Of a stretch of 55,336 nucleotides of DNA, positions 1 to 55,336 are shown one piece after another (within the stretch, counting starts at the first letter, position 1; every line of letters starts with the position of its first letter). The notes beneath the pieces were generated by a model, which ran no database searches, was not told the origin of the DNA, and saw nothing but the letters and a program-made list of their open reading frames with translations. The translations under genes were made by a program, and so were the position numbers. This DNA comes from Elusimicrobiota bacterium. GTDB lineage: Bacteria; Elusimicrobiota; Elusimicrobia; UBA1565. The stretch spans positions 1 through 55,336 of the forward strand of contig JBDREN010000230.1 of assembly GCA_043819795.1 (NCBI GenBank), read 5' to 3'.

Positions 1-1100
1 CGCGGGCGTCCAGAAGAACATGCCGCTCGCGGGATCGAAGGCGTCCGCCGCGCCGGCCGGCAGGCCGCTGAGGTCCGCGGACAAGGTCAGCCGGTTCTCC
101 GGCAGGTCCGCGTCCGCGGCCGCGACCGCGAAGCCGAGGGGCGTCTGCTCGTCGAGCGTCTTGTCCCCGATTTCGGCCAGGACCGGCGCCTTGTTCACGT
201 CGCGCACCGCGATCGCGATGGTCTCCGATACGGTCTCCAGGCCGTCGCTGAGGAAGAAGGTGGCGCTGTAGGGCGCGGCCCGGCCGTCCGCCTCGACGGG
301 CGTCCAGTCGAAGGTCCCGGCGGCCGGGTCGTAGGCCTGCGCCGCGCTGGCCGGCAGGCCGGAGAGGTCCGCGGAGAAGACGAGCGTGTTGGCCGGAAGG
401 TCGGGGTCGGCGGCCGAGAGCGTGAACGTGACCTGGGTCTCTTCGTCCACCGACTTGTCCCCGATCGAGGCCAGGGTCGGCGCGATGTTGGCCTCGTTGA
501 CCGTGATCGTGACGGTCTCCGTGTCGGAGAGGCTCGGGTCGGCGTCGTCGGTCACGGTGAAGATCGCCGTATACTCGCCCTGCCCGTCCGCCTCCGTGGG
601 CGTCCAATCGAACGTCCCGGCGGCGGGATCGAAGGCCTGCGCCGCGCCGGCCGGCAGCCCGGAGAGGTCCGCGGAGAGCGTGAGCGTGTTGGCCGGGAGG
701 TCGGGATCCGCGGCCGACAACGTGAAGGCGAGCCGTGTCTGCTCGTTCAGCGCCTTGTCCCCGATCTCGGCCAGAGTCGGCGCGATGTTGGCCTCATTGA
801 CCGTGATCGTGATGGTCTTCGAGGCGCTCAGGTTGTTCGGGTGGCCGTCCGTCTCGGTCGCGGTGAACGTGGCCGAGTACTCGCCCGGCCCGTCCCCTTC
901 GGCCGGCGTCCAACTGAACGCGCCGGTCCCCGCGTCGAAGGCGTTCGCCGCGCTGTCCGGCAGGTCGGAGAGGTCCGCGCTCAGGACCAGGACGTTGGGC
1001 GGATCGTCATCGGGGTCGGAAGCCTCGACCACGAAGCCCAAAAGGACCTGCTCGTCGGTCGTCTGGTCCGCGACCGCGATGGAGGGAGGGTCGCTCACCG
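1..1100 (-). repeat. Four ~100-aa putative Ig (He_PIG/cadherin-like) repeats inside the giant CDS, last one truncated by the window edge
   Basis: Units such as NIAPTLAEIGDK...LSAADPDLPANTL.LSADLSGLPAGAA.AFDPAAGTFDWTP. Near-identical DNA at ~470-513 and ~770-813 (300-bp period). Confidence 0.85.
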
Positions 1101-4100
1101 GCAGCACGGTCACCCGCAGCGTATCCGACGCGGAGTGCTCCGCCTTGTCCGAGGCGCTCAAGGTGACGATATAGGCGCCGTTCTTCGTATAGCCGTGGCT
1201 CGGGGTCAGGTCCGCGCCCGCCGTGGCGTCGTCGCCGAAGTCCCAGCCGAAGACCGGCGCCGGGTCCACGGTGTCCGTCACCGAGCCGGCGAAGTCCACC
1301 GGCACGTCCTCATCGACGGTGACGTCCGCTCCCGCGTCCACGCTCGGCGCCTGGAGGTCGATGTTCAGAGTCAGGCTCGACTCCGCGCTGTTGCCCAGCA
1401 GGTCCGACGCGGCGGCCTCCGCCGTCTGGCCGGCCCCTTCGGTGTCGAAGGTCTCCGAGGGCGGGCAGCTCTGCATGCCGACGGAGCCCGAGGCCGGCGC
1501 GTCGACGCATTCGTAGGAGACCGTGACCGCAGTGCCGTGCCAGCCCGCCTCGTTGGGCTCGGGCGTGAGCGTCGCGGTCACCGTGGGCTCGCTATCGTCG
1601 AGCGCGACCGCCAGGTTCTGAGCGGCCTCCTCCCTGCCGAAGGCGTCGACGGCGCGGAAGCTGATCGTATGGCTGCTCTCCCCGCTGAGGGTGAACGGCG
1701 CGGCGTAGGTCTGCTCGGGCGCCCCGTCGATGGAGTACAGGATCCGGTCGACGCCCTCTCCGATCCCGTCTTCGGCCGCCAGGAGGTCGTCCACGGCGGA
1801 GAGCGTGAAGGGCGTGGCCGAGGTCACGAAGCCGTCCGTGTTGGGGTCGCCGACGGCGATCGCGGTCCTCGGGGGCTGAATGTCGTGGACCACTTCGAAC
1901 GTCTCTCCCGTGCTCGAGGTCGTGTTCCCCACATGGTCTTCCGCCTCGATCTCCAGGCGCCACTGCCCCGCGGCCAGTTCCAGGGCCGGGAAGGTCTGGC
2001 CGGGCTGGACCGCGATCGGTCCCGCGTCGGCGTCCGGATGGCTCGCCGCGGCCTGGGTCCTGACCAGGGACGCGGAGACCGTCACGTCCGGATCCACGTC
2101 CTCCACCGAGAAGTCCACCTCGACCGTGTCTTGGTCGGCCACGAACCGGCCGCCCGATGGGGAGCTCAGCGTGATCACGGGCGCGCCGCGGTCGATCTTG
2201 ATGGCGTCGAGCGTCGTGGAGGCCGAGTTGCCGGCCTGGTCGAAGGCTTCGCCCGAGGCGCTCAGGGCCGGGCCCTCGCCGGTGACCGTCACGGGAGCGG
2301 GGCAGCCGTCGGGCGCGATGCCCGAGAGCGGGTCCGAGCACTCGAAGGTCACCGTCACGTCTTCCGAATTCCAGCCGGCGCCCGTGCCAGGGGAGCTAGA
2401 GGCGGAGATGGTCGGCGGGGTCCGGTCGATCCGGATCGGGGTGAGCTCAATCGAGGACGTGTTGCCCGCGATGTCGGTGACGCTTCCGGAGCCCGAAAGG
2501 GCGGCTCCCTCGCCGGTCACGGTCAGGGCCCCGGGGCACGCGTTCTCGGGCAAGCCGGCCCCGTCGTCGGAGCAGGCGAAGACCACCGTCACGTCCTCCC
2601 GGCTCCAGCCGTCGTAGCCCGTGGCGGGCGAACTGGAGGCCACGATCGTGGGGGCCCTGGTGTCCACGGTGAAGTCCAGGGAGGCCGATCCGGCGTTGCC
2701 CGCCCGGTCCTGGACGTCCCCCGCGGTGACCGTGGCCCCTTCGGCCATCTTGAAGACCAGGGCCCCGTCCGGCTCGGGGTTCACGTCGCCGATCCGCGAG
2801 CCCGTGTCGCCGAGCCCGAAGACGATGGTCAGGCTCCCGTCGCTCTCGGCCAGGACGTGGTAGTCGCGCGGCTGGCCGCCCAGGGACATGACGAGGCTCG
2901 CCGGGTCCGGGCCGGAGCCCGTGTCGGCGAGCGTGATCGTGAACTGAGGGCTCGAGCTGAGAGCCAGCGTGCCTCCCGCGATGTCGATCGTCACCGTCGG
3001 CGAGCTATGGTCCACGGCGAATACGCCGTAGGCGGCGTCGACGCCCGGGGTCTCCGCCGTGATGCAGCCGGAGGCTTCGTCCAGGGCTCCGACCAGCGGG
3101 TTCCATATGTACTGGCTCTCCAGGTCCGTCACGTCGCCGGTCAAGGTCCCCTCGTTGAACAGCGTTTCCGCGTCGTAGAGGCCATAGATGCTCAGGTCGG
3201 CCGGGGTCACCCCGTTGTCGGCGAGCGCCTGCGGCTCGTAGCAGAAGGTCAGGACCGATCCCGGCGGCAGCACGTCGTAGATCTGCCCCACCGGGAACAA
3301 GTCTTGGGCGTAGACGGGCGGGTACACGAGCTGTCCCAGCTCCGAGGAGGCCGAGATGGTGGAAAGGACGACCTCCCGGTCCACGATGGCGCTCACCTCC
3401 GGGTTGCCGTTGACGATGAAGGGGCTCTCCACGGTCATCCTCGCCCGGATGCTGGCCGACTGTCCGCCGCGGTCTTCCCCGTCCCAAACCGTCAGCTCCG
3501 CCAAGTACATGTCGGCCGCGGGAGGAGTGAAGCTCGCGTTGAGCGTGGTGGAGTCGTTGACGGTCATGAACTCGCCCAACGAGTTCGTCACCGACCAGCT
3601 GAAGGTCAGGGAGTCGCCGTCCGGGTCGCTGGCCGTGCCGTTCAACGCGACCAGGTCCCCGGCGAGGACGTCCTGGTCGGGGCCCGCGTACGCGACGGGC
3701 AGGGAGTTGGGGGGATCGGTGATCGTGCTCCCCAGGACCCGGTAGGGAGTCTCCGTGTGGTTGATGTTCCTGGCCTTGGCCCGGGCGTAGTACTGCGAGA
3801 GGGGCTCCAGGTCCTCGAAGATGTGCGTGATGGCCACCTCCCATTCGCTGTCCAGCACGGCCTCCGCGAAAGCCGGGTCCGTGGAGAGCTGGACGCGGTA
3901 CTCGGTCACATCGGGGTTGCCGCCGGTCGCCCACAGGACCTTGAGCTCCTGGGACAGGACGTTCTCGAAGCTGCCGGGCTTCCCTTCGAAGGCGAGCAGC
4001 CGGTGGTTTTGGTAGTCCGCGACCCACACCTGGCCCAGGTCGCTGAAGGCGATCCCCAGCGGCATATAGAGACGGTCGCCGGAGGTGACGTTCGAGGTGC

Positions 4101-7100
4101 TCGAGAAGTCCGCCTGGCCGAGCACCGAGGCGGCCGGCATGCCGTTGTAGAACGGCGGGTCGTAGACCATGACGCGATGGGCCCCGCTGTCGGAGACATA
4201 GAGCTTGCCGGAGGGGTCCAGGACGATGCCGTTCGGGCTGATGATCCCGTACTGGCCGCCCACGCCCTGATTGATATCGAAGTCCGGGCTCCCGATCACG
4301 AGGTCGGCGTTCATGCCGGTGGTGTACGGTGGGCTGAAGCGCAGCACCCTGTTGCCGTCGGCGACCCACAGCCTGTCCGAGCGGTCCACCGCGACGTAGG
4401 GCGGTCCGGACAGCCTGTCCTGGCCCAACGCGGAAGTGCCGGAGGTGAAGTCTTCCTGGCCCAGGACCACGGCCGCGTCCATCCCGGTCTGGAACGGGGG
4501 CTTGAACAGGAGCACCCGGTGGTTATGCGTGTCGGCCACCCAAAGGTTGCCCGCGCTGTCCACGGCCACGCTCTGCGGATTATCCATCCTGTCGCGCGCC
4601 ACGGCGGAGTCGGAGGCGCCGAAACCCGACTGGCCCAGGACCAGAGCGGCGTCCATGCCGTTGGTGAAGGGCGGGTCGAAGCGGACGACGCGGTTGTTGG
4701 CGGAGTCCGCGACCCATACGCTGCCGGAGGGGTCGGTGGCCACGCCGAACGGCAGGCTCAGCTTCCCGGCGGTGTTCCCGCCCGAGTTGCCGGTGAAGCC
4801 GGTCTGCCCCAGGACCACGGCCGCGAGAGGCCTGAACTCATGAGGCGGCGCGAACATGAGGATCCGGTCCGCCGAGGTGTCCGCGACCCACATGTTGCCG
4901 GAAGCGTCGAAGGCCACGTCCCGGGGCGTGGAGACCGTCGCCTGCCCCGTCCCGAAGTCGTACCGGGCGTTGAACTCGGACTGCCCCAGGACGGCGACGG
5001 CGAACTGGCCGTTCTCGAACCGGACGAGGGCCTCGGGCGTATGCACCAACGTGAAGTCCATCGCGAGCCCCGAGTAGTCGCTGGCCCCGAACGCGTTCAA
5101 GGACCTCACCCGGACGTAGTAGAACGAGTTGGGCGTGAGCCCGGCGGCGCGGACGCTGTTCCGGTCGGCCGCGTAGGTGAACACCGCCGTCGCGAAGTAG
5201 GGATTGGTCGACGCGTCCAGCTCGTAGGACTCCGCCCCGAGCACGGAGTTCCACCGGACGTCCAGCGAGGTGGGCGCGGCGCCCACGATCTCGAGCCCGT
5301 CGGGCAGGCCCGGAGCCGCGTCGTACACGTTGATCGGGAACTCGCGGGAGAGAATGTTGTTCTCCGCCTCCCCGTCGTCCGCGGTGACCGTGATCGTCAC
5401 CTGCCCCAGGCCGCCGGCCGCCGGCTCGTAGGTCAGCTCGCGCAGCTCGCCCGAGCCCGAGATCACCGGGTCGGGGACTATCCCCGGGTCGCTGGAGGCG
5501 GCGCTCAGGCTGACCGAGCCGGTCTCGAACGACCCCGGGCCCACGCCCGTGATGGTGATGGTCTTGGCCGCGCCGCCCTGCGCCACCGCCTGATCGGGGA
5601 TCTCGTCGAAGGTGGGGGGATCGTTGACCGGGTCGATGGTGATCGACACCTTGCCCGGGAAGGATTCAAGCTCCCCGTTCGACACCCGGAAGCGGAAGCT
5701 GTCCGTCCCGAAGTAGTCCGCGAGGGGCTCGTAGGTCAGCTCCGGCGCGGTCCCGCTCAGCGTCCCGCTGGAGGGCGGGTCCATGACGCTGAAGCTCGGC
5801 GCTCCCTCGGGCACGGTCCCGGTCAGTTGGACCTCGGCGGAGCCGTCCTCGGCCAAAGTCACGGACTGGGCCGAGGCGATCGGGAACTTGTCCGCGTAGC
5901 CGTAGATCTCCAGCTGGCAGTCCTGGGTGCCGGAGCCCGCCGAGAAGATCACGAAGTGCTCGTTGACCGAAACGTCCGTGGGAGACGAGTCCGGCGTCCA
6001 CTGGGCGAGGTAGGTCCCGTCCGCGTCGAACTTCTGGATGTCGTGGCGGTTGACGTCGACCACGTAGACGCTCCCGTCCGGATCCGCGGAGATGCCCGCG
6101 GTCAGGCTGAACTTGCCCGGGCCCGTGCCCGAGCCGCCCCACTTGTGGAGGAACTCGCCGGCCGGGCTGAATTTCTGGACGTCCTTCCGGCCGGAGTCGG
6201 TGGTGTAGATGAAGCCGGACGCGGAAACGGCCACCTTGTCCAGGTAGATGAACTTGCCGTTGGCCAGCTCCGAGTAGCTGGTCGCGCCCCCGAAGCTCAG
6301 CAGGTGATTGCCGTCCGCGTCGAACTTCTGCACGCGGAAGTTCCCTTGGTCCGCAACGTAGACGTTGCCGTCGGGGTCCGTTGCGATGCCCCAAGCGGAC
6401 GCGAACTGGCCGTCGGCCGAGCCCTGCGTCCCCCAGGTCGTCACGAACTCCCCGTCGCACGTATATTTCAGCACCCGCCTCACCGCCCCCCAGTTCTCCG
6501 CAGCGTACACGAAGCAGCCCGCGGCCGACTCGTGGACGGCCAGGTCCGTCACGCCCCTCATGCGGTCGCCGACCGTTCCCGTGTAGGTCCACGCCATCAG
6601 CAGGTTGCCGTCCCGGTCCACCTTGCGGATCCCGTCGTAGTTCGTCACGAACGCCGTGTTGTCCGAGGTGGCGGCCACGGCGTGCACGCCGCAGACCGCA
6701 TCCCCCTCGTGTTCCGCGAGGAAGACCGGCGGGGGGTCGGACTCCCGGATGTCCAGGTTGATGGCGGCCTCATCCGAGTCGGCCGCCCCGTCGTTGGTCA
6801 CGTAGGCGAAGCTGTCGAGCCCCACGTAGTCCGTATGGGGCGTGTAGATCAGGTCGGGAGCCGTTCCGGTGAGGATCCCGTGCTCGGGGACGGCGGTCAG
6901 GTTGAAGGTGACCGGGGCCCCGTCCGGATCGGAGCCCGTCAGCGTGATCGGCCTGGGCACGTTCATCGCCACCCGCAGGTCCTGGGACCCGGCCGTGGGG
7001 CGCTGGTTCGGGCTCACGGTGACCTGGGCCGTGTCCGGCGCGCTCTCCAGGTCCCCGTCGCTGACCACGAGCTGCACGGTGTACTCGCCCGGCTGGTCGG

Positions 7101-10100
7101 GCCGGAACTGCCCGCGGCTCAAGGCCGGCTTGAGCGTGATGTCCAGGACCGGGCGCGCTTCCGCGTCGGCGATGAGCACCCTGCCCTCCACGGAGAGGAA
7201 GGCGGCGCTGCCGGCTCCCGTCTCGTTGGCCGTCCTCAGGCGGAACTGCGGCGTCATCCCCCGGGCGATGGCGTAGCGCGCGGCCTCGGTCACGTCCACG
7301 AACCGGTAGCCGCGGTCGTCCCAGCTCGGCAAGGTGGGCGATATGGTCCCGATGTTCTCCATGATCGGAGGGTTCGCGGTGTCCGGGGTGTACAATGTCG
7401 CCCCGAAGTTGACCAGATCCACAACGACCGGCCCCGTGAGGCTCTCGTTCGTCCCGTTCTGCAGGAACACCTTCAGGATGGCCCGTTCCACGTTGGCTCC
7501 AGCGGGGATGTCCGACGTGTCGAAGCCGATATACGCGTGATAGTACCTGGAGCCGCTGCTCCCGACCAGCATCCCCTGGCTGTATCCGTCGATGGAGTCC
7601 GCCGTGGCCTGCCCGATGGTGCCTGAAACGTAGGCGTCCACAAAGCGACCGGCGGTGTAGCCCGAGCCGTCGGCGGAAGGAGAGGACAAGGCCAGCTCGG
7701 TCTGGATGAACTCCGAGACCGTGCTGCCCGCGGGCCTTGCCGCGATGGTCCACTGGTAGCTGAGGCGCTGGCCGTTAGGGTCCGAGCTGCCGCTGCCGTC
7801 GAGCGTGGCCAAAGCGAACTGCGCGGCCGTGGTGTCCGGCCCGGCGTCGGCCGCCGGGGCCTGGTTGGGCGGGCGCACGAAGTACATCACGCGCTTGTTG
7901 CCCGCATCGGCCACGGCGATGTTCCCAAGGCGATCGACGGCCACGCCGTGCGGACTGCTGAGCCCGCTCTGCGTCAGATGGCCCATGATCTGGCCGAAAT
8001 CGGCCTGGCCCAGCACGACCGAGGCGTCCATGAAGTCCCTGAACGGCGGCCGGAACTCCAGCAGACGGGAGTTGCTGCCGTCGTCGAGCACCCATAGGCT
8101 GCCCTGCGCGTCGAACTCCAAGGCCTGAGGGTTCAGCATCCTATTCGCCTGGGCGCCGTAATCGAGCGCGGAGAGATCCTCCTGCCCGAGGACCAGATCC
8201 GCGCTCATGCCCGTGGTGAAGCCCTCCGTGGGGCTGGGCGTGAAGCGGACGACCCGCGCGTTGTTGTTGTCCCCCACCCACAACGACCCGTCAGCGTCGA
8301 AGGTGAGCCCATGGGGAAGCCTCAGCCTGTTGGCGTCTGTGGCCTGGGAGTTCAGTCCGAAGTCGGTCTGGCCGAGGACTAGGTCCGCGCTCTGGCCCGA
8401 GGCGAGCTCGCCCGTCTCAGTATCCGGGGTGAACCGGACCACCCTGTTGTTGCTCCTATCCGCCACCCAGAGGTTCCCGGCCTCGTCGAAAACCAGGTCC
8501 GTAGGATAGCTCAGTTGGCTGGCGCCCGCGCCCGCGCCGTCGGTATCGAAGGACGCTTGGCCCAGCACCAGGTCCGGAAGCAGGCCGTTGCGGAAAGGCG
8601 GGGTGTAGCGGATGACCCGGTTGTGGCCGGAGTCGGCGAGCCACAGCCTGCCCGTCTGGTCGAGCGTCATGTCGTGGGGCCAGAAAATGCCGGCTTGGTC
8701 GACGTTGCGCCGCGTGTAGCTGTCGAAGTCGGGCTGGCCCAAGACAAGAGTGGGCTCGTCCCCGATCTCCAGAGGGGCGTCGTAGCGCACGATGCGCGAC
8801 GCTCCCCAATCGGTGACCCAGAGGTCGCCGGAGCCGTCGAACAGGACTCGCGTCGGCGCGAAGTGGATGTCCGCGCCGCCGATGACCCACGGATCAGAGC
8901 TCGTAAAGTCGTCCTGGCCCAGCACGACGGCGGCCTGCTGGCCCTTGTGGAAAACGCCCGCACCCGGGATCGGCGGAGGCCCGACCGTGATCTGTACGGT
9001 GTCCGCCACGCTGCCGTTTAAGCGGCCGTCGTCGGCGGTCAGCCGGACCTCGTAGACGCCCCGCTTGTCCGCCAGGAAGGCGGCCTGGGTCTCTCCCGCC
9101 CGATGGTGGAGGATCGCCCGGGTCCCGGCCGGCTTGGATACGAACTCCCACGTGAGGGCCAGCGCGTCCCCGTCCGCGTCGCTGCTGCCGCTGGAGTCCA
9201 AGACGACCAGCTCGTGCTGGACCACGTTCTGGTCGGCTCCGGCGTCCGCGACGGGAGGCGTGCTCTCGTTCCTGGTCCGGGTGCTTCCCAGGATCGCGTA
9301 CGCCGACTCCACCAGGTCCTGGTTGCGCGCCTTGGCCCGGGCGTAATACTGCGTTTCCCTGGCGAGTCCCGGGAACGTATGGCTCGTCGAGGTGGTCCAG
9401 CCGCTCGTCAGCGGCGTGCCCGCTAAGCCGGGGTCCGCGGAAAGCTCGACCAGGTATTCGGTGCCCGGATGGTTGTCCCCGGCGCCCCAGTTCGCCGTGA
9501 GCTTCCGGGTATCCACGCCGCTGAACCCTGCCCACGTGCCGGCGAAAGCGACCACCCGCCTGTCGGACAGCGCCCCGACCAGGATCTTCTGGCCGTAGGA
9601 CAGCACGTCGGCCGGGCGACCGGTCGATTCCTGCGTGGGCGGGCTCGCCTCGGCGATGGATTCGAAGTCCGGTTGGCCCAGTACCGAGGTGGCCGGCATC
9701 CCGTTGGAGAACGGCGGGTCGTAAATGAGGATCCGGTTGCCGCCGCTGTCCGCGACGATGACCTGACCCGTGTCCGGGTCTTCGTCGACCCCCCAAGGGC
9801 CGTAGAGCCGGATGCTTGGGGGAGGGGTCGAAGTGTCGGTGAAGTCGGGCCGACCGAGGACCAGATCGGCGCTCATGCCGTTCGCGAACGGCCCGGTGAA
9901 GCGGAGCATGCGGTTGTTGCCGGCGTCGGCCACCCACAGCCGGCCCTTCTCGAACGCGATCTGGGCCGGATAATAGAGCCTGTCGGCCCCCCTGTATCCG
10001 CTGGTCGCGTAGAAGTCCTTTTGCCCCAGGACCATCGAAGCCTCCATCCCGGTCTCGAACGGGGGCCGGAACATCAGGACGCGGTTGTTGTAGTAGTCGG

Positions 10101-13100
10101 CGACCCAGAGGTTGCCCGCATCGTCCACGGCCAGGCCCCGGGCTCCGTTGAGCTTGCTCGGCCCGGACCCGCTGCTGGTGCCGCTGAAGCTGGTCTGGCC
10201 GAGCAGAAGGTCGGCCGCCATGCCGGTGCTGAATGGCGGGCGGAACCGGACGACCCGGTGCCGGGTGGGATCGGCGACCCAGACCGCGCCGTCCGTCCCC
10301 ACGGCCACGTCCTGGGCGCTGAGCAGGCACGTCGGGAGGTCCCTTTGGCTCGTGGCGCACGAGCTGTCGTTTACGTAAGCCTTGCCGAGGACCGCGGAAG
10401 CGGGCTTCAGGCCGCCCGACAACGGAGGCTGGAAGAGCATGGCCCTGCTGTTGCTGGCTTCCGCGACCCAGAGGTTGCCGTCCCGATCGAAGGTCAGGCC
10501 GTAGGGGCTGGTCATGTGGGTCGCGTCTGTCATGAACTGGAGCGAAGAGAAGTCCGGCTGTCCGAGCAGGTCTGCGGCGCTCTGGCCGTTGGCGAAGCCC
10601 CTGATGATCAGCGGCACGTCGGCCAGCGTCCTGGCGTGGACCGCCGAGGTGAAGGCGCTCTGGCCGAAGGAGTTCACCGCCCGGACCCGGACGTAATGGA
10701 TCGTGTTCGGGGTCAGGCCCACCGTCTTCGCGCTGTTGTCGCCGCTGGTATAGGAGATGGTCTGGCCCGCCGGGAAGCCCGCGTCCGCGGAGGCCTCGAT
10801 GTCGTAGGATTGCGCCCCGGGAGAGGTGTTCCACTCGACGTCGAAGAAGCGCGCCCCGATGCCCGCGATCGTGAGTCCGGTCGGGACGTCCGGGGGCCCG
10901 TTGAAGATCGTGATGTCGAAGGTCCGCGAGAAGGTGTTGTTCTCGGCCTGCCCGTCGTCCGCGCTGACCGTGACGGTGACCGTCCCGATCGCCCCGGGGG
11001 CCGGCAGATAGCGCAACGTGCGCGTCTCCCCCGAGCCCGTGAAGGTCGGGTGCGGGATGATGCCCGGGTCGCTCGACTCCGCGCTCAAGCCGACCGATTC
11101 CGTCTCGTTCTCCGGTCCGGCCGCGATCCCGGTGACCAGGACCTCCTGCGTGGTCGTCTCGTTCTGCGCCACGCCCTGGTCGGAGATCTTGTCGAAGAGC
11201 GGCGGATCGTTGACCGGGGCGACCGTGATCGAGACCCGGGCCGGGACGGACTCGAGGATGCCGTTGGTGACCCTGAAGCCGAAGCTATCCGGACCGGCGT
11301 AGTCCTGCTCCGGGGTATAGGTGAGCTCGGGAGCGTCCCCGCTCAGGGTCCCGTGCGCGGGCTCGATGGCAGTGGCGAAGAAGATGGGGCCGGAGGGCAC
11401 GCTGCCCGTCAGCGTGATGGCGGCGGGGTTATCCTCCGTCACGTCGGCCGATTGGGCGTCGGCGATCGGGCTCTTTTCGGGATACCCGAAGACCTGGATG
11501 CGGTGCGACGCGGTATACCCATCCAGAGTGTAGATGTGGAAATTCGCGTCGATGCACAGGTCATCCACGTAACCGAACGTCCCGGGCGCGGACGTCCCCC
11601 AGCCTCCGAACGCCGTCAGGAACTCCCCGTCCGCATCGAAGACTTGGACGTTCTTCCTATTGGTGTCGCCCACGTAGACGTTCCCGTCGGGATCGACGGC
11701 GACCGTGGACGGGTAGGTGAATTGGCCGTGGCCCGAGCCGTAGCCGCCCCACCTCGTGACCAAGGCGCCGTCCGGGTCGTATTTCGCGACGCCGTAGTAC
11801 GGGCTGTTGCTCTCGCTGATGTAGATGGCTCCGGACGGTCCGACCGCTATGTCGGTGCCCGCCGCGCCGAAGCTCAGGAGATGGGTCCCATCGGGGGCGA
11901 ACTTCTGCACGCGGGAGTTGCCCGAGTCGAGCACGTAGAGGTTCCCGTCCCCATCGACCGCGATGTCCGAAGGATTGTTGAACTGGCCGTCCGCCGAACC
12001 CGGACCTCCCCACAAGGTCAGGAACTCCCCGTCGCAGGTGAGCTTCTGCACCCGGTCGTTGCCCAGGTCCGCCGTATAGAGGACGCAGGAGTCGCCGGAC
12101 TCGTAGACCGCGATACCGCGAGCGGCCGAGAGCTGGCCAGGGCCGGACCCGGAGCCCCCGATGATTTGGACCACGTTACCCAATGCGTCAACCTTGCGGA
12201 TATCGTAGTCGCTCAGGACATAGACGTTGCCGTCCGAGTCCCCGGCGATGGCGCGCCTGTTGCCCAAGTAGGTCTCGTTGATGTCCGTCAGGAACACCGG
12301 CGCCGGCGCCAGGTCCCGGACGTTGATGGACACCGTGCCCGGGGGTGAGTCCACCGCTCCGTCGTTCGCCGTGAAGGTGAAACTATCGTCGCCCACGTAC
12401 TCCGCGGCCGGGGTATAGGTCATGGCGGGAGGCGTTCCCGATAGGGTCCCGTTGGACGGCTGCGAAGCGACGGCGAAGGACAGTGGGTCGTCGTCCGGGT
12501 CGGTGCCCGTCAGGGTGATGGCCTTCGCCGTGCCGATGATCGCCCGAGCCGTCTGAGCATCGGCCGTGGGGATCCCGTTGGGAGTGGCGGTCACGACCGC
12601 CGTATCGGGAGCGCTGTCGTCGAGACCATCGTTGACGACCAGCTGGAACGTGTACAGCCCGGGCACGTCCGGAGCGAACTGCAGCCGGCTGGTCGGCGGC
12701 ACCAGGGTCAGTTCCAGGAGCGGCCGCAGTTCGACGGGAGCGGGACTGTACCCCGTCGGCTGGAAAGGCACGAGGTCCACATAGGTCGAAGGCATGTTCG
12801 CCACCTCGTTGGTGGCCCGCAGGCGGAACTGAGGGACCTTGCCCAGGCTCAAGGCGTAGCGCACGGCCTCGGTGACGTCAAGCGACCGGTAGCCCGGGCC
12901 CGATCCGATCTCCGGCGAGATGGTGCCGATATTCTCTTGGAGCGGCGGCAAAGCGTCGTCCCCGGAGCCCAAGGCGACGCCGAAATCCACCAGGTCCACG
13001 ATGATCGGGCCCATGACGGACTCGTCGCCGCCCACGCTCAAAGCTATCTTCAGCACGGCGCTCTGCAGGTTCGCGTCGGCGCCCGCGGGCAGGACGCCGG

Positions 13101-16100
13101 CGTCGAACCCGAAGAAGCCCCGGCGGAATGTCGTGCCCTGCGTCCCCACGCGGATGATGGTGCTGGTGCCTCCTCCAGTCGCTTGTTGCCCGATGGTGCC
13201 GACGACCTCGCCGTTGGCGTAAGGCGTCGAAAGGCCCGTGGTGGAGAACGCCACCTCCGTCTGAGTCAGCGTGGAGAGGGCGCTGCCAGCGGGCTTGGAA
13301 GTCAGCGTCCATTGATAGCTCAGAGGGTAGCCCTCCGGGTCCGAGCTGCCCGACCCGTCCACCGTCGCGGTGGCGTACTGCCGGACGGTGACGTCCGGCC
13401 CGGCGTCGGCGACCGGGGCCTGGTTCGGCGGGCGCACGAAGTAGAGGATGCGCTGGTTGTAGGGGTCCGCGAGCGCGACGTTGCCCAGGCGGTCCACAGC
13501 CACCCCCCTGACATCCTTGGTCGCGCTGGCGGTGGGCGACGGGGTGGATGAAGTGGTGAAGTTGGGTTTGCCCAGCACCGACGCGGCGTCCATGCCGGTC
13601 GCGAACGGCGGCTGGAAGAGCACGGCCCGGCGATTCGACTGGTCCGCGACGAAGAGGCCGCCCTTGTAGTCGAACGACAGCGCCTCGGGGAAATAGAGGC
13701 TGTCCTGATCGGTGCCGCTGCTCACTCCGTCGGCGGACTCCTGGCCGAGGAACATATCCCCGGCCATCCCGGTGGTGAAGCCGTTCACCGGATCCGGCGA
13801 GAAACGGACGACGCGGTGGCGGACCCGATCGACTACATACAGCTTCCCGTCGGCGTCGAACGCGACGTCTTCAGGATTGTAGAACTTGCTGTCTCCGGAC
13901 CCGGAGCTCCCCTGTCCGAACCCCGTCTGGCCGATCACGATGTCCGCCAGCTGCCCGTCGGTCGAGGGATTGGGGAACCGGATCACCCTGTGGTAATAGG
14001 GGTCCGCGACCCACAGATTGCCCTCGCTGTCAAAGGCCAGGCCGGCCGGCCGGCCCGCGCGGTCGGCGCTATTGCCGAGATATCTTGTCGTGAAGCTTGC
14101 CTGGCCGAGCACCAGATCGGCGTCCATGCCGTTGCTAAAAGGCGGAGTGAAGCGCACCGCGCGCATATTGTAGTTGTCGGCGACCCAGAGCCTTCCGGTA
14201 TGATCGAACGCCAGACCCACCGGGTTGTTGAACTTATCCGCGGCGCAGCCATAGCCGGTGCCGCTCAGGCTCTCTTGGCCCAGCACCAGCGACGGCTGCT
14301 TGCCGGTGGTCAGCGGCTGGTCGAAGCGCAGGATCCGGTCCTCGCTCACCGAACTGACCCACAGGTTGCCCCCGCTGTCGAAGACCAGACGGTCGGGGAC
14401 CTGCGGGGAGCTCGCCCCGGAGATGAAGTCGTTGCGAAGCAGGACAACGTCGGCGGCCTGGCCGTTCTGGAACCGGCCCGGGTTGGGGGTCGGCGGAGGC
14501 CCGACGATGATCTCAACCGTGTCCGAGACCTGGCCGAGCGGCTTGCCGTCGTCGGCCGTGAGCCGCACGATGTAGGTGCCGATCTTGTCGGCCAGGAAGG
14601 CCGCCTGGCTCTCCCCGACGCGGTGGTGGAGGATGGCCCTGGTCCCCGCGGGCTTGGAGACGAGCTCCCAGGTGACGGTCACCGGGTCTCCGTCGGCATC
14701 GCCGACCCCGCTCGAGCTCAGGATCACGAGCTCGCCCTTGGCGACGTTCTGGTCGGGCCCCGCGCTCACGGTGGGCGGGGTGTTGAAGAGCGCGACGGTG
14801 ACCGTGGCCGTGTTGGTCGATGAGACGGAGCCGTCATTGACCTTATAAAGGAAAGTGTCGAGCCCGTCGAAGGCTGGGTTGGGCGTGTAGGTGAAGGTCC
14901 GGAAATCCAGACCGAGCGATACGGAGCCCTCCGCCCCGGGGATGAACTGGACCACCCGTAGCGAGGCATTCGGGGTGTCCACGTCCGCGTCGTTGTCCGC
15001 CACGTCGAAGCTGATCGCCTGCGGGGCGCCCCCGGGCATGAACTGGGTGTCGTCCACCGCGACCGGCGGGTCGTTGACCGCCGTGACGGTCACGGTGACG
15101 GCGGCGGTGCCCTCGGAGCCCGGCGTGCCGTCGTTGTTGTTGTAGGTGAAGGTCTCGGTCCCGAAGAAGTCGCGCGCGGGCTCGTAGATGACGCCGGTCC
15201 CGCCCTCGGCGATCCGCACCGTGCCGCCCTGGCTGCCCTGGGTGACCGCGGCGACGCTCAGGGTCTCGCCCGTGTCGGGCGCTGTCGAGTCGTTGGCCAG
15301 GACGGCGATGGCCGTGGGTCCGGGGTCCTCGGCCACCGTGGCCGCGTCGGCGCTGGCCGTGGGCGGATCGTTCACCGGGGTCACGGTCACCGTGACGAAG
15401 CCGGTGGCGTTCGAGCCGGGCGTGCCGTCGTTCATCGTGTAGCTGAAGCGTTCGGTGCCGAAGAAGTCGCCGGGAGGCGTGTAGCTCAAAGCCGAGCCGC
15501 CGCCGGTGATGGCGACCGTCCCGCCCTGCTCGCCTTGCGTGACCGCGGTGATCGTCAGCGTCTCGCCCGTATCGGGCGCGATCGAGTCGTTGGCCAGGAC
15601 GTCGATCGGGTCGGCCCACGAGTCCTCGGCCACGGTCGCCGCGTCGTCGTTGGCCGTGGGCGCGTCGTTCGTCGGCGTGACGGTGATCGTGACGGTGGCC
15701 GACACGTCCGAGCCGGGCGTTCCGTCGTTGATCGTGTACGTGAAGGTGTCGGCGCCGGAGAAGTCCGCCGGAGGCTGGTAGGCCAGCCCCGTCCCGCCGC
15801 CCGAGATCAGGACCGAGCCGCCCTGGCTGCCCTGGGTGACCGCGGTGATCTTCAGGGTCTCTCCCGCGTCCGGAGCGTCCGAGTCGTTGGCCAGGACGTC
15901 CACGGCCCTCACGCCCGAGTCCTCGGCGATCGTCTGCTCGTCGTCGTTGGCCGTCGGCGGGTCGTTGAGAGGCTTGACCGTCGCGATCACGGTCGCGGTG
16001 TCGTCGGAGCCGGGCGTGCCGTCGTTGACCGTATAGGTGAACGTCTCGGTCCCGAAGAAGTCGGCGGCCGGCTGGTAGGTGAGGCCGGTCCCGCCGCCCG

Positions 16101-19100
16101 TGATGAGCACGGTCCCGCCCTCGGAGCCCGGGGTGACCGCGCTGATCGTCAAGGTCTCGCCCGTGTCCGGGGCGATGGAGTCGTTGGCGAGCACGTCGAC
16201 GGCGGTCGCCGCCGAATCCTCGTCGACCGTCGTCGCGTCGCCGGCGGCCGTGGGCGGGTCGTTGCCGACCTCGACGGTCATCGTGACCTCCGCGGCGGCC
16301 TCCAAAGCGCCGTCGCTGATCGTGTACGAGAAGGTCTCGGTCCCGAAGAAGTTGGCCGCGGGCTTGTACGTCACTTTCTTCCCGCCGTCCGCGATCTCGA
16401 CCGCGCCCGCCTCGGTCCCCTCATCGCAGGGGGCCGGCGTGACGGACGTGATCATCAGGATCTCGCCCACGTCCGGGGCGATGGAATCGTTGGCCAGGAC
16501 GTCCACGGTCCTGGCAGGGGAGTCCTCCGGCACCGTCTCGGCGTCGTTGTTTGCCGTGGGCGGGTCGTTGACCGGCGAGACCGTCACGCTTACGTTCGCG
16601 GTGGCGTCCGAGCCGGGCGTGCCGTCGTTCATGGTGTAGGTGAAGGAGTCCTGCCCGAAGTAGTCGGCCGCCGGCTGGTACGTGAGTCCCGCCCCTCCCT
16701 CGGTGATGAGGACCGTGCCGCCAGCGCTGCCCTGCGTGACCGCGGTGATCGTCAGGGTCTCGTCCGCGTCGGGCGCGATGGAATCGTTGGCCAGCACGTC
16801 GATCGGGGTCGCGCCCGAGTCCTCGGCCGCCGCCGCCGCGTCGTCGACCGCGGTCGGCGGGTCGTTGGCCGGAGTGACCGTTACGGTAACGGTGCCGTCC
16901 GCGTCCGAGCCCTCCGTGCCGTCGCCGAGGCCGTAGGTGAAAATGTCGGTCCCGAAGAAGTCGGGCGGCGGCTGGTAGGTGACTCCCGTCCCGCCGCCGG
17001 TGACGATGACGGCGCCTCCCTCGGTCCCCTGCGTGACGGCGGTGATCGTCAGGGCCTCGCCCAGGTCCGGGGCGATGGAGTCGTTGGCCAGGACGTCGAT
17101 CGCGGTGGCCCCGGAGTCCTCCGCCACCGTCGGCTCGTCGGGGGTCGCCGTGGGCGGATCGTTGACCGGCGTCACGGTCACGGTCACGGAGGCGGCGGCC
17201 GAGGAGCCGGCCACGCCGTCGGTGGCGACGTAGGTGAAGGTGTCGGTCCCGAAGTAGTCGGCCGCGGGCTCGAAGGTGAGCCCCGTCCCGGCGCCTGTTA
17301 TGAGCACCGCGCCGCCCGCGGAGCCCTGGCTGACCTCGATGATCGTGAGGGTCTCGTCCGGATCGGGGGCGGTCGAGTCGTTGGCCAGCACCTCGATCGC
17401 CGTGGCGCCGGCGTCCTCGGCCAGCGTGGCCTCGTCGTCGGCGGCCGTGGGCGGGTTGTTGGCCTTCACGGTGATGGTCACGGTGGCCGTATCGTTGGAG
17501 CCGGGCGTGCCGTCGTTGACGATGTAAACGAAGGAGTCGGCGCCCGAGTAGTCGGCGGGAGGCTGGTAGGTGAGCCCGGAGCCTCCGCCCGTGATGACCA
17601 CCACGCCGCCCGACGCGCCTTGGGAGACGCCGGCGATGCTCAGGGTCTCGTCAGCGTCGGGCTCGATCGTGTCGTTGGCCAAGATATCGATCGCGTTCGG
17701 CCCGCTGTTCCGCGCGACCATGGCCGAATCGTCGCCGGCCACCGGCGGGTCGTCGTGGAGCATCTCCACCGTGAGGGTGATCGAGCGCTGCTCGGAGACG
17801 CCGCCCTCCGCGTCGCGGGCCTCGAGGACCACCGTCACGGAGCCGAAGAAGTCCTGTCGCGGATGGACGTGGATCGTGTTGTCGTAGGTCTGGCCCTCGC
17901 CGCGGAGGCGGAACTCGCCGCTCGCCGGGTCCATGCCGATCGTGACGACCGGGATCCCGGGATCACCGCCGGTCGAGCCGTCCGCGGTCCCGAAGGCCGC
18001 GATGATCTCCTCCATGTTCGCGATGCGGAACTGCATCGTGTCCTTCGAGGAGTCCGAGTCCGTGGCGTAGTCCCGGAGGTCGAAGGGCCCCGGATGGAGG
18101 GCGGCGTCCTCGTCCGACGAGATGTCGGGCATCGCCCCCAGCGCCGGCGCGTCGTTGACGCCGGTGACCGTCACCTCCACGTTGGCCGTGTCCTCGTAGC
18201 CGGACGTCCCGTCGTTGATCACGTAGTTGAAGCTGTCCACGCCCGCGAAGTCGGGGGCGCTTTGGAAGCTCAGCCCGAAGCCGTCCTCGTCGATAGTGAC
18301 CGTGCCCCCATACAGCCCCTGGGTGACGGCGATGACGGTGAGCGTGTCGCCGTCCACGTCGAAGTCGTTGGCGAGGACGTCCAGCGAGACCAGCGAGTCC
18401 TCGGCCGCCACGCCGAAGTCGCCGTACGCGACCGGCACGTCGTTGACCGAGTTGATGGTGACCGTGAAGGAACGCGTGTTGGACTCCGCGCCCTCGCCGT
18501 CGCGCGCCGCCACGGTGACCGTCGCGGCGCCGAAGAAGTGCTCATAGGGGTGCACGTGGAGGGTGTTGTCGTACCGCTGTCCGTCTCCCCGGAGGGCGAA
18601 GTCGCCGCTGTTGGGGTCCTCCCCGATGGTCACGACCGGGAGGTCGGGGTTCCCGCCGGTCGAGCCGTCCGAGACGCCCAAGGCCGCGATGATATCCTCC
18701 AGGTTCGTGATGCGGAACTCCAGCGTCTCGTCCGAGGAGTCGATGTCGGTCACGAACTGTCGAAGACCGATCAGGCCCGGGTGGACGGCCGTGTCCTCGT
18801 TCAAGGTCACGTCGGGCAGGGGGGCCAGCACGGGCGCGTCGTTGGCCGCGACGACGCTGACGGCGAAGGTCTGCTGGTTGGAGACGGCGCCCTCCGGGTC
18901 CCGGGCCTCGATGAGCGCCGTGGCCGTGCCGTAGAAGTCCTTGCGCGGGTGGACGTGGACCGTGTTGTCGTAGGGCGTGCCCGGTCCGCGCGGACGGAAG
19001 GCGCCGCTGTCGGCGTCCCCTCCCAGCGTCACGACCGGCACGCCGGGGTCCGTGCCCGCCGTGCCGTCGGTGAGGCCGAAGGCCGCGATGAGGTCGTCCA

Positions 19101-22100
19101 TGTTGGCGATCCGGAACTCGAGGCTCTCCGGGGGCGAGTCCGGGTCCGAGGCGTGCTCCCGCAGGTCGTAGGGGCCCGGATGCGCGCTCGAGTCCTCGTC
19201 CACCGTGACGTCCGGATAGGACCCCAGAGCCGGCGGGTCGTTGACCTGTCCCAGGGTCACGGTGACCGTGGCCGTGGCCGTGGAGCCGAGCGTGCCGTCG
19301 TCGATCGTGTACGTGAACGTGTCGGTGCCGGCGAAGTTGAACGCTCCCTGGTAGGTGATCTTCGTGCCGTTTTCGACGATCTCCACGGTTCCGCCCCCGC
19401 TCGGATCGGAGATGTCGACGATCGTCAGCGCGTCGCCGTCGATGTCGGAGTCGTTGTTCAGCACGTCGATCGTGACCGAAGACTCCTCCTCGGTCTCGGC
19501 GGCGTCGTCCTGGGCGACCGGCAGGTCCGGCGCGGGGTCGACGAAGACGTTCACCGACCGCTGGTTGGAGAGCGCCCCTCCCGCATCGCGGGCCTCGAGG
19601 ACCACCGTCCCGGAGCCGGAGAAGTCCTTGCGGGGATGGACGCGCAGGGTGTTGTCGTAGGTCTGGCCCTCGCCCCGCAGCTGGAAGCTGGCGCTGTTGG
19701 GGTCCAGGCCGAGGGTGATGGCCGGGATGCCCGGGGTCCCGCCGGTCGAGCCGTCGGAGAGCCCGAAGACGGCGATGATCTCGGGGAGGTTCACGATCCG
19801 GAACTGCACGGTGCCGGTGGGGGAGTCCACGTCGAAGATGAAGTCGCGGAAGTCGTGGGGGCCTTCGGCGGTCTGCTGGTCCTCCGTGAGGGTGTGGTCG
19901 GGAATCTCCTTGAGCGTGGGAGCGTCGTTGACCGCGTTGACGGTCAGCGTGAAGGAGCGCTCCTCGGAGAGCCCGCCGTCCTCGTCCCGGGCCTGCACGG
20001 TCACGGTGGTCGAGCCGAAGAAATCGGCCCGCGGGTGGACGTGTATGGTGTTGTCCGCCGCGCCGACGTTGGGGCGCAGCGAGAAGAGGCCGCTGTCCCG
20101 GTCCTCGCCGATCGTCACGACCGGGATCTCGGGCGGCCCGCCGGTCGATTCGTCGGAGACCCCGAACGCGGCGATGATGTCGTCCATGTTCGTGATGCGG
20201 AACCGGAGGCCCTCGACCGCGGAGTCGACGTCCGCCGCGAACTCCCGCAGGTCCTGCTCCCCGGGGTGGACGCCGGTGTCCTCGTCGAGGGTCAAGTCCG
20301 GGATCTCCGCCAGGTACGGCGGGTCGTTGACCGAGGCGACCGTGACCGTGAAGGAGGACTGGATTGAAACGGCCCCGTCCGCGTCCCGGGCCTCCAGGAT
20401 GACCGTCACGGTCCCATGGTAGTCGTGCCGGGGGTGGACGCGGATGATGTTATCGTGCGCGGTCAGCTCGCCACGGACCGCGAACTCGCCGCTGTCCGGG
20501 TCGTCGCCGATGCTCACCACCGGGATGTTCGGGTCGCCGCCGGTCGTGCCGTCCGTCATCCCGAGCTCGGCGATCACGTCGGCCAGGTTGGCGATGCGGA
20601 ACTCCAGCGTGTCAGCCGGGGAGTCCGCGTCCGTCACGTAGGCCCTCATGTCCTCGCGCGCGGGGCGGACGTTGGAGTCCCCGTTGTCCTCGTCGATGGT
20701 CAGGTCCGGATGCGCGCCGAGCGCGGGGGGATCGTTGACGGATTTGACGGATATGGTAACGCGGCCGGCCACGTTTGATTCCCGACCTTCGTCCGCGGCT
20801 ATGTAGGTGAAGAATGCCTCGCCGTGGAAGTCCTGGGCGGGCGTGTAGGAGAAGGTCCGGCCGTCCTCGCCCAAGGTCAGCTGACCGCTCTCCGGGTCGG
20901 TATGGGACGCGACCCGCAGCTGAGCGTTCGGCGTGTCTCCGTCGGTGTCGTTGTCCACGACGTCGAAGTCGAAGGCGGTGTCCTCGTCGGTCGCGACCAG
21001 GTCGTCGACCGCCTCGGGGGCGTGCGCCACGAAGATCTGCGCCGAGTCCTGGGTCTGGTCCTGCCCGTCGCTCACGGTCAGCGTGGCGGTGTAGGTGCCC
21101 GGCGCGTCGGTGGTGAAGAAGGGGACCTTGCTTTCGGCCCCGTGAAGCACCGCCGAGCTCCCCGGGGGCTTGTCGAGGGTCCAGTTGATGGTGATCCCGT
21201 TGCCGTCGGCGTCGCCGCCGTCCCCGTCCAGGCGCACAAACGCCCCGACGTAGGTGTTCTGGTCCGGCCCCGCGTACGCTTGGGGCGCCGTGTTGCTGGC
21301 GGAGGTGTAGGTGAGGCACACCTGGGGCCAGCGGGCGGGCGCATAGCCCATATATTCCGAGGTGTAGATGCTCGCGACTTGGAAGTCGCACCCATAGGTT
21401 GAGTAGCTCCTCTCAAAGGACGGGCTCCAGAGTCGGAGCTGGACCTTGCGGTCCCCGATGACCGCGGCCACGCCGTTGGTGATGTTGACTTGAAACTGCG
21501 AAAACTTCGCGGCGTCGAACTGGCCGGCGTTGGAACGGAGCACGGGGGAGTTGAAGACGCTGGCCAAAGGCTGCAGATAGGGGAAGTCGACGATATCCAC
21601 CTGGATGGGGTGGCTGGGGCTCCATTCGTCGGAGTCGGGCCCGGTGTTCACCCGAAGGGTCGCGTTCTGCAGTTGGACGCTCTGGGGCAGGGTATAGAAA
21701 TCGAAGCCCATGAAGGCCCTGTAGTGCGTTCCGCACCAATAGCCCACATAGGCCCAATCGCCTATACTGTCGTCGATGACATAGTTCCCGCTCTTGCCGC
21801 GACCGATCATGGCGTCGCCGAAAGGTCCCAAGTCATTCGTTGTGGGGTAGGAGCAGACCGTTCCCGCGGCCCCGGCCAGCGCCTTCTCCGCGATGATCTC
21901 CACCGTGTCCAACGCCTGCCCGAACTTCTCGTCGGTCACGGTCAGCTTCAAGATGTAGGAGCCTTCCATGTCCGGGGTGAATACCGGCGTGGCGGTATTC
22001 GCCGCTTGCAGCCCGGTGCTGCTGCCGAAGGGGGTTTCCATGGTCCAACCGTAGCTTAGGCTGTGCCCGTCCGGATCGCTGGCCAACGCGGCCATGGTGA

Positions 22101-24381
22101 CGGGGGTCCCCACGTAGGTGGCCCGGTCCGGACCCGCGTCCGCGGTCGGCGGGTTGTTGGAGGGAGCGCTGTAGGTCACGTACAGGTGCGGCCGGTTGCC
22201 CGACTCGGCATTATAGATCGACGTCATCTCGAACTCGCACCCGACTTGGCTGTAGACCGCCTCCGCATCGGGGGCCCAGACCCGGAACTGGGCCCTGCCG
22301 CTTCCGTACGTCGGCCGTACGCCCGCGGTCACGTCCAGATAGTAGGGGCGGAACCCGGTGATCGGGATCTTGGCCACGTTCGATACGAGAGCGGAGGCGT
22401 CGTATACGCTCCCGCTTGCGGACAGGCCGCTGAAGCTGACCGAGTCTACCTGGGGGCTGACGGGATCGTTGGGCCCGGTCCGAACGTTCAGGACGGCGGT
22501 CTGGAGCACCATGCCCGGGGGCACGCATGAGGAGTAATCGAATCCCAGGAAGACCCGGTAGTTCGTGCCGCACCAATAGCCTATATAGGGCAAGTAATCC
22601 CCATAATTCATCTCATAGTTTCCGCTCCTGTCGCGGCCGAGCTCGGCGTCGCCGAACGGGCCGGCGTTGTTCGCGATGGAGGTGACGTCGCAGGTCCCTC
22701 CTTTATACTCCACCGATACCGACACGGAGTCGGACGCCTGGGCGAAGAACGGGTCGGTCACGGTGAGCGCGGCGGTGTAGGTGCCGGGAACGTCCGGGAT
22801 GAAGGTCGGCGTCAAGGTGTCGGCCGAGAACAGCGTGGATTGGCTGCCGCCCGGGGAGCTCAGCGTCCACCGGTAGACCATCGCGTCGCCCTCCGGGTCG
22901 CTGGCCGTTCCGCTCAATGTCACAAGGTCGGTCACCTCGGCGTGCTGGTTCAGGCCCGCGTCCGCGGTGGGGGCGTCGTTGACCGGGTTGACGGTGATAG
23001 TCACGGTGGCGGTATTGCCCGATTCGACCGCCCCGTCGGTGGCGGTGTAGGTGAAGCCGTCCTGGCCGGAGTATTCCGGGTCCGGGGTGTAGGTAAAGCT
23101 GCGCCGGTCCTCCTCCAGGCGCGCCTCGCCGTGCGCCGGCTGGGAGAACGACGCGACCCGGAGCCCCTCGTTGGGCGTGTCCACGTCCGTGTCGTTGCCG
23201 GAGACGTCGAAGGTGACCGAGCTGCCCTCGTCCACGGACACGGCGTCGTTTACGGCGATCGGCGTTTCCGTGATGAAAATGGCCACGGTGGCCGGGCTCG
23301 TGGACTCCAGCACCCCGTCGGAGACATAGTAGGTGAAGTTGTCGTCGCCCGTGGCGCCGGGGTTCGGGGTATAGGTCAAGGTCCGGCCGTCGGGGCCCAG
23401 GCCGACCTGGCCCTTGGGGGGTTGGGTGAAGGTCCCGACTCTCAGCTCCGAGTTGGGATGGTCCACATCGGTGTCGTTGATGATGACGTCCAGGGAGCCC
23501 AGGTCGAAGCGACCCACCACGAGGGCGTCGTCGGCGGCCAGCGGCGGGTCGTTGACCGGGTTGACCGTGATCGTGACGGCGGCGGGCTCTTGCGAGTCTA
23601 TGGCTCCGTCGAAGACCCGGTAGGTGAAGGCGTCCTCGCCGAAGAAGTCGGGATCGGGGGTGTAGGTGAAGGTCCGGCGGTCCGCGCCCAACGAAAGCGT
23701 CCCGTGCGCGGGCTCAGTGAACACCAGGACGCTCAGCTCCGCGTTGTCGTTGTCCCCGTCCGTGTCGTTGGACACGACGTCGAAGCCGGCAGCGTTGTCC
23801 TCGTCGGTGGAAGGGGAGTCGTCATTGGCCACCGGCCGCTTCGTGACCACGACCGTCACCACGGCGGGGTCGGACTTGTGGAGGCCGTCGGTGGCGATAT
23901 ACGTGAACGTGACGGTGCCCAGGAAGCCGGGGCCGGGGGCGTAGTAGAGGGACTCGTCGCCCGGGCCGGCGCTCAGGCTCCCGCTCTGGGGCTGGGTGAA
24001 GGACGCGACCGTCAGGCGGTCGGCGTCCACGTCGTTGGCCAGCACGGCGATGAAGAACGGCGTATCCTGGGCGGTGGCCGTGGAGTCGTCCACGGCCATG
24101 GGCGGGAGGTTCAGCATGTTGATGAAGCCCGCCGCGAGCCGCATGCCGTCGCCGTTGACGCAGGAGTTGATCTCCGCCTCGCCGATGGAGCTGATCTCGA
24201 ACACGGTGCCGGCGATGGGGCCGGTCAGGGGCAGCTGGAGGTCTCCCGCGGTGTTCACCACGTCGGGGAAGTCCCGCACTCCCCCGCCTTCGTGGACTTG
24301 TGCCGCGCCCGGCGACGCAAGCAGCAGCGCCAGAACGGGCGCCCAAATGTTCCGCTTCGCGGTGGCGATCAACTGTTTCAT
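1..24381 (-). CDS. Giant secreted multidomain surface protein/adhesin, at least 8127 aa, 3' end outside the window
   Basis: ATG at 24381 follows GGAGG. The N-terminus MKQLIATAKRNIWAPVLALLLASPGAA looks like a signal peptide. 24381 is divisible by 3, and the same frame at positions 1-50 reads ...LPAGAADAFDPASGMFFWTPA (Ig/He_PIG-like). The ORF track lists no minus-strand ORF in this frame between 1 and 24381, as expected if there is no stop. Manual translation across the region gives continuous recognisable domains. Confidence 0.95.
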   Translation of the reverse strand, partial: MKQLIATAKRNIWAPVLALLLASPGAAQVHEGGGVRDFPDVVNTAGDLQLPLTGPIAGTVFEISSIGEAEINSCVNGDGMRLAAGFINMLNLPPMAVDDSTATAQDTPFFIAVLANDVDADRLTVASFTQPQSGSLSAGPGDESLYYAPGPGFLGTVTFTYIATDGLHKSDPAVVTVVVTKRPVANDDSPSTDEDNAAGFDVVSNDTDGDNDNAELSVLVFTEPAHGTLSLGADRRTFTYTPDPDFFGEDAFTYRVFDGAIDSQEPAAVTITVNPVNDPPLAADDALVVGRFDLGSLDVIINDTDVDHPNSELRVGTFTQPPKGQVGLGPDGRTLTYTPNPGATGDDNFTYYVSDGVLESTSPATVAIFITETPIAVNDAVSVDEGSSVTFDVSGNDTDVDTPNEGLRVASFSQPAHGEARLEEDRRSFTYTPDPEYSGQDGFTYTATDGAVESGNTATVTITVNPVNDAPTADAGLNQHAEVTDLVTLSGTASDPEGDAMVYRWTLSSPGGSQSTLFSADTLTPTFIPDVPGTYTAALTVTDPFFAQASDSVSVSVEYKGGTCDVTSIANNAGPFGDAELGRDRSGNYEMNYGDYLPYIGYWCGTNYRVFLGFDYSSCVPPGMVLQTAVLNVRTGPNDPVSPQVDSVSFSGLSASGSVYDASALVSNVAKIPITGFRPYYLDVTAGVRPTYGSGRAQFRVWAPDAEAVYSQVGCEFEMTSIYNAESGNRPHLYVTYSAPSNNPPTADAGPDRATYVGTPVTMAALASDPDGHSLSYGWTMETPFGSSTGLQAANTATPVFTPDMEGSYILKLTVTDEKFGQALDTVEIIAEKALAGAAGTVCSYPTTNDLGPFGDAMIGRGKSGNYVIDDSIGDWAYVGYWCGTHYRAFMGFDFYTLPQSVQLQNATLRVNTGPDSDEWSPSHPIQVDIVDFPYLQPLASVFNSPVLRSNAGQFDAAKFSQFQVNITNGVAAVIGDRKVQLRLWSPSFERSYSTYGCDFQVASIYTSEYMGYAPARWPQVCLTYTSASNTAPQAYAGPDQNTYVGAFVRLDGDGGDADGNGITINWTLDKPPGSSAVLHGAESKVPFFTTDAPGTYTATLTVSDGQDQTQDSAQIFVAHAPEAVDDLVATDEDTAFDFDVVDNDTDGDTPNAQLRVASHTDPESGQLTLGEDGRTFSYTPAQDFHGEAFFTYIAADEGRESNVAGRVTISVKSVNDPPALGAHPDLTIDEDNGDSNVRPAREDMRAYVTDADSPADTLEFRIANLADVIAELGMTDGTTGGDPNIPVVSIGDDPDSGEFAVRGELTAHDNIIRVHPRHDYHGTVTVILEARDADGAVSIQSSFTVTVASVNDPPYLAEIPDLTLDEDTGVHPGEQDLREFAADVDSAVEGLRFRITNMDDIIAAFGVSDESTGGPPEIPVVTIGEDRDSGLFSLRPNVGAADNTIHVHPRADFFGSTTVTVQARDEDGGLSEERSFTLTVNAVNDAPTLKEIPDHTLTEDQQTAEGPHDFRDFIFDVDSPTGTVQFRIVNLPEIIAVFGLSDGSTGGTPGIPAITLGLDPNSASFQLRGEGQTYDNTLRVHPRKDFSGSGTVVLEARDAGGALSNQRSVNVFVDPAPDLPVAQDDAAETEEESSVTIDVLNNDSDIDGDALTIVDISDPSGGGTVEIVENGTKITYQGAFNFAGTDTFTYTIDDGTLGSTATATVTVTLGQVNDPPALGSYPDVTVDEDSSAHPGPYDLREHASDPDSPPESLEFRIANMDDLIAAFGLTDGTAGTDPGVPVVTLGGDADSGAFRPRGPGTPYDNTVHVHPRKDFYGTATALIEARDPEGAVSNQQTFAVSVVAANDAPVLAPLPDVTLNEDTAVHPGLIGLRQFVTDIDSSDETLEFRITNLEDIIAALGVSDGSTGGNPDLPVVTIGEDPNSGDFALRGDGQRYDNTLHVHPYEHFFGAATVTVAARDGEGAESNTRSFTVTINSVNDVPVAYGDFGVAAEDSLVSLDVLANDFDVDGDTLTVIAVTQGLYGGTVTIDEDGFGLSFQSAPDFAGVDSFNYVINDGTSGYEDTANVEVTVTGVNDAPALGAMPDISSDEDAALHPGPFDLRDYATDSDSSKDTMQFRIANMEEIIAAFGTADGSTGGDPGIPVVTIGMDPASGEFRLRGEGQTYDNTIHVHPRQDFFGSVTVVLEARDAEGGVSEQRSITLTVEMLHDDPPVAGDDSAMVARNSGPNAIDILANDTIEPDADETLSIAGVSQGASGGVVVITGGGSGLTYQPPADYSGADSFVYIVNDGTPGSNDTATVTITVKANNPPTAADDEATLAEDAGATAIEVLANDSTAPDPDETLTIIEVSQGSAGGAVLITGAGTGLTFEPAADYFGTDTFTYVATDGVAGSSAAASVTVTVTPVNDPPTATPDEPTVAEDSGATAIDVLANDSIAPDLGEALTITAVTQGTEGGAVIVTGGGTGVTYQPPPDFFGTDIFTYGLGDGTEGSDADGTVTVTVTPANDPPTAVDDAAAAAEDSGATPIDVLANDSIAPDADETLTITAVTQGSAGGTVLITEGGAGLTYQPAADYFGQDSFTYTMNDGTPGSDATANVSVTVSPVNDPPTANNDAETVPEDSPARTVDVLANDSIAPDVGEILMITSVTPAPCDEGTEAGAVEIADGGKKVTYKPAANFFGTETFSYTISDGALEAAAEVTMTVEVGNDPPTAAGDATTVDEDSAATAVDVLANDSIAPDTGETLTISAVTPGSEGGTVLITGGGTGLTYQPAADFFGTETFTYTVNDGTPGSDDTATVIATVKPLNDPPTANDDEQTIAEDSGVRAVDVLANDSDAPDAGETLKITAVTQGSQGGSVLISGGGTGLAYQPPADFSGADTFTYTINDGTPGSDVSATVTITVTPTNDAPTANDDAATVAEDSWADPIDVLANDSIAPDTGETLTITAVTQGEQGGTVAITGGGSALSYTPPGDFFGTERFSYTMNDGTPGSNATGFVTVTVTPVNDPPTASADAATVAEDPGPTAIAVLANDSTAPDTGETLSVAAVTQGSQGGTVRIAEGGTGVIYEPARDFFGTETFTYNNNDGTPGSEGTAAVTVTVTAVNDPPVAVDDTQFMPGGAPQAISFDVADNDADVDTPNASLRVVQFIPGAEGSVSLGLDFRTFTYTPNPAFDGLDTFLYKVNDGSVSSTNTATVTVALFNTPPTVSAGPDQNVAKGELVILSSSGVGDADGDPVTVTWELVSKPAGTRAILHHRVGESQAAFLADKIGTYIVRLTADDGKPLGQVSDTVEIIVGPPPTPNPGRFQNGQAADVVLLRNDFISGASSPQVPDRLVFDSGGNLWVSSVSEDRILRFDQPLTTGKQPSLVLGQESLSGTGYGCAADKFNNPVGLAFDHTGRLWVADNYNMRAVRFTPPFSNGMDADLVLGQASFTTRYLGNSADRAGRPAGLAFDSEGNLWVADPYYHRVIRFPNPSTDGQLADIVIGQTGFGQGSSGSGDSKFYNPEDVAFDADGKLYVVDRVRHRVVRFSPDPVNGFTTGMAGDMFLGQESADGVSSGTDQDSLYFPEALSFDYKGGLFVADQSNRRAVLFQPPFATGMDAASVLGKPNFTTSSTPSPTASATKDVRGVAVDRLGNVALADPYNQRILYFVRPPNQAPVADAGPDVTVRQYATATVDGSGSSDPEGYPLSYQWTLTSKPAGSALSTLTQTEVAFSTTGLSTPYANGEVVGTIGQQATGGGTSTIIRVGTQGTTFRRGFFGFDAGVLPAGADANLQSAVLKIALSVGGDESVMGPIIVDLVDFGVALGSGDDALPPLQENIGTISPEIGSGPGYRSLDVTEAVRYALSLGKVPQFRLRATNEVANMPSTYVDLVPFQPTGYSPAPVELRPLLELTLVPPTSRLQFAPDVPGLYTFQLVVNDGLDDSAPDTAVVTATPNGIPTADAQTARAIIGTAKAITLTGTDPDDDPLSFAVASQPSNGTLSGTPPAMTYTPAAEYVGDDSFTFTANDGAVDSPPGTVSINVRDLAPAPVFLTDINETYLGNRRAIAGDSDGNVYVLSDYDIRKVDALGNVVQIIGGSGSGPGQLSAARGIAVYESGDSCVLYTADLGNDRVQKLTCDGEFLTLWGGPGSADGQFNNPSDIAVDGDGNLYVLDSGNSRVQKFAPDGTHLLSFGAAGTDIAVGPSGAIYISESNSPYYGVAKYDPDGALVTRWGGYGSGHGQFTYPSTVAVDPDGNVYVGDTNRKNVQVFDADGEFLTAFGGWGTSAPGTFGYVDDLCIDANFHIYTLDGYTASHRIQVFGYPEKSPIADAQSADVTEDNPAAITLTGSVPSGPIFFATAIEPAHGTLSGDAPELTYTPEQDYAGPDSFGFRVTNGILESVPARVSITVAPVNDPPLFDKISDQGVAQNETTTQEVLVTGIAAGPENETESVGLSAESSDPGIIPHPTFTGSGETRTLRYLPAPGAIGTVTVTVSADDGQAENNTFSRTFDITIFNGPPDVPTGLTIAGIGARFFDVEWNTSPGAQSYDIEASADAGFPAGQTISYTSGDNSAKTVGLTPNTIHYVRVRAVNSFGQSAFTSAVHARTLADVPLIIRGFANGQSAADLLGQPDFSSLQFMTDATHMTSPYGLTFDRDGNLWVAEASNSRAMLFQPPLSGGLKPASAVLGKAYVNDSSCATSQRDLPTCLLSAQDVAVGTDGAVWVADPTRHRVVRFRPPFSTGMAADLLLGQTSFSGTSSGSGPSKLNGARGLAVDDAGNLWVADYYNNRVLMFRPPFETGMEASMVLGQKDFYATSGYRGADRLYYPAQIAFEKGRLWVADAGNNRMLRFTGPFANGMSADLVLGRPDFTDTSTPPPSIRLYGPWGVDEDPDTGQVIVADSGGNRILIYDPPFSNGMPATSVLGQPDFESIAEASPPTQESTGRPADVLSYGQKILVGALSDRRVVAFAGTWAGFSGVDTRKLTANWGAGDNHPGTEYLVELSADPGLAGTPLTSGWTTSTSHTFPGLARETQYYARAKARNQDLVESAYAILGSTRTRNESTPPVADAGADQNVVQHELVVLDSSGSSDADGDALALTWEFVSKPAGTRAILHHRAGETQAAFLADKRGVYEVRLTADDGRLNGSVADTVQITVGPPPIPGAGVFHKGQQAAVVLGQDDFTSSDPWVIGGADIHFAPTRVLFDGSGDLWVTDWGASRIVRYDAPLEIGDEPTLVLGQPDFDSYTRRNVDQAGIFWPHDMTLDQTGRLWLADSGHNRVIRYTPPFRNGLLPDLVLGQASFDTDGAGAGASQLSYPTDLVFDEAGNLWVADRSNNRVVRFTPDTETGELASGQSADLVLGQTDFGLNSQATDANRLRLPHGLTFDADGSLWVGDNNNARVVRFTPSPTEGFTTGMSADLVLGQEDLSALDYGAQANRMLNPQALEFDAQGSLWVLDDGSNSRLLEFRPPFRDFMDASVVLGQADFGQIMGHLTQSGLSSPHGVAVDRLGNIAVADAGNKRVMYFVRPPNQAPAADAGPDTTAAQFALATLDGSGSSDPNGQRLSYQWTIAARPAGSTVSEFIQTELALSSPSADGSGYTAGRFVDAYVSGTIGQATADSIDGYSQGMLVGSSGSRYYHAYIGFDTSDIPAGANVERAILKVFLQNGTNESLTGPVVVDLVNFGATLYTPDTANPPIMENIGTISPTLPSWDDRGYRFVDVTEAARYAIARGMTPQFRLRTANETGAGSAAFLSVEGRVLIADAEARPVLDITLKPALSRGQFRPDQPGEYTVQLVVSDGDLESAPDTAQVTVSPNQRPTAGSQDLRVAMNVPRPITLTGSDPDGAPVTFNLTAVPEHGILTGTAPDLIYTPHTDYVGLDSFAYVTNDGAADSDEAAINLDIRESDPPPVFLAEHEGDAVCGVHAVAATSDNTAFVTNYDGIRKVDRDGNLLMAWTYTGTVGDRMRGVTDLAVHESAAGCFVYAAENWGAVRRVLKYTCDGEFVTTWGTQGSADGQFASAWGIATDPDGNVYVADQGNFRVQKFDADGNHLLSFGGATSYSELANGKFIYLDKVAVSASGFIYTTDSGRKDVQKFSPAGEFLHKWGGSGTGPGKFSLTAGISADPDGSVYVVDVNRHDIQKFDADGTYLAQWTPDSSPTDVSVNEHFVIFSAGSGTQDCQLEIYGYADKFPIASAQSVTLAEDGSAEVQLTGTVPEGAPSFSVMDPPSSGTLSGTAPELTYEPLADYFGTDSFRFRVSNGELESFPGKVSITIDPVNDPPTFDEIPDQAVAQGGAAKTITITGVGPGSFETGSVSLSAASSDPGIVPDPVISGSGELRELTYEPAAGGLGQVTITVTADDGEAENNILSREFPINVYDAAPGLPDGLEIVGAAPTSLDVRWNSVLGAESYELDASTNPYFATAVFTYAADRNSVRAAGLTPNSFYYVRVRSLNAFGASDYSGLAMDFTLVHTPEALVRFENGQFAVAVLGQSEFNARYDFGTGQATVSTPRDVAFDASGNMWVADTSADRILMFAPPHEFRPLAAVVLGQTGFTGNSGGNTAGKLSLPFGVATDPSGSVWVADSANNRVVRFDPPFTNGMDAALVLGQSGFGASDSAVARDRMDNPQSVAVDSAGNLWVADTHNHRVLLFKPPFQTGMDAAVVLGQEDFTSGTSALGQDRLSGPPYVAVDRSDRLWVADGNRVLRFSPPYTTGMNADLVIGSPDFDINQGVGGQYGIISPNGIVLDPSGKLYVSDSGAHRVMVYDPPFYNGMPAASVLGQADFSSTSNVTSGDRLYMPLGIAFSDLGQVWVADYQNHRLLAFEGKPGSFENVLSQELKVLWATGGNPDVTEYRVQLSTDPAFAEAVLDSEWEVAITHIFEDLEPLSQYYARAKARNINHTETPYRVLGSTITDPPNSLPVAYAGPDQDVLAGDLVALNGTASDPDGDSLTFSWSVTNSLGEFMTVNDSTTLNASFTPPAADMYLAELTVWDGEDRGGQSASIRARMTVESPFIVNGNPEVSAIVDREVVLSTISASSELGQLVYPPVYAQDLFPVGQIYDVLPPGSVLTFCYEPQALADNGVTPADLSIYGLYDAETLFNEGTLTGDVTDLESQYIWNPLVGALDEASGCITAETPGVDAAYGVFAVDHSSPTVTIDIAGGTLALSSSPQFTITLADTGSGPDPASLVMSLGGQPRDYHVLAESDGSLTIVFGLGDTGSRIGDVNPEPDGALVFKMAEGATVTAGDVQDRAGNAGSASLDFTVDTRAPTIVASSSPATGYDGWSREDVTVVFACSDDGAGLPENACPGALTVTGEGAALSGSGSVTDIAGNTSSIELTPIRIDRTPPTISASSSPGTGAGWNSEDVTVTFECSDPLSGIAPDGCPAPVTVTGEGPALSASGEAFDQAGNSASTTLDAIKIDRGAPVITLSSPSGGRFVADQDTVEVDFSVEDVDPDVTVSASLVRTQAAASHPDADAGPIAVQPGQTFPALELAAGQWRLEIEAEDHVGNTTSSTGETFEVVHDIQPPRTAIAVGDPNTDGFVTSATPFTLSAVDDLLAAEDGIGEGVDRILYSIDGAPEQTYAAPFTLSGESSHTISFRAVDAFGREEAAQNLAVALDDSEPTVTATLTPEPNEAGWHGTAVTVSYECVDAPASGSVGMQSCPPSETFDTEGAGQTAEAAASDLLGNSAESSLTLNIDLQAPSVDAGADVTVDEDVPVDFAGSVTDTVDPAPVFGWDFGDDATAGADLTPSHGYTKNGAYIVTLSASDKAEHSASDTLRVTVLPVSDPPSIAVADQTTDEQVLLGFVVEASDPDDDPPNVLVLSADLSDLPDSAANAFDAGTGAFSWTPAEGDGPGEYSATFTATETDGHPNNLSASKTITITVNEANIAPTLAEIGDKALNEQTRLAFTLSAADPDLPANTLTLSADLSGLPAGAAQAFDPAAGTFDWTPTEADGQGEYTAIFTVTDDADPSLSDTETVTITVNEANIAPTLASIGDKSVDEETQVTFTLSAADPDLPANTLVFSADLSGLPASAAQAYDPAAGTFDWTPVEADGRAAPYSATFFLSDGLETVSETIAIAVRDVNKAPVLAEIGDKTLDEQTPLGFAVAAADADLPENRLTLSADLSGLPAGAADAFDPASGMFFWTPA
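3718..14784 (-). repeat. Two diverged tandem copies (~5.5 kb each) of a multi-domain module: PKD-NHL-split PKD/DNRLRE-Big9-NHL-Big9-cadherin-FN3-NHL-FN3
   Basis: Same domain order in 14784-9271 and 9270-3718. AILHHR.GE.QAAFLADK is encoded at 14591 and 9071 (5520 bp apart). VAVDRLGN...YFVRPPNQAP.ADAGPD occurs at ~13420 and ~7861. Confidence 0.9.
15076..17757 (-). repeat. Nine tandem ~99-aa Big_9/cadherin-like Ca-binding repeats
   Basis: NDPPTA.DD...V.ED.....IDVLANDSIAPD.GETLTI.AVTQG units. Starts at about 17460, 17163, 16866, 16569, 16263, 15966, 15669 and 15372, plus a first unit at ~17757. Period is mostly 297 bp. Confidence 0.9.
17758..20736 (-). repeat. Six copies of a ~133-aa extended cadherin-like repeat, interspersed with two Big_9 units
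   Basis: Units start at 20736, 20328, 19929, 19242, 18843 and 18156 and are mostly 399 bp. Shared FRI.N...IIA.FG.SDGSTGG.P.IPVVTIG.D..SG.F.LRG....YDNT..VHPR.DF.G. Confidence 0.9.
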
Positions 24382-25652
24382 AAAGCCCTCCAAGAGGCTT
24401 GGTACTGCGGGATGTGTCGAGATTCTGTGAGGCGGACCAACCGGCGGGAAATCGGGGGAAGGCGGAAGGCGGCGACGGCTCCGGCCGACGGCGCGGGCGG
24501 AGGCGCCCGGGCCTTCAGCCGGGCGCCGGGATCGCGGGCCCTCCACGGGGCCGCCGCGGCCCGCCACACGCTGGTCCCGGAACCATGGGCTTCGGGACCG
24601 GGATGCGGCAGGGCCGCCTCCTCGGAGACGTTGGACGCGTGAGTGGAGCTGTCCTGCCGCGCCGAGGCGGGCAAGTGCCTAGGGCGATCATAGTGCGGCC
24701 AACTTCCGGAGAGAGGCCAACCGCCCAGGGACGCGCGGCCGTCCTGAAGGAGCGTCGCAGCGCGGGTGCGCGCGGTCTTGAAAGTGGTGAGTCCGGCATG
24801 CTCGCCGGTCGGCCGAGGCTCTTCAAGCGCGGTCCCGGCGAGAAGGCACGCGCCCTGGCCCGCGAAGCAGACGACCTCGACAGCGTGCGGATGGCTCGCG
24901 GCGGCTAAGAAGACCTGCTGAGCATGGAGCTCGCGTCCCGGGAGGGGGAAGAACGATTGGTTGCCGGCCGCGTCCCGAGCGAAGATGCCTCCGGACGCGT
25001 CCAGGCCGCACGAGGCCACGCCGGCGGCCAGGGGGCCTTCCTCCTTGCAGGTGAACGACAGCGACCCCGCGGAACCCGGCCGCGCCGTGATGATCGGCGG
25101 GGTCTTGTCCACGCGCACCGGCTTCGACGCGGGAGAGAACCTTCCCGCGGCCCCGTAAGGATCGATGGCGCGGACGCGGTAGGCGTAGAGCCCTTCCGGA
25201 ACGTTCGAATCCCCGTAGGAGGTCCCGCGTGCCTTCGCGACGGTGCGGAAGTCTCCGTCCCCATCCTTGCGCTGCAGCTCGTACGTCTCGACTCCGACGC
25301 GCCCGCCGTCGGACGGAGCCCATCTCACGGTATAGCCGCCCGTGTTGTCCGCTGCCGGAGCCTGAGGCATGCCGGCGGGACCCGGCCGCCGGCCCGGCAG
25401 GTCCTTGAGCATGCGGGCAAGGCTGAGCCCCGGAACGTAGAAAGCCGTCCGCAGCGCTCCCGGACCCACGTCGCCGACCAGCACAAGGGAGTCCGTACGC
25501 TGCGGCTCCAGAGCCGGACCGGCCGGGTCGGCCTGAGGTCCCTCGGCTCCGCGAGCCAGAGAAGAGAAGCCCAGCAGGATGACGCATGCCGCGGCCATGC
25601 GCGCGACAATCGCGCCCGGCGCATGCTCCCTGAGTCTTCTCTCCTGGCTCAT
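24378..25652 (-). CDS. Secreted fibronectin type III/Ig-like domain protein
   Basis: Signal-like CVILLGFSSLARGA. FN3 pattern YTVRW...YELQR...YAYRVRAID, then DKTPP...RDAAGN. Its TGA overlaps the giant gene's ATG (ATGA). The C-terminal third is low-complexity. Confidence 0.75.
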   Translation of the reverse strand: MSQERRLREHAPGAIVARMAAACVILLGFSSLARGAEGPQADPAGPALEPQRTDSLVLVGDVGPGALRTAFYVPGLSLARMLKDLPGRRPGPAGMPQAPAADNTGGYTVRWAPSDGGRVGVETYELQRKDGDGDFRTVAKARGTSYGDSNVPEGLYAYRVRAIDPYGAAGRFSPASKPVRVDKTPPIITARPGSAGSLSFTCKEEGPLAAGVASCGLDASGGIFARDAAGNQSFFPLPGRELHAQQVFLAAASHPHAVEVVCFAGQGACLLAGTALEEPRPTGEHAGLTTFKTARTRAATLLQDGRASLGGWPLSGSWPHYDRPRHLPASARQDSSTHASNVSEEAALPHPGPEAHGSGTSVWRAAAAPWRARDPGARLKARAPPPAPSAGAVAAFRLPPISRRLVRLTESRHIPQYQASWRAL

Positions 25653-25667
25653 CTCTCAAACGGCCGA

Positions 25668-26207
25668 CTATTTGATCGAGTCCTCGGCGTGGTCTCCCGC
25701 CTTTCTATACTGGGAAATCGCCGTTCTCGGCATTCCCTCTTCCAGCAGCATGTCTGCTTGGGCCGCGAACATCGTCCATGCGTCGCAGGCGTCATGGTTG
25801 TGCTCGCCCGCATGGGCGCGCTCCTGGGACGCGGTCGCCATGGACTTTGCGATCGCCGCCAGCTGAGTCAGCAGAGAGGCGCCTTGCTCGGCGGCAAGTG
25901 AGCCCTCGGCCATGGCCGCCTCCAGGTCTCCCGCGGCCTCGTCGACGGAAGCCATCGCCGCCTTGGGCTCGGCCGGGTCCGCGGTCAGGGAAGCGATCGC
26001 GTCCTGCAGCTTCGCGGTGACGGTCGTGATCACGACCGCCAAAGGCGTCTCCGCTTCGGCTTCCGGCAGCGCCTCGATCAGCGCCGCGAGCGCCTGGTCC
26101 GGGGGCGGGGGCGGCGGCTCCTGCGCGGTGGTAGCCGCCAGGAGGTTCCCGACTCCGAACAACAACGTTGTCGCCATCAAGAGGCAAGGCCATCGCAAGT
26201 TCTTCAT
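25668..26207 (-). CDS. Secreted all-helical protein, FIMAH-like; first gene of the giant-protein operon
   Basis: ATG 26207 follows GGGAGAG. Signal peptide MKNLRWPCLLMATTLLFGVGNLLA, poly-Pro linker, Ala-rich amphipathic helices. Stop is 15 bp before the next ATG. Confidence 0.75.
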   Translation of the reverse strand: MKNLRWPCLLMATTLLFGVGNLLAATTAQEPPPPPPDQALAALIEALPEAEAETPLAVVITTVTAKLQDAIASLTADPAEPKAAMASVDEAAGDLEAAMAEGSLAAEQGASLLTQLAAIAKSMATASQERAHAGEHNHDACDAWTMFAAQADMLLEEGMPRTAISQYRKAGDHAEDSIK

Positions 26208-26282
26208 AACACTCTCCCGGACAACGACCGCTCCGCCCATCCCGCGGCGGGCCGCGCGTTGGTCCATAAGTGAAATCTAATT

Positions 26283-26378
26283 AGTATATAACCCCGATTT
26301 ATTGCCAAGTCAATGACAATCCGCTGACAATCATATAGAAATAACGCTTATATTATAATCACTATTTTTTCCGGTCAG
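26283..26378 (-). promoter_or_regulatory. Promoter/operator motif copy 1 (giant-protein operon)
   Basis: Minus strand: CTGAC (26378-26374), 45 bp AT-rich, GTCAG. TTGTCA/TTGTCA/TTGGCA at 11-bp period (26330, 26319, 26308). TATACT at 26288-26283. Confidence 0.75.
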
Positions 26379-26751
26379 GTTGGGGATCGGCTCCCGTAGC
26401 GCAATCCGTCACTGGGCCTCATTTTCGCGACGAGTCATCGCATGGAAGGCTCTGGTCGGCCGAAATCCTCCGTCGAAAACCATGATTTTGATGAATGATG
26501 GCCCCGGTCCCGGTCCTGATTGCGGCGCTATGTTTTCCAACCGGTAGAGTTTCTTGAGGCTCTGGAGCCTGTGCGGGGCCCCGGCTTCTCGGGCGAGGCG
26601 GATCCAGCCCGAAGGCCGCCTCCGCGCGGCTTACTCGCCGGAGCAAGGCATCCGCGAGAAGCTGAAGAATCGCTCCCTGGCGCTATCGCGAGAAGAAGGT
26701 TATCCTTAACGGCGGTTCGGACTGCTGGAGCCGGAGGAGGCGCGGGACGCT

Positions 26752-27801
26752 ATGAGAAAAGGCTCGAAGAGGGTGCGGACCAAGATCATCGCGACGATGG
26801 GGCCTTCGACCGACAGCGCGACCGAGCTTCGCAAGATGATCCTGGCGGGTCTCGACGTGGTGCGGCTCAATTTCTCGCACGGTACGTGGCAGGAGCACGA
26901 AAATAAGGTCGCCCTGGTGCGCGCGCTCAACTCACGGATGCGCAGGGCCGTCGGGATCATGCAGGACCTGGAAGGGTTCCGGATGCGCGTCGGGAAGCTC
27001 AAGAAGCCGCTGCCGCTCAAGAAGAGACAGGTGTTGTATCTCACGCAGGACGAGATCGTCGGGCAGGCCCGGCGCGTCCATTTCGACTATACGGGCAGCC
27101 TAAAGAGCTTCAAGAAGGGGGTGGTCGTCTACATCGACGACGGGAAGCTGATGCTGCGGGTACGAGAGGTGGGCAAGCGCTGCCTGAAGACCGAGGTCAT
27201 GAACGGCGGGGTCCTGAAGACGAGGAAAGGCATCAACATCCCGGACGTCGACCTGGCGTTCCCGGCGCTCACCGAAAAAGACGAGCGCGACGTGGAGTTC
27301 ACGAACGCCCACGGGCTCGACTACGTCGCGCCCTCCTTCGTCCGCGGCGCGCGCGACGTGCGGGTATTGAGGCGCCATATCCTGGCCCGGCGTCCGAAGT
27401 GCCGGATATTCTCGAAGATCGAGAGCCGGGAGGCTCTCAAGAACATCGACGCCATCATCGCCGAGTCCGACGGGATCATCGTCGCCCGCGGAGACCTGGG
27501 GATCTGCGTCCCCATCCATCAGGTCCCGGTGATCCAGAAAGAGCTCATCAAGAGGTGCAGGAAAGCGCGCAAGCTCTCGGTGGTGGCCACCCAGATGCTC
27601 GACAGCATGACCCAGGAGCTCCTGCCCACGCGGGCGGAGGTCACGGACGTCGCCAACGCCATCATCGACGGGGCCGATTACGTGCTCCTTTCGGCGGAGA
27701 CGGCCGTGGGGAGCCACCCCGCCCGGGTGATCGACATGATGAACAAGATCATCAAATACACCGAAAGATATCAGAAGGGGAGGCTCTCCGTGCTCGGATA
27801 G
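26752..27801 (+). CDS. pyk: Pyruvate kinase, short form lacking the C-terminal regulatory domain
   Basis: RTKIIATMGP, VVRLNFSHG, KGINIP, SFVR, KIES, VARGDLG, ATQMLDSM, PTRAEVTDVANA and LSAETAVG motifs. 349 aa. Confidence 0.93.
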   Translation: MRKGSKRVRTKIIATMGPSTDSATELRKMILAGLDVVRLNFSHGTWQEHENKVALVRALNSRMRRAVGIMQDLEGFRMRVGKLKKPLPLKKRQVLYLTQDEIVGQARRVHFDYTGSLKSFKKGVVVYIDDGKLMLRVREVGKRCLKTEVMNGGVLKTRKGINIPDVDLAFPALTEKDERDVEFTNAHGLDYVAPSFVRGARDVRVLRRHILARRPKCRIFSKIESREALKNIDAIIAESDGIIVARGDLGICVPIHQVPVIQKELIKRCRKARKLSVVATQMLDSMTQELLPTRAEVTDVANAIIDGADYVLLSAETAVGSHPARVIDMMNKIIKYTERYQKGRLSVLG

Positions 27802-27814
27802 GAGGCGCGTCTCG

Positions 27815-28408
27815 ATGACCGAATCAACCGCTCCCGTCGTCGTCCACACGAGCTGGCGCTATATCGAGGCCGCGCAGCTGCGCTCGGAGCTGCGCGGGGC
27901 CGGCATCCCCTGCGAGATGCTCGGCACCCATCATTCCTCCATGATACCGGGCGGGGGCGGCCCGGCTCTCGCGATCCGGCTGATTGTGCCGCCCAGCAAG
28001 GCGGAGGAAGCCTGGGAGTACATCAGGAACAGGGGGCGGGTCCAGGTCGTGGGACCGGCCGAGCCCTCGCAGGAGACTCTGTGGCCGTGTCCCAACTGCG
28101 GGGTGGCGTTCCTGCCGGGAGGCGAGCGCTGCGGGCACTGCGGCTTTCACTACGTGCTGGCCGATCCGCAGAAGCCCCGGGTGAGGGTCCTGGAGCTGCA
28201 CCCGGACGCCCAGAGCTACTGTCCCGCCTGCCGGGAGCTTTCGGTCGTCCCGGAGGGGCGCTGCAAGGCCTGCGACGGGGACTTCCTCGAGCTGGTGAGG
28301 GAAGACGACCTGCTCTGCGGCAACAGGCGTCACCTCGTCGACCGGCAAAAGGCCGAGCAGGGGTTCCTCGCCTGCGTCCCGTGCGAGACGGTCTGGGTCC
28401 TTCCTTAG
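27815..28408 (+). CDS. DUF2007-like N-terminal domain plus multiple CxxC zinc-ribbon motifs
   Basis: GGAGG RBS. EAAQLRSELRGAGIPC...IVPPSKAEEA, then CPNC, CGHC, CPAC, CKAC and CVPC. Confidence 0.75.
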   Translation: MTESTAPVVVHTSWRYIEAAQLRSELRGAGIPCEMLGTHHSSMIPGGGGPALAIRLIVPPSKAEEAWEYIRNRGRVQVVGPAEPSQETLWPCPNCGVAFLPGGERCGHCGFHYVLADPQKPRVRVLELHPDAQSYCPACRELSVVPEGRCKACDGDFLELVREDDLLCGNRRHLVDRQKAEQGFLACVPCETVWVLP

Positions 28409-28617
28409 GAGGCGTTCTTCTCCTTGTGCCGGCGGATACCCTCTTGGATCCTGTCCAGCTGGGAATGGGGGGCGATCCGGCCGCAGCGGCCCTTGCCCTC
28501 ATCAGGTTCGCACAGGCGATAGCACTGCGGCGCCAGGTTCTTGGTGAGCGGGCACCCTCGATATGTATATTTTGGAAGCTTTTTTCGTTTCCGTCTCTTC
28601 CGGAGCACTTTGGGCAT
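28405..28617 (-). CDS. Small basic Cys/His-containing hypothetical protein
   Basis: AAGGAG RBS. Lys/Arg-rich N-terminus, then GCPLT...CYRLC...CGRIAPH. Confidence 0.7.
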   Translation of the reverse strand: MPKVLRKRRKRKKLPKYTYRGCPLTKNLAPQCYRLCEPDEGKGRCGRIAPHSQLDRIQEGIRRHKEKNAS

Positions 28618-28736
28618 AGCTGTCTCCTTTCAGTCTCGCGGCATAGATGAGTGAGGCCCCGTCCGGAAACGTTACAGAGCCGGCGGGAGGGGTAGGGGGG
28701 GTCTCCGCTGAGCGGTCTGGGGGAGGTTGCGGGGGC

Positions 28737-31700
28737 CTATTTCACGGCCTTGCGGAGCCTGCCGACGAGGACCTTGAAGACTCCCTGGGCGATCTCCGTC
28801 CTCTCGGACAGGATGTCGTAGAAGACCTCCTGGTCTATCTTGAGCATCAGCACGCCGTCGACCGCCGTGGCGGAGGCGGAGCGGGACTCGTTGTCGAGGA
28901 TGGCCATCTCCCCGATGCACTCCTTCTTGCCCAAAGTCGCGATCTCTTTTCCGCCGGCCGTGTGCACCTTGACCTCTCCGTCCACCACGACGTAGAGGGA
29001 ATCCCCGGGATCCCCCTCCTTGAAGATGGGGGCCCCCGCCTCGAACTCGACCTCGGCGGCGATGGCGGCCAATTTGGCCAGGTCCTCGCCCGGAACTTGG
29101 GAGAAAAGATCCACGGCCTTGAGGAAGACGACTCTCTCCACGGTGGACAGCATGATAGACCTCTCGTGTTTCGGATCGGAATCTCTCGCGGCCGCCGCGC
29201 CGTACCCCCTAAGGTCAAGGCGCGTGAGGCACGCCGCCGCCTCCCGCTTGACCATGGGGTCGCGGTCCTCCGCGAAGCCTTCCGCCCGGGGGGCCAGCTC
29301 CTTCATGCCGCGCGCCCCCGCGGCGTACAGGGCCAACGAGACGAGCCAGGGATCGCGCGAGTCGAGGAGCTCGGACAGGCCCCGCATCCGGGTGAAAGCG
29401 GGCACGGAGTAGAACTCCCTGCCCAGGGCCGCGCGCTCGGCCACGGACCGCTTCTCCAGCAGGGGGAAGAGGGCCTCCTTGACCCCCGTCTCCAGCATGT
29501 TGTCCATCAGCTCCAGGGCGTTGTCGAGCTGGCGGGTAACGCCGCTCCGGATGTTCCGCTGGATCGTCGCCACGGTCCCATGATCATAGGCCAGCGCGAG
29601 GAGGGTGAAGACGCGATCCACGTGCCGGCGCATCCTCTCCTCGAGCAGGTCGCCGACCGCTCCGGGGCTATGGTCCTCGCGCATCGCGGCCAGGATGGAG
29701 CACGTCCGGTAGCAGCTCTTGAGCTCCCGCGACACCAGCCCCTTGACCGCCAGCGCGTTGAACCGGAGGTGGGGGAACCGCGAGCGCATGCACGCCAGCG
29801 AACCCAGGACCCGGTCCAGCAGGGCGCCGGAGCCGGCGTCGGCCTGCCGGAACAGGAGATCCACGCCCTCCTGGGAGTCCATCCTCTCGACGACGCGCGG
29901 TATGGCGAGCCTGAGCTCGGCGGTCTCGTTGGGGTCCTCCAGGCGCTTGGACAGGCGCGGCAACACGCGCTCCCCGAGACTCACCAGGGCCGCCGCGGCC
30001 TCGGCGCGCACGGCCCGGTCCCGCAGCCTGCCGATCAAGACGTCGCTCAGCTTGGGGTTTTGGAGCTGGCCCAAGGCTTTGACCGCCTCGACGCGGACCC
30101 GCGCGTCCGCGTCCGTCAGCAGGCCCAAGAGCGACTTGGAGAAATGCCCCACGCGGAGCTCGCCGAGCACGCGGGCTCCCGCCTCTCTCACGCGGGGGTC
30201 GCCGTCGGCGATCATGGCCTTGAGCACCTCGGCCGCCGCGATCACGCCGTCGAGCCCGCCGTACCGGACCGACGCCGCCACGGCGGCGGCGCGCAGCCGG
30301 GGCTCGTCGGCGCGCAGCAGCGGCTGCAGGGTCTCGAGCACGTCCTCGTCGGTGTGCGAGGCCCACGCCTTGACGGCCGCCACCCGGACCTCGACCTCCG
30401 GATCCCGAAGAAGGGCGCTCAGCGATTCCTTGAAGCTCTCGGCCAGGAGGGCGCCGTATCTTTCCAGGCAGGTCCTCCTCACGCGGGGGGAGGGATGCTC
30501 GACGAGCCCGGAAAGCTGGGCCTTCATGTCGTAGCCCGGCACGTCGGAGAGCATCTCGAGGGCGTGGACCACGTCCTCGTGGTTCGCGCTCTTCAGGCGG
30601 GACTCGAGCAGCTTGATGGTCTCGCCGTTGGCCAGGTCCAGGCCCGAGCGCACGAGGTCGAGCCGCCGCCTCTTCATGGACGAGGAGAGCGCGGCCACGT
30701 ACTCCTTGCGCAGGACCAGCATCAGCCCCATCCAGACCGCGATCAATCCCGTGCTCACCAGGCTCATCCGCGAGACCGGCAGCAGCGAGGAGAGCAGCAG
30801 GAGCAGCAGGCCCCCCAGCCCCATGGCGATGGGCCTGGCCACGCCGCTCACGAACGCCTTGGCCTTGTCGGCCGCCTGGGCGTCCATGGGCTGGTAGAGC
30901 AGCTGGAAGGCCGGGTAGTGGATGGACTGGCAGGTGACGCTGTCGACGAACTTGGTGCAGGTCGAGGCCCAGATCCCGGGGCGCAGCAGGATGGAGAGCG
31001 AGCCGCCCAGCAGGCCGCAGGGGAGCGCGGACAAGGCGAAGAGCATGCCCAGCTTCTCGAGGAGCCTGCTCACGACGAAGAACTGCATGAGCATGGCGGC
31101 GAGGTTGGTGAACACGTAGAAGGTCCCGAAATAGGCGGCGAGCTGCGGGCCGTCGTAGGTCATCTTCGCGATGACTTTGAACTGGTAGTCCACGATGGTC
31201 ATCACGATCATGCCGGCGGCCATGCCCACGCCCAGGAGCAGCGTGTAGCCCGACCAGCTCTTGCCGCCCTGCTCCGCCGGAGCGGAGGAGGCTTTGGCCC
31301 GCGACAGCCTCTCGGCGGACTCGGCCAGCTCGGCCGAGCAGGTCCGCGCCAGCGCGCGCGCCACGATCAGGCTCGCCGCGAGACCCGCCACGGCCAGATA
31401 CAGGAGGTTCTCCGTCCCGAGGCGCGCGACAAACGCGCGGACGGTCATGCCCGAGGACATGTACCCGATCATGGCGCCCCCGCTGACCAGGCCGAAGAGC
31501 CTTTTTGCCTGCCGCACGGTGAAGAGGTCGCCCGCCAGCGCCCACATGAGTATGAGCATGATGGCGTAAACGACCTCCACCCATACTGGGAAGATGAGGT
31601 AGAACCAATGCCATTGTGTGGCGAAGATGGCCCGGGAGAGCAGCAGGCTTCCGATCATGATGAGGGTGACGACGGTGATCATCCTGAGGCGGCTGAACGA

Positions 31701-31934
31701 AGGGCCGACCTTCATGTAGAGATAGGTGACCAGGCTCACCAGCACCGCGGCGCCGACGTAGATCAGGGGCAGCTTGCCGATGTCGAACTTGGTCAGGAAG
31801 AGGGTATCGCCCGCCGTCCGGGTGAAAAGCAGGCCGAAGGAGACCGCGGCGAAGTAAAGGCAGGTGAGCGCGGTCTTCCCGATCTCTTCGGGGCGGATCT
31901 TGAAGATCTTCTCGAGGACCTGGGATTTCGGCAT
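28737..31934 (-). CDS. NTT/TLC-family (ADP/ATP-carrier-like MFS) transporter fused to HEAT repeats and a cNMP-binding domain
   Basis: IRPEE N-terminus, ~12 TM segments with QAKRLFGLV.GG and IVDYQFK, HEAT repeats (D.D..VR..A..ALG), C-terminal IFKEGD.GD.LY...GEMAILD..RSASA. ATG 31934 preferred over GTG 32018. Confidence 0.88.
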   Translation of the reverse strand: MPKSQVLEKIFKIRPEEIGKTALTCLYFAAVSFGLLFTRTAGDTLFLTKFDIGKLPLIYVGAAVLVSLVTYLYMKVGPSFSRLRMITVVTLIMIGSLLLSRAIFATQWHWFYLIFPVWVEVVYAIMLILMWALAGDLFTVRQAKRLFGLVSGGAMIGYMSSGMTVRAFVARLGTENLLYLAVAGLAASLIVARALARTCSAELAESAERLSRAKASSAPAEQGGKSWSGYTLLLGVGMAAGMIVMTIVDYQFKVIAKMTYDGPQLAAYFGTFYVFTNLAAMLMQFFVVSRLLEKLGMLFALSALPCGLLGGSLSILLRPGIWASTCTKFVDSVTCQSIHYPAFQLLYQPMDAQAADKAKAFVSGVARPIAMGLGGLLLLLLSSLLPVSRMSLVSTGLIAVWMGLMLVLRKEYVAALSSSMKRRRLDLVRSGLDLANGETIKLLESRLKSANHEDVVHALEMLSDVPGYDMKAQLSGLVEHPSPRVRRTCLERYGALLAESFKESLSALLRDPEVEVRVAAVKAWASHTDEDVLETLQPLLRADEPRLRAAAVAASVRYGGLDGVIAAAEVLKAMIADGDPRVREAGARVLGELRVGHFSKSLLGLLTDADARVRVEAVKALGQLQNPKLSDVLIGRLRDRAVRAEAAAALVSLGERVLPRLSKRLEDPNETAELRLAIPRVVERMDSQEGVDLLFRQADAGSGALLDRVLGSLACMRSRFPHLRFNALAVKGLVSRELKSCYRTCSILAAMREDHSPGAVGDLLEERMRRHVDRVFTLLALAYDHGTVATIQRNIRSGVTRQLDNALELMDNMLETGVKEALFPLLEKRSVAERAALGREFYSVPAFTRMRGLSELLDSRDPWLVSLALYAAGARGMKELAPRAEGFAEDRDPMVKREAAACLTRLDLRGYGAAAARDSDPKHERSIMLSTVERVVFLKAVDLFSQVPGEDLAKLAAIAAEVEFEAGAPIFKEGDPGDSLYVVVDGEVKVHTAGGKEIATLGKKECIGEMAILDNESRSASATAVDGVLMLKIDQEVFYDILSERTEIAQGVFKVLVGRLRKAVK

Positions 31935-32013
31935 GGGGTTTGCGGATACCGTAGGGAATATTATCAATAAAGCAACGGGTTGGCCATTTCCGGACTCGCC
32001 GGAGGCATCTCCT

Positions 32014-32175
32014 ATCACCGTATCGCGCCGTTAGCGGTGGTGCGAGCGGCTTGCCCCTGAGCGGGCGCTCCGGGCTGACACGAGAATTACATGATTATTT
32101 TATAAGCGCTATTTTTATATCTTTGTCAGGGGTTTGTCCGTGACATGTCGGCGGTTTAGTGTTATATATTCCATG
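32014..32175 (+). promoter_or_regulatory. Promoter/operator motif copy 2, with a GC-rich upstream hairpin block
   Basis: CTGAC 32075-79, 45 bp, GTCAG 32125-29. TTGTCA/TTGTCC/ATGTCG at 32123, 32134, 32145. TATATT at 32165. Homologous to 33937-34098. Confidence 0.75.
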
Positions 32176-32257
32176 ACCGTAGGATTGCGAGGGAACCGCG
32201 GATTTCGCCATGCGGCCGTACGGAGCAGCAAGACCTGGAGCCATGGAGGGAGCGAGC

Positions 32258-33814
32258 ATGAAGAAGATCACCGTATTCTTGTGCGCGATGCTGTGCTTGT
32301 CGGCGAAGGTGTTCGCCGACGCGCCGCCGTTTCAGCAGATAACGGATAACGGCAGCAACGATGTGTCGGCCTCGCTGTACGCTGGGACGATCGCTTGGGA
32401 GCAGGACAGGAAGATCTATTATTGGGACGGATCCGAGACCATCCTCGTCCCGGGGCAGGATAAGTACAATAGACGGCCCTCTCTCTACGCCGGCCAGATC
32501 TGCTGGCGGTCCGACCAGGTGTCGCAGCTGAACACGCCGGACCTCAGCTTCTGGGACGGCAACACGACGATACGGATGGGCAAGGCGTACGAGACTCAGT
32601 GCTCGATGCACAGCGGCAGTATCGCCTATACGGCGGGGATCGGCTATACCTCTTACGAGATCTATTACTGGAACGGGACCTCCGTCCAGACCATCCCGGA
32701 CCCGTCGCCGAAGGAGAACGATACGGCGGTGGACCTGTACGTCTACGCGGATGGACGCTACGAGATCGCCTGGATCCGCGATCTTCTTCCGTCGGATCAT
32801 CTCGGCGTCGTTATGTACTACGACAGCGCCGTGGGCGTTCCCCAGGAGATAACGACCGTCCAGGAGAGCGATCACGGCACGAACGTCCACAACGGCACCG
32901 TCATGTGGAACCTGCACGACGGGAACGATTACGAGATCATGTATTGGGACGGGAACTCGATAATCCAGGTGACGGACAACGAGGTCGATGACAGCTATCC
33001 GTCGCTGCATGACGGCATGATCGCTTGGCAGCACTGGGACGGGAACGACTGGGAGGTCAGGTATTGGGACGGGGAGTCCATCCATCAGCTCACGGACAAC
33101 GACGTTTCCGACACGGATGTCTCCCTTTATGATGGCACGATAGCCTGGTCCCAGCATGACGGCAACGACTTCGAGATCATGTACTGGGACGGCACGCCCA
33201 TCGCGCCCGACCAGGACGCGGACGGCATCCCCGACGCCGAGGACAACTGCCCCGCCGCGCCCAACGCGGGCCAGGAGGACGCGGACGGCGACGGCCTGGG
33301 CGACGCGTGCGACAACTGTCCGATCACCATGAACCCCGGCCAGGTGGACGCGGACGGCGACGGCGTCGGCGACGCCTGCGACAACTGCCCCGCGGCGCCT
33401 AATCCGGGCCAGGAGAACGCCGACGGCGACGGTTCTGGCGATGCCTGCGACGAGTGTCCGGCCGACCTGAACAAGATCGAACCCGGCGCGTGCGGCTGCG
33501 GGGTGATCGACGACGCGGACGGCGACGGCTACAACGTCTGCGAGGACGACTGCGACGACGCGAGCGCGGGCATCAACCCCGGCGCCGACGAGGTATGCTA
33601 CGACGGGCTGGACAACGACTGCAGCGGGATGATCGACAACGGCTGCGCCAAGGGCAAGGGCCCCGACGGCAACGGCCCGCCCGGCCCCGACGGCAACGGG
33701 CCTCCGGGCCTCGAGAGGGCGCCGGGCCCCGACGGCGAGGGCCCGCCGGGGCTCGACATCCAGAACCCGGGCCGGACCGGCGACGCGCCGCCGGGGCAGT
33801 CCAAGAAAGGCTGA
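32258..33814 (+). CDS. Secreted protein: YWDG beta-propeller-like repeats, thrombospondin type-3 repeats, MopE-like metal-binding motif, Gly/Pro tail
   Basis: GGAGG RBS and signal peptide [20 protein letters not shown]. Repeats ITDN..D.D.SLY.G.IAW...DG.D.EI.YWDG, then DNCP...N.GQ.D.DGDG.GDACD, DCDD....INPGA.EVC.DGLDNDC, and GPDGNGPP repeats. Confidence 0.85.
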
Positions 33815-33835
33815 ACGGCGAGACGCTTGACGAAA

Positions 33836-33867
33836 GAAGAGACCCCGGGCGACCGGGGTCTCTTTCT
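33836..33867 (+). terminator. Intrinsic terminator
   Basis: AGAGACCCCGG-GCGA-CCGGGGTCTCT hairpin followed by TTCT, ~20 bp after the stop. Confidence 0.75.
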
Positions 33868-33936
33868 GGCCGGTCGCTTTCTCGTGATGGGCTCGCCAAC
33901 TTCCAGACGGCTCTTGGCGTAGCAGCACATTTCCCA

Positions 33937-34098
33937 ATCACCGTATCGCGCCGTTAGCTGTGGCGCGAACGGGTTGCCCCTGAGCGGACGTTCCAGGCTG
34001 ACCAATAAATAAAACACTTATTTAATAATGACTATTATCGCATCTTTGTCAGGGGTCTGTCCGTGACATGTCGGTGGTTCCGTGTTATATAGTCCATA
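33937..34098 (+). promoter_or_regulatory. Promoter/operator motif copy 3
   Basis: CTGAC 33998-34002, 45 bp, GTCAG 34048-52. TTGTCA/CTGTCC/ATGTCG at 34046, 34057, 34068. TATAGT at 34088. Confidence 0.75.
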
Positions 34099-34148
34099 GA
34101 CCCCACGGAACGCGGGGGTTAGCACGGATTGATGCGGAGGGAAAGCCG

Positions 34149-37100
34149 ATGACATTTTCAAGGCGGGACGGCATGCGGAGCTTGGGTGTCGGATTGGGCG
34201 TGATCCTGGCGGTTTGGGCGGCGGCCGGGTCGGCGGAAGCCGCCGCTATCTTCCCCCATCCGGAGAACGTGACCGAGATCTCCGGGGGGAGGTACATATC
34301 CGCCGCCATCAACAACGGCGTGGTGGGGGTGTGGGGAGATGGCTATTACGGCCCGTTCGGCGACGGGACGACCCAGGACGATGACATTCCACACCGCGCC
34401 CTGGGCCTGACCAACGTGGCCGCCGTGGCGGCGGGGGGGTCCCACGTGATCGCCCTGATGCCGAACGGGGATATCTACGCATGGGGCTGCAACCGGGACG
34501 GAGAGTTGGGAGTCGGCTCCATCGGGGGCTCGCGGACGACTCCGGTCCGGGTCATCGATCCGAACGATCCAACGGGCTATCTCACCGGCATCGTCGCGAT
34601 CGGGGCCGGGGACAGGCATTCATTGGCTGTGAAGGAAGACGGCACTGTCTACGCATGGGGGGCGAACGATAGCGGCCAGTTGGGGGATGGCACGATTGCC
34701 AGGAAGGGCACCCCTGTGCAGGTGAAGGGGCCGTACGGCGTCGGCGTGCTTGAGGGAATCGTCGAGGTCGGCGCGAGATCCATGCATTCGCTAGCCCGTA
34801 CGGCGGACGGCCGCGTCTACGCGTGGGGATATTCCCAGAGAGGGTCGCTGGGCAATAACCAAGTGCCTTCCGAGGGATGCGGCCCGTATGCGTGCGTCAA
34901 AAACCCGGTACCCGTGCTTGATCCGAACGATCCCAGCGGGTTTTTGACGGGCGTCGTCAGGCTTTCCAGGGGGCACGGAGGCAACCAGAGCCTGGTCATG
35001 AAGGGCGACGGGAGCGTGTACGGCTGGGGAGTGAACACGAGCGGCGAGTTGGGGGATGGAACCACTTCGAACCGGCCTCTCCCGGTCCGGACGAAGGGGC
35101 CCGGCGGAGTCGGGTACCTGACGGGGATTGTGGACATGGGGCAAGCGTGGTATCAAACAGTGGGCCTCCATGCCGACGGGACCGTCATCAGTTGGGGACA
35201 GGGATGGAGCATCCCGGTCAAGCACCCGGACTCGGACGATTCCACGGGTTTCCTCACCGGCTTCAAGCGTATAGCGGTCGACCGTAATATGAATGAATAC
35301 GGAGTCAAGGACGACGGCTCCTTGTGGACCTGGAAGAGGTACGGGGCCCCCACACGGATCGTCTTCGGGACCGATCCGGACGGGGACGGCTATTCCGACG
35401 AGTACGACGACAATTGCCCGGGGCTCTACAATGACCAGGCCGACAGCAACGGGGACGGGGCCGGGGACGCCTGCCAGCCGACGGTGGCGATCAACTCGAT
35501 CACCGAGGACGGGGGCGTGAACTTGGAGGTGGACGCCGAGATCGGCGATCCCAACGACGATCCCCTCACCGGCAGCGTCCGCGTGTTCCAGGGCTTGTGG
35601 GAGGAGTACGTCATGGACAGGGCCCATCCGCGCCTGTACTTGGAGGGATCGAATTACCTGGTGCGGCAGTATATGGAGATGTGGGGGGAGTTCTCCGGGC
35701 CCTTGGTGGACAAAAGTTGCGCGAACGACTGGGAGAAATACTGCGACCCGCGTCAGCCGGGCTCTTCGGAGGCGGACCATTTCGAGCTCGCCTGCGAGCC
35801 TTGCGAAACGGCGAGCGATTTCCGGGCCGCGCTCGACCCGTACTACAACTGCGGCGTGTACGAGTCGGAGATGGCCGGCAAGCGCATCTGCGTGAGGTCC
35901 AAGCATACGGGGGAGACCTTCCCGTTCGTCGTTGAGCGATGGGAGAGCGGTAGCTGGGAGGACGAGGACGCCGCCGTCGTATTGATCGGCGACGGCCCGA
36001 GGTCCGTCGATCAAGCCTTCACGGATGAGCTGCCGAGCCGGATCGACCTCTCGCAGACCGGTATGGTTTCGGGCGAGCCTTACAAGCTGCGCATCATAGC
36101 CGACGACGGCAACTCCCTGGAGCCCGGCTCGGCCGTGGCCGAGTTCCTGTATCAGGGGGAGAACGCCATGACGTTCGGCAAGGACATGGACGGCGACGGG
36201 GTGGATGACGCCGACGACAACTGCCCGACGATCGCCAACCCGGGCCAGGAGGACTTGGACGGCGACGGCGCGGGCGACGCCTGCGATCCGGACGACGATG
36301 GCGACGGGGTGGATGACTCGGACGATAACTGCCCGATGACCGTCAACGCGGGGCAGGAAGACAACGACGGCGACCGGGCGGGCGACGCCTGCGATCCTGA
36401 CGACGACAACGACGGCGCGGCGGACGCCATCGACAACTGCCCGATGACCGCCAATGCGGGCCAGGAGGACTTGGACGGCGACGGCGCGGGCGACGCCTGC
36501 GATCCGGATGACGACAACGACGGGGTCGACGACGCCGACGACAACTGTCCGATGGTCGCGAACGCCGTGCAGGAGGATAACGACGGCGACGGGGCGGGCG
36601 ACGCCTGCGACCCCGACGACGATAACGACGGCGTGGACGACGGCGACGACAACTGCCCGATGATCGCGAACGCCGTACAGGAGGATAACGACGGCGACGG
36701 GGCCGGCGACGCCTGCGATCCGGATGACGACGACGACGGGGTCGACGACGGCGACGACAACTGTCCGATGATCGCGAACGCCGTGCAGGAGGATAACGAC
36801 GGCGACGGCGCGGGCGACGCCTGCGATCCGGATGACGACAACGACGGGGTCGACGACGCCGACGACAACTGTCCGATGATCGCTAACACGGGCCAGGAGG
36901 ACTTAGACGACGACGGTGCGGGCGACGCCTGCGATCCGGACATCGACGGCGACGGGGTCCTAAACGAGGCCGACGGGTGCCCGTACGAGGACGCGTCCGG
37001 CCGCGACGCGGACGGGAACGGGTGCATCGACTCGGCGGACGACCTCGATGATACGATCGAGTCGTTGGACCTGCATAGCGGGACCGAGTCCTCGCTCACC

Positions 37101-37271
37101 AGCAAGGCCGAGAACGCGGCGGCCGCGGCGGAGAGGGGTAATACGAAGGCGGCGGCCAACGCCCTGGAGGCCTTCATCAACCAGGTGGAGGCCCAGCGCG
37201 GAAAGAAGATCAGCGACGAGGACGCCGACATGCTCATCGCCTTCGCGCAAAACGCCATCGCGGGGCTCTGA
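34149..37271 (+). CDS. Secreted protein: RCC1-like propeller, Cys-rich central region, thrombospondin type-3 repeats, C-terminal FIMAH-like domain
   Basis: GGAGG RBS and a signal peptide ending AEAAA. RCC1 motifs AG..HSLA...DGTVYAWG.N..GQLGDG, TSP3 array, and C-terminal AANALEAFINQVEAQRGKKIS..DADMLIA. Confidence 0.88.
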   Translation: MTFSRRDGMRSLGVGLGVILAVWAAAGSAEAAAIFPHPENVTEISGGRYISAAINNGVVGVWGDGYYGPFGDGTTQDDDIPHRALGLTNVAAVAAGGSHVIALMPNGDIYAWGCNRDGELGVGSIGGSRTTPVRVIDPNDPTGYLTGIVAIGAGDRHSLAVKEDGTVYAWGANDSGQLGDGTIARKGTPVQVKGPYGVGVLEGIVEVGARSMHSLARTADGRVYAWGYSQRGSLGNNQVPSEGCGPYACVKNPVPVLDPNDPSGFLTGVVRLSRGHGGNQSLVMKGDGSVYGWGVNTSGELGDGTTSNRPLPVRTKGPGGVGYLTGIVDMGQAWYQTVGLHADGTVISWGQGWSIPVKHPDSDDSTGFLTGFKRIAVDRNMNEYGVKDDGSLWTWKRYGAPTRIVFGTDPDGDGYSDEYDDNCPGLYNDQADSNGDGAGDACQPTVAINSITEDGGVNLEVDAEIGDPNDDPLTGSVRVFQGLWEEYVMDRAHPRLYLEGSNYLVRQYMEMWGEFSGPLVDKSCANDWEKYCDPRQPGSSEADHFELACEPCETASDFRAALDPYYNCGVYESEMAGKRICVRSKHTGETFPFVVERWESGSWEDEDAAVVLIGDGPRSVDQAFTDELPSRIDLSQTGMVSGEPYKLRIIADDGNSLEPGSAVAEFLYQGENAMTFGKDMDGDGVDDADDNCPTIANPGQEDLDGDGAGDACDPDDDGDGVDDSDDNCPMTVNAGQEDNDGDRAGDACDPDDDNDGAADAIDNCPMTANAGQEDLDGDGAGDACDPDDDNDGVDDADDNCPMVANAVQEDNDGDGAGDACDPDDDNDGVDDGDDNCPMIANAVQEDNDGDGAGDACDPDDDDDGVDDGDDNCPMIANAVQEDNDGDGAGDACDPDDDNDGVDDADDNCPMIANTGQEDLDDDGAGDACDPDIDGDGVLNEADGCPYEDASGRDADGNGCIDSADDLDDTIESLDLHSGTESSLTSKAENAAAAAERGNTKAAANALEAFINQVEAQRGKKISDEDADMLIAFAQNAIAGL
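36183..36938 (+). repeat. Seven tandem 108-bp (36-aa) thrombospondin type-3 repeats
   Basis: DDDNDGVDD.DDNCPM.AN..QED.DGDGAGDACDP x7. Units 4-6 are nearly identical. Confidence 0.92.
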
Positions 37272-37315
37272 GGGGGGAGGCGGAAAAGAGTCACCCGCGA
37301 GACGTTTGGACTGAG

Positions 37316-37350
37316 GAGGAGGCCCCGGGCGACCGGGGTTTCTTTCTTTT
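37316..37350 (+). terminator. Intrinsic terminator, paralogous to 33836-33867
   Basis: GGAGGCCCCGG-GCGA-CCGGGGTTTCT hairpin followed by a T-rich tail. Confidence 0.78.
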
Positions 37351-37533
37351 GACTCCTCACCCGGCCGCTAGCCGAGGGTTTTCAGGGAAAGAAGCTGTTC
37401 CGACATACGTATGTTTTCTCGCTCCGGCGACAGTTAACATACAGACATACGCTTACCCATCCGGTGCCTGCCTGAGGGCATTCTTCCCGCGCGCTGCCCG
37501 GTTCCCGAGATTTGATACGATTGCGGTCTCTCG

Positions 37534-38910
37534 ATGGAGCATATCGAGGCGTTTTCCGCGCGGTTCGCGGGCCTGGTGTGGGGCCTGCCGCTGGTCTTCC
37601 TCCTGTTCGGGGCCGGGGTGCTCTTCACGGTCCTCCACGGCGGGATCCAGTTCCGCATGTTCCGGCACGCGGTGAATATCGTCCGGGGGAAGTACGACAA
37701 CCCGGAGGACACCGGCGAGATCAGCCACTTCCAGGCCCTGTGCGCGGCGCTTTCCGCGACGATCGGGCTGGGCAACATCGCGGGCGTGGCCGTGGCCGTC
37801 ACGGCCGGCGGGCCGGGTGCCGTGTTCTGGATGTGGGTCGCGGGGCTTTTGGGCATGGCCACGAAGTACACCGAGGTCTCGCTGGCCATGATCTACAGGG
37901 AGAAGGACGAGGAAGGGCACGTGCACGGCGGGCCCATGTTCACGATCAAGAACGCCCTGGGGCGGGCGTTCCTCCCGCTGGCCGCCCTCTACGCCTTCTT
38001 CACCATGTGCAGTTCTATGGGCGCGGGGAACATGTTCCAGTCCAACAACATGGCGGCCGCCCTCGAGGCGGGCTACGGCGTGCCCAGATGGTTCAGCGGC
38101 CTCGCGTTCTGCGCTCTGGCCGGCGTGGTGCTCATCGGCGGGATCAAGAGGATCGGGCGGGTCGCGGGCCGGCTGGTCCCCGTCATGGTGGTCCTCTACT
38201 TCATCGGCGCCATCGGGATCATCCTCTGGCACCTGCCGCGGGTGCCCGGGATGTTGCTCTCCATCGTATCCGGCGCGTTCACGGGCACGGCGGCCGTGGG
38301 CGGCTTCGCGGGCGTGGGGGTGCGCGAGGTCCTGGTCCAGGGCGTGCGGCGGGCGGTGTTTTCCAACGAGGCGGGGATGGGCTCGGCCGCCATGGCGCAC
38401 AGCGCGGCCAAGACCGAGGTGCCGATCCGGGAGGGCATGGTGGCTTTGCTCGAGCCGTTCATCGACACCGTGGTGGTCTGCACCCTGACCGCCTTGGCGC
38501 TCCTGCTCACGGGCGTCTGGAAGGACCCGCAGGGGCTCAGCGGAGCGCCGCTGACCGCGGCCGCCTTCGCCCAGGTCTACGGCAGGGGCGGGGCCGCGAT
38601 CGTGGACCTGGCGGTCGTGCTCTTCGCCTTCTCGACCATCATCTCCTGGTCGTACTACGGCGAGCAGGGGGCCGACTACCTGTTCGGGCTCAAGGGCATC
38701 CCGTACTACCGGTGGGTCTTTATCGGGTTCATCTTCATCGGGGCCGTCTGGAAGCTGGGGCCCGTGATCGACCTCTCTGACGCGATGTTCGGGCTCATGG
38801 CTTTGCCGAACCTGGTCGCCAGCTTCCTGCTCATCGGCAAGCTGTCCAAGGAGACCAGGAAGTACATCCGGGACTACAAGGCGGGAGGGTTCAAACGGAC
38901 CGACTTGTAG
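37534..38910 (+). CDS. Alanine/glycine:cation symporter (AGCS family)
   Basis: ISHFQAL..ALSATIGLGNIAGVA, GGPGAVFWMW, FSNEAGMGSA, EPFIDT, FAFSTIISWSYYGE. Confidence 0.93.
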   Translation: MEHIEAFSARFAGLVWGLPLVFLLFGAGVLFTVLHGGIQFRMFRHAVNIVRGKYDNPEDTGEISHFQALCAALSATIGLGNIAGVAVAVTAGGPGAVFWMWVAGLLGMATKYTEVSLAMIYREKDEEGHVHGGPMFTIKNALGRAFLPLAALYAFFTMCSSMGAGNMFQSNNMAAALEAGYGVPRWFSGLAFCALAGVVLIGGIKRIGRVAGRLVPVMVVLYFIGAIGIILWHLPRVPGMLLSIVSGAFTGTAAVGGFAGVGVREVLVQGVRRAVFSNEAGMGSAAMAHSAAKTEVPIREGMVALLEPFIDTVVVCTLTALALLLTGVWKDPQGLSGAPLTAAAFAQVYGRGGAAIVDLAVVLFAFSTIISWSYYGEQGADYLFGLKGIPYYRWVFIGFIFIGAVWKLGPVIDLSDAMFGLMALPNLVASFLLIGKLSKETRKYIRDYKAGGFKRTDL

Positions 38911-38961
38911 TCCCGGGGTGACTTCCGGTACTATGAGGAAAGTCCGTGGAGGTGCCAAGCG

Positions 38962-39177
38962 ATGGGTTGGATATCCGAAAAGCTCGGCAGGATAGCGCAG
39001 CTGCCGAAACCTCTCCTCTTCACGCATATCTTCGCCAAGCTCGTGTTCGGGTGCGGTCTTGGCCTCGTATTGGCGAGCATGGTCCGGTTCGATTGGGCTC
39101 TGGCCGGCTGGGTGCTCATCGTCCTGGCGGTCCTCATTAGCATCCCGAGCGTTTACCTCATATTGAAAAAACAGTGA
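38962..39177 (+). CDS. Small two-TM membrane protein
   Basis: GGAGG RBS, hydrophobic 71 aa, GTGA overlap with the next gene. Confidence 0.7.
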   Translation: MGWISEKLGRIAQLPKPLLFTHIFAKLVFGCGLGLVLASMVRFDWALAGWVLIVLAVLISIPSVYLILKKQ

Positions 39178-40952
39178 CACGGGCGGCAGAGGAGCGGGCC
39201 GGCCTCAAGCTGGAGGACGGCTCCCGCATAGGCGTCGTGGGCGGGGGACCGGCCGGGTCGTTCTTCACCTATTTCGCGCTCGAGCTGGCCGAGCGGGCCG
39301 GGCTCGATATCAAGGTGGACGTCTACGACGCCAAGGATTTCTCGTGCTACGGCCCCAAGGGCTGCAATCATTGCGGGGGGATCGTCTCCGAGTCTTTGGT
39401 GCAGGTGCTCGCCACCGAGGGGATCAAGCTGCCTCCCGGGGTGGTCCAGAGAGGCATCCAGTCTTACGTGATGCATACCGAGAGCGGCGTCGTCGAGATC
39501 GACACGCCCCTTCACGAGAAGAGGATCGCGGCCATGCACCGGGGGGGCGGCCCCCTGGGGACGAAGGACTCGACGTGGAAGAGCTTCGACGGGTATCTGC
39601 GGGAGCTCACCGCGCTCAAGGGAGCGCGCCTGATCAATGACCGGGTCGAGAAGCTGGCCCTGGTCGAGGGCCGGCCTTCGGTCAGCACCCGGAGGGGCGC
39701 CTCCGAGACCTACGACCTCCTCGTCGGCGCGGTGGGAGTGAACGGCCCGACTCAGAAGCTCTTCGAGGGCCTGGGTTTCGGGTACCGTCCTCCGCGGACG
39801 ACCAAGACCTTCCTCTGCGAGTTTCCCATGGGCAAGGACCTCGTGGACTCCTATTTCGGCAACGCCATGCACGTCTTCCTGCTCGACCTCCCCCGCTTGG
39901 AGTTCGGCGCTCTCATCCCCAAGGGAAGCTTCGTGACGATGTGCCTTCTGGGCGAGGCGATCGACAGGGATCTGGTGGCCTCTTTCCTCAAGGCGCCCGA
40001 GGTGAAGCGGTGCTTCCCGCCGGACATGGACCTGCCCCGCGCCCATACCTGCCAGTGCTTCCCCAAGATCAGCGTACGGGGGGCCGATCGCTTCTTCACC
40101 GACAGGGTGCTTCTGCTCGGGGACTGCGGCGTGACCCGGCTCTACAAGGACGGGATCGGGGCCGCCTATATGAGCGCCAAGGCCGCGGCGGCGACCGTCG
40201 TATTCGAGGGGATCTCGCGTGACGCTCTCAGGAGACATTACTATCCGACGTGCCGGGCGACCGCCGTGGACAACGCGCTCGGCAAGGCCATCTTCGCCTT
40301 CACCACGCTCGTGAAGAAGCTGCCGGTGCTGAAGAACGGGGTGCAGGGCATGGTGGAGAGCGAGAGCTCCATGGAGGGCGGGCGCCGGCGCATGAGCATG
40401 GTGCTGTGGGACACGTTCACGGGCAGCGCTCCGTACCGGGACATCCTGCTTCGCGCCATGGACCCCAGATTTACGGCCTCGCTCGTCTGGCACACGCTGG
40501 CGGGCGTGTTGCCTCATATGGCCGCGGGCAAGCCGAAGGAGGGCGCGGTGGGATCCGAGAACTTAGGGAAGGTCTACCAAGACGGGGAAGAGATCGTGAC
40601 CCAGGGCGAGCCGGGAGAATGCATGTACGTCATCCAGTCCGGGCGGGTCGCCGTCGTCCAGACCAAGGACGGCAAGGACGTGCATCTCGCGGAGCTGGGG
40701 GAAGGGGACTTTTTTGGGGAGATGGCCCTCTTCGAGCGCGAGGTGCGCTCGACGAACATCCGCGCCATGGGCGAGGTCCGCGTCCTCACGGTGGACAGGA
40801 AGACGCTGCTGCGCAGGATCAGGATGGACCCTTCCCTGGCTTTCCGCATGCTCGAGAGGATGAGCTTCCGGATACGCGAGTTGAACTCCCGGCAGAGGCC
40901 GATCCGGGCGCCGGGCGGGGGGGGCGGAGAGAGGGCGGGCGAGCCGGGCTAG
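39174..40952 (+). CDS. FAD-dependent oxidoreductase (geranylgeranyl-reductase-like fold) fused to a cNMP-binding domain
   Basis: IGVVGGGPAGS, CNHCGG, LLGDCG..R..KDGIG.A. C-terminal QGE.GECMYVIQSG...FFGEMALFE..RS. Confidence 0.82.
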   Translation: MTRAAEERAGLKLEDGSRIGVVGGGPAGSFFTYFALELAERAGLDIKVDVYDAKDFSCYGPKGCNHCGGIVSESLVQVLATEGIKLPPGVVQRGIQSYVMHTESGVVEIDTPLHEKRIAAMHRGGGPLGTKDSTWKSFDGYLRELTALKGARLINDRVEKLALVEGRPSVSTRRGASETYDLLVGAVGVNGPTQKLFEGLGFGYRPPRTTKTFLCEFPMGKDLVDSYFGNAMHVFLLDLPRLEFGALIPKGSFVTMCLLGEAIDRDLVASFLKAPEVKRCFPPDMDLPRAHTCQCFPKISVRGADRFFTDRVLLLGDCGVTRLYKDGIGAAYMSAKAAAATVVFEGISRDALRRHYYPTCRATAVDNALGKAIFAFTTLVKKLPVLKNGVQGMVESESSMEGGRRRMSMVLWDTFTGSAPYRDILLRAMDPRFTASLVWHTLAGVLPHMAAGKPKEGAVGSENLGKVYQDGEEIVTQGEPGECMYVIQSGRVAVVQTKDGKDVHLAELGEGDFFGEMALFEREVRSTNIRAMGEVRVLTVDRKTLLRRIRMDPSLAFRMLERMSFRIRELNSRQRPIRAPGGGGGERAGEPG

Positions 40953-40971
40953 GAGGTCCCGCGCGCGTCGG

Positions 40972-41652
40972 CTAACCGGACTTGCGCTTGCGGGGCTCCA
41001 GCGAGCGGATCTGCTCCTCGATCCACGGACGGCGCTCCGCGACCCGGCGGTCCTTGGGGTCCCTGGTGTTGAGCTCGGCCAGGACCTTCTTGTAGAGGCG
41101 CAGGGCCTCGGCGCGGGCGCCGTTCTCCTCGGCTCGACGGGCTGTTTCGATGGCGGCGTTGAGGCGGATGTCGACGATCGAGTCCCGCAGCATGCCCTCG
41201 AGGGTCTCGAAGGCCCCCTTCTGCCGGACGCGGCCCTTGTACTCGCTGAGCTTGAGCCGGAAGCCCTCGAAGAGCTTCAGCTTCGCCTCCGGCGACTCGG
41301 CCGTCTTCGCCGAGACTATCAGCTGGTCCAGCTCGGATCTCAGGGTCTTGAGGAGCAGGGCGTCGAGCTCGGCGCGGGTCTTGCTCAGCTCCCGCTGGGG
41401 CGAGCTCCCGGGCGTCGCGACCCCTTTGCGCTCATAGTCCGAGAGCGCCTCCAGGTTCGAAGCCATCAGGTCCATGCTCTGGATCTTCGAGGCCGGGTTG
41501 AGGGTGGTGTCGGCCTTGATCTTGAACTCCTTGACGATCCGGGAGCGCTGTTCGATGTCCAGGGCGGCCAGCTTGGCGCAGTAGCGGCACAGCCCCTGAT
41601 CGTCGAGCAGGGCCAGCCACCCCTTGCAGCCGCAGATCTTGCAGTCCGCCAT
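40972..41652 (-). CDS. Hypothetical protein: N-terminal zinc-ribbon, helical body
   Basis: CKICG...LCRYC, AGGA RBS, TPR-like C-terminal helix pair. Confidence 0.75.
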   Translation of the reverse strand: MADCKICGCKGWLALLDDQGLCRYCAKLAALDIEQRSRIVKEFKIKADTTLNPASKIQSMDLMASNLEALSDYERKGVATPGSSPQRELSKTRAELDALLLKTLRSELDQLIVSAKTAESPEAKLKLFEGFRLKLSEYKGRVRQKGAFETLEGMLRDSIVDIRLNAAIETARRAEENGARAEALRLYKKVLAELNTRDPKDRRVAERRPWIEEQIRSLEPRKRKSG

Positions 41653-41836
41653 ATCCTGAGATTATACGGCGCGCCCGCGCTCCCCGCAAGGGCGTCGCAC
41701 CTGTGACCGGGCGGCGGGGCGTGTCGGAGGCGCGCATACTCATACAGCGCGCCGAGACCCGAGCGGCGCCCACCGGGGCGACCGCGTCCCCGCCGGCCGG
41801 AACTGGGACGGGACCCGCCGCCAACAGATGCCGGCT

Positions 41837-43330
41837 TCAGGGGAGTTCGGCGAGGCGCCGCAGGACGTTCCCGGCCGAAGGACGCTTGGCGAGGGCGCCG
41901 GAGAAGTCGAGCCGGCCCTCCACGGCTTTCTTGACCGCCGGTCCTTGCGCGGTGTCGCCCAGGAGGATGGCGCCCACGAGCGCGTTGTCCCGGAACACGA
42001 AGCGGCGGTACGCGCCGTCCGCCTCCCCCGTGACGACCGCGCAGCTGCCGTCCTCGGGCTGGAGCTTGCCGATGCTCAGCAGGTCGAGGCCCAGGACCTT
42101 GAGGGTGTTGGACCGCGGGAGACCCCCGAATACGGTGGGGACGCCGACGGCGTTGAGGCCCGCGATCCCTCCCTGGTATTGGGCCGCGTTCCACAGCCCG
42201 TAGACCGCGCCGTCGTGCTCCGCCAGGTCGCCCGCGGCGTACACGTCGGGATGCGAGGTCCTCAGATGGCCGTCCACGGTGACGCCCGCGCGCGTCTCCA
42301 GGCCGGCCTTTCGCGCCAGATGGGTGTTGGAGCGGATGCCCGTGGTGATGAGCGCGAGACCGGCCGGCAGCGCCGTCCCGTCTTCGAGCCTTACCTCCCG
42401 GACGGCCTTGTCCCCGATGAGGGCCTCGGTCGAGGCCTTCTCGCGCAGCTTGATGCCGAGCTTGCGGACGTGCGCCCCCATCAGCTCGCCGGCCCTCCGG
42501 TCCAGCTGGCGGGGCATGAGCCACTCGAAGCTCTCGAGCAGCGTGACCTCGGCGCCGCGCTTGGCCAGAGCCGCGGCGGTCTCCAGCCCCAGGATGCCGC
42601 CGCCGATGCAGACGCAGGGCCCTTCGCGGGCGCGCTCCAGTATCCGGTCGGCGTCCTCGGCCGTCCTGAGCGTGCTGGCCCCGCTCAGCTCCGTGCCGGG
42701 AAAAGGCGGCACGAACGGATGCGCTCCCGCGGCCAGGATCAGCTTGTCGTAGCGGAGGGGAGACCCGTCCTTGAGCCGGACTTCCTTCTTGTCCAGATCG
42801 AGCGCCGCGGCCTCGGCCCTTCTCAGGAGCCGGATGTCGTTGTCCTTGTACCAGAACTCGGGATGGATGGGAAGCGCCTCGGGTCCGACCTCGCCGGCCA
42901 GGTAGCGGGTGAGGTTGAGGCGGTAGTAGGGCGGCCTCTCTTCCAGGTTGAGAAGGGTGATCCGCGCGTCCGGGGAAGCCCGCCGGGCGGATTCCGCCGC
43001 CGTCACGCCCGCGATCCCGGCGCCCACGATGACCAGCTCGAGCTTGCCGTCCCCCGCCGCCGTTCGCGCCCCGGGCTCCTCGATAGGCTCGAACTCGTCC
43101 GCGGACGCGCCGCAGACCGGACAGGTGTCGGGAGGGGCGTCGCCTTCGTGGATGTAGAGGCAGACCACGCAGCGCCACCGGCGGGGCTTGGCGGTCTGGG
43201 CGGAGGGGGTCTCCGCGTATGGCTCGAACTCGGAGGCGCCGGCCCCGCAGATCGGGCAGGTCTCCGGCGGGTTCGGCCCGCGGTGCACGTAGCCGCAGAT
43301 CAGGCAGCGCCAGGATCTTTCCGCGCTCAT
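41837..43330 (-). CDS. NAD(P)H:FAD oxidoreductase with two N-terminal rubredoxin-like domains
   Basis: WRC.IC.Y.H.G..PP.TCP.CGA twice, then VGAGIAG, YDKLILAAG, IGGGILGLE, TS.PDVYAAGD. Confidence 0.88.
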   Translation of the reverse strand: MSAERSWRCLICGYVHRGPNPPETCPICGAGASEFEPYAETPSAQTAKPRRWRCVVCLYIHEGDAPPDTCPVCGASADEFEPIEEPGARTAAGDGKLELVIVGAGIAGVTAAESARRASPDARITLLNLEERPPYYRLNLTRYLAGEVGPEALPIHPEFWYKDNDIRLLRRAEAAALDLDKKEVRLKDGSPLRYDKLILAAGAHPFVPPFPGTELSGASTLRTAEDADRILERAREGPCVCIGGGILGLETAAALAKRGAEVTLLESFEWLMPRQLDRRAGELMGAHVRKLGIKLREKASTEALIGDKAVREVRLEDGTALPAGLALITTGIRSNTHLARKAGLETRAGVTVDGHLRTSHPDVYAAGDLAEHDGAVYGLWNAAQYQGGIAGLNAVGVPTVFGGLPRSNTLKVLGLDLLSIGKLQPEDGSCAVVTGEADGAYRRFVFRDNALVGAILLGDTAQGPAVKKAVEGRLDFSGALAKRPSAGNVLRRLAELP

Positions 43331-43399
43331 GGACTCGTACCAAGGCGGTCTCAGCCGGCGTCCTCCGGCTGGGACTTGCCTCAGGTCAACGCTCCGGGA

Positions 43400-43912
43400 T
43401 CAGTCGTAGACCTTGTACTTCTCGGGCGCCGCGCCGCAGACCGGGCACTTGCTCTCGGGCTTGCCGATGTGGATGTGGCCGCACACCGGGCAGAGGTAGA
43501 CTTCCGAGCCCTCAAGGTCCTTGCCGGCCTCCAGCGACTCGAGCGCCTTCTTGTAGGCGTTCGCGTGGTACTCCTCGATCTTCATCGCGTAGTAGAACAT
43601 CCGTTTGGCCGGGTGCCCCTCTTTCTGGGCGGTGTCGAACATCGGGGGATACATCTGCTGGAACTCGTAGGTCTCGCCGCTGATGGCCTCGCCGAGGTTC
43701 TCCTTGGTGGACTTGACCATGCCCATGGCCTCGAAGTGGCCCAAGGCGTGGATGGTCTCGGCCTCGGCCGTGGCCCTGAAGAGCCGGGCGATCTGCTTGT
43801 GGCCCTCCTCCTCGGCCTTCTTCGCCCAGGCCGTGTACTTCCGGTTGGCCTGGCTCTCGCCGGCGAACGCGGTCTTGAGGTCGGCCATCACCTTCGTCGC
43901 TGTTTCGGGCAT
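43400..43912 (-). CDS. rbr: Rubrerythrin
   Basis: AFAGESQANRKY, AE.E.IHA, GET.E...MYP, E..H, and C-terminal CPVCG...CPVCGA. GGAGG RBS. Confidence 0.92.
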   Translation of the reverse strand: MPETATKVMADLKTAFAGESQANRKYTAWAKKAEEEGHKQIARLFRATAEAETIHALGHFEAMGMVKSTKENLGEAISGETYEFQQMYPPMFDTAQKEGHPAKRMFYYAMKIEEYHANAYKKALESLEAGKDLEGSEVYLCPVCGHIHIGKPESKCPVCGAAPEKYKVYD

Positions 43913-44023
43913 ATGTCCCTCCCTGATGAGATGATATCGGTCTGTCCGCTATCCTAACGACCCGCAACAAGATCGCCTGGGCCTGAGCATGCTGAGTCGC
44001 GCGGGAGAACGGCCGTCGGCGGG

Positions 44024-44341
44024 TTACTTCCCTTCGAGGTACCTCTGGAATCCGCGCTGGCCGGATTCGTCCATCTTGCGGCAGAAGCGATGCTCCCGCT
44101 TCTCGTCGATCGCCTCCGGGGCGAAGATCATGTAGAAGATCATGTGGCCGAACTCGTGCAGGATGGTCCCCACCTGCTTGATGAGGGGGGCCGACTCATC
44201 GATGCGCAGGAGGTAGTGGTTCCCTTTCTGAGCGTCCGGCTTGAGCTGGCCCCAATCCTTCAGCTTGCTGCTGAACCGGATCTTCAGCGTGTATTCCCTC
44301 ATCGCCATCCCGATTGTAGCAGTAACGGTGTCAGGCTTCAA
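44024..44341 (-). CDS. Small hypothetical protein with HExxH zincin motif
   Basis: TILHEFGHM followed by E.RFC. Start codon uncertain. Confidence 0.6.
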   Translation of the reverse strand: MKPDTVTATIGMAMREYTLKIRFSSKLKDWGQLKPDAQKGNHYLLRIDESAPLIKQVGTILHEFGHMIFYMIFAPEAIDEKREHRFCRKMDESGQRGFQRYLEGK

Positions 44342-44526
44342 CTTATGGAACTAATTCAACTTTTGGGAATCACGGAACAGATGAATAAACTAGGGTTTTG
44401 CGGCATTTCTGCTATCCGTCAGCGCGGGCTGTAACGACGGCCTCGGACGGAGCGCGGCGCCCCTGTTCTTTTCGCTTGAATTCGGTCGCCAGGGGGAATA
44501 AACTCTCTGGACACAGGAGGCCTATC

Positions 44527-44943
44527 ATGCCTAAAGCCATCATGGAGACCAGTAAGGGGACAATCGTTATCGAGCTCTTCGATAAGGACGCCCCCAATAC
44601 GGTTCAGAACTTCGTCACCCTGTCGCAAAAGGGATTCTATAACGGCCTGAAGTTCCATCGGGTCATCAAGCAGTTCATGATTCAGGGCGGCTGTCCCCTC
44701 GGCACCGGGACCGGCGGCCCGGGCTATACGATCAAGTGCGAGATCAACGCCCAGAAGCACACCCCGGGGACGCTGTCCATGGCGCACGCGGGCAAGGACA
44801 CCGGCGGCAGCCAGTTCTTCATCACGCACGTGGCCACGCCGCATCTCGACGGGATGCACACGGTCTTCGGCAGGACCACGGACATGGACGTGGTCAACGC
44901 GATCGAGAAGGACGACCTGATCAAGTCCCTCGCCATCGCGTAG
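44527..44943 (+). CDS. Cyclophilin-type peptidyl-prolyl cis-trans isomerase
   Basis: [58 protein letters not shown]. Confidence 0.95.
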
Positions 44944-44984
44944 GGTCTCAGCCGTTGCGTTACTTGTCTTATGGCCCCCGGTAA

Positions 44985-46256
44985 GTGAAGAAACGCAACA
45001 ACGCAACGCCCGACACTGGGCTATTGACCGTCATCGGGCCGGGGCTGCTGGTGGCGGCCACCGGCGTGGGCGCGGGCGACCTCGCCACCGCCAGCATCGC
45101 CGGCAGCCAGCTTGGGACCGCGGTCCTCTGGGCGGTCTTGGTGGGTGGGTTCATCAAGTTCGTCCTGACCGAGGGGCTGGCTCGCTGGCAGCTCGCCACC
45201 GGCCAGACGCTCCTCGAAGGGGCCGCGCGCCGGCTCGGCCGAGGCGTGGGCTGGCTGTTTCTTCCTTACCTTCTGCTGTGGTCCTTCTTCGTGGGCTCGG
45301 CGCTCATGGGAGCGTGCGGCGTGACGCTGCACGCCATGGCGCCGGTGTTCCGGGAGGCGGCCCACGGGAAGATCGCGTTCGGGATCCTCTCGAGCCTCGC
45401 CGGCTTGGGATTGGTCCTGGCCGGCGGGTTCCAGCTCTTCGAGAAAGCCATGAGCGTCTGCATCGGGCTCATGTTCGCCACGGTCGTGGCGACCGCGGCG
45501 CTTGTGTGGCCGGGCACGGGGGAGGTGGTACGCGGCCTCCTGGTCCCCGCCATCCCGGACGCGGGCGGCGCGGGCGTCACGTGGACGGTCGCGCTCATCG
45601 GCGGCGTGGGCGGGACGCTCACCGTGCTGTGCTACGGCTATTGGATCCGCGAGAAGGGGCGCCAGGGCGAGGGCGACCTGACCCTCTGCCGGATGGACCT
45701 GGGCCTGGGCTACGCGATGACCATCCTATTCGGTCTGGCCATGGTGATCATCGGGAGCACGGTGGAGGTGGAGGGCCGGGGAGCGGGACTGCTCGTGACG
45801 CTCGCCGACCGCCTCGAAGGGCCGCTGGGCCCCGTCGGCCGCTGGGTCTTCCTGATCGGGGCTCTTGGCGCCGTATTCAGCAGCCTGCTCGGCGTATGGC
45901 AGGCCGTTCCGTACCTTTTCGCGGACGTGTGGCGCCTGTTCATCCGGAGGGTGAAGCCGGAGGGGGGCGACACCGACGGCCGCGGCACGATCGATACGCG
46001 CTCGGCCCCGTACCGGAGCTACCTCTTCGCGATCGCCTTCGTCCCGATGCTCGGCCTCATGTTGAGCTTCAAGGAGGTGCAGAAGCTCTACGCCGTGATC
46101 GGGGCCGCGTTCATCCCGCTGCTCGCTGTGGCGCTCTTGATCCTTAACGGCAAGCGCGCGTGGGTGGGGGACCTCGCCAACCGGCGGCCGACCGTGGCCG
46201 CGCTCCTCGCCGCCCTCGCCTTTTTCGCCTGGGTAGGGTGTCGGGCGTTGCGCTAG
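44985..46256 (+). CDS. NRAMP-superfamily (YcsG/MntH-like) transporter
   Basis: IGPGLLVAATGVGAGDL, ~11 TM segments. Lacks the canonical DPGN motif. Confidence 0.8.
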   Translation: MKKRNNATPDTGLLTVIGPGLLVAATGVGAGDLATASIAGSQLGTAVLWAVLVGGFIKFVLTEGLARWQLATGQTLLEGAARRLGRGVGWLFLPYLLLWSFFVGSALMGACGVTLHAMAPVFREAAHGKIAFGILSSLAGLGLVLAGGFQLFEKAMSVCIGLMFATVVATAALVWPGTGEVVRGLLVPAIPDAGGAGVTWTVALIGGVGGTLTVLCYGYWIREKGRQGEGDLTLCRMDLGLGYAMTILFGLAMVIIGSTVEVEGRGAGLLVTLADRLEGPLGPVGRWVFLIGALGAVFSSLLGVWQAVPYLFADVWRLFIRRVKPEGGDTDGRGTIDTRSAPYRSYLFAIAFVPMLGLMLSFKEVQKLYAVIGAAFIPLLAVALLILNGKRAWVGDLANRRPTVAALLAALAFFAWVGCRALR

Positions 46257-46502
46257 CTGCGTTTGTTCACGCCCCATCTGTCCGGGTCAAATCATTATAA
46301 TGTCAGGAGGAGCCTTCGCGAGAGCGGCGGACGTGACGCGCGCGCCCGCACAACGGCAAGCTCCCGCTCGGCCTGGGTTGTTTCTTCACCGGGTACGGCG
46401 TCAGGCTCGACATGTCCGAGGGGGGCTGGCGGATTCTTTTCGAAGCTTAAACCCGGCGTCGGATCCGGGCGCTGACAGCGGACAACGGTAAGGAGGGGTA
46501 TC

Positions 46503-46814
46503 ATGGGCTTCATCGCGACCTTGTTCAATTTCTCGGCCTTCGCGCTCGTTGTCGCCGCGGGCGCCGTCAGCTTCGCCGTGCATCGCGGGGTGCCCGACAA
46601 GAAGGAGCGCCTGCTGGCGATGGGAGGCTTCGCGCAGTCGCTGGCCTTTACTGTCAGCCTCGTCTTTTTTGCCTGGGCCCTGTATTCCGTGACGGCGGCG
46701 GGTCTCAGCAATTGGGGCCCTCAAATCGGCCGCGTCATCATGACGGCGCTCTACGGTGCGCTGGTCAACCTAGGCTGCGGGCTCTATGTCCGATTCGGGT
46801 GTTCCGCTGCGTAA
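46503..46814 (+). CDS. Small three-TM membrane protein
   Basis: TAAGGAGG RBS and hydrophobic segments. Confidence 0.7.
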   Translation: MGFIATLFNFSAFALVVAAGAVSFAVHRGVPDKKERLLAMGGFAQSLAFTVSLVFFAWALYSVTAAGLSNWGPQIGRVIMTALYGALVNLGCGLYVRFGCSAA

Positions 46815-46844
46815 GGGTCGCCGGTCCGGAGAGGTTTCAAGGGT

Positions 46845-47420
46845 TTGAAAAAGAGTCTGGAGCAGCGCATAGCGGAAGCCGTCCGCGAGGAGGTGTCGCT
46901 GGCCGCCTACGACCCGGCATGGCCGGCCATGTTCGCGGACGAGGCGAGGTCCTTGAGGTCCAAGCTGCCCGGGCCGCCGGTCGGGAGGATCGAGCATTTC
47001 GGGAGCACCGCGGTGCCGGGCCTGTGCGCGAAACCCGTCATAGACATCCTGGTCGAAGTCGCCAGCCACGAGCAGGCGAAGGAAACGATCGCGCCGGCTC
47101 TGGAGGCGGAGGGCTACGAGTACTTCTGGCGGCCCATGTTCGAGGGCTCGGACGTCTTCTACGCGTGGTTCATCAAGCGCGGTCCCGGCGGCAAGCGCAC
47201 CCACCATATCCACATGGTCGAGTCGGACTCGGAGCTCTGGGACCGCCTGCGCTTCAGGGACTACCTGCGGGAATTCCCCGCCGAAAGGGAGCGATACGAG
47301 CGACTGAAGCGGGAGCTCGCAGCGAGACACCCGGGCGACAGGGTCGCCTACACGGAGGCCAAGACCGGCTTCGTGGTGGCCGTGACCGAAAAGGCGAAGC
47401 GGTACTATGACGCGGCCTGA
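46845..47420 (+). CDS. GrpB/UPF0157 family nucleotidyltransferase-fold protein
   Basis: YDPAWP..F..E, IEHFGSTAVPGL.AKPVIDI, RTHHIH, FRDYLR, Y..LK..LA, YT.AK. Confidence 0.9.
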   Translation: MKKSLEQRIAEAVREEVSLAAYDPAWPAMFADEARSLRSKLPGPPVGRIEHFGSTAVPGLCAKPVIDILVEVASHEQAKETIAPALEAEGYEYFWRPMFEGSDVFYAWFIKRGPGGKRTHHIHMVESDSELWDRLRFRDYLREFPAERERYERLKRELAARHPGDRVAYTEAKTGFVVAVTEKAKRYYDAA

Positions 47421-48093
47421 CCGGATGGAAAGAGTCCTCGAGCCGGAGCTGATGAGCGATCCGAATCAGGCGGTGGCATACGCCAACGCCGATTTTGAAG
47501 AATCGCACAGCCGGGCGATCGAGCTGCTGGACGCCGAGTTCCAGCGCCCCCGGATCGACGGATCGATCCTCGACCTCGGGTGCGGCCCCGGCGACATAAC
47601 GTTCCGGCTCGCCCGCCGCTTTCCGGAGGCATCGATCGCCGCGGTGGACGGATCCGCCGCCATGATCGAGCTCGCGAACATGCGCAAGGAGCGCGAGAAC
47701 GATATGGGGGGGAATATTACGTTCCTCGAAGGCCGCATCCCGACGGCGGCGATCCCCCGGGCGTCTTATGACTTGATCGTCAGCACGAGCTTTCTTCATC
47801 ACTTGCCGGACCCGGCGGTCTTGTGGGACACCATCATTGAGCACGCGCGTCCCGGATGCCGGGTGTTCGTCTATGACCTCTTCCGTCCCGGCAGCAAGGA
47901 GGAAGCGAGGCGGCTCGTTGACCGATACTCGGGCGGCGAGCCGGATGTCCTCAAAAGGGACTTCTATCATTCGCTGCTCGCGGCTTTCGAGCCGAAAGAA
48001 GTCGAGCGACAGCTTGTCGCGGCGGGCCTGCCCGGATTCTCGATCAAGACGGTGAGCGACAGGCACATGATCATGTTCGGAGTGAAGGCCTGA
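47407..48093 (+). CDS. Class I SAM-dependent methyltransferase
   Basis: EPELM...Q..AYA.ADF, ILDLGCGPG, VDGS..M, LHHL.DP, DL.RP. Start could be ATG 47425. Confidence 0.9.
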   Translation: MTRPDRMERVLEPELMSDPNQAVAYANADFEESHSRAIELLDAEFQRPRIDGSILDLGCGPGDITFRLARRFPEASIAAVDGSAAMIELANMRKERENDMGGNITFLEGRIPTAAIPRASYDLIVSTSFLHHLPDPAVLWDTIIEHARPGCRVFVYDLFRPGSKEEARRLVDRYSGGEPDVLKRDFYHSLLAAFEPKEVERQLVAAGLPGFSIKTVSDRHMIMFGVKA

Positions 48094-48219
48094 GCGCCCG
48101 CCTGAGCCGCCCATCCGCGAGGAGCCTGTCGGCTGAGCGCCGCCGCCAAGAAGCCCCCTGAGTCGAATAGGTCCGGATCAAGGGGGAGAACCTGGAATCA
48201 ACTTATCGGCTGACGGGCC

Positions 48220-48873
48220 TTATAGCCATCTGCGGCGGTCGGGGAAGTAGAGGGGCTTCCTGTCCGGATAGCGGCGCTGGTACCGCTCGTAGCGCTCATG
48301 CCACCGCTCATACTCGCGGTCCGGGGTCCGGAACCGCCGGTGCGGCATGGCGATCAGCGCTTTTTCCACGGACCAGACGTTCCGGGTCGAGAACCGCCAG
48401 TCCGGGCCCTTGAAGGTCCTCAGGTCGAAGACGCCGTAGCCGGTGACGCGGCCCGTATGGTCCACGAAGGGGGCCCTGTAGCTCCGGACCAGGTCGCGGA
48501 CCGACCGGAATACCGGCTTGCGCCCGAACAGGCCCGGGTCGCGTGACTTGGCGACCGTGCCCCATCCGCTGTTCTCCTGGAAGAGGAATAGGACGTGGTC
48601 GAGGTCGTCCTTCGACTCGATGTCCAGCAGCAAGGGGGGATAGCCGTGGTGCGTGAGGACGGCGGCCACCGACAGGGCGGCCTCCAGACAATGCGCGGTA
48701 TTCAAACGCACGACTTGGCGGAAGGTGCGCAGGGTCTCCCCGCGCCTCTCGTAGTTGTAGGGCAAGGACTTGAGCCACCGCTGGGCGAGCAGGGGAGTCC
48801 GGCACTTCCGAACGAGCCTCCACTCCCGGGCGGTGTAGCGCGAGGGTTCGGGCGGCGTGGTGTCTCGTGGCAT
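48220..48873 (-). CDS. Conserved hypothetical protein, transglutaminase-like Cys/His motifs
   Basis: LPYN, AHCLEAAL, DHVL, WG.VAKS..PGL..R.PV.RS.RDL..SY. Confidence 0.75.
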   Translation of the reverse strand: MPRDTTPPEPSRYTAREWRLVRKCRTPLLAQRWLKSLPYNYERRGETLRTFRQVVRLNTAHCLEAALSVAAVLTHHGYPPLLLDIESKDDLDHVLFLFQENSGWGTVAKSRDPGLFGRKPVFRSVRDLVRSYRAPFVDHTGRVTGYGVFDLRTFKGPDWRFSTRNVWSVEKALIAMPHRRFRTPDREYERWHERYERYQRRYPDRKPLYFPDRRRWL

Positions 48874-48997
48874 TGCTCGTTCGACGATCCGCCGGAGAGT
48901 ATACCTATTGCGGGACGCCGCCCAAAAGTTGCATAAGTCACATAAGTTGAAGCCTGACACCGATTGACACCGATTCGTTACTTGGTATCATATCGGT

Positions 48998-50980
48998 ATG
49001 ATGATTCGCGCGTCCGTGCCGCGCATTCCCGTGCTCGCGCTGGCGGCGCTCGTCTGCCTCTCGGGCTGCTCCATCAAGAACGTCAAGATCGACCGGGTGG
49101 CCCTGTGTTCCGGGGGCGAATGCTCGCCCGCGAGCCCGGAATCCAAGGAGCGACTGCTGGGTCGCATCTACAACCTGCTCAGGTCGGCCAAGAAGACCGA
49201 TATCCGCTTTTACCGCTCGAAGTCCAAGACGCGCGCGCGGGGCCGCCGCGGCGTGCGCTTCTACACACTGAGCACCCTCCTTCCGTTGCCGGGGAAGCTT
49301 TCCTACATCCGGCTCGACGATGTATTGTACGTCGACCGGGAAAAATCCGAGATCAAGCTCGTGGCGCGCCCCCGGTCGAGCTTCCTGTTCGTCCCGCCGG
49401 CCTGCACCAAGGGTTCCGGGATGCTGAAGGTCCATTCACCGACCGATATACGACTTGAGGTCAAAGCGGTCTGTAGTTGGCTTGTCTTGCCTTTTGGCGT
49501 GAAATTGGATATCCGCATCGACTCGATCGACTTCGAGGCAAGGGCGTTCAGCGGATATTACAGGCTGGGTTTCCGCGGTCTGGCCGCCGGCGTCGGCCGG
49601 GGCTATTTCCGCGCCGAATTAGCGCCTTCTCCGCCTCCGCCCCCGGCTCCGAAGAAGGAAAAGAAGAAGAGGAAGGAGCCCCCCAAGGCGCCTGCCGTGG
49701 CGGCCAAGCCTCCGCCGCTTCCTAAGCCGCCGGTCCCGCCCAAGCCTCCCGCTCCGGTGGAGGTCGAGGAGGAGATAATCTCCGAGCTCCCCGTGCTCGC
49801 GTTGCGCACTCGTTTCGAGGATGAGAACGGGGACCTGATCCTGGAGGGCGGCGAGAAAGTCACCCTGAACGTCTCGGTGGAGAACGTCGGCCGGGCTTCG
49901 GCCGAGGACGTGCGGGTGGCCCTGTCGGGCAGTCCGGAGCTGGTGGCGGCCTTGGGCGAGGGCCGCGGGCTGGGCCGCGTGTCTCTGAAGCGGCCCGAAC
50001 GGGTCGTGTTCGAGGGCCGCCTGGCCCAGGAACTGCCGGTGGGGGCGGCCGAGCTGCGGATCGAGGTCCTGGCCGGACGAGGGGGGGCTCTGACCGCGGC
50101 CAAGGTGCTGAAGGTGGCCATGAGGCCCGGCGCCGTGGAGGCCGCGGAGGAGGTCCTCTCCGAGATCAGCGTGGACGATATCCCGCCCAAGATCGAGGGG
50201 GCCGGCCGGCCGAACGACGCGGCCTTGGTCGTGGGCATATCGGACTATCGCGAGAAGTTTATCCCGAAGGTCAAGTACGCGGGGCGCGACGCGGAGATCA
50301 TGGTCCGCTACCTCGAGAACGTGGCGGGCGTCCCGCCCGCCAACATCAAGCTTCTCACGGACTCCATGGCCACCAAGAGCGACCTGGAGGCGTATCTCGA
50401 GGACTGGCTCGCCCGGCGCGTGAAGGAGGATTCCACCGTCTACTTCTACTATGCGGGACACGGAGCCCCGGCTCCGGACGGGAAGGAGGCGTACCTGGTC
50501 CCCTATGAGGGCCATCCCGACTTCTCCGCCAAGCTTTTTGGGCTCAAGAGGCTCTACGCCTCGCTGAAGAAGCTCAATGCCAAGCGGACCGTGGTGATGC
50601 TCGACAGCTGCTTTTCAGGGGCGAGCGGCCGCGGTATCACGAGCCAGGGCGCCAGGCCTCTGGTGTTCGTGGCCTTGCCGCGGCTCAAGGGCGCCGATGT
50701 CGTGGTCATGTCCGCCGCTTCGGGAAGCCAGATCAGCTCGGATTACGACAAGGTGGAGCACGGCCTTTTCACGTACTACCTTCTCAAGGGCATGCGTGGG
50801 GGCGCGGACGAGGACCGCGACGGTTCGGTCAGCCTGGGCGAGTTGTTCCAATACGTGCGGGCCAACGTCTCGGAGACCGCTTCCCTGGAGCTGAACCGGG
50901 ACCAGATCCCCGAGCTCATGCCGCCCCTCTCCGAGGCCTCCCCGCATACGGATCTGCCCGTGGTCCAGCGGTACCGGTAA
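48998..50980 (+). CDS. Caspase-family (peptidase C14) lipoprotein
   Basis: Lipobox LSGC, Pro/Lys linker, CARDB/Ig-like domain, then ALVVGISDY, YFYYAGHG, LDSCFSG and HGLFTYYLLKG. Confidence 0.88.
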   Translation: MMIRASVPRIPVLALAALVCLSGCSIKNVKIDRVALCSGGECSPASPESKERLLGRIYNLLRSAKKTDIRFYRSKSKTRARGRRGVRFYTLSTLLPLPGKLSYIRLDDVLYVDREKSEIKLVARPRSSFLFVPPACTKGSGMLKVHSPTDIRLEVKAVCSWLVLPFGVKLDIRIDSIDFEARAFSGYYRLGFRGLAAGVGRGYFRAELAPSPPPPPAPKKEKKKRKEPPKAPAVAAKPPPLPKPPVPPKPPAPVEVEEEIISELPVLALRTRFEDENGDLILEGGEKVTLNVSVENVGRASAEDVRVALSGSPELVAALGEGRGLGRVSLKRPERVVFEGRLAQELPVGAAELRIEVLAGRGGALTAAKVLKVAMRPGAVEAAEEVLSEISVDDIPPKIEGAGRPNDAALVVGISDYREKFIPKVKYAGRDAEIMVRYLENVAGVPPANIKLLTDSMATKSDLEAYLEDWLARRVKEDSTVYFYYAGHGAPAPDGKEAYLVPYEGHPDFSAKLFGLKRLYASLKKLNAKRTVVMLDSCFSGASGRGITSQGARPLVFVALPRLKGADVVVMSAASGSQISSDYDKVEHGLFTYYLLKGMRGGADEDRDGSVSLGELFQYVRANVSETASLELNRDQIPELMPPLSEASPHTDLPVVQRYR

Positions 50981-51028
50981 GCTGATACGGTGCGATAAAT
51001 TGACGGTCGACACCAGGAGGGACGCGTC

Positions 51029-51556
51029 GTGAAGAGGGTCTGCGCATGGTGCGATGCCGATCTCGGCACGAAGGAGTCCGGCATTCTCCCCGATGACGCC
51101 GTCACGCACGGGATGTGTCCGGCGTGCGAGACGCGGCTTCTTCCAGAGGTGGGCGATTCAACGCATGAGTTCCTCGATCGTCTCGGGGTCCCCGTCCTGC
51201 TGATGGAGGCCGACGCCAGGGTGCGGTCGGCCAACAAGTACGCCCGCGCGATCCTCGGGAAGGAATTGCCCAAGATCGAGGGGGAGGGCTGCGGCGACGT
51301 GATCGCCTGTCCCAACGCGAGACTGCCGGAAGGATGTGGGTATACCGTCCACTGCAAGGACTGCTCCATCAGGAACGCCGTGCTCGAGACGTTCGAAACG
51401 GGAAAAAGCATCGTGAGGCGGTCCGCCTACCCCGACATCGAGCGGGCCGGCGGCATCAAGAAAATGCGCATCCTGATTTCGACCGAAAAGGCCGGCGAGA
51501 TCGTGCTGCTGCGCATCGACGATATCCGGGAAGAACGCCCCGGGGACCGGGATTGA
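51029..51556 (+). CDS. Cys-rich zinc-finger plus PAS-like domain protein
   Basis: AGGAGG RBS with GTG start. CAWC...HGMCPAC, PAS-like PVLL......V..AN..A..ILG, further C..C motifs. Confidence 0.75.
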   Translation: MKRVCAWCDADLGTKESGILPDDAVTHGMCPACETRLLPEVGDSTHEFLDRLGVPVLLMEADARVRSANKYARAILGKELPKIEGEGCGDVIACPNARLPEGCGYTVHCKDCSIRNAVLETFETGKSIVRRSAYPDIERAGGIKKMRILISTEKAGEIVLLRIDDIREERPGDRD

Positions 51557-51628
51557 GCGGCGCCCGCCGCTCGCCCGGGCCGGCGGAGCTCCGACGCCGG
51601 CGAGAAACCATGAGCGCGGCCCCATAGC

Positions 51629-52267
51629 ATGTTCGTCGGCCACTACGCGGTCGGATTGGCGTTAAAGAAGAGAAGCGAGGATGTGCCGCTGTGGGCGTTG
51701 TTCGTCTCCGTCCAGCTCGTCGATATCCTCGCCTTTCTGTTCATCCTGCTCGGTCTTGAGCGCATACGATACAACCCGAGCCCGAACCCTTTTCTTCGCA
51801 CTGTCCTCGAGTACATGCCTTTTTCCCACTCTCTATCCGCCAACGCGGCGCTCGCGCTGGCCGTCTTCCTGATCTTTTGGAGGCTCAAGAGCAAAGAATG
51901 GGGGATCGTCCTTTCGATAGGCGTGTTGTCCCATTGGTTCCTCGACGCGCTGGTCCATGTCCCCGAGATGCCCATCGTCTATGACAGCCTCAAGGTCGGC
52001 CTGGGCTTATGGCGATACCCCTGGACCGCCTTCCTGCTCGAGCTCGCGGTATTGCTCCTCGCGGGGGCTTACCTTCTCAAAGGTCCCGCCAGGCGCGGGC
52101 GGCACATCGTCCTGATCGCCTTCGCGGCTCTTTGCTTCGGCGGCATGTTCTTCTCGCCCGAAGCCGAGGCGACGCCCGCCCTGGTGAGCGTCATGAGCCT
52201 CGCGGTCTACGCCGCATTCACGGCCCTGGCGTATTGGTGCGAGAGAGAGGGGATCAGGCGCAGTTGA
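51629..52267 (+). CDS. Membrane-bound putative metal-dependent hydrolase (YdjM-like)
   Basis: MFVGHY, Q..D, FSHSL, SHWFLD..VH, several TM segments. Confidence 0.75.
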   Translation: MFVGHYAVGLALKKRSEDVPLWALFVSVQLVDILAFLFILLGLERIRYNPSPNPFLRTVLEYMPFSHSLSANAALALAVFLIFWRLKSKEWGIVLSIGVLSHWFLDALVHVPEMPIVYDSLKVGLGLWRYPWTAFLLELAVLLLAGAYLLKGPARRGRHIVLIAFAALCFGGMFFSPEAEATPALVSVMSLAVYAAFTALAYWCEREGIRRS

Positions 52268-52583
52268 CGCAGCGGTCGGCTTCAGGGACGTACAGTAGGC
52301 GGGCGATGGGGATCGGCTGCCGGCAGGTAAGGCACTTGCCGAAGTCCGGATCGTCGACGTGCGAGAGCCGCTCATCGAGGCGGCTGAGCCGTTCCTTGGC
52401 GGCGCCGAGTGCGGCCTCGCGTATGCCTTTCTCCCGGATGGCGTCCATGCGGCTCAGGCGCCCCACGGCGTTGTCCGGAGGCACGGGCTTGGCCTCATCT
52501 TTGAGCTGAGGAAGACGCGCCCGGAGTTCCTCGATCTCGGAGAGCAGCTTGGCCTTCAGTTGTTCGCGATCGCCTTCGTTCAT
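52254..52583 (-). CDS. TraR/DksA C4-type zinc finger protein
   Basis: Coiled coil with GRLSRMDA, then FG.C..C..PIP.ARL..VPEA..CV.C. Confidence 0.88.
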   Translation of the reverse strand: MNEGDREQLKAKLLSEIEELRARLPQLKDEAKPVPPDNAVGRLSRMDAIREKGIREAALGAAKERLSRLDERLSHVDDPDFGKCLTCRQPIPIARLLYVPEADRCVNCA

Positions 52584-52670
52584 CCGTGTAGGATAGCGAA
52601 TTCGGAGCCGGGTCGGCGCCAAGGACCCAAGAAGGTCAAGGAATTCGCAAAAGTCAAAGCCTGACGCCGT

Positions 52671-53207
52671 CTACCGGGCTCCAGGTGGTGGTTCGAACGT
52701 CGGTGCGGTGCCATGTTCTCGGATCCAATCCTCAAGCCGGAAGCGGGGTCGACGTTCCGGGAGCCCGTTGAGGCCGAGGCGGTAGGTCCAGCGGCCGCAG
52801 TAGTCCACCTTGGTCGCCCAGCGCGGGTTTGCGGGCTCATCGCGTTCGATGCGCTCCCGCTCCGCTTGGAGGATCCCGGAGCAACGCCGCGTCCGATGGG
52901 CCATTTCCTTCGCGTGCCAGGCGGAAAGACATATCACGCCGGTGAACGCGGCCGCGGCCAGCAGGCCGCGCATGAACCGCGGGCGCGCGCCCGCCCGCTC
53001 CAGATGACGGGCGGCGAGAGCGTACGACAAGACGAAATGGAGCATGATCCAGATGGAGAAGAACCAGAGCTCGAAGACGGCGGTCTCAGAAGGGGCGAGG
53101 CCCCGCCAGCCGACCGCGGCCAGGGCCGCGAAGGCGCCCACGCTGCTGACGGCGAGCAGCCAGGTGAGGATCCGATCCGCGCGTCGCGGGGACTTCCGCT
53201 GGCTCAA
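52671..53207 (-). CDS. Hypothetical membrane protein
   Basis: Three hydrophobic segments. TTG start uncertain. Confidence 0.6.
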   Translation of the reverse strand: MSQRKSPRRADRILTWLLAVSSVGAFAALAAVGWRGLAPSETAVFELWFFSIWIMLHFVLSYALAARHLERAGARPRFMRGLLAAAAFTGVICLSAWHAKEMAHRTRRCSGILQAERERIERDEPANPRWATKVDYCGRWTYRLGLNGLPERRPRFRLEDWIREHGTAPTFEPPPGAR

Positions 53208-53269
53208 AGCACGCTCTTGGGGGTCCTGTCAAGCCTGTTCGCGCACTTAGCTTCGTGCGGGAGAGGGGG

Positions 53270-54640
53270 TCACTCGACGAGCTCGAGCCCTGACGCCGCC
53301 GAGGCGACGGCCGGGGCCGCCCTCAGGTAGCCGACGGCTGACTCTCCGAGGTTGCCGGCCGCGTCCCGGGCCGTGGCCTTGACCGCATAGAGGACGCCGG
53401 GCTCCGGCGCGAAGCGGGCCCGCGGGCCGCCGTCGCCGGGGACCTCCCCCCAGGCGGACCAGCCGTCCGCCGAGCGGCGCGCGTGGAGGAATCGGAAACC
53501 CTTCCTGTCCACCCCGCTGGCCGCGTCCACGGCCGAGGCGGAAAGCTCGACGGCGGGTCCCAGGGCGAGAGTGGCCGCTTCCGGGTCCGCGGACGCCGGG
53601 TAGGAAAGCGTCACTCGCGGCGGGGCCTCGTCCACTTGGCGGTAGAAATAGACGAAGAGCGCGGCCGCGCTCCGGATCGCCAGCGGGATCAGCGCGTCGC
53701 CCTCCTCGTCAAGCTCCTCCTGCGTGAATCCTCCCGCGCGGCGGCGGCCGGCGTCCACGGTGCCGTTCCTCCCGCGCAGGGGCCCGCTCCCGGAGCCCGT
53801 GTCATAGCGCAGCGTGACGGTGTCCGTCCTCAGGAACAGGTCGTAGAGCGTTTCGAAGGAGTCCACTGGCCCGGACGGTACCTCCGACCAGCGCGGGTAG
53901 GCGCTTTTAATGAACTCCTCGTAAACAGCCGAGCCCGGAAGCAGGTGCGCCCACCGGTGCGCGTGGGCGGGAACGGTCAGGTCCTCGAGCAGGTGGGCGA
54001 CGTGGCCCAGATACCAGTAGGCCGCGTTCTTCTCGCCCGCCCGGTACAGGGCCACCGCGCCCATGCCCCGCTTCCCCGCCAAGCGGCCCCTGCCGTCGCC
54101 CCAGGCGCGGTCGTATTTCCCGTCGAGGCCGTAGCCTCCGGTGAAAAACTTCTGGGCCCGGTTGACCGCGCTGTCGCTGCCCGGGATCCCCGCGAACGGC
54201 CCCTTGCGGCAGTCCCAGAAATGCGCGAGGTTGGGGATCACGTCGCCGAACGGGTTCAGGCGGGGCTGGTCCTCGTCATAGGTACCGGCCAGGACCGTGT
54301 CGTGCGCGCCGGCCGGGGGCTTGTTGCCGTCGAACTCCCCGATGTAGCGCGAGAGCTCCCCTCCCGAGAACTGCGCGGCGTACATGAGGTACGCCTGCCG
54401 GGTGAAGAACATGTGGGCGATGGGATTGTGCAGGTCGCGGACGGGGGCATCCGTGCCGCCGGAGGGATCATCCTCGGCGGGAAGGGGGCGTCCGGGAGCG
54501 TCCGGGACGGGCGCCTCGGCGCCCGCGTCGACCGTGGCCCAGCCCGCCTGGAAATACCGTTCCCGAAGCGATTGCTCCCGGGACTCGGCGCCGGCCGCGC
54601 ACAAAAGCAAAAGACACGCGGCGCAGGCCACCCGTTTCAC
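53270..54640 (-). CDS. Secreted Zn-dependent phospholipase C/P1-nuclease-like protein with a C-terminal Ig-like domain
   Basis: AGGAG RBS with GTG start, signal peptide. AH.F, YDED, HFWD, YLGHVAHLLEDLTVPAH, YEE, then DEAPP...ARDAAGN. Confidence 0.78.
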   Translation of the reverse strand: MKRVACAACLLLLCAAGAESREQSLRERYFQAGWATVDAGAEAPVPDAPGRPLPAEDDPSGGTDAPVRDLHNPIAHMFFTRQAYLMYAAQFSGGELSRYIGEFDGNKPPAGAHDTVLAGTYDEDQPRLNPFGDVIPNLAHFWDCRKGPFAGIPGSDSAVNRAQKFFTGGYGLDGKYDRAWGDGRGRLAGKRGMGAVALYRAGEKNAAYWYLGHVAHLLEDLTVPAHAHRWAHLLPGSAVYEEFIKSAYPRWSEVPSGPVDSFETLYDLFLRTDTVTLRYDTGSGSGPLRGRNGTVDAGRRRAGGFTQEELDEEGDALIPLAIRSAAALFVYFYRQVDEAPPRVTLSYPASADPEAATLALGPAVELSASAVDAASGVDRKGFRFLHARRSADGWSAWGEVPGDGGPRARFAPEPGVLYAVKATARDAAGNLGESAVGYLRAAPAVASAASGLELVE

Positions 54641-54799
54641 GCCGGATCTCCTAGCATCCGCATGCCGATTATATTGTGCTTTATTGCACTTTCGCGGTCA
54701 AGAGAGGCGTCACTCATTAGAGGTCCCCGCGTCAATGGGCAATAGAATCCCAGCCCACAGGCCGTGGTTGTTCGCCATTACGCCTATTCTCTGCCGCTG

Positions 54800-55128
54800 T
54801 TGAAGGTGAATCCGCATCCGGGTTCTCTTTGATCTAGCGTCGGCACGAAGCCGCGCCAGTCACTCATCAGGATCAAGGCTTCGGCGATAATGCTGCCGTC
54901 GCCCCTGCCCTCTGCTCGAGGGCCCAGAAAACCTTTGGTACCCTGCCGCGTGCCCATTTGGATGGCGGACCATGCCGCCGACAGATTCATGGCTTACGAC
55001 TTGCGTCGAGCCAACGCCTAACTGGTTCACGGCCGAGGCGTCTTCGCCTAAAACGGCGGTGGAGGAAGCGGCTAATCAGACGTGTTGGTTTTTCCAACGC
55101 CCTTGCCGAGCTCGCCTCCCCCACCTAA
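54800..55128 (-). ncRNA. Putative bridge/seek RNA of the IS110 element
   Basis: Series of stem-internal loop-stem hairpins downstream of the transposase stop. The 9-mer ATGAGTGAC (54867-54859) is identical to the element end (54717-54709). Confidence 0.65.
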
Positions 55129-55132
55129 ATCT

Positions 55133-55336
55133 TTACGCAAACGCTCGCGCCTCATCGAATAGCACCTGGTCTTTAAGTACGTGATAGCAGGCGCGAGCCA
55201 GCTTGTGGGCGACCGCCTTGATGGCAACGATCCCGTTGGTCTTGGCCTTCTTCCGCTGATAAAATCGCCGGCTGCGTTCGTTGTAGCGCACGGCAAAATG
55301 CGCCGCTTCGAAAAACGCCCAGGCCAAGTATTTGTT
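55133..55336 (-). CDS. IS110-family transposase/recombinase, C-terminal part (5' end outside the window)
   Basis: NKYLAWAFFEAA..A.R......FYQRK..K.....AIKAVAHKLARACYH.L, typical of the Transposase_20 C-terminal helices. Confidence 0.88.
   Translation of the reverse strand, partial: NKYLAWAFFEAAHFAVRYNERSRRFYQRKKAKTNGIVAIKAVAHKLARACYHVLKDQVLFDEARAFA

Follow-up and report, generated by a model that had tools for sequence, protein, structure and literature searches.

The window analysed here, 55,336 nucleotides long, is the whole of contig C230 of an Elusimicrobiota MAG (G000; further contigs of this genome are given below as C plus a number). Its left part is occupied by a giant open reading frame on the minus strand (1..24381), which runs from an ATG at 24381 to base 1 and comprises 8,127 codons without a stop, its 3' end being cut by the contig end. 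The other five frames of the same stretch contain 15, 196, 339, 228, and 47 stops, and at the base composition of the gene, a stop-free frame of such length has a chance probability of ~1e-74. GC content at the three codon positions is 0.63, 0.50, and 0.92. A GGAGG sequence is located 5 nt upstream of the ATG; inspection by eye placed this ribosome-binding site, the start codon, and signal-peptide-like residues 1-27 at 24301..24391 (minus strand). The N terminus, also read by eye, consists of a basic n-region, a 10-residue h-region, and G-A-A followed by Q, with a modest hydropathy of 1.37 over 19 residues. Use of an alternative in-frame GTG at 24567 would add a leader that is not protein-like. 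The giant ORF is a real gene of a giant multidomain protein. The visible 8,127 residues have a computed mass of 847 kDa, are rich in acidic residues (D+E 13.6%, K+R 4.6%), and contain neither an RTX nonapeptide nor a segment of transmembrane strength. A sequence-only reading had proposed a hidden minus-strand gene of at least 8127 codons for a protein of ~0.8 MDa or more, lacking RTX nonapeptides in its visible part. The unbroken frame with its GGAGG, the count of zero in-frame stops, the calculated mass, and the absence of RTX motifs all bear this out. The gene was hidden in that the frame was missing from the ORF listing, but the only reason is that no stop codon is reached before the contig ends. 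Giant genes are, moreover, common in this genome.

The gene contains no N and no exact internal repeat of at least 30 nt. The best internal DNA identity is 79.5% over 88 nt (73-75% over long stretches), and identity to any other contig of the genome is at most 76%. Repeat collapse is therefore unlikely. In two public read runs, 6-9% of sampled words were present, and assembly yielded short low-depth contigs only. The MAG has a size of 4.99 Mb in 241 contigs and is 90.3% complete; a 16S rRNA was not found in the assembly. It harbors 10 frames of at least 5,000 codons and 40 of at least 2,000 codons (10% of its DNA). Since very large proteins, although poorly characterized, are also frequent in the phylum (bioRxiv 10.1101/2023.11.21.568195; PMC11573180), the size of the giant is by itself unsurprising. 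The gene taken alone is a compositional outlier in the genome. A foreign origin of the contig was considered and rejected: by tetranucleotide distance, the part of the contig outside the gene ranks 16th of 152, and the cyclophilin of the contig shares 76-82% identity with those of genomes of the same family.

Upstream of the giant gene, two ORFs on the same strand were found. The first gene of this putative operon (25668..26267) has 199 codons, a signal-like start, an Ala-rich composition, and no Pfam match. It is followed by a 424-codon ORF (24378..25652), which also has a signal-like start, then an FN3/Ig piece like those of the paralogues and a low-complexity tail; its stop overlaps the ATG of the giant gene. 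No terminator-like site was detected between these ORFs and the giant gene. A promoter-like element of ~110 nt (26285..26389, minus strand) is located two genes upstream of the giant gene and not directly before it. No Rfam match was obtained in the window. A HEAT-repeat/cNMP-binding protein (28737-32018, minus strand), a second cNMP-binding protein (39174-40952, plus strand), and a caspase-domain protein (48998-50980, plus strand) are, as far as seen, unrelated to the giant.

The promoter-like element comprises an AT-rich tract and the repeat TGTCR-N6-TGTCM (26309-26329), which runs into a TTGAC -35-like box; a TA-rich -10-like box follows 17 nt on. The strict motif occurs in 46 copies in the genome, with none in five local shuffles or in a reversed control, and was found in only 2 of 40 relatives, once in each. 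At 13 of the 46 sites a strict TAnnnT is present at 16-18 nt, versus 0-5 at shifted offsets. By a rough rule, a signal-peptide-like start is encoded by 31 of the 37 assignable motif-led genes, compared to 635 of 2,983 genes genome-wide. The motif-led genes include that of the barrel on C3, described below, and the giants on C156 and C52. Transcription of the giant gene from the promoter-like element is inferred. Further copies in the window (32124-32144 and 34047-34067, plus strand) precede an exported TSP_3/MopE-repeat protein (32210-33814) and an exported protein with RCC1, TSP_3, and FIMAH domains (34068-37271), respectively. We rejected a reading of the motif as a Pho box, because no strict copy is present on the contig of the sole PBP_like_2 match.

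In the visible giant protein, we counted ~52 Ig-like domains and ten predicted binding heads, of which four are DNRLRE-like domains and six are propellers. The Ig-like domains comprise 21 Big_9, six extended cadherin-like, nine PKD (seven intact, two split), four FN3, four He_PIG-like, and eight others. The domain order described in the sequence-only reading was confirmed with refined counts. Profile matches revealed four Big_9/cadherin-like domains behind the signal-peptide-like start (residues 91-466; 22984..24111; all positions are on the minus strand), followed by the series PKD, DNRLRE-like 1, PKD, DNRLRE-like 2, PKD (residues 467-1119; 21025..22983), in which both DNRLRE-like domains score below the NF033679 cut-off. 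Then come six extended cadherin-like repeats of ~133 aa, interspersed with three Big_9 domains (residues 1120-2207; 17761..21024), and ten tandem Big_9 domains with a D+E content of 15% (residues 2208-3198; 14788..17760). Two copies of a composite module follow (copy 1, residues 3199-5037, 9271..14787; copy 2, residues 5038-6890, 3712..9270). Both have the order PKD, six-blade propeller, PKD with an inserted DNRLRE-like domain, Big_9, NHL propeller, Big_9, cadherin-like domain, FN3, and FN3 with an inserted propeller; the DNRLRE domain of copy 2 exceeds the NF033679 cut-off (E 1.4e-11). The next region (residues 6891-7762; 1096..3711) contains a PKD domain, a Cys-pair domain without family, Ig-like DxTPP/DxAGN units with Cys pairs, an OmpL47-type domain, and a further PKD domain. 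The visible part ends in He_PIG-like repeats (1..1095), three whole and the last cut, which are ~60% identical to repeats of a protein encoded on C121. The Cys-pair domain without a family match (139 residues, 6985-7123; window 3013-3429, minus strand) has counterparts on C50 and C105 at ~40% identity.

Among 61 genomes, the extended cadherin repeat was found only in G000, apart from one weak match. Similarly, when orthologues were sought in 60 relatives, three module queries matched G000 alone, bar one weak match. Of the best 150 library matches to the extended repeat, 23 span the profile; three of these are weak, one is from G000, and three others have the full insert. The library proteins P0008, P0011, and P0025 carry the full extended repeat, and their ends resemble surface proteins of Verrucomicrobiota and Planctomycetota. 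The idea that the repeat represents a new fold was rejected, as its language-model features match cadherin/Big_9 at 0.97.

Four of the ten heads are insertions inside PKD or FN3 domains. When the intact-PKD profile was aligned, positions 2-52 matched residues 3653-3706 and positions 58-91 matched residues 3899-3932, with a DNRLRE-like domain in between. In the second split PKD, the profile halves are at residues 5506-5555 and 5757-5789, again with a DNRLRE-like domain between them, and a paralogue on C50 has the same PKD without insert. Two propellers each interrupt an FN3 domain shortly behind its start, and the rest of the FN3 domain comes after the propeller. The NHL family (PF01436) scores over its cut-off in the giant, and in four propellers six repeats are spaced 53-63 aa apart. 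Of the four DNRLRE-like copies, one exceeds the NF033679 cut-off of 34 bits (44.7 bits) and the other three reach 16.5-20.1 bits. Residues 4586-5785 were modeled with AlphaFold2 (8 rows; pLDDT 76.8, pTM 0.50); two propellers, FN3, and PKD were locally confident and the DNRLRE-like domain was weaker. A Foldseek search with this 1,200-residue model returned only propeller-type matches, namely six-bladed NHL and Pizza6, at a target TM of ~0.8. The domain map and the four true domain insertions support the earlier proposal of a long Ig/cadherin stalk with heads spaced along its length, and the inserted heads are predicted, from the sequence tests, to be side branches off this stalk.

Where the giant ends is not visible in the assembly. 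It had been suggested to extend the frame into the neighboring window, but there is no such window, since the stretch is the whole contig. The frame is still open at the contig edge, the first 400 nt of C230 share no 21-mer with the rest of the assembly, and no other contig end starts with the last repeats of the giant; the C terminus is thus absent from the assembly. Contigs that start inside tail-bearing genes (C3, C62, C2, C235, C188, C50, C96, and C121) were also considered, and none is joinable to C230.

Sister genes offer a view of the probable end. Eleven other ORFs of the genome share the rare modules of the giant (extended cadherin, DNRLRE-like, Cys-pair Ig, He_PIG-like). Six of them have an intact end, four are truncated where their contigs stop, and the remaining one is a fragment of one of the six. 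All six end in the same 104-residue tail, which terminates in KAGKFAVVR or nearly so. The ORF on C121, whose repeats resemble the last repeats of the giant, passes straight into this tail. Among 10 intact smaller ORFs with only the common propeller, Big_9, or FN3 modules, the tail was present in one. It is likely that the giant itself carries a KAGKFAVVR-type tail beyond the contig end. Some sister genes show signs of assembly errors or decay: a frameshift at C121:33097-33227, an in-frame stop at C143:346-350, and, where contig C50 ends (C50:18370-18604), a near-identical duplication of 235 nt. Matching protein sequence suggests that the C105 end and C143 start, C160:3-5663 and C38:4908-25481, and C47 and C46 are joinable halves of other giants.

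The tail resembles that of type IX secretion system (T9SS) type A cargo. All three copies tested pass the TIGR04183 cut-off, as do 25 of 26 genome matches. Within the order, all 61 of the 61 genomes have TIGR04183 tails, as against none of 14 control genomes. The tail is always the last domain of its protein, and 16 of 18 aligned copies have a Lys six residues before the end. In known type A tails, a Lys near the C terminus is almost invariant; these tails bind PorV loops inside the SprA pore, and their extraction needs energy (PMC10994853). The tail was modeled as a beta-sandwich of eight short strands (pLDDT 79), compared to seven strands in type A tails. In Foldseek, Vpr ranked first, FlgD 9th, and PorZ 38th, indicating a generic Ig sandwich that is not specific to T9SS tails; a wide fold search likewise gave generic Ig domains, and its top 50 matches included no T9SS tail. 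With our own profiles, we counted 40 tail-ended ORFs in the genome. In many smaller modular exported proteins (C164, C206, C225, C166, C140, C151, C98, C55, and window 34068-37271), a similar short tail takes the place of the T9SS-like one. Pfam assigns it to FIMAH in the window copy, and many such genes are led by the promoter-like motif. This FIMAH-like tail is possibly a second sorting or anchoring domain.

The KAGKFAVVR subtype of the T9SS-like tail is present in 16 copies in the genome, of which only the one on C3 adjoins a PorV-like gene. The product of this gene (G000:C3:700-1683) is the candidate cognate barrel. In relatives, tail and barrel gene are paired one to one: 21 of the 24 closest tail copies have an orthologue of the C3 barrel gene directly downstream, and the other three are within ~200 nt of a contig end; these counts come from kin genomes and are not independent. 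In one relative (G006:C82), the tail belongs to a complete frame of 9,039 codons and is accompanied by the barrel gene. Most simply, as predicted from adjacency, the C3 barrel would be the cognate carrier that the orphan cargoes have in common. There is a precedent in Flavobacterium johnsoniae, in which three orphan type B cargoes share the carrier Fjoh_1677 (PMC12618676). Altogether, our own profile retrieved 29 PorV-like genes, 18 of which directly follow a tail-bearing gene, and four of six barrel candidates scanned pass the NF033709 cut-off. No Cys is present in 14 of 17 copies of the C3-type barrel.

A candidate pore is also encoded. A 1,857-aa protein encoded on C134 shows three collinear SprA matches (TIGR04189, E 8e-42) and scores 142.6 bits against a family cut-off of 200; PF14349 (SprA_N, Pfam) did not match it. 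Within the order, 58 of 61 genomes encode such a protein; the family cut-off is exceeded in none of the 61. When a profile of 20 copies was used to search 177,635 PDB sequences, only F. johnsoniae SprA was matched (E 7e-20). Of the best 80 relatives of this protein, 74 are titled Elusimicrobia, Elusimicrobiota, or Endomicrobium and six are titled 'bacterium'. By its sequence, the protein is a clear homologue of SprA and is predicted to be a divergent SprA-like pore. The SprA-like gene (G000:C134, L005:6155-15523) is divergent from lptF/lptG, and beyond these lies a gene for a weakly PorV-like barrel. GldM and GldN were found in none of 31 genomes, and GldL and the PorU sortase (Peptidase_C25) were not found in the one genome searched for them, G000, which is 90% complete; these searches had no positive control signal. 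For GldK there were weak matches only, which also appeared in control genomes. The export route, described as unexplained in the sequence-only reading, now has a likely answer: intact sister genes carry a T9SS type A-like tail at their ends, and SprA-like and PorV-like proteins are encoded elsewhere in the genome.

Our main reading, to which we assign a probability of roughly 0.58, is that the giant is a real protein, likely a surface adhesin, which leaves the cytoplasm via Sec and then the cell via a divergent type IX-like SprA pore by virtue of a C-terminal tag suggested by the sister genes. After cleavage of the signal peptide, the giant would fold in the periplasm, and its KAGKFAVVR-type tail would be captured in the SprA-like pore by the C3 PorV-like barrel, which would be common to 16 cargoes. 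The protein would then be displayed as an acidic rod that is stiffened by calcium and is either fixed to the barrel, tail down, or set free. Ig-like domains are 3.5-4.5 nm long each; with 52 of them, the visible part would measure ~180-230 nm. The DNRLRE-like and propeller heads may bind polysaccharides or cell surfaces, and a shared promoter would provide for co-expression with other exported proteins. Calcium stiffening, adhesion, and ligand binding are predicted from what is known of the domain families. The giant likely works like a T9SS type A cargo. Formal membership in the T9SS is withheld, because any tail of its own would lie beyond the contig and the searches detected neither motor nor ring nor sortase.

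Alternatively, the missing end may be an effector or enzyme domain without a tail, and the giant may leave the cell with a tagged downstream partner or by another route. The genome does encode untagged giants, namely those on C15 (10,012 codons), C2 (7,541), C38 (6,858), and C160 (3,373). Those on C15 and C160 precede a tail-bearing giant gene, and those on C2 and C38 end, by eye, in RHS-like sequence. None of the untagged giants, however, scored with the rare modules of the giant at E 1e-6, whereas all six intact ORFs that did are tagged. We consider an untagged end unlikely.

It is similarly unlikely that the giant is exported as proposed above but serves as a released matrix or feeding scaffold for polymer capture or prey attachment, with propellers that might be catalytic. 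This alternative would fit the nature of the DNRLRE domains, which are found in polysaccharide lyases and share ~30% identity with CBM96, a binder of alginate (PMC9971899). It would also fit Omnitrophota, whose giant proteins have been associated with adhesion to prey and digestion of the wall (bioRxiv 10.1101/2023.11.21.568195), and the finding that PorU, the sortase that anchors type A cargo, was not detected in the genome. Against it, the visible 8,127 residues gave no credible match over a whole domain that passed the cut-off of a catalytic family, and the propeller matches are NHL-type.

A further alternative takes the tail as an ordinary FlgD-like Ig domain without export role, the giant as a periplasmic or envelope scaffold, and the SprA-like pore as a device for other cargo. 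The fold searches, in which FlgD ranked ahead of PorZ among generic Ig/FN3 matches, and the lack of a detected motor or ring would agree with this. The tail, however, is invariably terminal, and all 21 testable close copies in relatives adjoin one PorV-like subfamily. Moreover, the width of the periplasm is far below 200 nm, so that a rod of ~200 nm would by far exceed it. We regard this scaffold explanation as improbable. Finally, an assembly artefact or a silent pseudogene is very improbable: the MAG is fragmented and the sister genes on C121, C143, and C50 have the defects described above, but the giant gene has 8,127 codons without stop, a GC3 of 0.92, no exact 30-nt repeat, and at most 76% identity to other contigs.

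The preferred reading, export of the giant through the SprA-like pore, can be placed in a wider proposal, which is tentative: Elusimicrobiota may possess a type IX-like system without a motor, and this lineage may have made a platform out of one cargo-carrier pair. Sixteen mosaic giant surface proteins, built by inserting heads into stalk domains, would share a tail subtype and a PorV-like carrier, and a single promoter element specific to the lineage would switch cargoes and carrier jointly. As a repeat adhesin, the giant is of a familiar kind, and Elusimicrobiota were already known to be rich in huge proteins. The exit route of these proteins is undescribed in the literature searched. If an SprA-like pore exports a giant of 0.85 MDa or more in the absence of the Gld motor, type IX-style export would operate beyond Bacteroidota, driven by a different energy source or by none. 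The shared carrier and the shared promoter would be handles on cargo-carrier specificity and regulation. We found no report of a T9SS in Elusimicrobiota in the main texts of the openly accessible papers searched. The terms 'type IX' and 'T9SS' are absent from the main texts of bioRxiv 10.1101/2023.11.21.568195 and PMC11573180, and PMC12204202 and PMC7031533 contain T9SS and Elusimicrobiota in unrelated mentions.

Compared with Bacteroidota T9SS type A cargo (SprA, PorV; PDB 6h3i/6h3j; PMC10994853), the giant has a putative Sec-type start, and its sister genes have a TIGR04183-type tail, modeled as a beta-sandwich, in which a Lys lies close to the end. SprA-like and PorV-family proteins are likewise encoded in the genome. 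In contrast to the Bacteroidota system, the host is an Elusimicrobiota bacterium, the SprA-like protein is ~550 aa shorter and below the family cut-off, and GldL, GldM, GldN, and PorU were not found in the genome, which has 29 PorV-like barrels, 18 of them beside a cargo gene. While SprF of F. johnsoniae is disulfide-linked to GldK (PMC12635249), the C3-type barrel mostly lacks Cys. The type B cargoes with their PorP/SprF shuttles (PMC12618676) offer a second comparison. Cargo and carrier genes are paired in both cases, and orphan cargoes would share one carrier. Unlike in type B, the tail studied here scores as type A, the carrier is PorV/PorQ-like, and as many as 16 cargoes would share it. 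Omnitrophota giants, according to bioRxiv 10.1101/2023.11.21.568195 and PMC11573180, have transmembrane regions, SecA-like and peptidase domains, and adjacent type II-like loci, none of which was seen in the giant described here.

With respect to the heads, the DNRLRE domain/CBM96 family (NF033679; PDB 7VBO; PMC9971899) is represented in the giant by four DNRLRE-like domains, one of them over the cut-off. Two of the four are located inside PKD domains, and none had a sequence match in the PDB. In CBM96, a basic groove serves to bind alginate. In overall architecture, the giant is comparable to the RTX adhesins LapA, SiiE, and MpIBP, which have a very long acidic Ig/cadherin-like extender and ligand-binding domains. 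RTX adhesins, which use type I secretion, have their nonapeptides near the C terminus, lack a Sec signal, and depend on a cognate HlyBD-TolC. The giant differs from them in that its visible part contains no RTX repeat, its start resembles a Sec signal, and the genome encodes no HlyD over the cut-off. Furthermore, its heads are spread along the rod, four of them as insertions, instead of being confined to the tip. The novel features are the 16-to-1 expansion of cargoes over their predicted carrier, the inserted heads, and the genome-specific promoter-like element.

Follow-up and report, generated by a model that had tools for sequence, protein, structure and literature searches.

The contig analysed here, a stretch of 55,336 nucleotides from an Elusimicrobiota bacterium that is referred to below as the window, ends within a gene for an IS110-family recombinase, and the non-coding region downstream of that gene holds an 11-mer (54869-54859, minus strand) that matches the 11-mer at the element's end (54719-54709) at ten of eleven positions. 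An earlier note had taken this internal copy as the donor guide of a bridge or seek RNA, and the question raised by the locus is whether the region encodes such an RNA and, if so, which DNA each of its loops reads. The motifs quoted in that note, among them TTGACG (54735-54730) and CGTC (55082-55079), lie where it had placed them, and its central claim, a downstream bridge or seek RNA of an IS110-family element, is borne out by the covariation of guides with flanks and with element ends. Comparison of sequences makes it very probable that the region specifies a bridge RNA of ~290 nt with three guide loops, downstream of the recombinase of a multi-copy IS110-family element. A donor guide within a 3' bridge RNA is a feature of an already known kind; the usual arrangement of two guide loops per bridge RNA, however, does not apply here, as a third, target-type loop is present. 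The earlier note had found the donor guide and had overlooked the 5' guide of target-binding loop 1 (TBL1), the inverted-repeat family that serves as target, and the second target-type loop (loop 2).

The 67 residues of recombinase in the window gave no useful match in a Pfam search of the fragment alone, and are ~86% identical to a complete sibling protein on another contig of the same genome (G000:C90), which matches PF01548, PF02371 and NF033542 above cut-off. D8, E55, D93 and D96 are invariant among 30 aligned recombinase proteins, so that the DEDD residues are present, and the predicted fold of the sibling resembles that of IS621 and ISCro4, with a DEDD RuvC-like and a serine domain. The candidate for the catalytic serine of the C-terminal domain is S/T259, conserved together with the N260 that follows it; in alignment the pair falls within one residue of the IS621-type S-G, in a loop with pLDDT below 50. 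With a PF01548 plus PF02371 recombinase carrying the DEDD residues, the element belongs to the IS110 family in the broad sense. An Rfam search returned two chance matches only.

The window is contig G000:C230 of a genome that carries two sibling elements with ~86% protein identity. Type A, the element of the window, is represented by four left ends, two right ends that are complete and one copy truncated just short of the stop codon; of type B there are four left ends, four right ends and, on C90, one complete copy. The element's copies are collapsed across several contigs, so that the left flank of the window's copy is not assignable; the left half of its target site lies on another contig. 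The closest recombinase proteins found have 68-79% identity and come mostly from Elusimicrobiota assemblies. For comparison 160 homolog loci were fetched and three from the same genome added; 155 rows, including the window, passed a C-terminal filter, 149 of them with open proteins, and 124 were left after dereplication at 90%. Each covariation test uses only the rows that have the parts needed, with n given per test; shuffles, 2000 per test, and tree-independent contrasts served for comparison where stated. The downstream non-coding region has a median length of 424 nt in 85 elements, and its features in the window are collected in Table 1.

Table 1. Features of the recombinase gene, the putative bridge RNA and the right element end, in coordinates of the window
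Feature	Position	Strand	Basis
IS110-family recombinase, last 67 codons and stop	55133..55336	minus	contig ends within gene
TBL1, free-standing stem with large internal loop and inner TGG/CCA hairpin	55058..55125	minus	covarying stem; guides covary with both flanks
TBL1 5' guide, complementary to top strand of right target flank	55097..55103	minus	covariation
TBL1 3' guide 55083-55079 (equals left flank), core TG 55078-55077, handshake AT 55076-55075	55075..55083	minus	covariation
Long-range helix, 5' arm (partner 54854-54845), closing a three-way junction with loop 2 and donor loop	55038..55047	minus	covariation
Loop 2, second target-type loop	54941..55037	minus	alignment A1; scaffold as in TBL1
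Loop 2 parts: 5' guide, TGG, CCA	55020-55014, 55013-55011, 54992-54990	minus	
Loop 2 parts: 3' guide, core TG, dinucleotide TC	54989-54984, 54983-54982, 54981-54980	minus	
Probable donor-loop 5' guide, facing left end of element	54927..54933	minus	weak; position like IS621 template
Two covarying hairpins within multi-branch donor loop	54875..54923	minus	95% and 99.6% paired
Donor-loop 3' guide 54868-54863 (equals right end), core TG 54862-54861, handshake AC 54860-54859	54859..54869	minus	covariation
Outward -35 box TTGACG	54730..54735	minus	18-nt spacer to GATAAT -10 box when joined to left end in circle; sequence only
Right sub-terminal inverted repeat	54718..54728	minus	11/11 complementary to left ends of type-A elements
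Core dinucleotide TG, right element boundary	54711..54712	minus	six right ends; junction comparison of homologs
Right target flank, outer end of inverted-repeat family tied to Y1 tyrosine transposases	54704..54710	minus	repeat comparison

The reading of the RNA depends on where the element ends. All six right ends in the genome diverge a few bases past a TG, and all eight left ends begin after a TG; a short core is shared by both junctions, the target is not duplicated beyond it and is specific, and empty sites carry one TG. Among 69 elements the cores at the two junctions are TG/TG in 61, CG/CG in four and TG/CG in four. The base that follows is A at the left end of the element in 69 of 69, while the right flank begins with A in 48 and with T, G or C in 21. 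Because the next base is always A within the element and A in only 48 of the 69 right flanks, the core is YG (54712-54711) and not the GA that had been proposed, and of the element end suggested at ~54709-54711 the boundary near 54711 stands and the position 54709 does not. Five loci (L069, L074, L084, L101 and L146) have a left core TG and a right core CG, which suggests mismatched-core recombination tolerated through a U:G wobble in the donor loop. The strict sub-terminal repeat leaves 9 and 5 nt plus core, and only its extension over a 1-nt bulge brings these distances to 6 and 3; in the IS1111 family the terminal extensions are 7 (or 6) and 3 bp. The junction promoter that the earlier note had expected on circularisation agrees with the layout, since the -35 box would come to lie 18 nt from a predicted -10 box made up of core and left end. 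The spacing is 17-18 nt in 58 of 73 rows, a count in which one row appears twice and the -35 motif itself served to locate the ends. No end-to-end joint was found in the contigs of four DNA runs, a result that counts neither for nor against circles.

Both halves of the target are read by TBL1. Its 5' guide pairs with the right flank at 5.76 of 7 positions against 3.95 in shuffles (n = 78; none of 2000 as high), the better of two registers being taken in observed and shuffled data alike, and on the window's own right flank it forms five Watson-Crick pairs and one wobble of seven. The two registers occur across the family, with or without a C facing the core G ahead of the inner hairpin. The 3' guide agrees with the left flank at 0.79 against 0.53 (n = 78; none of 2000 shuffles as high), and in a mutual-information scan over all RNA columns the columns of this guide came top for each of the flank positions -1 to -5. 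Contrasts at these five positions run 11:0, 12:1, 18:1, 13:0 and 15:1, and right-flank contrasts agree at +1, +5 and +6. The handshake AT (55076-55075) equals the first two bases of the element's left end, as it does in 52 of 54 elements, with few independent changes and with the first base fixed by the parsing pattern. The strands of TBL1 thus read both target halves and covary with them. The guides and flanks of the two siblings differ correspondingly, and with wobbles counted each element's own guide is best or tied at 13 of 14 flanks, the exception being one flank (C194), where for type A a type-B guide gives the better fit. A pairing of CGTC (55082-55079) with GACG at the element-flank junction had also been put forward; it scores 0.46 against 0.43 in shuffles, 62 of 2000 being as high (n = 78), and the sibling has AGTC at that place and GACA at the junction. 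CGTC belongs instead to the TBL1 guide for the left flank.

The sites that TBL1 selects are the ends of a repeat family. Type-A guides predict empty sites with 36 matches in the genome, 35 of them at ends of one repeat family as judged by eye; since a Markov model predicts 22, not far from the raw count, the evidence lies in the repeat-end context. Type-B guides, in a pattern extended by one observed base, give 22 empty-site matches against 1.6 expected, and two of these empty repeat ends lie in the window itself, at 48950 (plus strand) and 44338 (minus strand). A site that is empty on G000:C209 lies next to a type-B right end in the contigs of run X3, as seen at the right junction only and in a run that is perhaps not independent of the source; among the 30 relatives searched no empty version of the window's own site was found. 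In this genome the target repeats flank four of six Y1-transposase loci on both sides as outward pairs, and occur also as short pairs. Across the family, the reconstructed targets contain the terminal motif GGGGWSAS of the TIRtrons and TIRYT tyrosine transposases (PMC3733652, PMC6006769) exactly in 25 of 69 cases and within one mismatch in 47 of 69. An inverted partner lies upstream of the target in 13 of 53 (shuffled control mean 0.25), and a Y1 gene lies within the fetched flank at only six of 77 homolog loci having at least 500 nt of flank. An assignment of the motif to group 2 RAYTs was dropped, the available text of PMC5581495 giving it no support, and the motif is that of TIRYT. The available text of PMC3733652 and PMC6006769 makes no mention of IS110 insertion into TIRYT repeats. 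Tandem duplications of ~11-18 nt start at the outer end of the target repeat in the right flanks at C53, C55, C90 and C194 and at the empty sites on C202 and at 48950 of the window; since they occur with or without an IS110 element, they probably stem from the repeat family's own insertion. A broken Y1-transposase gene with internal stops (G000:C224:1622-1983) has three repeat copies on one side.

The internal 11-mer reads the element itself. Only one of 5000 dinucleotide shuffles of the non-coding region contains as good a match to the end, and in homologs the donor-loop 3' guide is concordant with the right end in 73 of 73 at the two variable positions (alleles 62, 10 and 1, the third being that of L098), a concordance that rests on three independent changes, with a fourth, L022, outside the counted set. 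The guide portion of the 11-mer thus holds as the earlier note had read it; its last two bases, AC (54860-54859), are the handshake for the target and equal the first two bases of the right target flank. Over the family this handshake agrees with the target at 0.92 against 0.70 (none of 2000 shuffles as high), with contrasts of 8:0 at the first base. Across the 124 homologs left by dereplication at 90%, then, the TBL1 guides, the donor 3' guide and the donor handshake all exceed every one of 2000 shuffles. For the left end the candidate guide is on the donor loop's 5' strand (54927..54933), barely above chance at 0.647 against 0.632 (2 of 2000 shuffles as high; n = 68), with mixed contrasts and a T:T mismatch in the window's own element; the signal is weak because the left end hardly varies. 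Another candidate for a left-end guide, the match ATTATC in a hairpin loop, was rejected, as it is displaced by 3 nt in the sibling. Covariation does not separate a small CCA/TGG hairpin around the donor 5' strand from an IS621-like closing helix.

The non-coding region folds better than its shuffles (z -3.15). The long-range helix (55047-55038 with 54854-54845) is 85% paired with two-sided changes at nine of ten pairs, and the consensus structure as a whole has two-sided changes at 44 of 54 pairs and 86% of cells paired, against 68% in shuffles and 36-41% in slid controls, although the structure was derived from an overlapping sequence set. A local hairpin 3' of the donor guide, described in the earlier note, is part of the single-sequence optimum but is not conserved, 47.6% of cells pairing in 49 homologs against 49.4% in the control slid by -3, and its bases lie in the covarying helix with 55047-55038. 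In energy the optimum that contains this hairpin is 13 kcal/mol better than the comparative fold. An RNAalifold hairpin covering the donor guide itself was discarded because it is broken by exactly those variants that covary with the right end.

Two readings of the RNA other than a bridge RNA of the proposed layout bear on these results. In one, TBL1 alone would be the functional seekRNA, the ends would be read by the protein through the sub-terminal repeats, and the internal match to the end would be incidental. Short target-only seekRNAs suffice for ISEc11 (PMC11187229), the donor 5' guide is weak and independent donor covariation events are few, but the full concordance including a third allele, an adjoining handshake that follows the target (8:0 in contrasts) and a guide-core-handshake-TGG layout parallel to that of the IS621 donor loop make this reading very unlikely. 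The other is the locus as first described, with core GA, end at 54709, CGTC-GACG pairing and a local hairpin presenting the donor guide; it is true letter for letter in the window's copy, and its hairpin belongs to the minimum-energy fold, yet it fails in the sibling and in the homologs, where a base other than A opens 21 of 69 right flanks, and we regard it as scarcely credible.

There remains loop 2, built on the same scaffold as TBL1 and joined to the donor loop in a three-way junction; its closing helix is 94% paired. A pattern recovers it from 94 of 110 rows. Twelve of the other 16 show the loop by eye, one (L045) is without it, one is truncated and two are unclear. L045, intact-looking and single-copy in its genome, retains the junction helix, and at L064, also a single intact copy, loops 1 and 2 are fused into one hybrid loop that has apparently arisen by recombination between them. 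A sister group at 32-34% identity has loop 2 in nine of nine loci, two of which are near-identical. A clade-specific pattern for the loop pair found none in three more distant IS110 loci, including an ISKpn43-like one, and the sister group itself was not found in viral contigs and 301 genomes of the phylum.

In a covariation set of 86 rows, from which the window and seven mis-parsed rows were left out, the guides of loop 2 agree with the flanks at 0.557 against 0.408 (n = 61) and 0.605 against 0.536 (n = 63), in both cases beyond all 2000 shuffles. The signal is concentrated near the core, and distal guide positions are at chance level. Contrasts run 9:0 at +1 (p = 0.004) and 10:2 at -3, but only two of 12 tests reach p < 0.05 in the expected direction, most contrasts are ties, and +7 runs the opposite way at 0:6. 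Shared ancestry with TBL1, or conversion by it, could mimic such tracking of the target. At the position of the handshake, the dinucleotide of loop 2 equals the donor in one of 54 and the target in none of 54, whereas that of TBL1 equals the donor in 52 of 54.

A mechanism can be outlined from the biochemistry of IS621, ISEc11 and CazIS110-1. The circular intermediate would form the junction promoter, and the RNA would bind the DEDD/serine recombinase, with strand exchange around TG. Sequence and covariation themselves show that TBL1 reads the TG core together with 5 nt of left flank and, on the other side, ~7 nt of right flank, that the 3' strand of the donor loop reads the right end, and that the donor handshake matches the target base after the core. 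As in the known systems, both handshakes should pair after exchange, so that insertion would be favoured. Loop 2 appears to read only the 1-3 core-proximal nt on each side, and is without the handshake expected to block the reverse reaction; being relaxed and handshake-free, it would pair with the donor loop at an occupied, often imperfect site. In copy-out or excision, loop 2 and the donor loop may thus recognise the occupied site, with new sites picked by the free-standing TBL1. Such a role for loop 2 at the occupied site, suggested by the split RNA roles of CazIS110-1 and the need for flanks in ISEc11 excision, is a tentative proposal, the likeliest of those considered here, that we regard as possible though short of probable. 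It is weakened by the report that IS621 excision needs no target complementarity (10.64898/2026.08.31.748434), while excision of ISEc11 needs both flanks (PMC11187229). A slightly more tentative generalisation is that a widespread IS110 clade, together with its ISGsu4-like sister group, may carry a three-loop bridge RNA with division of labour between a stringent insertion loop and a relaxed loop for excision or copy-out.

Set against an occupied-site role are two other accounts of loop 2. It could be a module for protein binding or structure, or else an old TBL1 duplicate, in either case no longer pairing with DNA, its likeness to the target being inherited or copied from TBL1. The chance-level distal guide positions, the predominance of ties, the absence of the loop at L045 and an agreement with TBL1 that peaks at the core-proximal base (0.87) would all fit; however, on independent branches the core-proximal bases track the target (9:0 at +1, 10:2 at -3), none of the 49 aligned rows has lost the core TG, and the module persists in a group of only ~33% protein identity, and on balance we think this account somewhat unlikely. 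Alternatively, loop 2 could be a second insertion guide, either for another type of site or allowing retargeting without loss of the current one. A full guide scaffold is kept, loop 2 fits the site better in three of 52 loci, the right flanks of sister loci L186 and L211 match it better than loop 1, and the window's right flank matches it at six of seven positions. Against this, TBL1 fits better in 45 of the 52, where the 3' guides differ the left flank agrees with TBL1 in 85 cases and with loop 2 in 14, and in this genome the loop 2 patterns match one and three repeat-end sites where those of TBL1 match 40 and 72, with no second repeat family indicated by the loop 2 guides. Its handshake equals the donor in just one of 54. 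We judge a spare guide unlikely, slightly more so than the preceding account.

Comparison with known systems bears on how the element should be classified. With IS621 and ISCro4 (IS622) it shares the DEDD RuvC-like and serine-domain fold, a 2-nt core and the order guide-core-handshake (PMC11208160, PMC13626964, 10.1101/2025.05.14.653916), together with the TGG..CC inner hairpin, handshakes that match the partner substrate, as described for IS621 (PMC13626964), and targets at repeat ends. In contrast to those systems, the RNA is encoded 3' of the gene and its reading of the DNA runs the other way round, the core is TG or CG (CA or CG on the other strand) rather than CT, protein identity is ~23%, and an RNA of ~290 nt, against 177, has a multi-branched donor loop and a third guide loop. 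A multi-loop donor region has already been noted for IS1111 orthologues (PMC11208160). From ISEc11, ISKpn4 and ISPa11 of the IS1111 family the element differs in a non-coding region of ~420 nt against ~270, in its readable donor loop and in its second target-type loop; it has in common with them the downstream non-coding region, the 11-bp sub-terminal repeats, a predicted junction promoter, a 339-aa protein, a first stem-loop of ~70 nt and a top-strand match 5' of the bottom-strand match (PMC11187229). The top-strand match comes first in IS1111 seekRNAs (PMC11187229), and the order in TBL1 is likewise, which is the IS621 layout on the opposite strand. Where the IS1111 family has G-L-P....S-G the protein has S-N, and over residues 5-148 only it has ~26% identity to a canonical member, an ISKpn43-like protein. 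Overall the element resembles an IS621-type bridge system with the layout of IS1111. The IS1111 assignment in the earlier note is upheld by the layout, that is by the 11-bp repeats, the long downstream non-coding region and the guide order, and opposed by a protein without the GL-P----S(t)G motif, and because this motif is missing we have not filed the element under strict IS1111.

Among named groups the closest is the ISGsu4-like one, a placing made only from a database label and by eye. Two plasmid matches at 56% identity are labelled 'ISGsu4 family', the group of ISGsu4, ISGsu5, ISMahy12, ISShfr7 and ISShwo5, and to the eye the printed ISGsu4 and ISMahy12 proteins look similar to those of the sister group at 32-34%, whose loop scaffolds and TG core are those found here. 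In the data of Siddiquee, ISMahy12 is labelled IS1111 and ISGsu5 IS110. The ISfinder protein file of PMC11187229 contains no match to the motif YNWYW, which hints, though weakly, that the clade has no name. In CazIS110-1 different strand-transfer steps are served by two RNAs, one free and target-only, the other with target and donor parts (10.1101/2025.10.25.684509), a likeness to the roles proposed here; there both RNAs come from one target loop, whereas here two separate target-type loops have differing guides and handshakes. No description of a second or duplicated target loop, of the RNA of the ISGsu4 group or of a TIRYT target was found in the literature searched, where the one paper to name ISGsu4 deals with another subject; that search covered text, outside which lay figures, preprint supplements and most subscription papers; a 2026 survey with 86 bridge-RNA models may include this family.

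What the locus adds, for a downstream RNA of IS1111 layout, is covariation support for reading of the donor and of the handshake; for such RNAs published experiments have mostly shown the reading of targets. The extra loop matters more, as the route of IS110 excision or copy-out, given handshakes that favour insertion, is currently disputed, and a division of labour between the loops, if true, would be a natural genetic answer to the insertion-versus-excision bias of bridge recombinases; such an element would also prey on the repeat ends of tyrosine transposases. We prefer to regard the family as a clean test case, with two separately mutable target-type loops and two naturally retargeted siblings in one genome, and bridge editing may gain from it a scaffold in which insertion and excision have guides of their own.

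Two further observations concern the surroundings of type-A copies. At G000:C142:10596-10797 (L003) a copy stops 2 nt before the stop codon, with the whole RNA region and the right end gone, and continues into a repeat pair that includes an empty type-B site; the loss could be a deletion or an assembly join. In the window, an ORF of 456 aa with a signal-peptide-like start (53270-54640, minus strand) lies directly downstream of the element; it has no Pfam or NCBIfam match, and its His-rich segment presumably resembles the motifs of zinc phospholipase C and S1-P1 nucleases.

Follow-up and report, generated by a model that had tools for sequence, protein, structure and literature searches.

A putative guide RNA with a second target-type loop next to a branched donor loop in the right end of an IS1111-type element

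Towards its end, the window (the whole 55,336-nt stretch of Elusimicrobiota DNA analysed here) carries an IS1111-type right end from the ISGsu4-like clade of the IS110 family. This right end appears to encode an RNA of the bridge/seek type with the order [loop A], linker, [loop B plus multi-branched donor loop], that is, three predicted modules and not four. Sequence comparison marks loop A as the loop that selects the insertion sites. For loop B we propose that it pairs with the flanks of an integrated copy, probably to excise it; we give this reading of loop B a probability of about 0.47, slightly below even odds. The features are collected in Table 1.

Table 1. Features of the element's right end and of the adjoining DNA (window coordinates).
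Feature	Coordinates	Strand	Remarks
IS110-family DEDD recombinase gene, 3' end (67 codons and stop)	55133..55336	-	cut by the contig end
Loop A module, putative target-binding loop with 13-bp outer stem	55058..55125	-	stem covariation; covariation of guides with flanks
First guide of loop A; complement of the right-flank top strand	55097..55106	-	
Second guide of loop A, with match to the left flank, TG core copy and AT handshake	55075..55085	-	
Loop B module, second target-type loop	54943..55035	-	closed by 55035-55028 with 54952-54943; small hairpin 54979-54964
Loop B first guide	55014..55023	-	the 3-4 bases nearest the core follow loop A and the right flank
Loop B second guide, core copy TG, handshake position TC	54980..54990	-	
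Donor-domain 5' strand (third loop of the initial annotation), in first-guide position	54927..54936	-	partly complementary to core G and left end
Two branch hairpins of the donor multiloop	54875..54923	-	54923-54907 (third hairpin of the initial annotation) and 54905-54875
Left-donor guide: copy of right-end terminus, core TG, handshake AC	54859..54869	-	
Hairpin after the donor guide, A-rich linker, 3' closing strand	54821..54858	-	hairpin 54858-54835; closing strand 54827-54821
-35-like hexamer and right sub-terminal inverted repeat	54719..54735	-	hexamer 54735-54730; repeat 54728-54719
Right-end terminus and core dinucleotide TG	54711..54718	-	terminus 54718-54713; core 54712-54711
Right flank (host DNA) of the window insertion	54701..54710	-	

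The recombinase fragment in the window is 85% identical to a complete 339-aa copy on contig C90 of the same genome, and the two elements share 88.5% DNA identity over 628 nt. A copy on contig C120 represents the same variant as the window gene fragment (100% identity over a 141-nt overlap), and several end fragments of the same element type are found elsewhere in the genome. The C90 recombinase matches PF01548 and PF02371 and scores 180.7 bits against NF033542 (cut-off 140). In C90 numbering, of which the window holds the last 67 codons only, residues D8, E55, D93, and D96 are kept in 137-139 of 139 relatives. S259 is kept in 137 of 139 and aligns beside the SG motif of ISCro4, but the next residue is N and not G; it would be the catalytic serine of the Tnp domain.

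The left end comprises ≈80 nt and the right end 420 nt, with a long non-coding region 3' of the gene. The boundary is seen from six right ends of this genome, which agree up to the core TG and then diverge within a few bases. The 10-bp complement of the right sub-terminal repeat is present in left ends of the same variant (C120, C143, and C202), and the relatives have lineage-specific matching sub-terminal repeats, as judged by eye. A -10-like hexamer (consensus match only) lies 18 bases from the -35-like one, across the end junction. The short left end, the 420-nt right end, the 10-bp sub-terminal repeats and the TG core together give the IS1111 layout (PMC11187229; PMC11208160). Plasmid records named ISEc11, IS4321 or ISPa11 were absent among the matches listed (60 of 131).

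Several observations concern the surroundings of the elements in this genome. On contig C142 (10797-10596) the recombinase 3' end runs into unrelated DNA, the entire right end being missing. Tandem duplications of ≈9-18 bases of the right flank directly follow four of the six right ends (C90, C194, C55, and C53), and in C194 and C90 the repeat unit re-forms a target-like site. The left flanks on C48, C63, C174, C120, C143, and C202 have a common host motif of ≈20 bases beyond the guide-read bases. A similar motif with no element inserted is found in the window at ≈52640-52665, and the target may be a host repeat. The window also contains a 456-aa frame (53270-54640, minus strand) with a signal-like start and an H-x-x-x-H-x-x-x-D stretch. 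This frame gave no Pfam match at E 0.1; we take the stretch to recall zinc phospholipase C/P1 nuclease proteins.

Two scans for relatives gave 160 loci with 50-84% protein identity (the best 80 of 578 and the best 80 of 592, confirmed), which together with three copies from this genome make 163 records. Records entered the alignment when they had a donor guide and 300 nt or more of right end. This left 140 right ends and excluded 23 records (17 with little or no right end and 6 with no donor guide). By eye, four of these six contain A and B, one contains A and half of B, and one contains A only. Guides and flanks were parsed from the alignment, with a B parser that preferred T after the core. 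The module counts were taken from the alignment parse, since a loose regular expression gave too many modules and profile HMMs missed diverged ones (at 12 bits they found 117 of 140 complete). Counts of empty target sites in the genome were not comparable between the loops and were left out. The right-end RNA had no Rfam match at E up to 1, and viral contigs gave 0 matches to the donor-loop pattern. A single-sequence fold (z -3.0) mispairs the B and donor domains, and the comparative structure was used instead.

Across 19 close relatives the consensus fold contains 83 pairs; two-sided changes are seen in 29, and 96.8% of cells pair compared with 37-49% for slid partners. Loop A is a self-contained hairpin, and the loop together with its outer stem (55125-55113 with 55070-55058) shows two-sided changes in 9 of 15 pairs. 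The sequences quoted for the loops in the initial annotation are found at the minus-strand positions it gave. The scaffold that it saw as common to A and B also holds up: the repeat plus its matching downstream motif arose in only 13 of 2000 shuffles, and the scaffold recurs in relatives. The 8-mer repeat taken alone is at chance level (longest repeat of at least 8 in 380 of 500 shuffles). Loop B is built like A, with a first guide, TGG, an inner hairpin, CCA, a second guide and a core copy.

The outer stem first assigned to loop B was wrong on its 3' side, where CATGGTC is the variable loop of the small hairpin in Table 1. The 5' strand of B pairs instead with 54952-54943, as seen from covariation across 135 right ends. 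The three best pairs of this closing stem have a mutual information of 0.94-1.11 bits and are paired in 84-90% of cases (44-52% expected), and 7 of its 11 pairs show two-sided changes. Loop B thereby adjoins the donor domain. The third hairpin, which had been described as a further guide loop, corresponds to the 5' strand plus one branch of the donor-binding multiloop. It does not vary together with targets (z 0.5 and -1.6, n=105), and the two branch hairpins have two-sided changes in 4 of 6 and 3 of 9 pairs, respectively. As donor-binding bases lie in a multi-loop in many IS1111 orthologues (PMC11208160), this hairpin is covered by known design. What stands from the initial annotation is that the RNA has one guide-type loop more than the described one-target, one-donor design: 137 of the 140 right ends have three modules, and not exactly two guide loops as in an IS621-type bridge RNA. 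The first guide has two registers (L007, L095, L104, L155, L018, L062, and others), its last base pairing with the core G in some elements and with the first flank base in others.

The donor guide follows the right-end terminus in all non-consensus cases at two positions (11/11 and 7/7). The donor handshake AC is found again as RT+1 and RT+2 of the right flank, which are matched in 92% and 95% of cases (n=102). The 5' strand of the donor domain has on average 6.0 of 9 Watson-Crick pairs with the left end in the main clade (n=117), and its counterpart in a sister clade has 6.5 of 9 (n=23). The same strand pairs with the 3' closing strand, with compensatory changes in several lineages (L038, L029, L157, L070, L021, L052 group). 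In variant rows it fits its own RNA partner better than swapped ones (5.35 compared with 4.57 of 7, n=23) and also its own left end (4.84 compared with 4.17, n=19). Descriptions of this strand as purely a left-end guide or purely a scaffold strand were each dropped, since the data support both contacts, and the strand may switch between the RNA partner and the left end.

The guides of loop A vary together with the flanks at 13 positions in about 100 relatives, which points to A as the target-binding loop. Its first guide matches RT+1 to RT+8 above a permuted null (z 3.7-11.2, n=101). The second guide matches LT-1 to LT-5 (z 8.6-11.8, n=106) at rates of 0.96, 0.69, 0.76, 0.83, and 0.75, the permuted null being 0.54, 0.34, 0.40, 0.42, and 0.40. 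The handshake AT equals the first two bases of the left end, and where its second base is off consensus (19 cases, from few lineages), that base agrees with the left end in 17. In 11 elements the core copy of A is CG, and CG is found at every readable junction of each; the core copy of B stays TG in all 11. The top-strand match lies 5' of the bottom-strand match, which is the guide order of the IS1111 group. In sequence comparison, loop A chooses a site by ≈5 left bases, a YG core and ≈8 right bases. Its handshake matches the left end and that of the donor loop the right flank, an insertion-favouring setting.

The initial annotation had suggested that A and B encode two target specificities, and B does share the scaffold of A while differing in its distal guides. 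The flanks of this element type tell against the suggestion. Both flanks are available for 79 elements: A is the better fit in 65 of these and B in 5, with 9 ties, and the mean fit is 10.7 (A) and 8.5 (B) of 15. One of the 79 (L064) fits B better by 3 bases. Of the distal flank bases that A cannot read even with wobble, B matches 69 of 311 (null 26%), and of the corresponding proximal bases it matches 1 of 21 (null 13%). The two classes of insertion sites expected from A and B are not seen, and B accounts for the flank bases missed by A no better than chance. Counted as Watson-Crick matches over 14 half-sites in this genome, A leads at 11, B leads at 1 and 2 are level. As the core-proximal bases of B also converge on those of A and do not diverge (see below), we regard the regular use of A and B as two independent specificities as largely refuted and the least probable of the readings considered here.

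The single half-site with B ahead is the window's own right flank (A 6/10 and B 8/10, or 8 and 8 when G-U wobble is allowed); the left flank of this insertion lies off the contig. This flank could suggest that B acts as a low-specificity back-up loop for rare insertions at core-proximal matches, useful in hosts that lack the site of A, and B is indeed a complete target-type loop that is close to the commonest target of the family. But the window's B shares its first guide with L188, whose A and flanks are both different, and the extra matches may therefore be coincidence, so that the flank is at best a weak hint of B-guided insertion. The back-up reading also predicts no reason for B to follow the changes in A, and the distal count given above shows no excess of B-explained bases. 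We consider it improbable. The L188 copy has an internal deletion in its gene.

A multi-target RNA does apparently exist in one relative, by way of a duplicated loop A. In L006 and L185/L202 (G012:C62), which come from two different genomes, loop A is present twice before B, and the guides of the two copies are unrelated. In the L185/L202 genome, ends identical to the element (119/119 and 71/71 nt) border four half-sites, with left and right matches to A1 (5/5 and 8/8) and to A2 (5/5 and 8/8). Site classes that match A1 and A2 are thus found on four half-sites in one genome, which indicates that true two-target RNAs exist in the family, and a duplicated loop A yielding two target classes is a point in favour of two specificities in one RNA. 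The full copy has the left flank of A1 and the right flank of A2, and the contig-end pieces have the reverse; these pieces do not show their own loops. L189 and L200 belong with this case. Either an assembly collapse of two copies or recombination between copies would give such crossed flanks. The two-A layout is one element type among ≈150. Clustering of family members was seen elsewhere: L191 (G012:C204) consists of two related elements tail to tail, the right flank of each being the end of the other, and G014:C71 has four right ends and two left ends of the family within ≈16 kb.

Loop B matches the flanks above the null only near the core (LT-1 to LT-4 and RT+1 to RT+3), apart from a small excess at RT+6 (z 2.7-2.9) that is without explanation. 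The same region is shared with A. The A-B guide identity (n=136) is 0.89 at L-1 (null 0.54) and 0.71 at L-2 (0.38) on the left, and 0.87 at R+1 (0.61), 0.99 at R+2 (0.88) and 0.90 at R+3 (0.69) on the right. It fades to the null distally (0.40 compared with 0.38 at L-5, and 0.32 compared with 0.31 at R+8). Common bases are far above the null at L-1, L-2, and R+1 to R+4, although the values at R+1 and R+2 may be inflated as for both loops the donor handshake served to choose the register on the right side. In 47 cases A is off consensus at L-1, and B carries the same base in 34 of them (1.1 expected); the corresponding counts are 42/73 at L-2, 20/30 at R+1, 8/9 at R+2 and 15/29 at R+3 (expected co-changes of 0-3.7 over these five positions). 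The handshake TC of B equals neither the left end nor the right flank; it is never AT among 136 parsed loops, and its agreement with left end or right flank does not rise above the null rate.

On the protein tree, independent pairs at L-1 changed in the same direction by 12.6 to 0.2 of 18 (median p 0.0002), and this is the only position that would survive correction for ≈50 tests. The signal is weak at L-2, R+1, and R+3 (p 0.016-0.03 uncorrected), and R+2 had too few events. In 11 held-out guide pairs, some of them kin, the proximal A-B identity is 0.78 compared with 0.40 (0 of 5000 permutations) and the distal identity 0.32 compared with 0.28 (p 0.18). The initial annotation had named invariant scaffold as the outcome that would speak against several guide loops, and for B this is not what we find, as its core-proximal guide bases change together with those of A across independent lineages. 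By sequence comparison, selection keeps B matched to the core-adjacent bases (2 left, 3-4 right) of the site specified by A, the distal bases being ignored. B can lag behind: L001, L058, L083, and L091 keep a consensus B while A has changed. In the C90 variant, B mismatches its own sites at RT+3, yet this variant has 4 left and 4 right ends in the genome, and a full proximal match by B is therefore not required for spread.

The likeness of B to A might also be a product of gene conversion or common ancestry rather than of pairing with DNA, with B being a protein-binding or folding scaffold from an old duplication. A/B recombination does occur, as seen from the hybrid loop in L063, and B often keeps the consensus sequence. 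However, the common bases form two separate patches, and the stretch between them (inner hairpin and distal left guide) is not homogenised, with median lengths of 13 and 23 in the two loops and a correlation of 0.04 (n=135). The co-change moreover recurs on independent branches. We consider a mere scaffold very improbable, only a little less so than two independent specificities.

Loop B has been kept in all but three of the aligned right ends, the exceptions being L044 (B hairpin deleted), L063 (A/B hybrid) and L015 (both lost). The complete chromosome with L044 has an intact copy that lacks B as well as a truncated, broken one, and L063 and L015 have one match each; all three are uninformative on mobility. 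In L218, L210, and L217, A plus part or all of B are lost. The sister clade, at 32-34% protein identity, has the same module order, and in its 26 donor domains we found the A motif in 22, the B motif in 22 and both in 19. By eye, both first guides there end in the same five bases, which fit the different right flank of that clade, and its B has no AT handshake (a pattern-based count being limited by the pattern used). In L244-L247 and L252-L284 of the sister clade the inner hairpin of A is expanded to 70-100 bases, with guides and handshake kept. None of the module motifs was found in L248-L250 (28-29% identity).

Our preferred reading, that B reads the flanks of the integrated copy, rests on the core co-change, the distal indifference, the missing handshake and the strong retention. 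Loop B would bind a recombinase dimer and base-pair with the flanks of a copy already in place. Since every copy sits in a site picked by A, B would need only the core-proximal bases. Having no insertion-locking handshake, B together with the adjoining donor loop might form the complex that starts excision or circle formation, and A, a separable 5' hairpin like a short seekRNA, would drive insertion. In IS621 the direction is set by the handshake, which favours the reaction that gains pairs once the strands have been exchanged, and excision is suppressed by the natural handshake (PMC13626964). ISEc11 needs correct target-derived flanks to form circles (PMC11187229).

Some points speak against a role in excision, a role proposed by analogy with IS621, a different subgroup. 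The handshake of B is unlike the right flank, where an excision-optimised one would match, and the donor loop still has its insertion-favouring handshake. A dedicated excision loop may also not be needed, as donor-loop-only complexes of IS621 can excise (PMC13626964; 10.64898/2026.08.31.748434). Loop B could instead be an insertion helper at the site of A, providing a second target-reading dimer for the second strand transfer, target capture or proofreading of core-adjacent bases. The same A-B covariation fits, as does the arrangement with A as a separable hairpin and B next to the donor loop. In CazIS110-1, a TBL-only RNA and the full-length RNA cooperate in direct transfer (10.1101/2025.10.25.684509). 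A helper should, however, leave a trace in the flanks that A cannot pair, and the proximal count (1/21) gives none; it would also be expected to carry the left-end handshake which insertion uses in IS621, and B has no such handshake. We regard a helper role as rather unlikely, but as the most serious competitor to the reading of integrated flanks.

More generally, and still tentatively, these elements may represent a deep IS1111-type lineage with a long-reach loop with handshake for choosing sites and a short-reach loop lacking one for excision, the direction being set by the loop engaged. The site-picking loop would be a plug-in hairpin, and its duplication would give natural two-target elements. 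How IS110/IS1111 elements exit under an insertion-favouring guide RNA is a live question, as IS621 excises ≈2,000-fold less well than it inserts (PMC13626964), and a core-tracking second loop with no handshake, kept down to ≈32% protein identity, provides a sharp natural test. For tool building, re-targeting may need edits in two loops, and loops of different directional bias could be mixed. The two-A relative suggests that multiplexed targeting from one RNA can occur naturally.

The element type, the guide order, the handshake and the branched donor region are already known. The seekRNAs of ISEc11, ISPa11, ISKpn4, and ISPst6 likewise come from a non-coding region 3' of a 339-aa DEDD transposase, in elements with sub-terminal inverted repeats and natural re-targeting between relatives, and they too have the top-strand match 5' of the bottom-strand match (PMC11187229). 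Their junction promoter would have its counterpart in the -35-like and -10-like hexamers seen here. The long seekRNAs of 145-172 nt are described with one target loop (PMC11187229), whereas the conserved structured region found here spans ≈330 nt and contains a branched donor loop besides two target-type loops. The IS621 bridge RNA is similar in its target and donor loops with two guides each (the left-end guide in the donor loop here being a candidate), its 2-base core and its handshake dinucleotides, which match the partner DNA after strand exchange (PMC11208160; PMC13626964). In contrast to IS621, the RNA here lies in the right end, the guide order is reversed and the core is YG (PMC11208160), and there is an extra target-type loop with no handshake (PMC11208160; PMC13626964).

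ISGsu4, ISGsu5, ISShfr7, and ISShwo5 form one cluster in Durrant's table, and the six RNAs pictured in the same paper belong to other protein clusters according to the supplementary table (PMC11208160). No RNA description of the ISGsu4 cluster was found in the literature searched by name. Plasmid relatives with 56% identity, annotated as "IS110-like element ISGsu4 family transposase", have the same layout of A, B and donor loop (L251). The paper texts searched contained no description of a second target-type loop that is fixed and shadows the first, nor did the searches list a paper on two natural target loops. A further parallel is CazIS110-1 (Sun et al., 2025), which also has a stand-alone target loop beside a target-plus-donor RNA (10.1101/2025.10.25.684509). 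There both RNAs are processed from one target loop (10.1101/2025.10.25.684509), whereas the element described here encodes two different loops that differ in handshake and reach.
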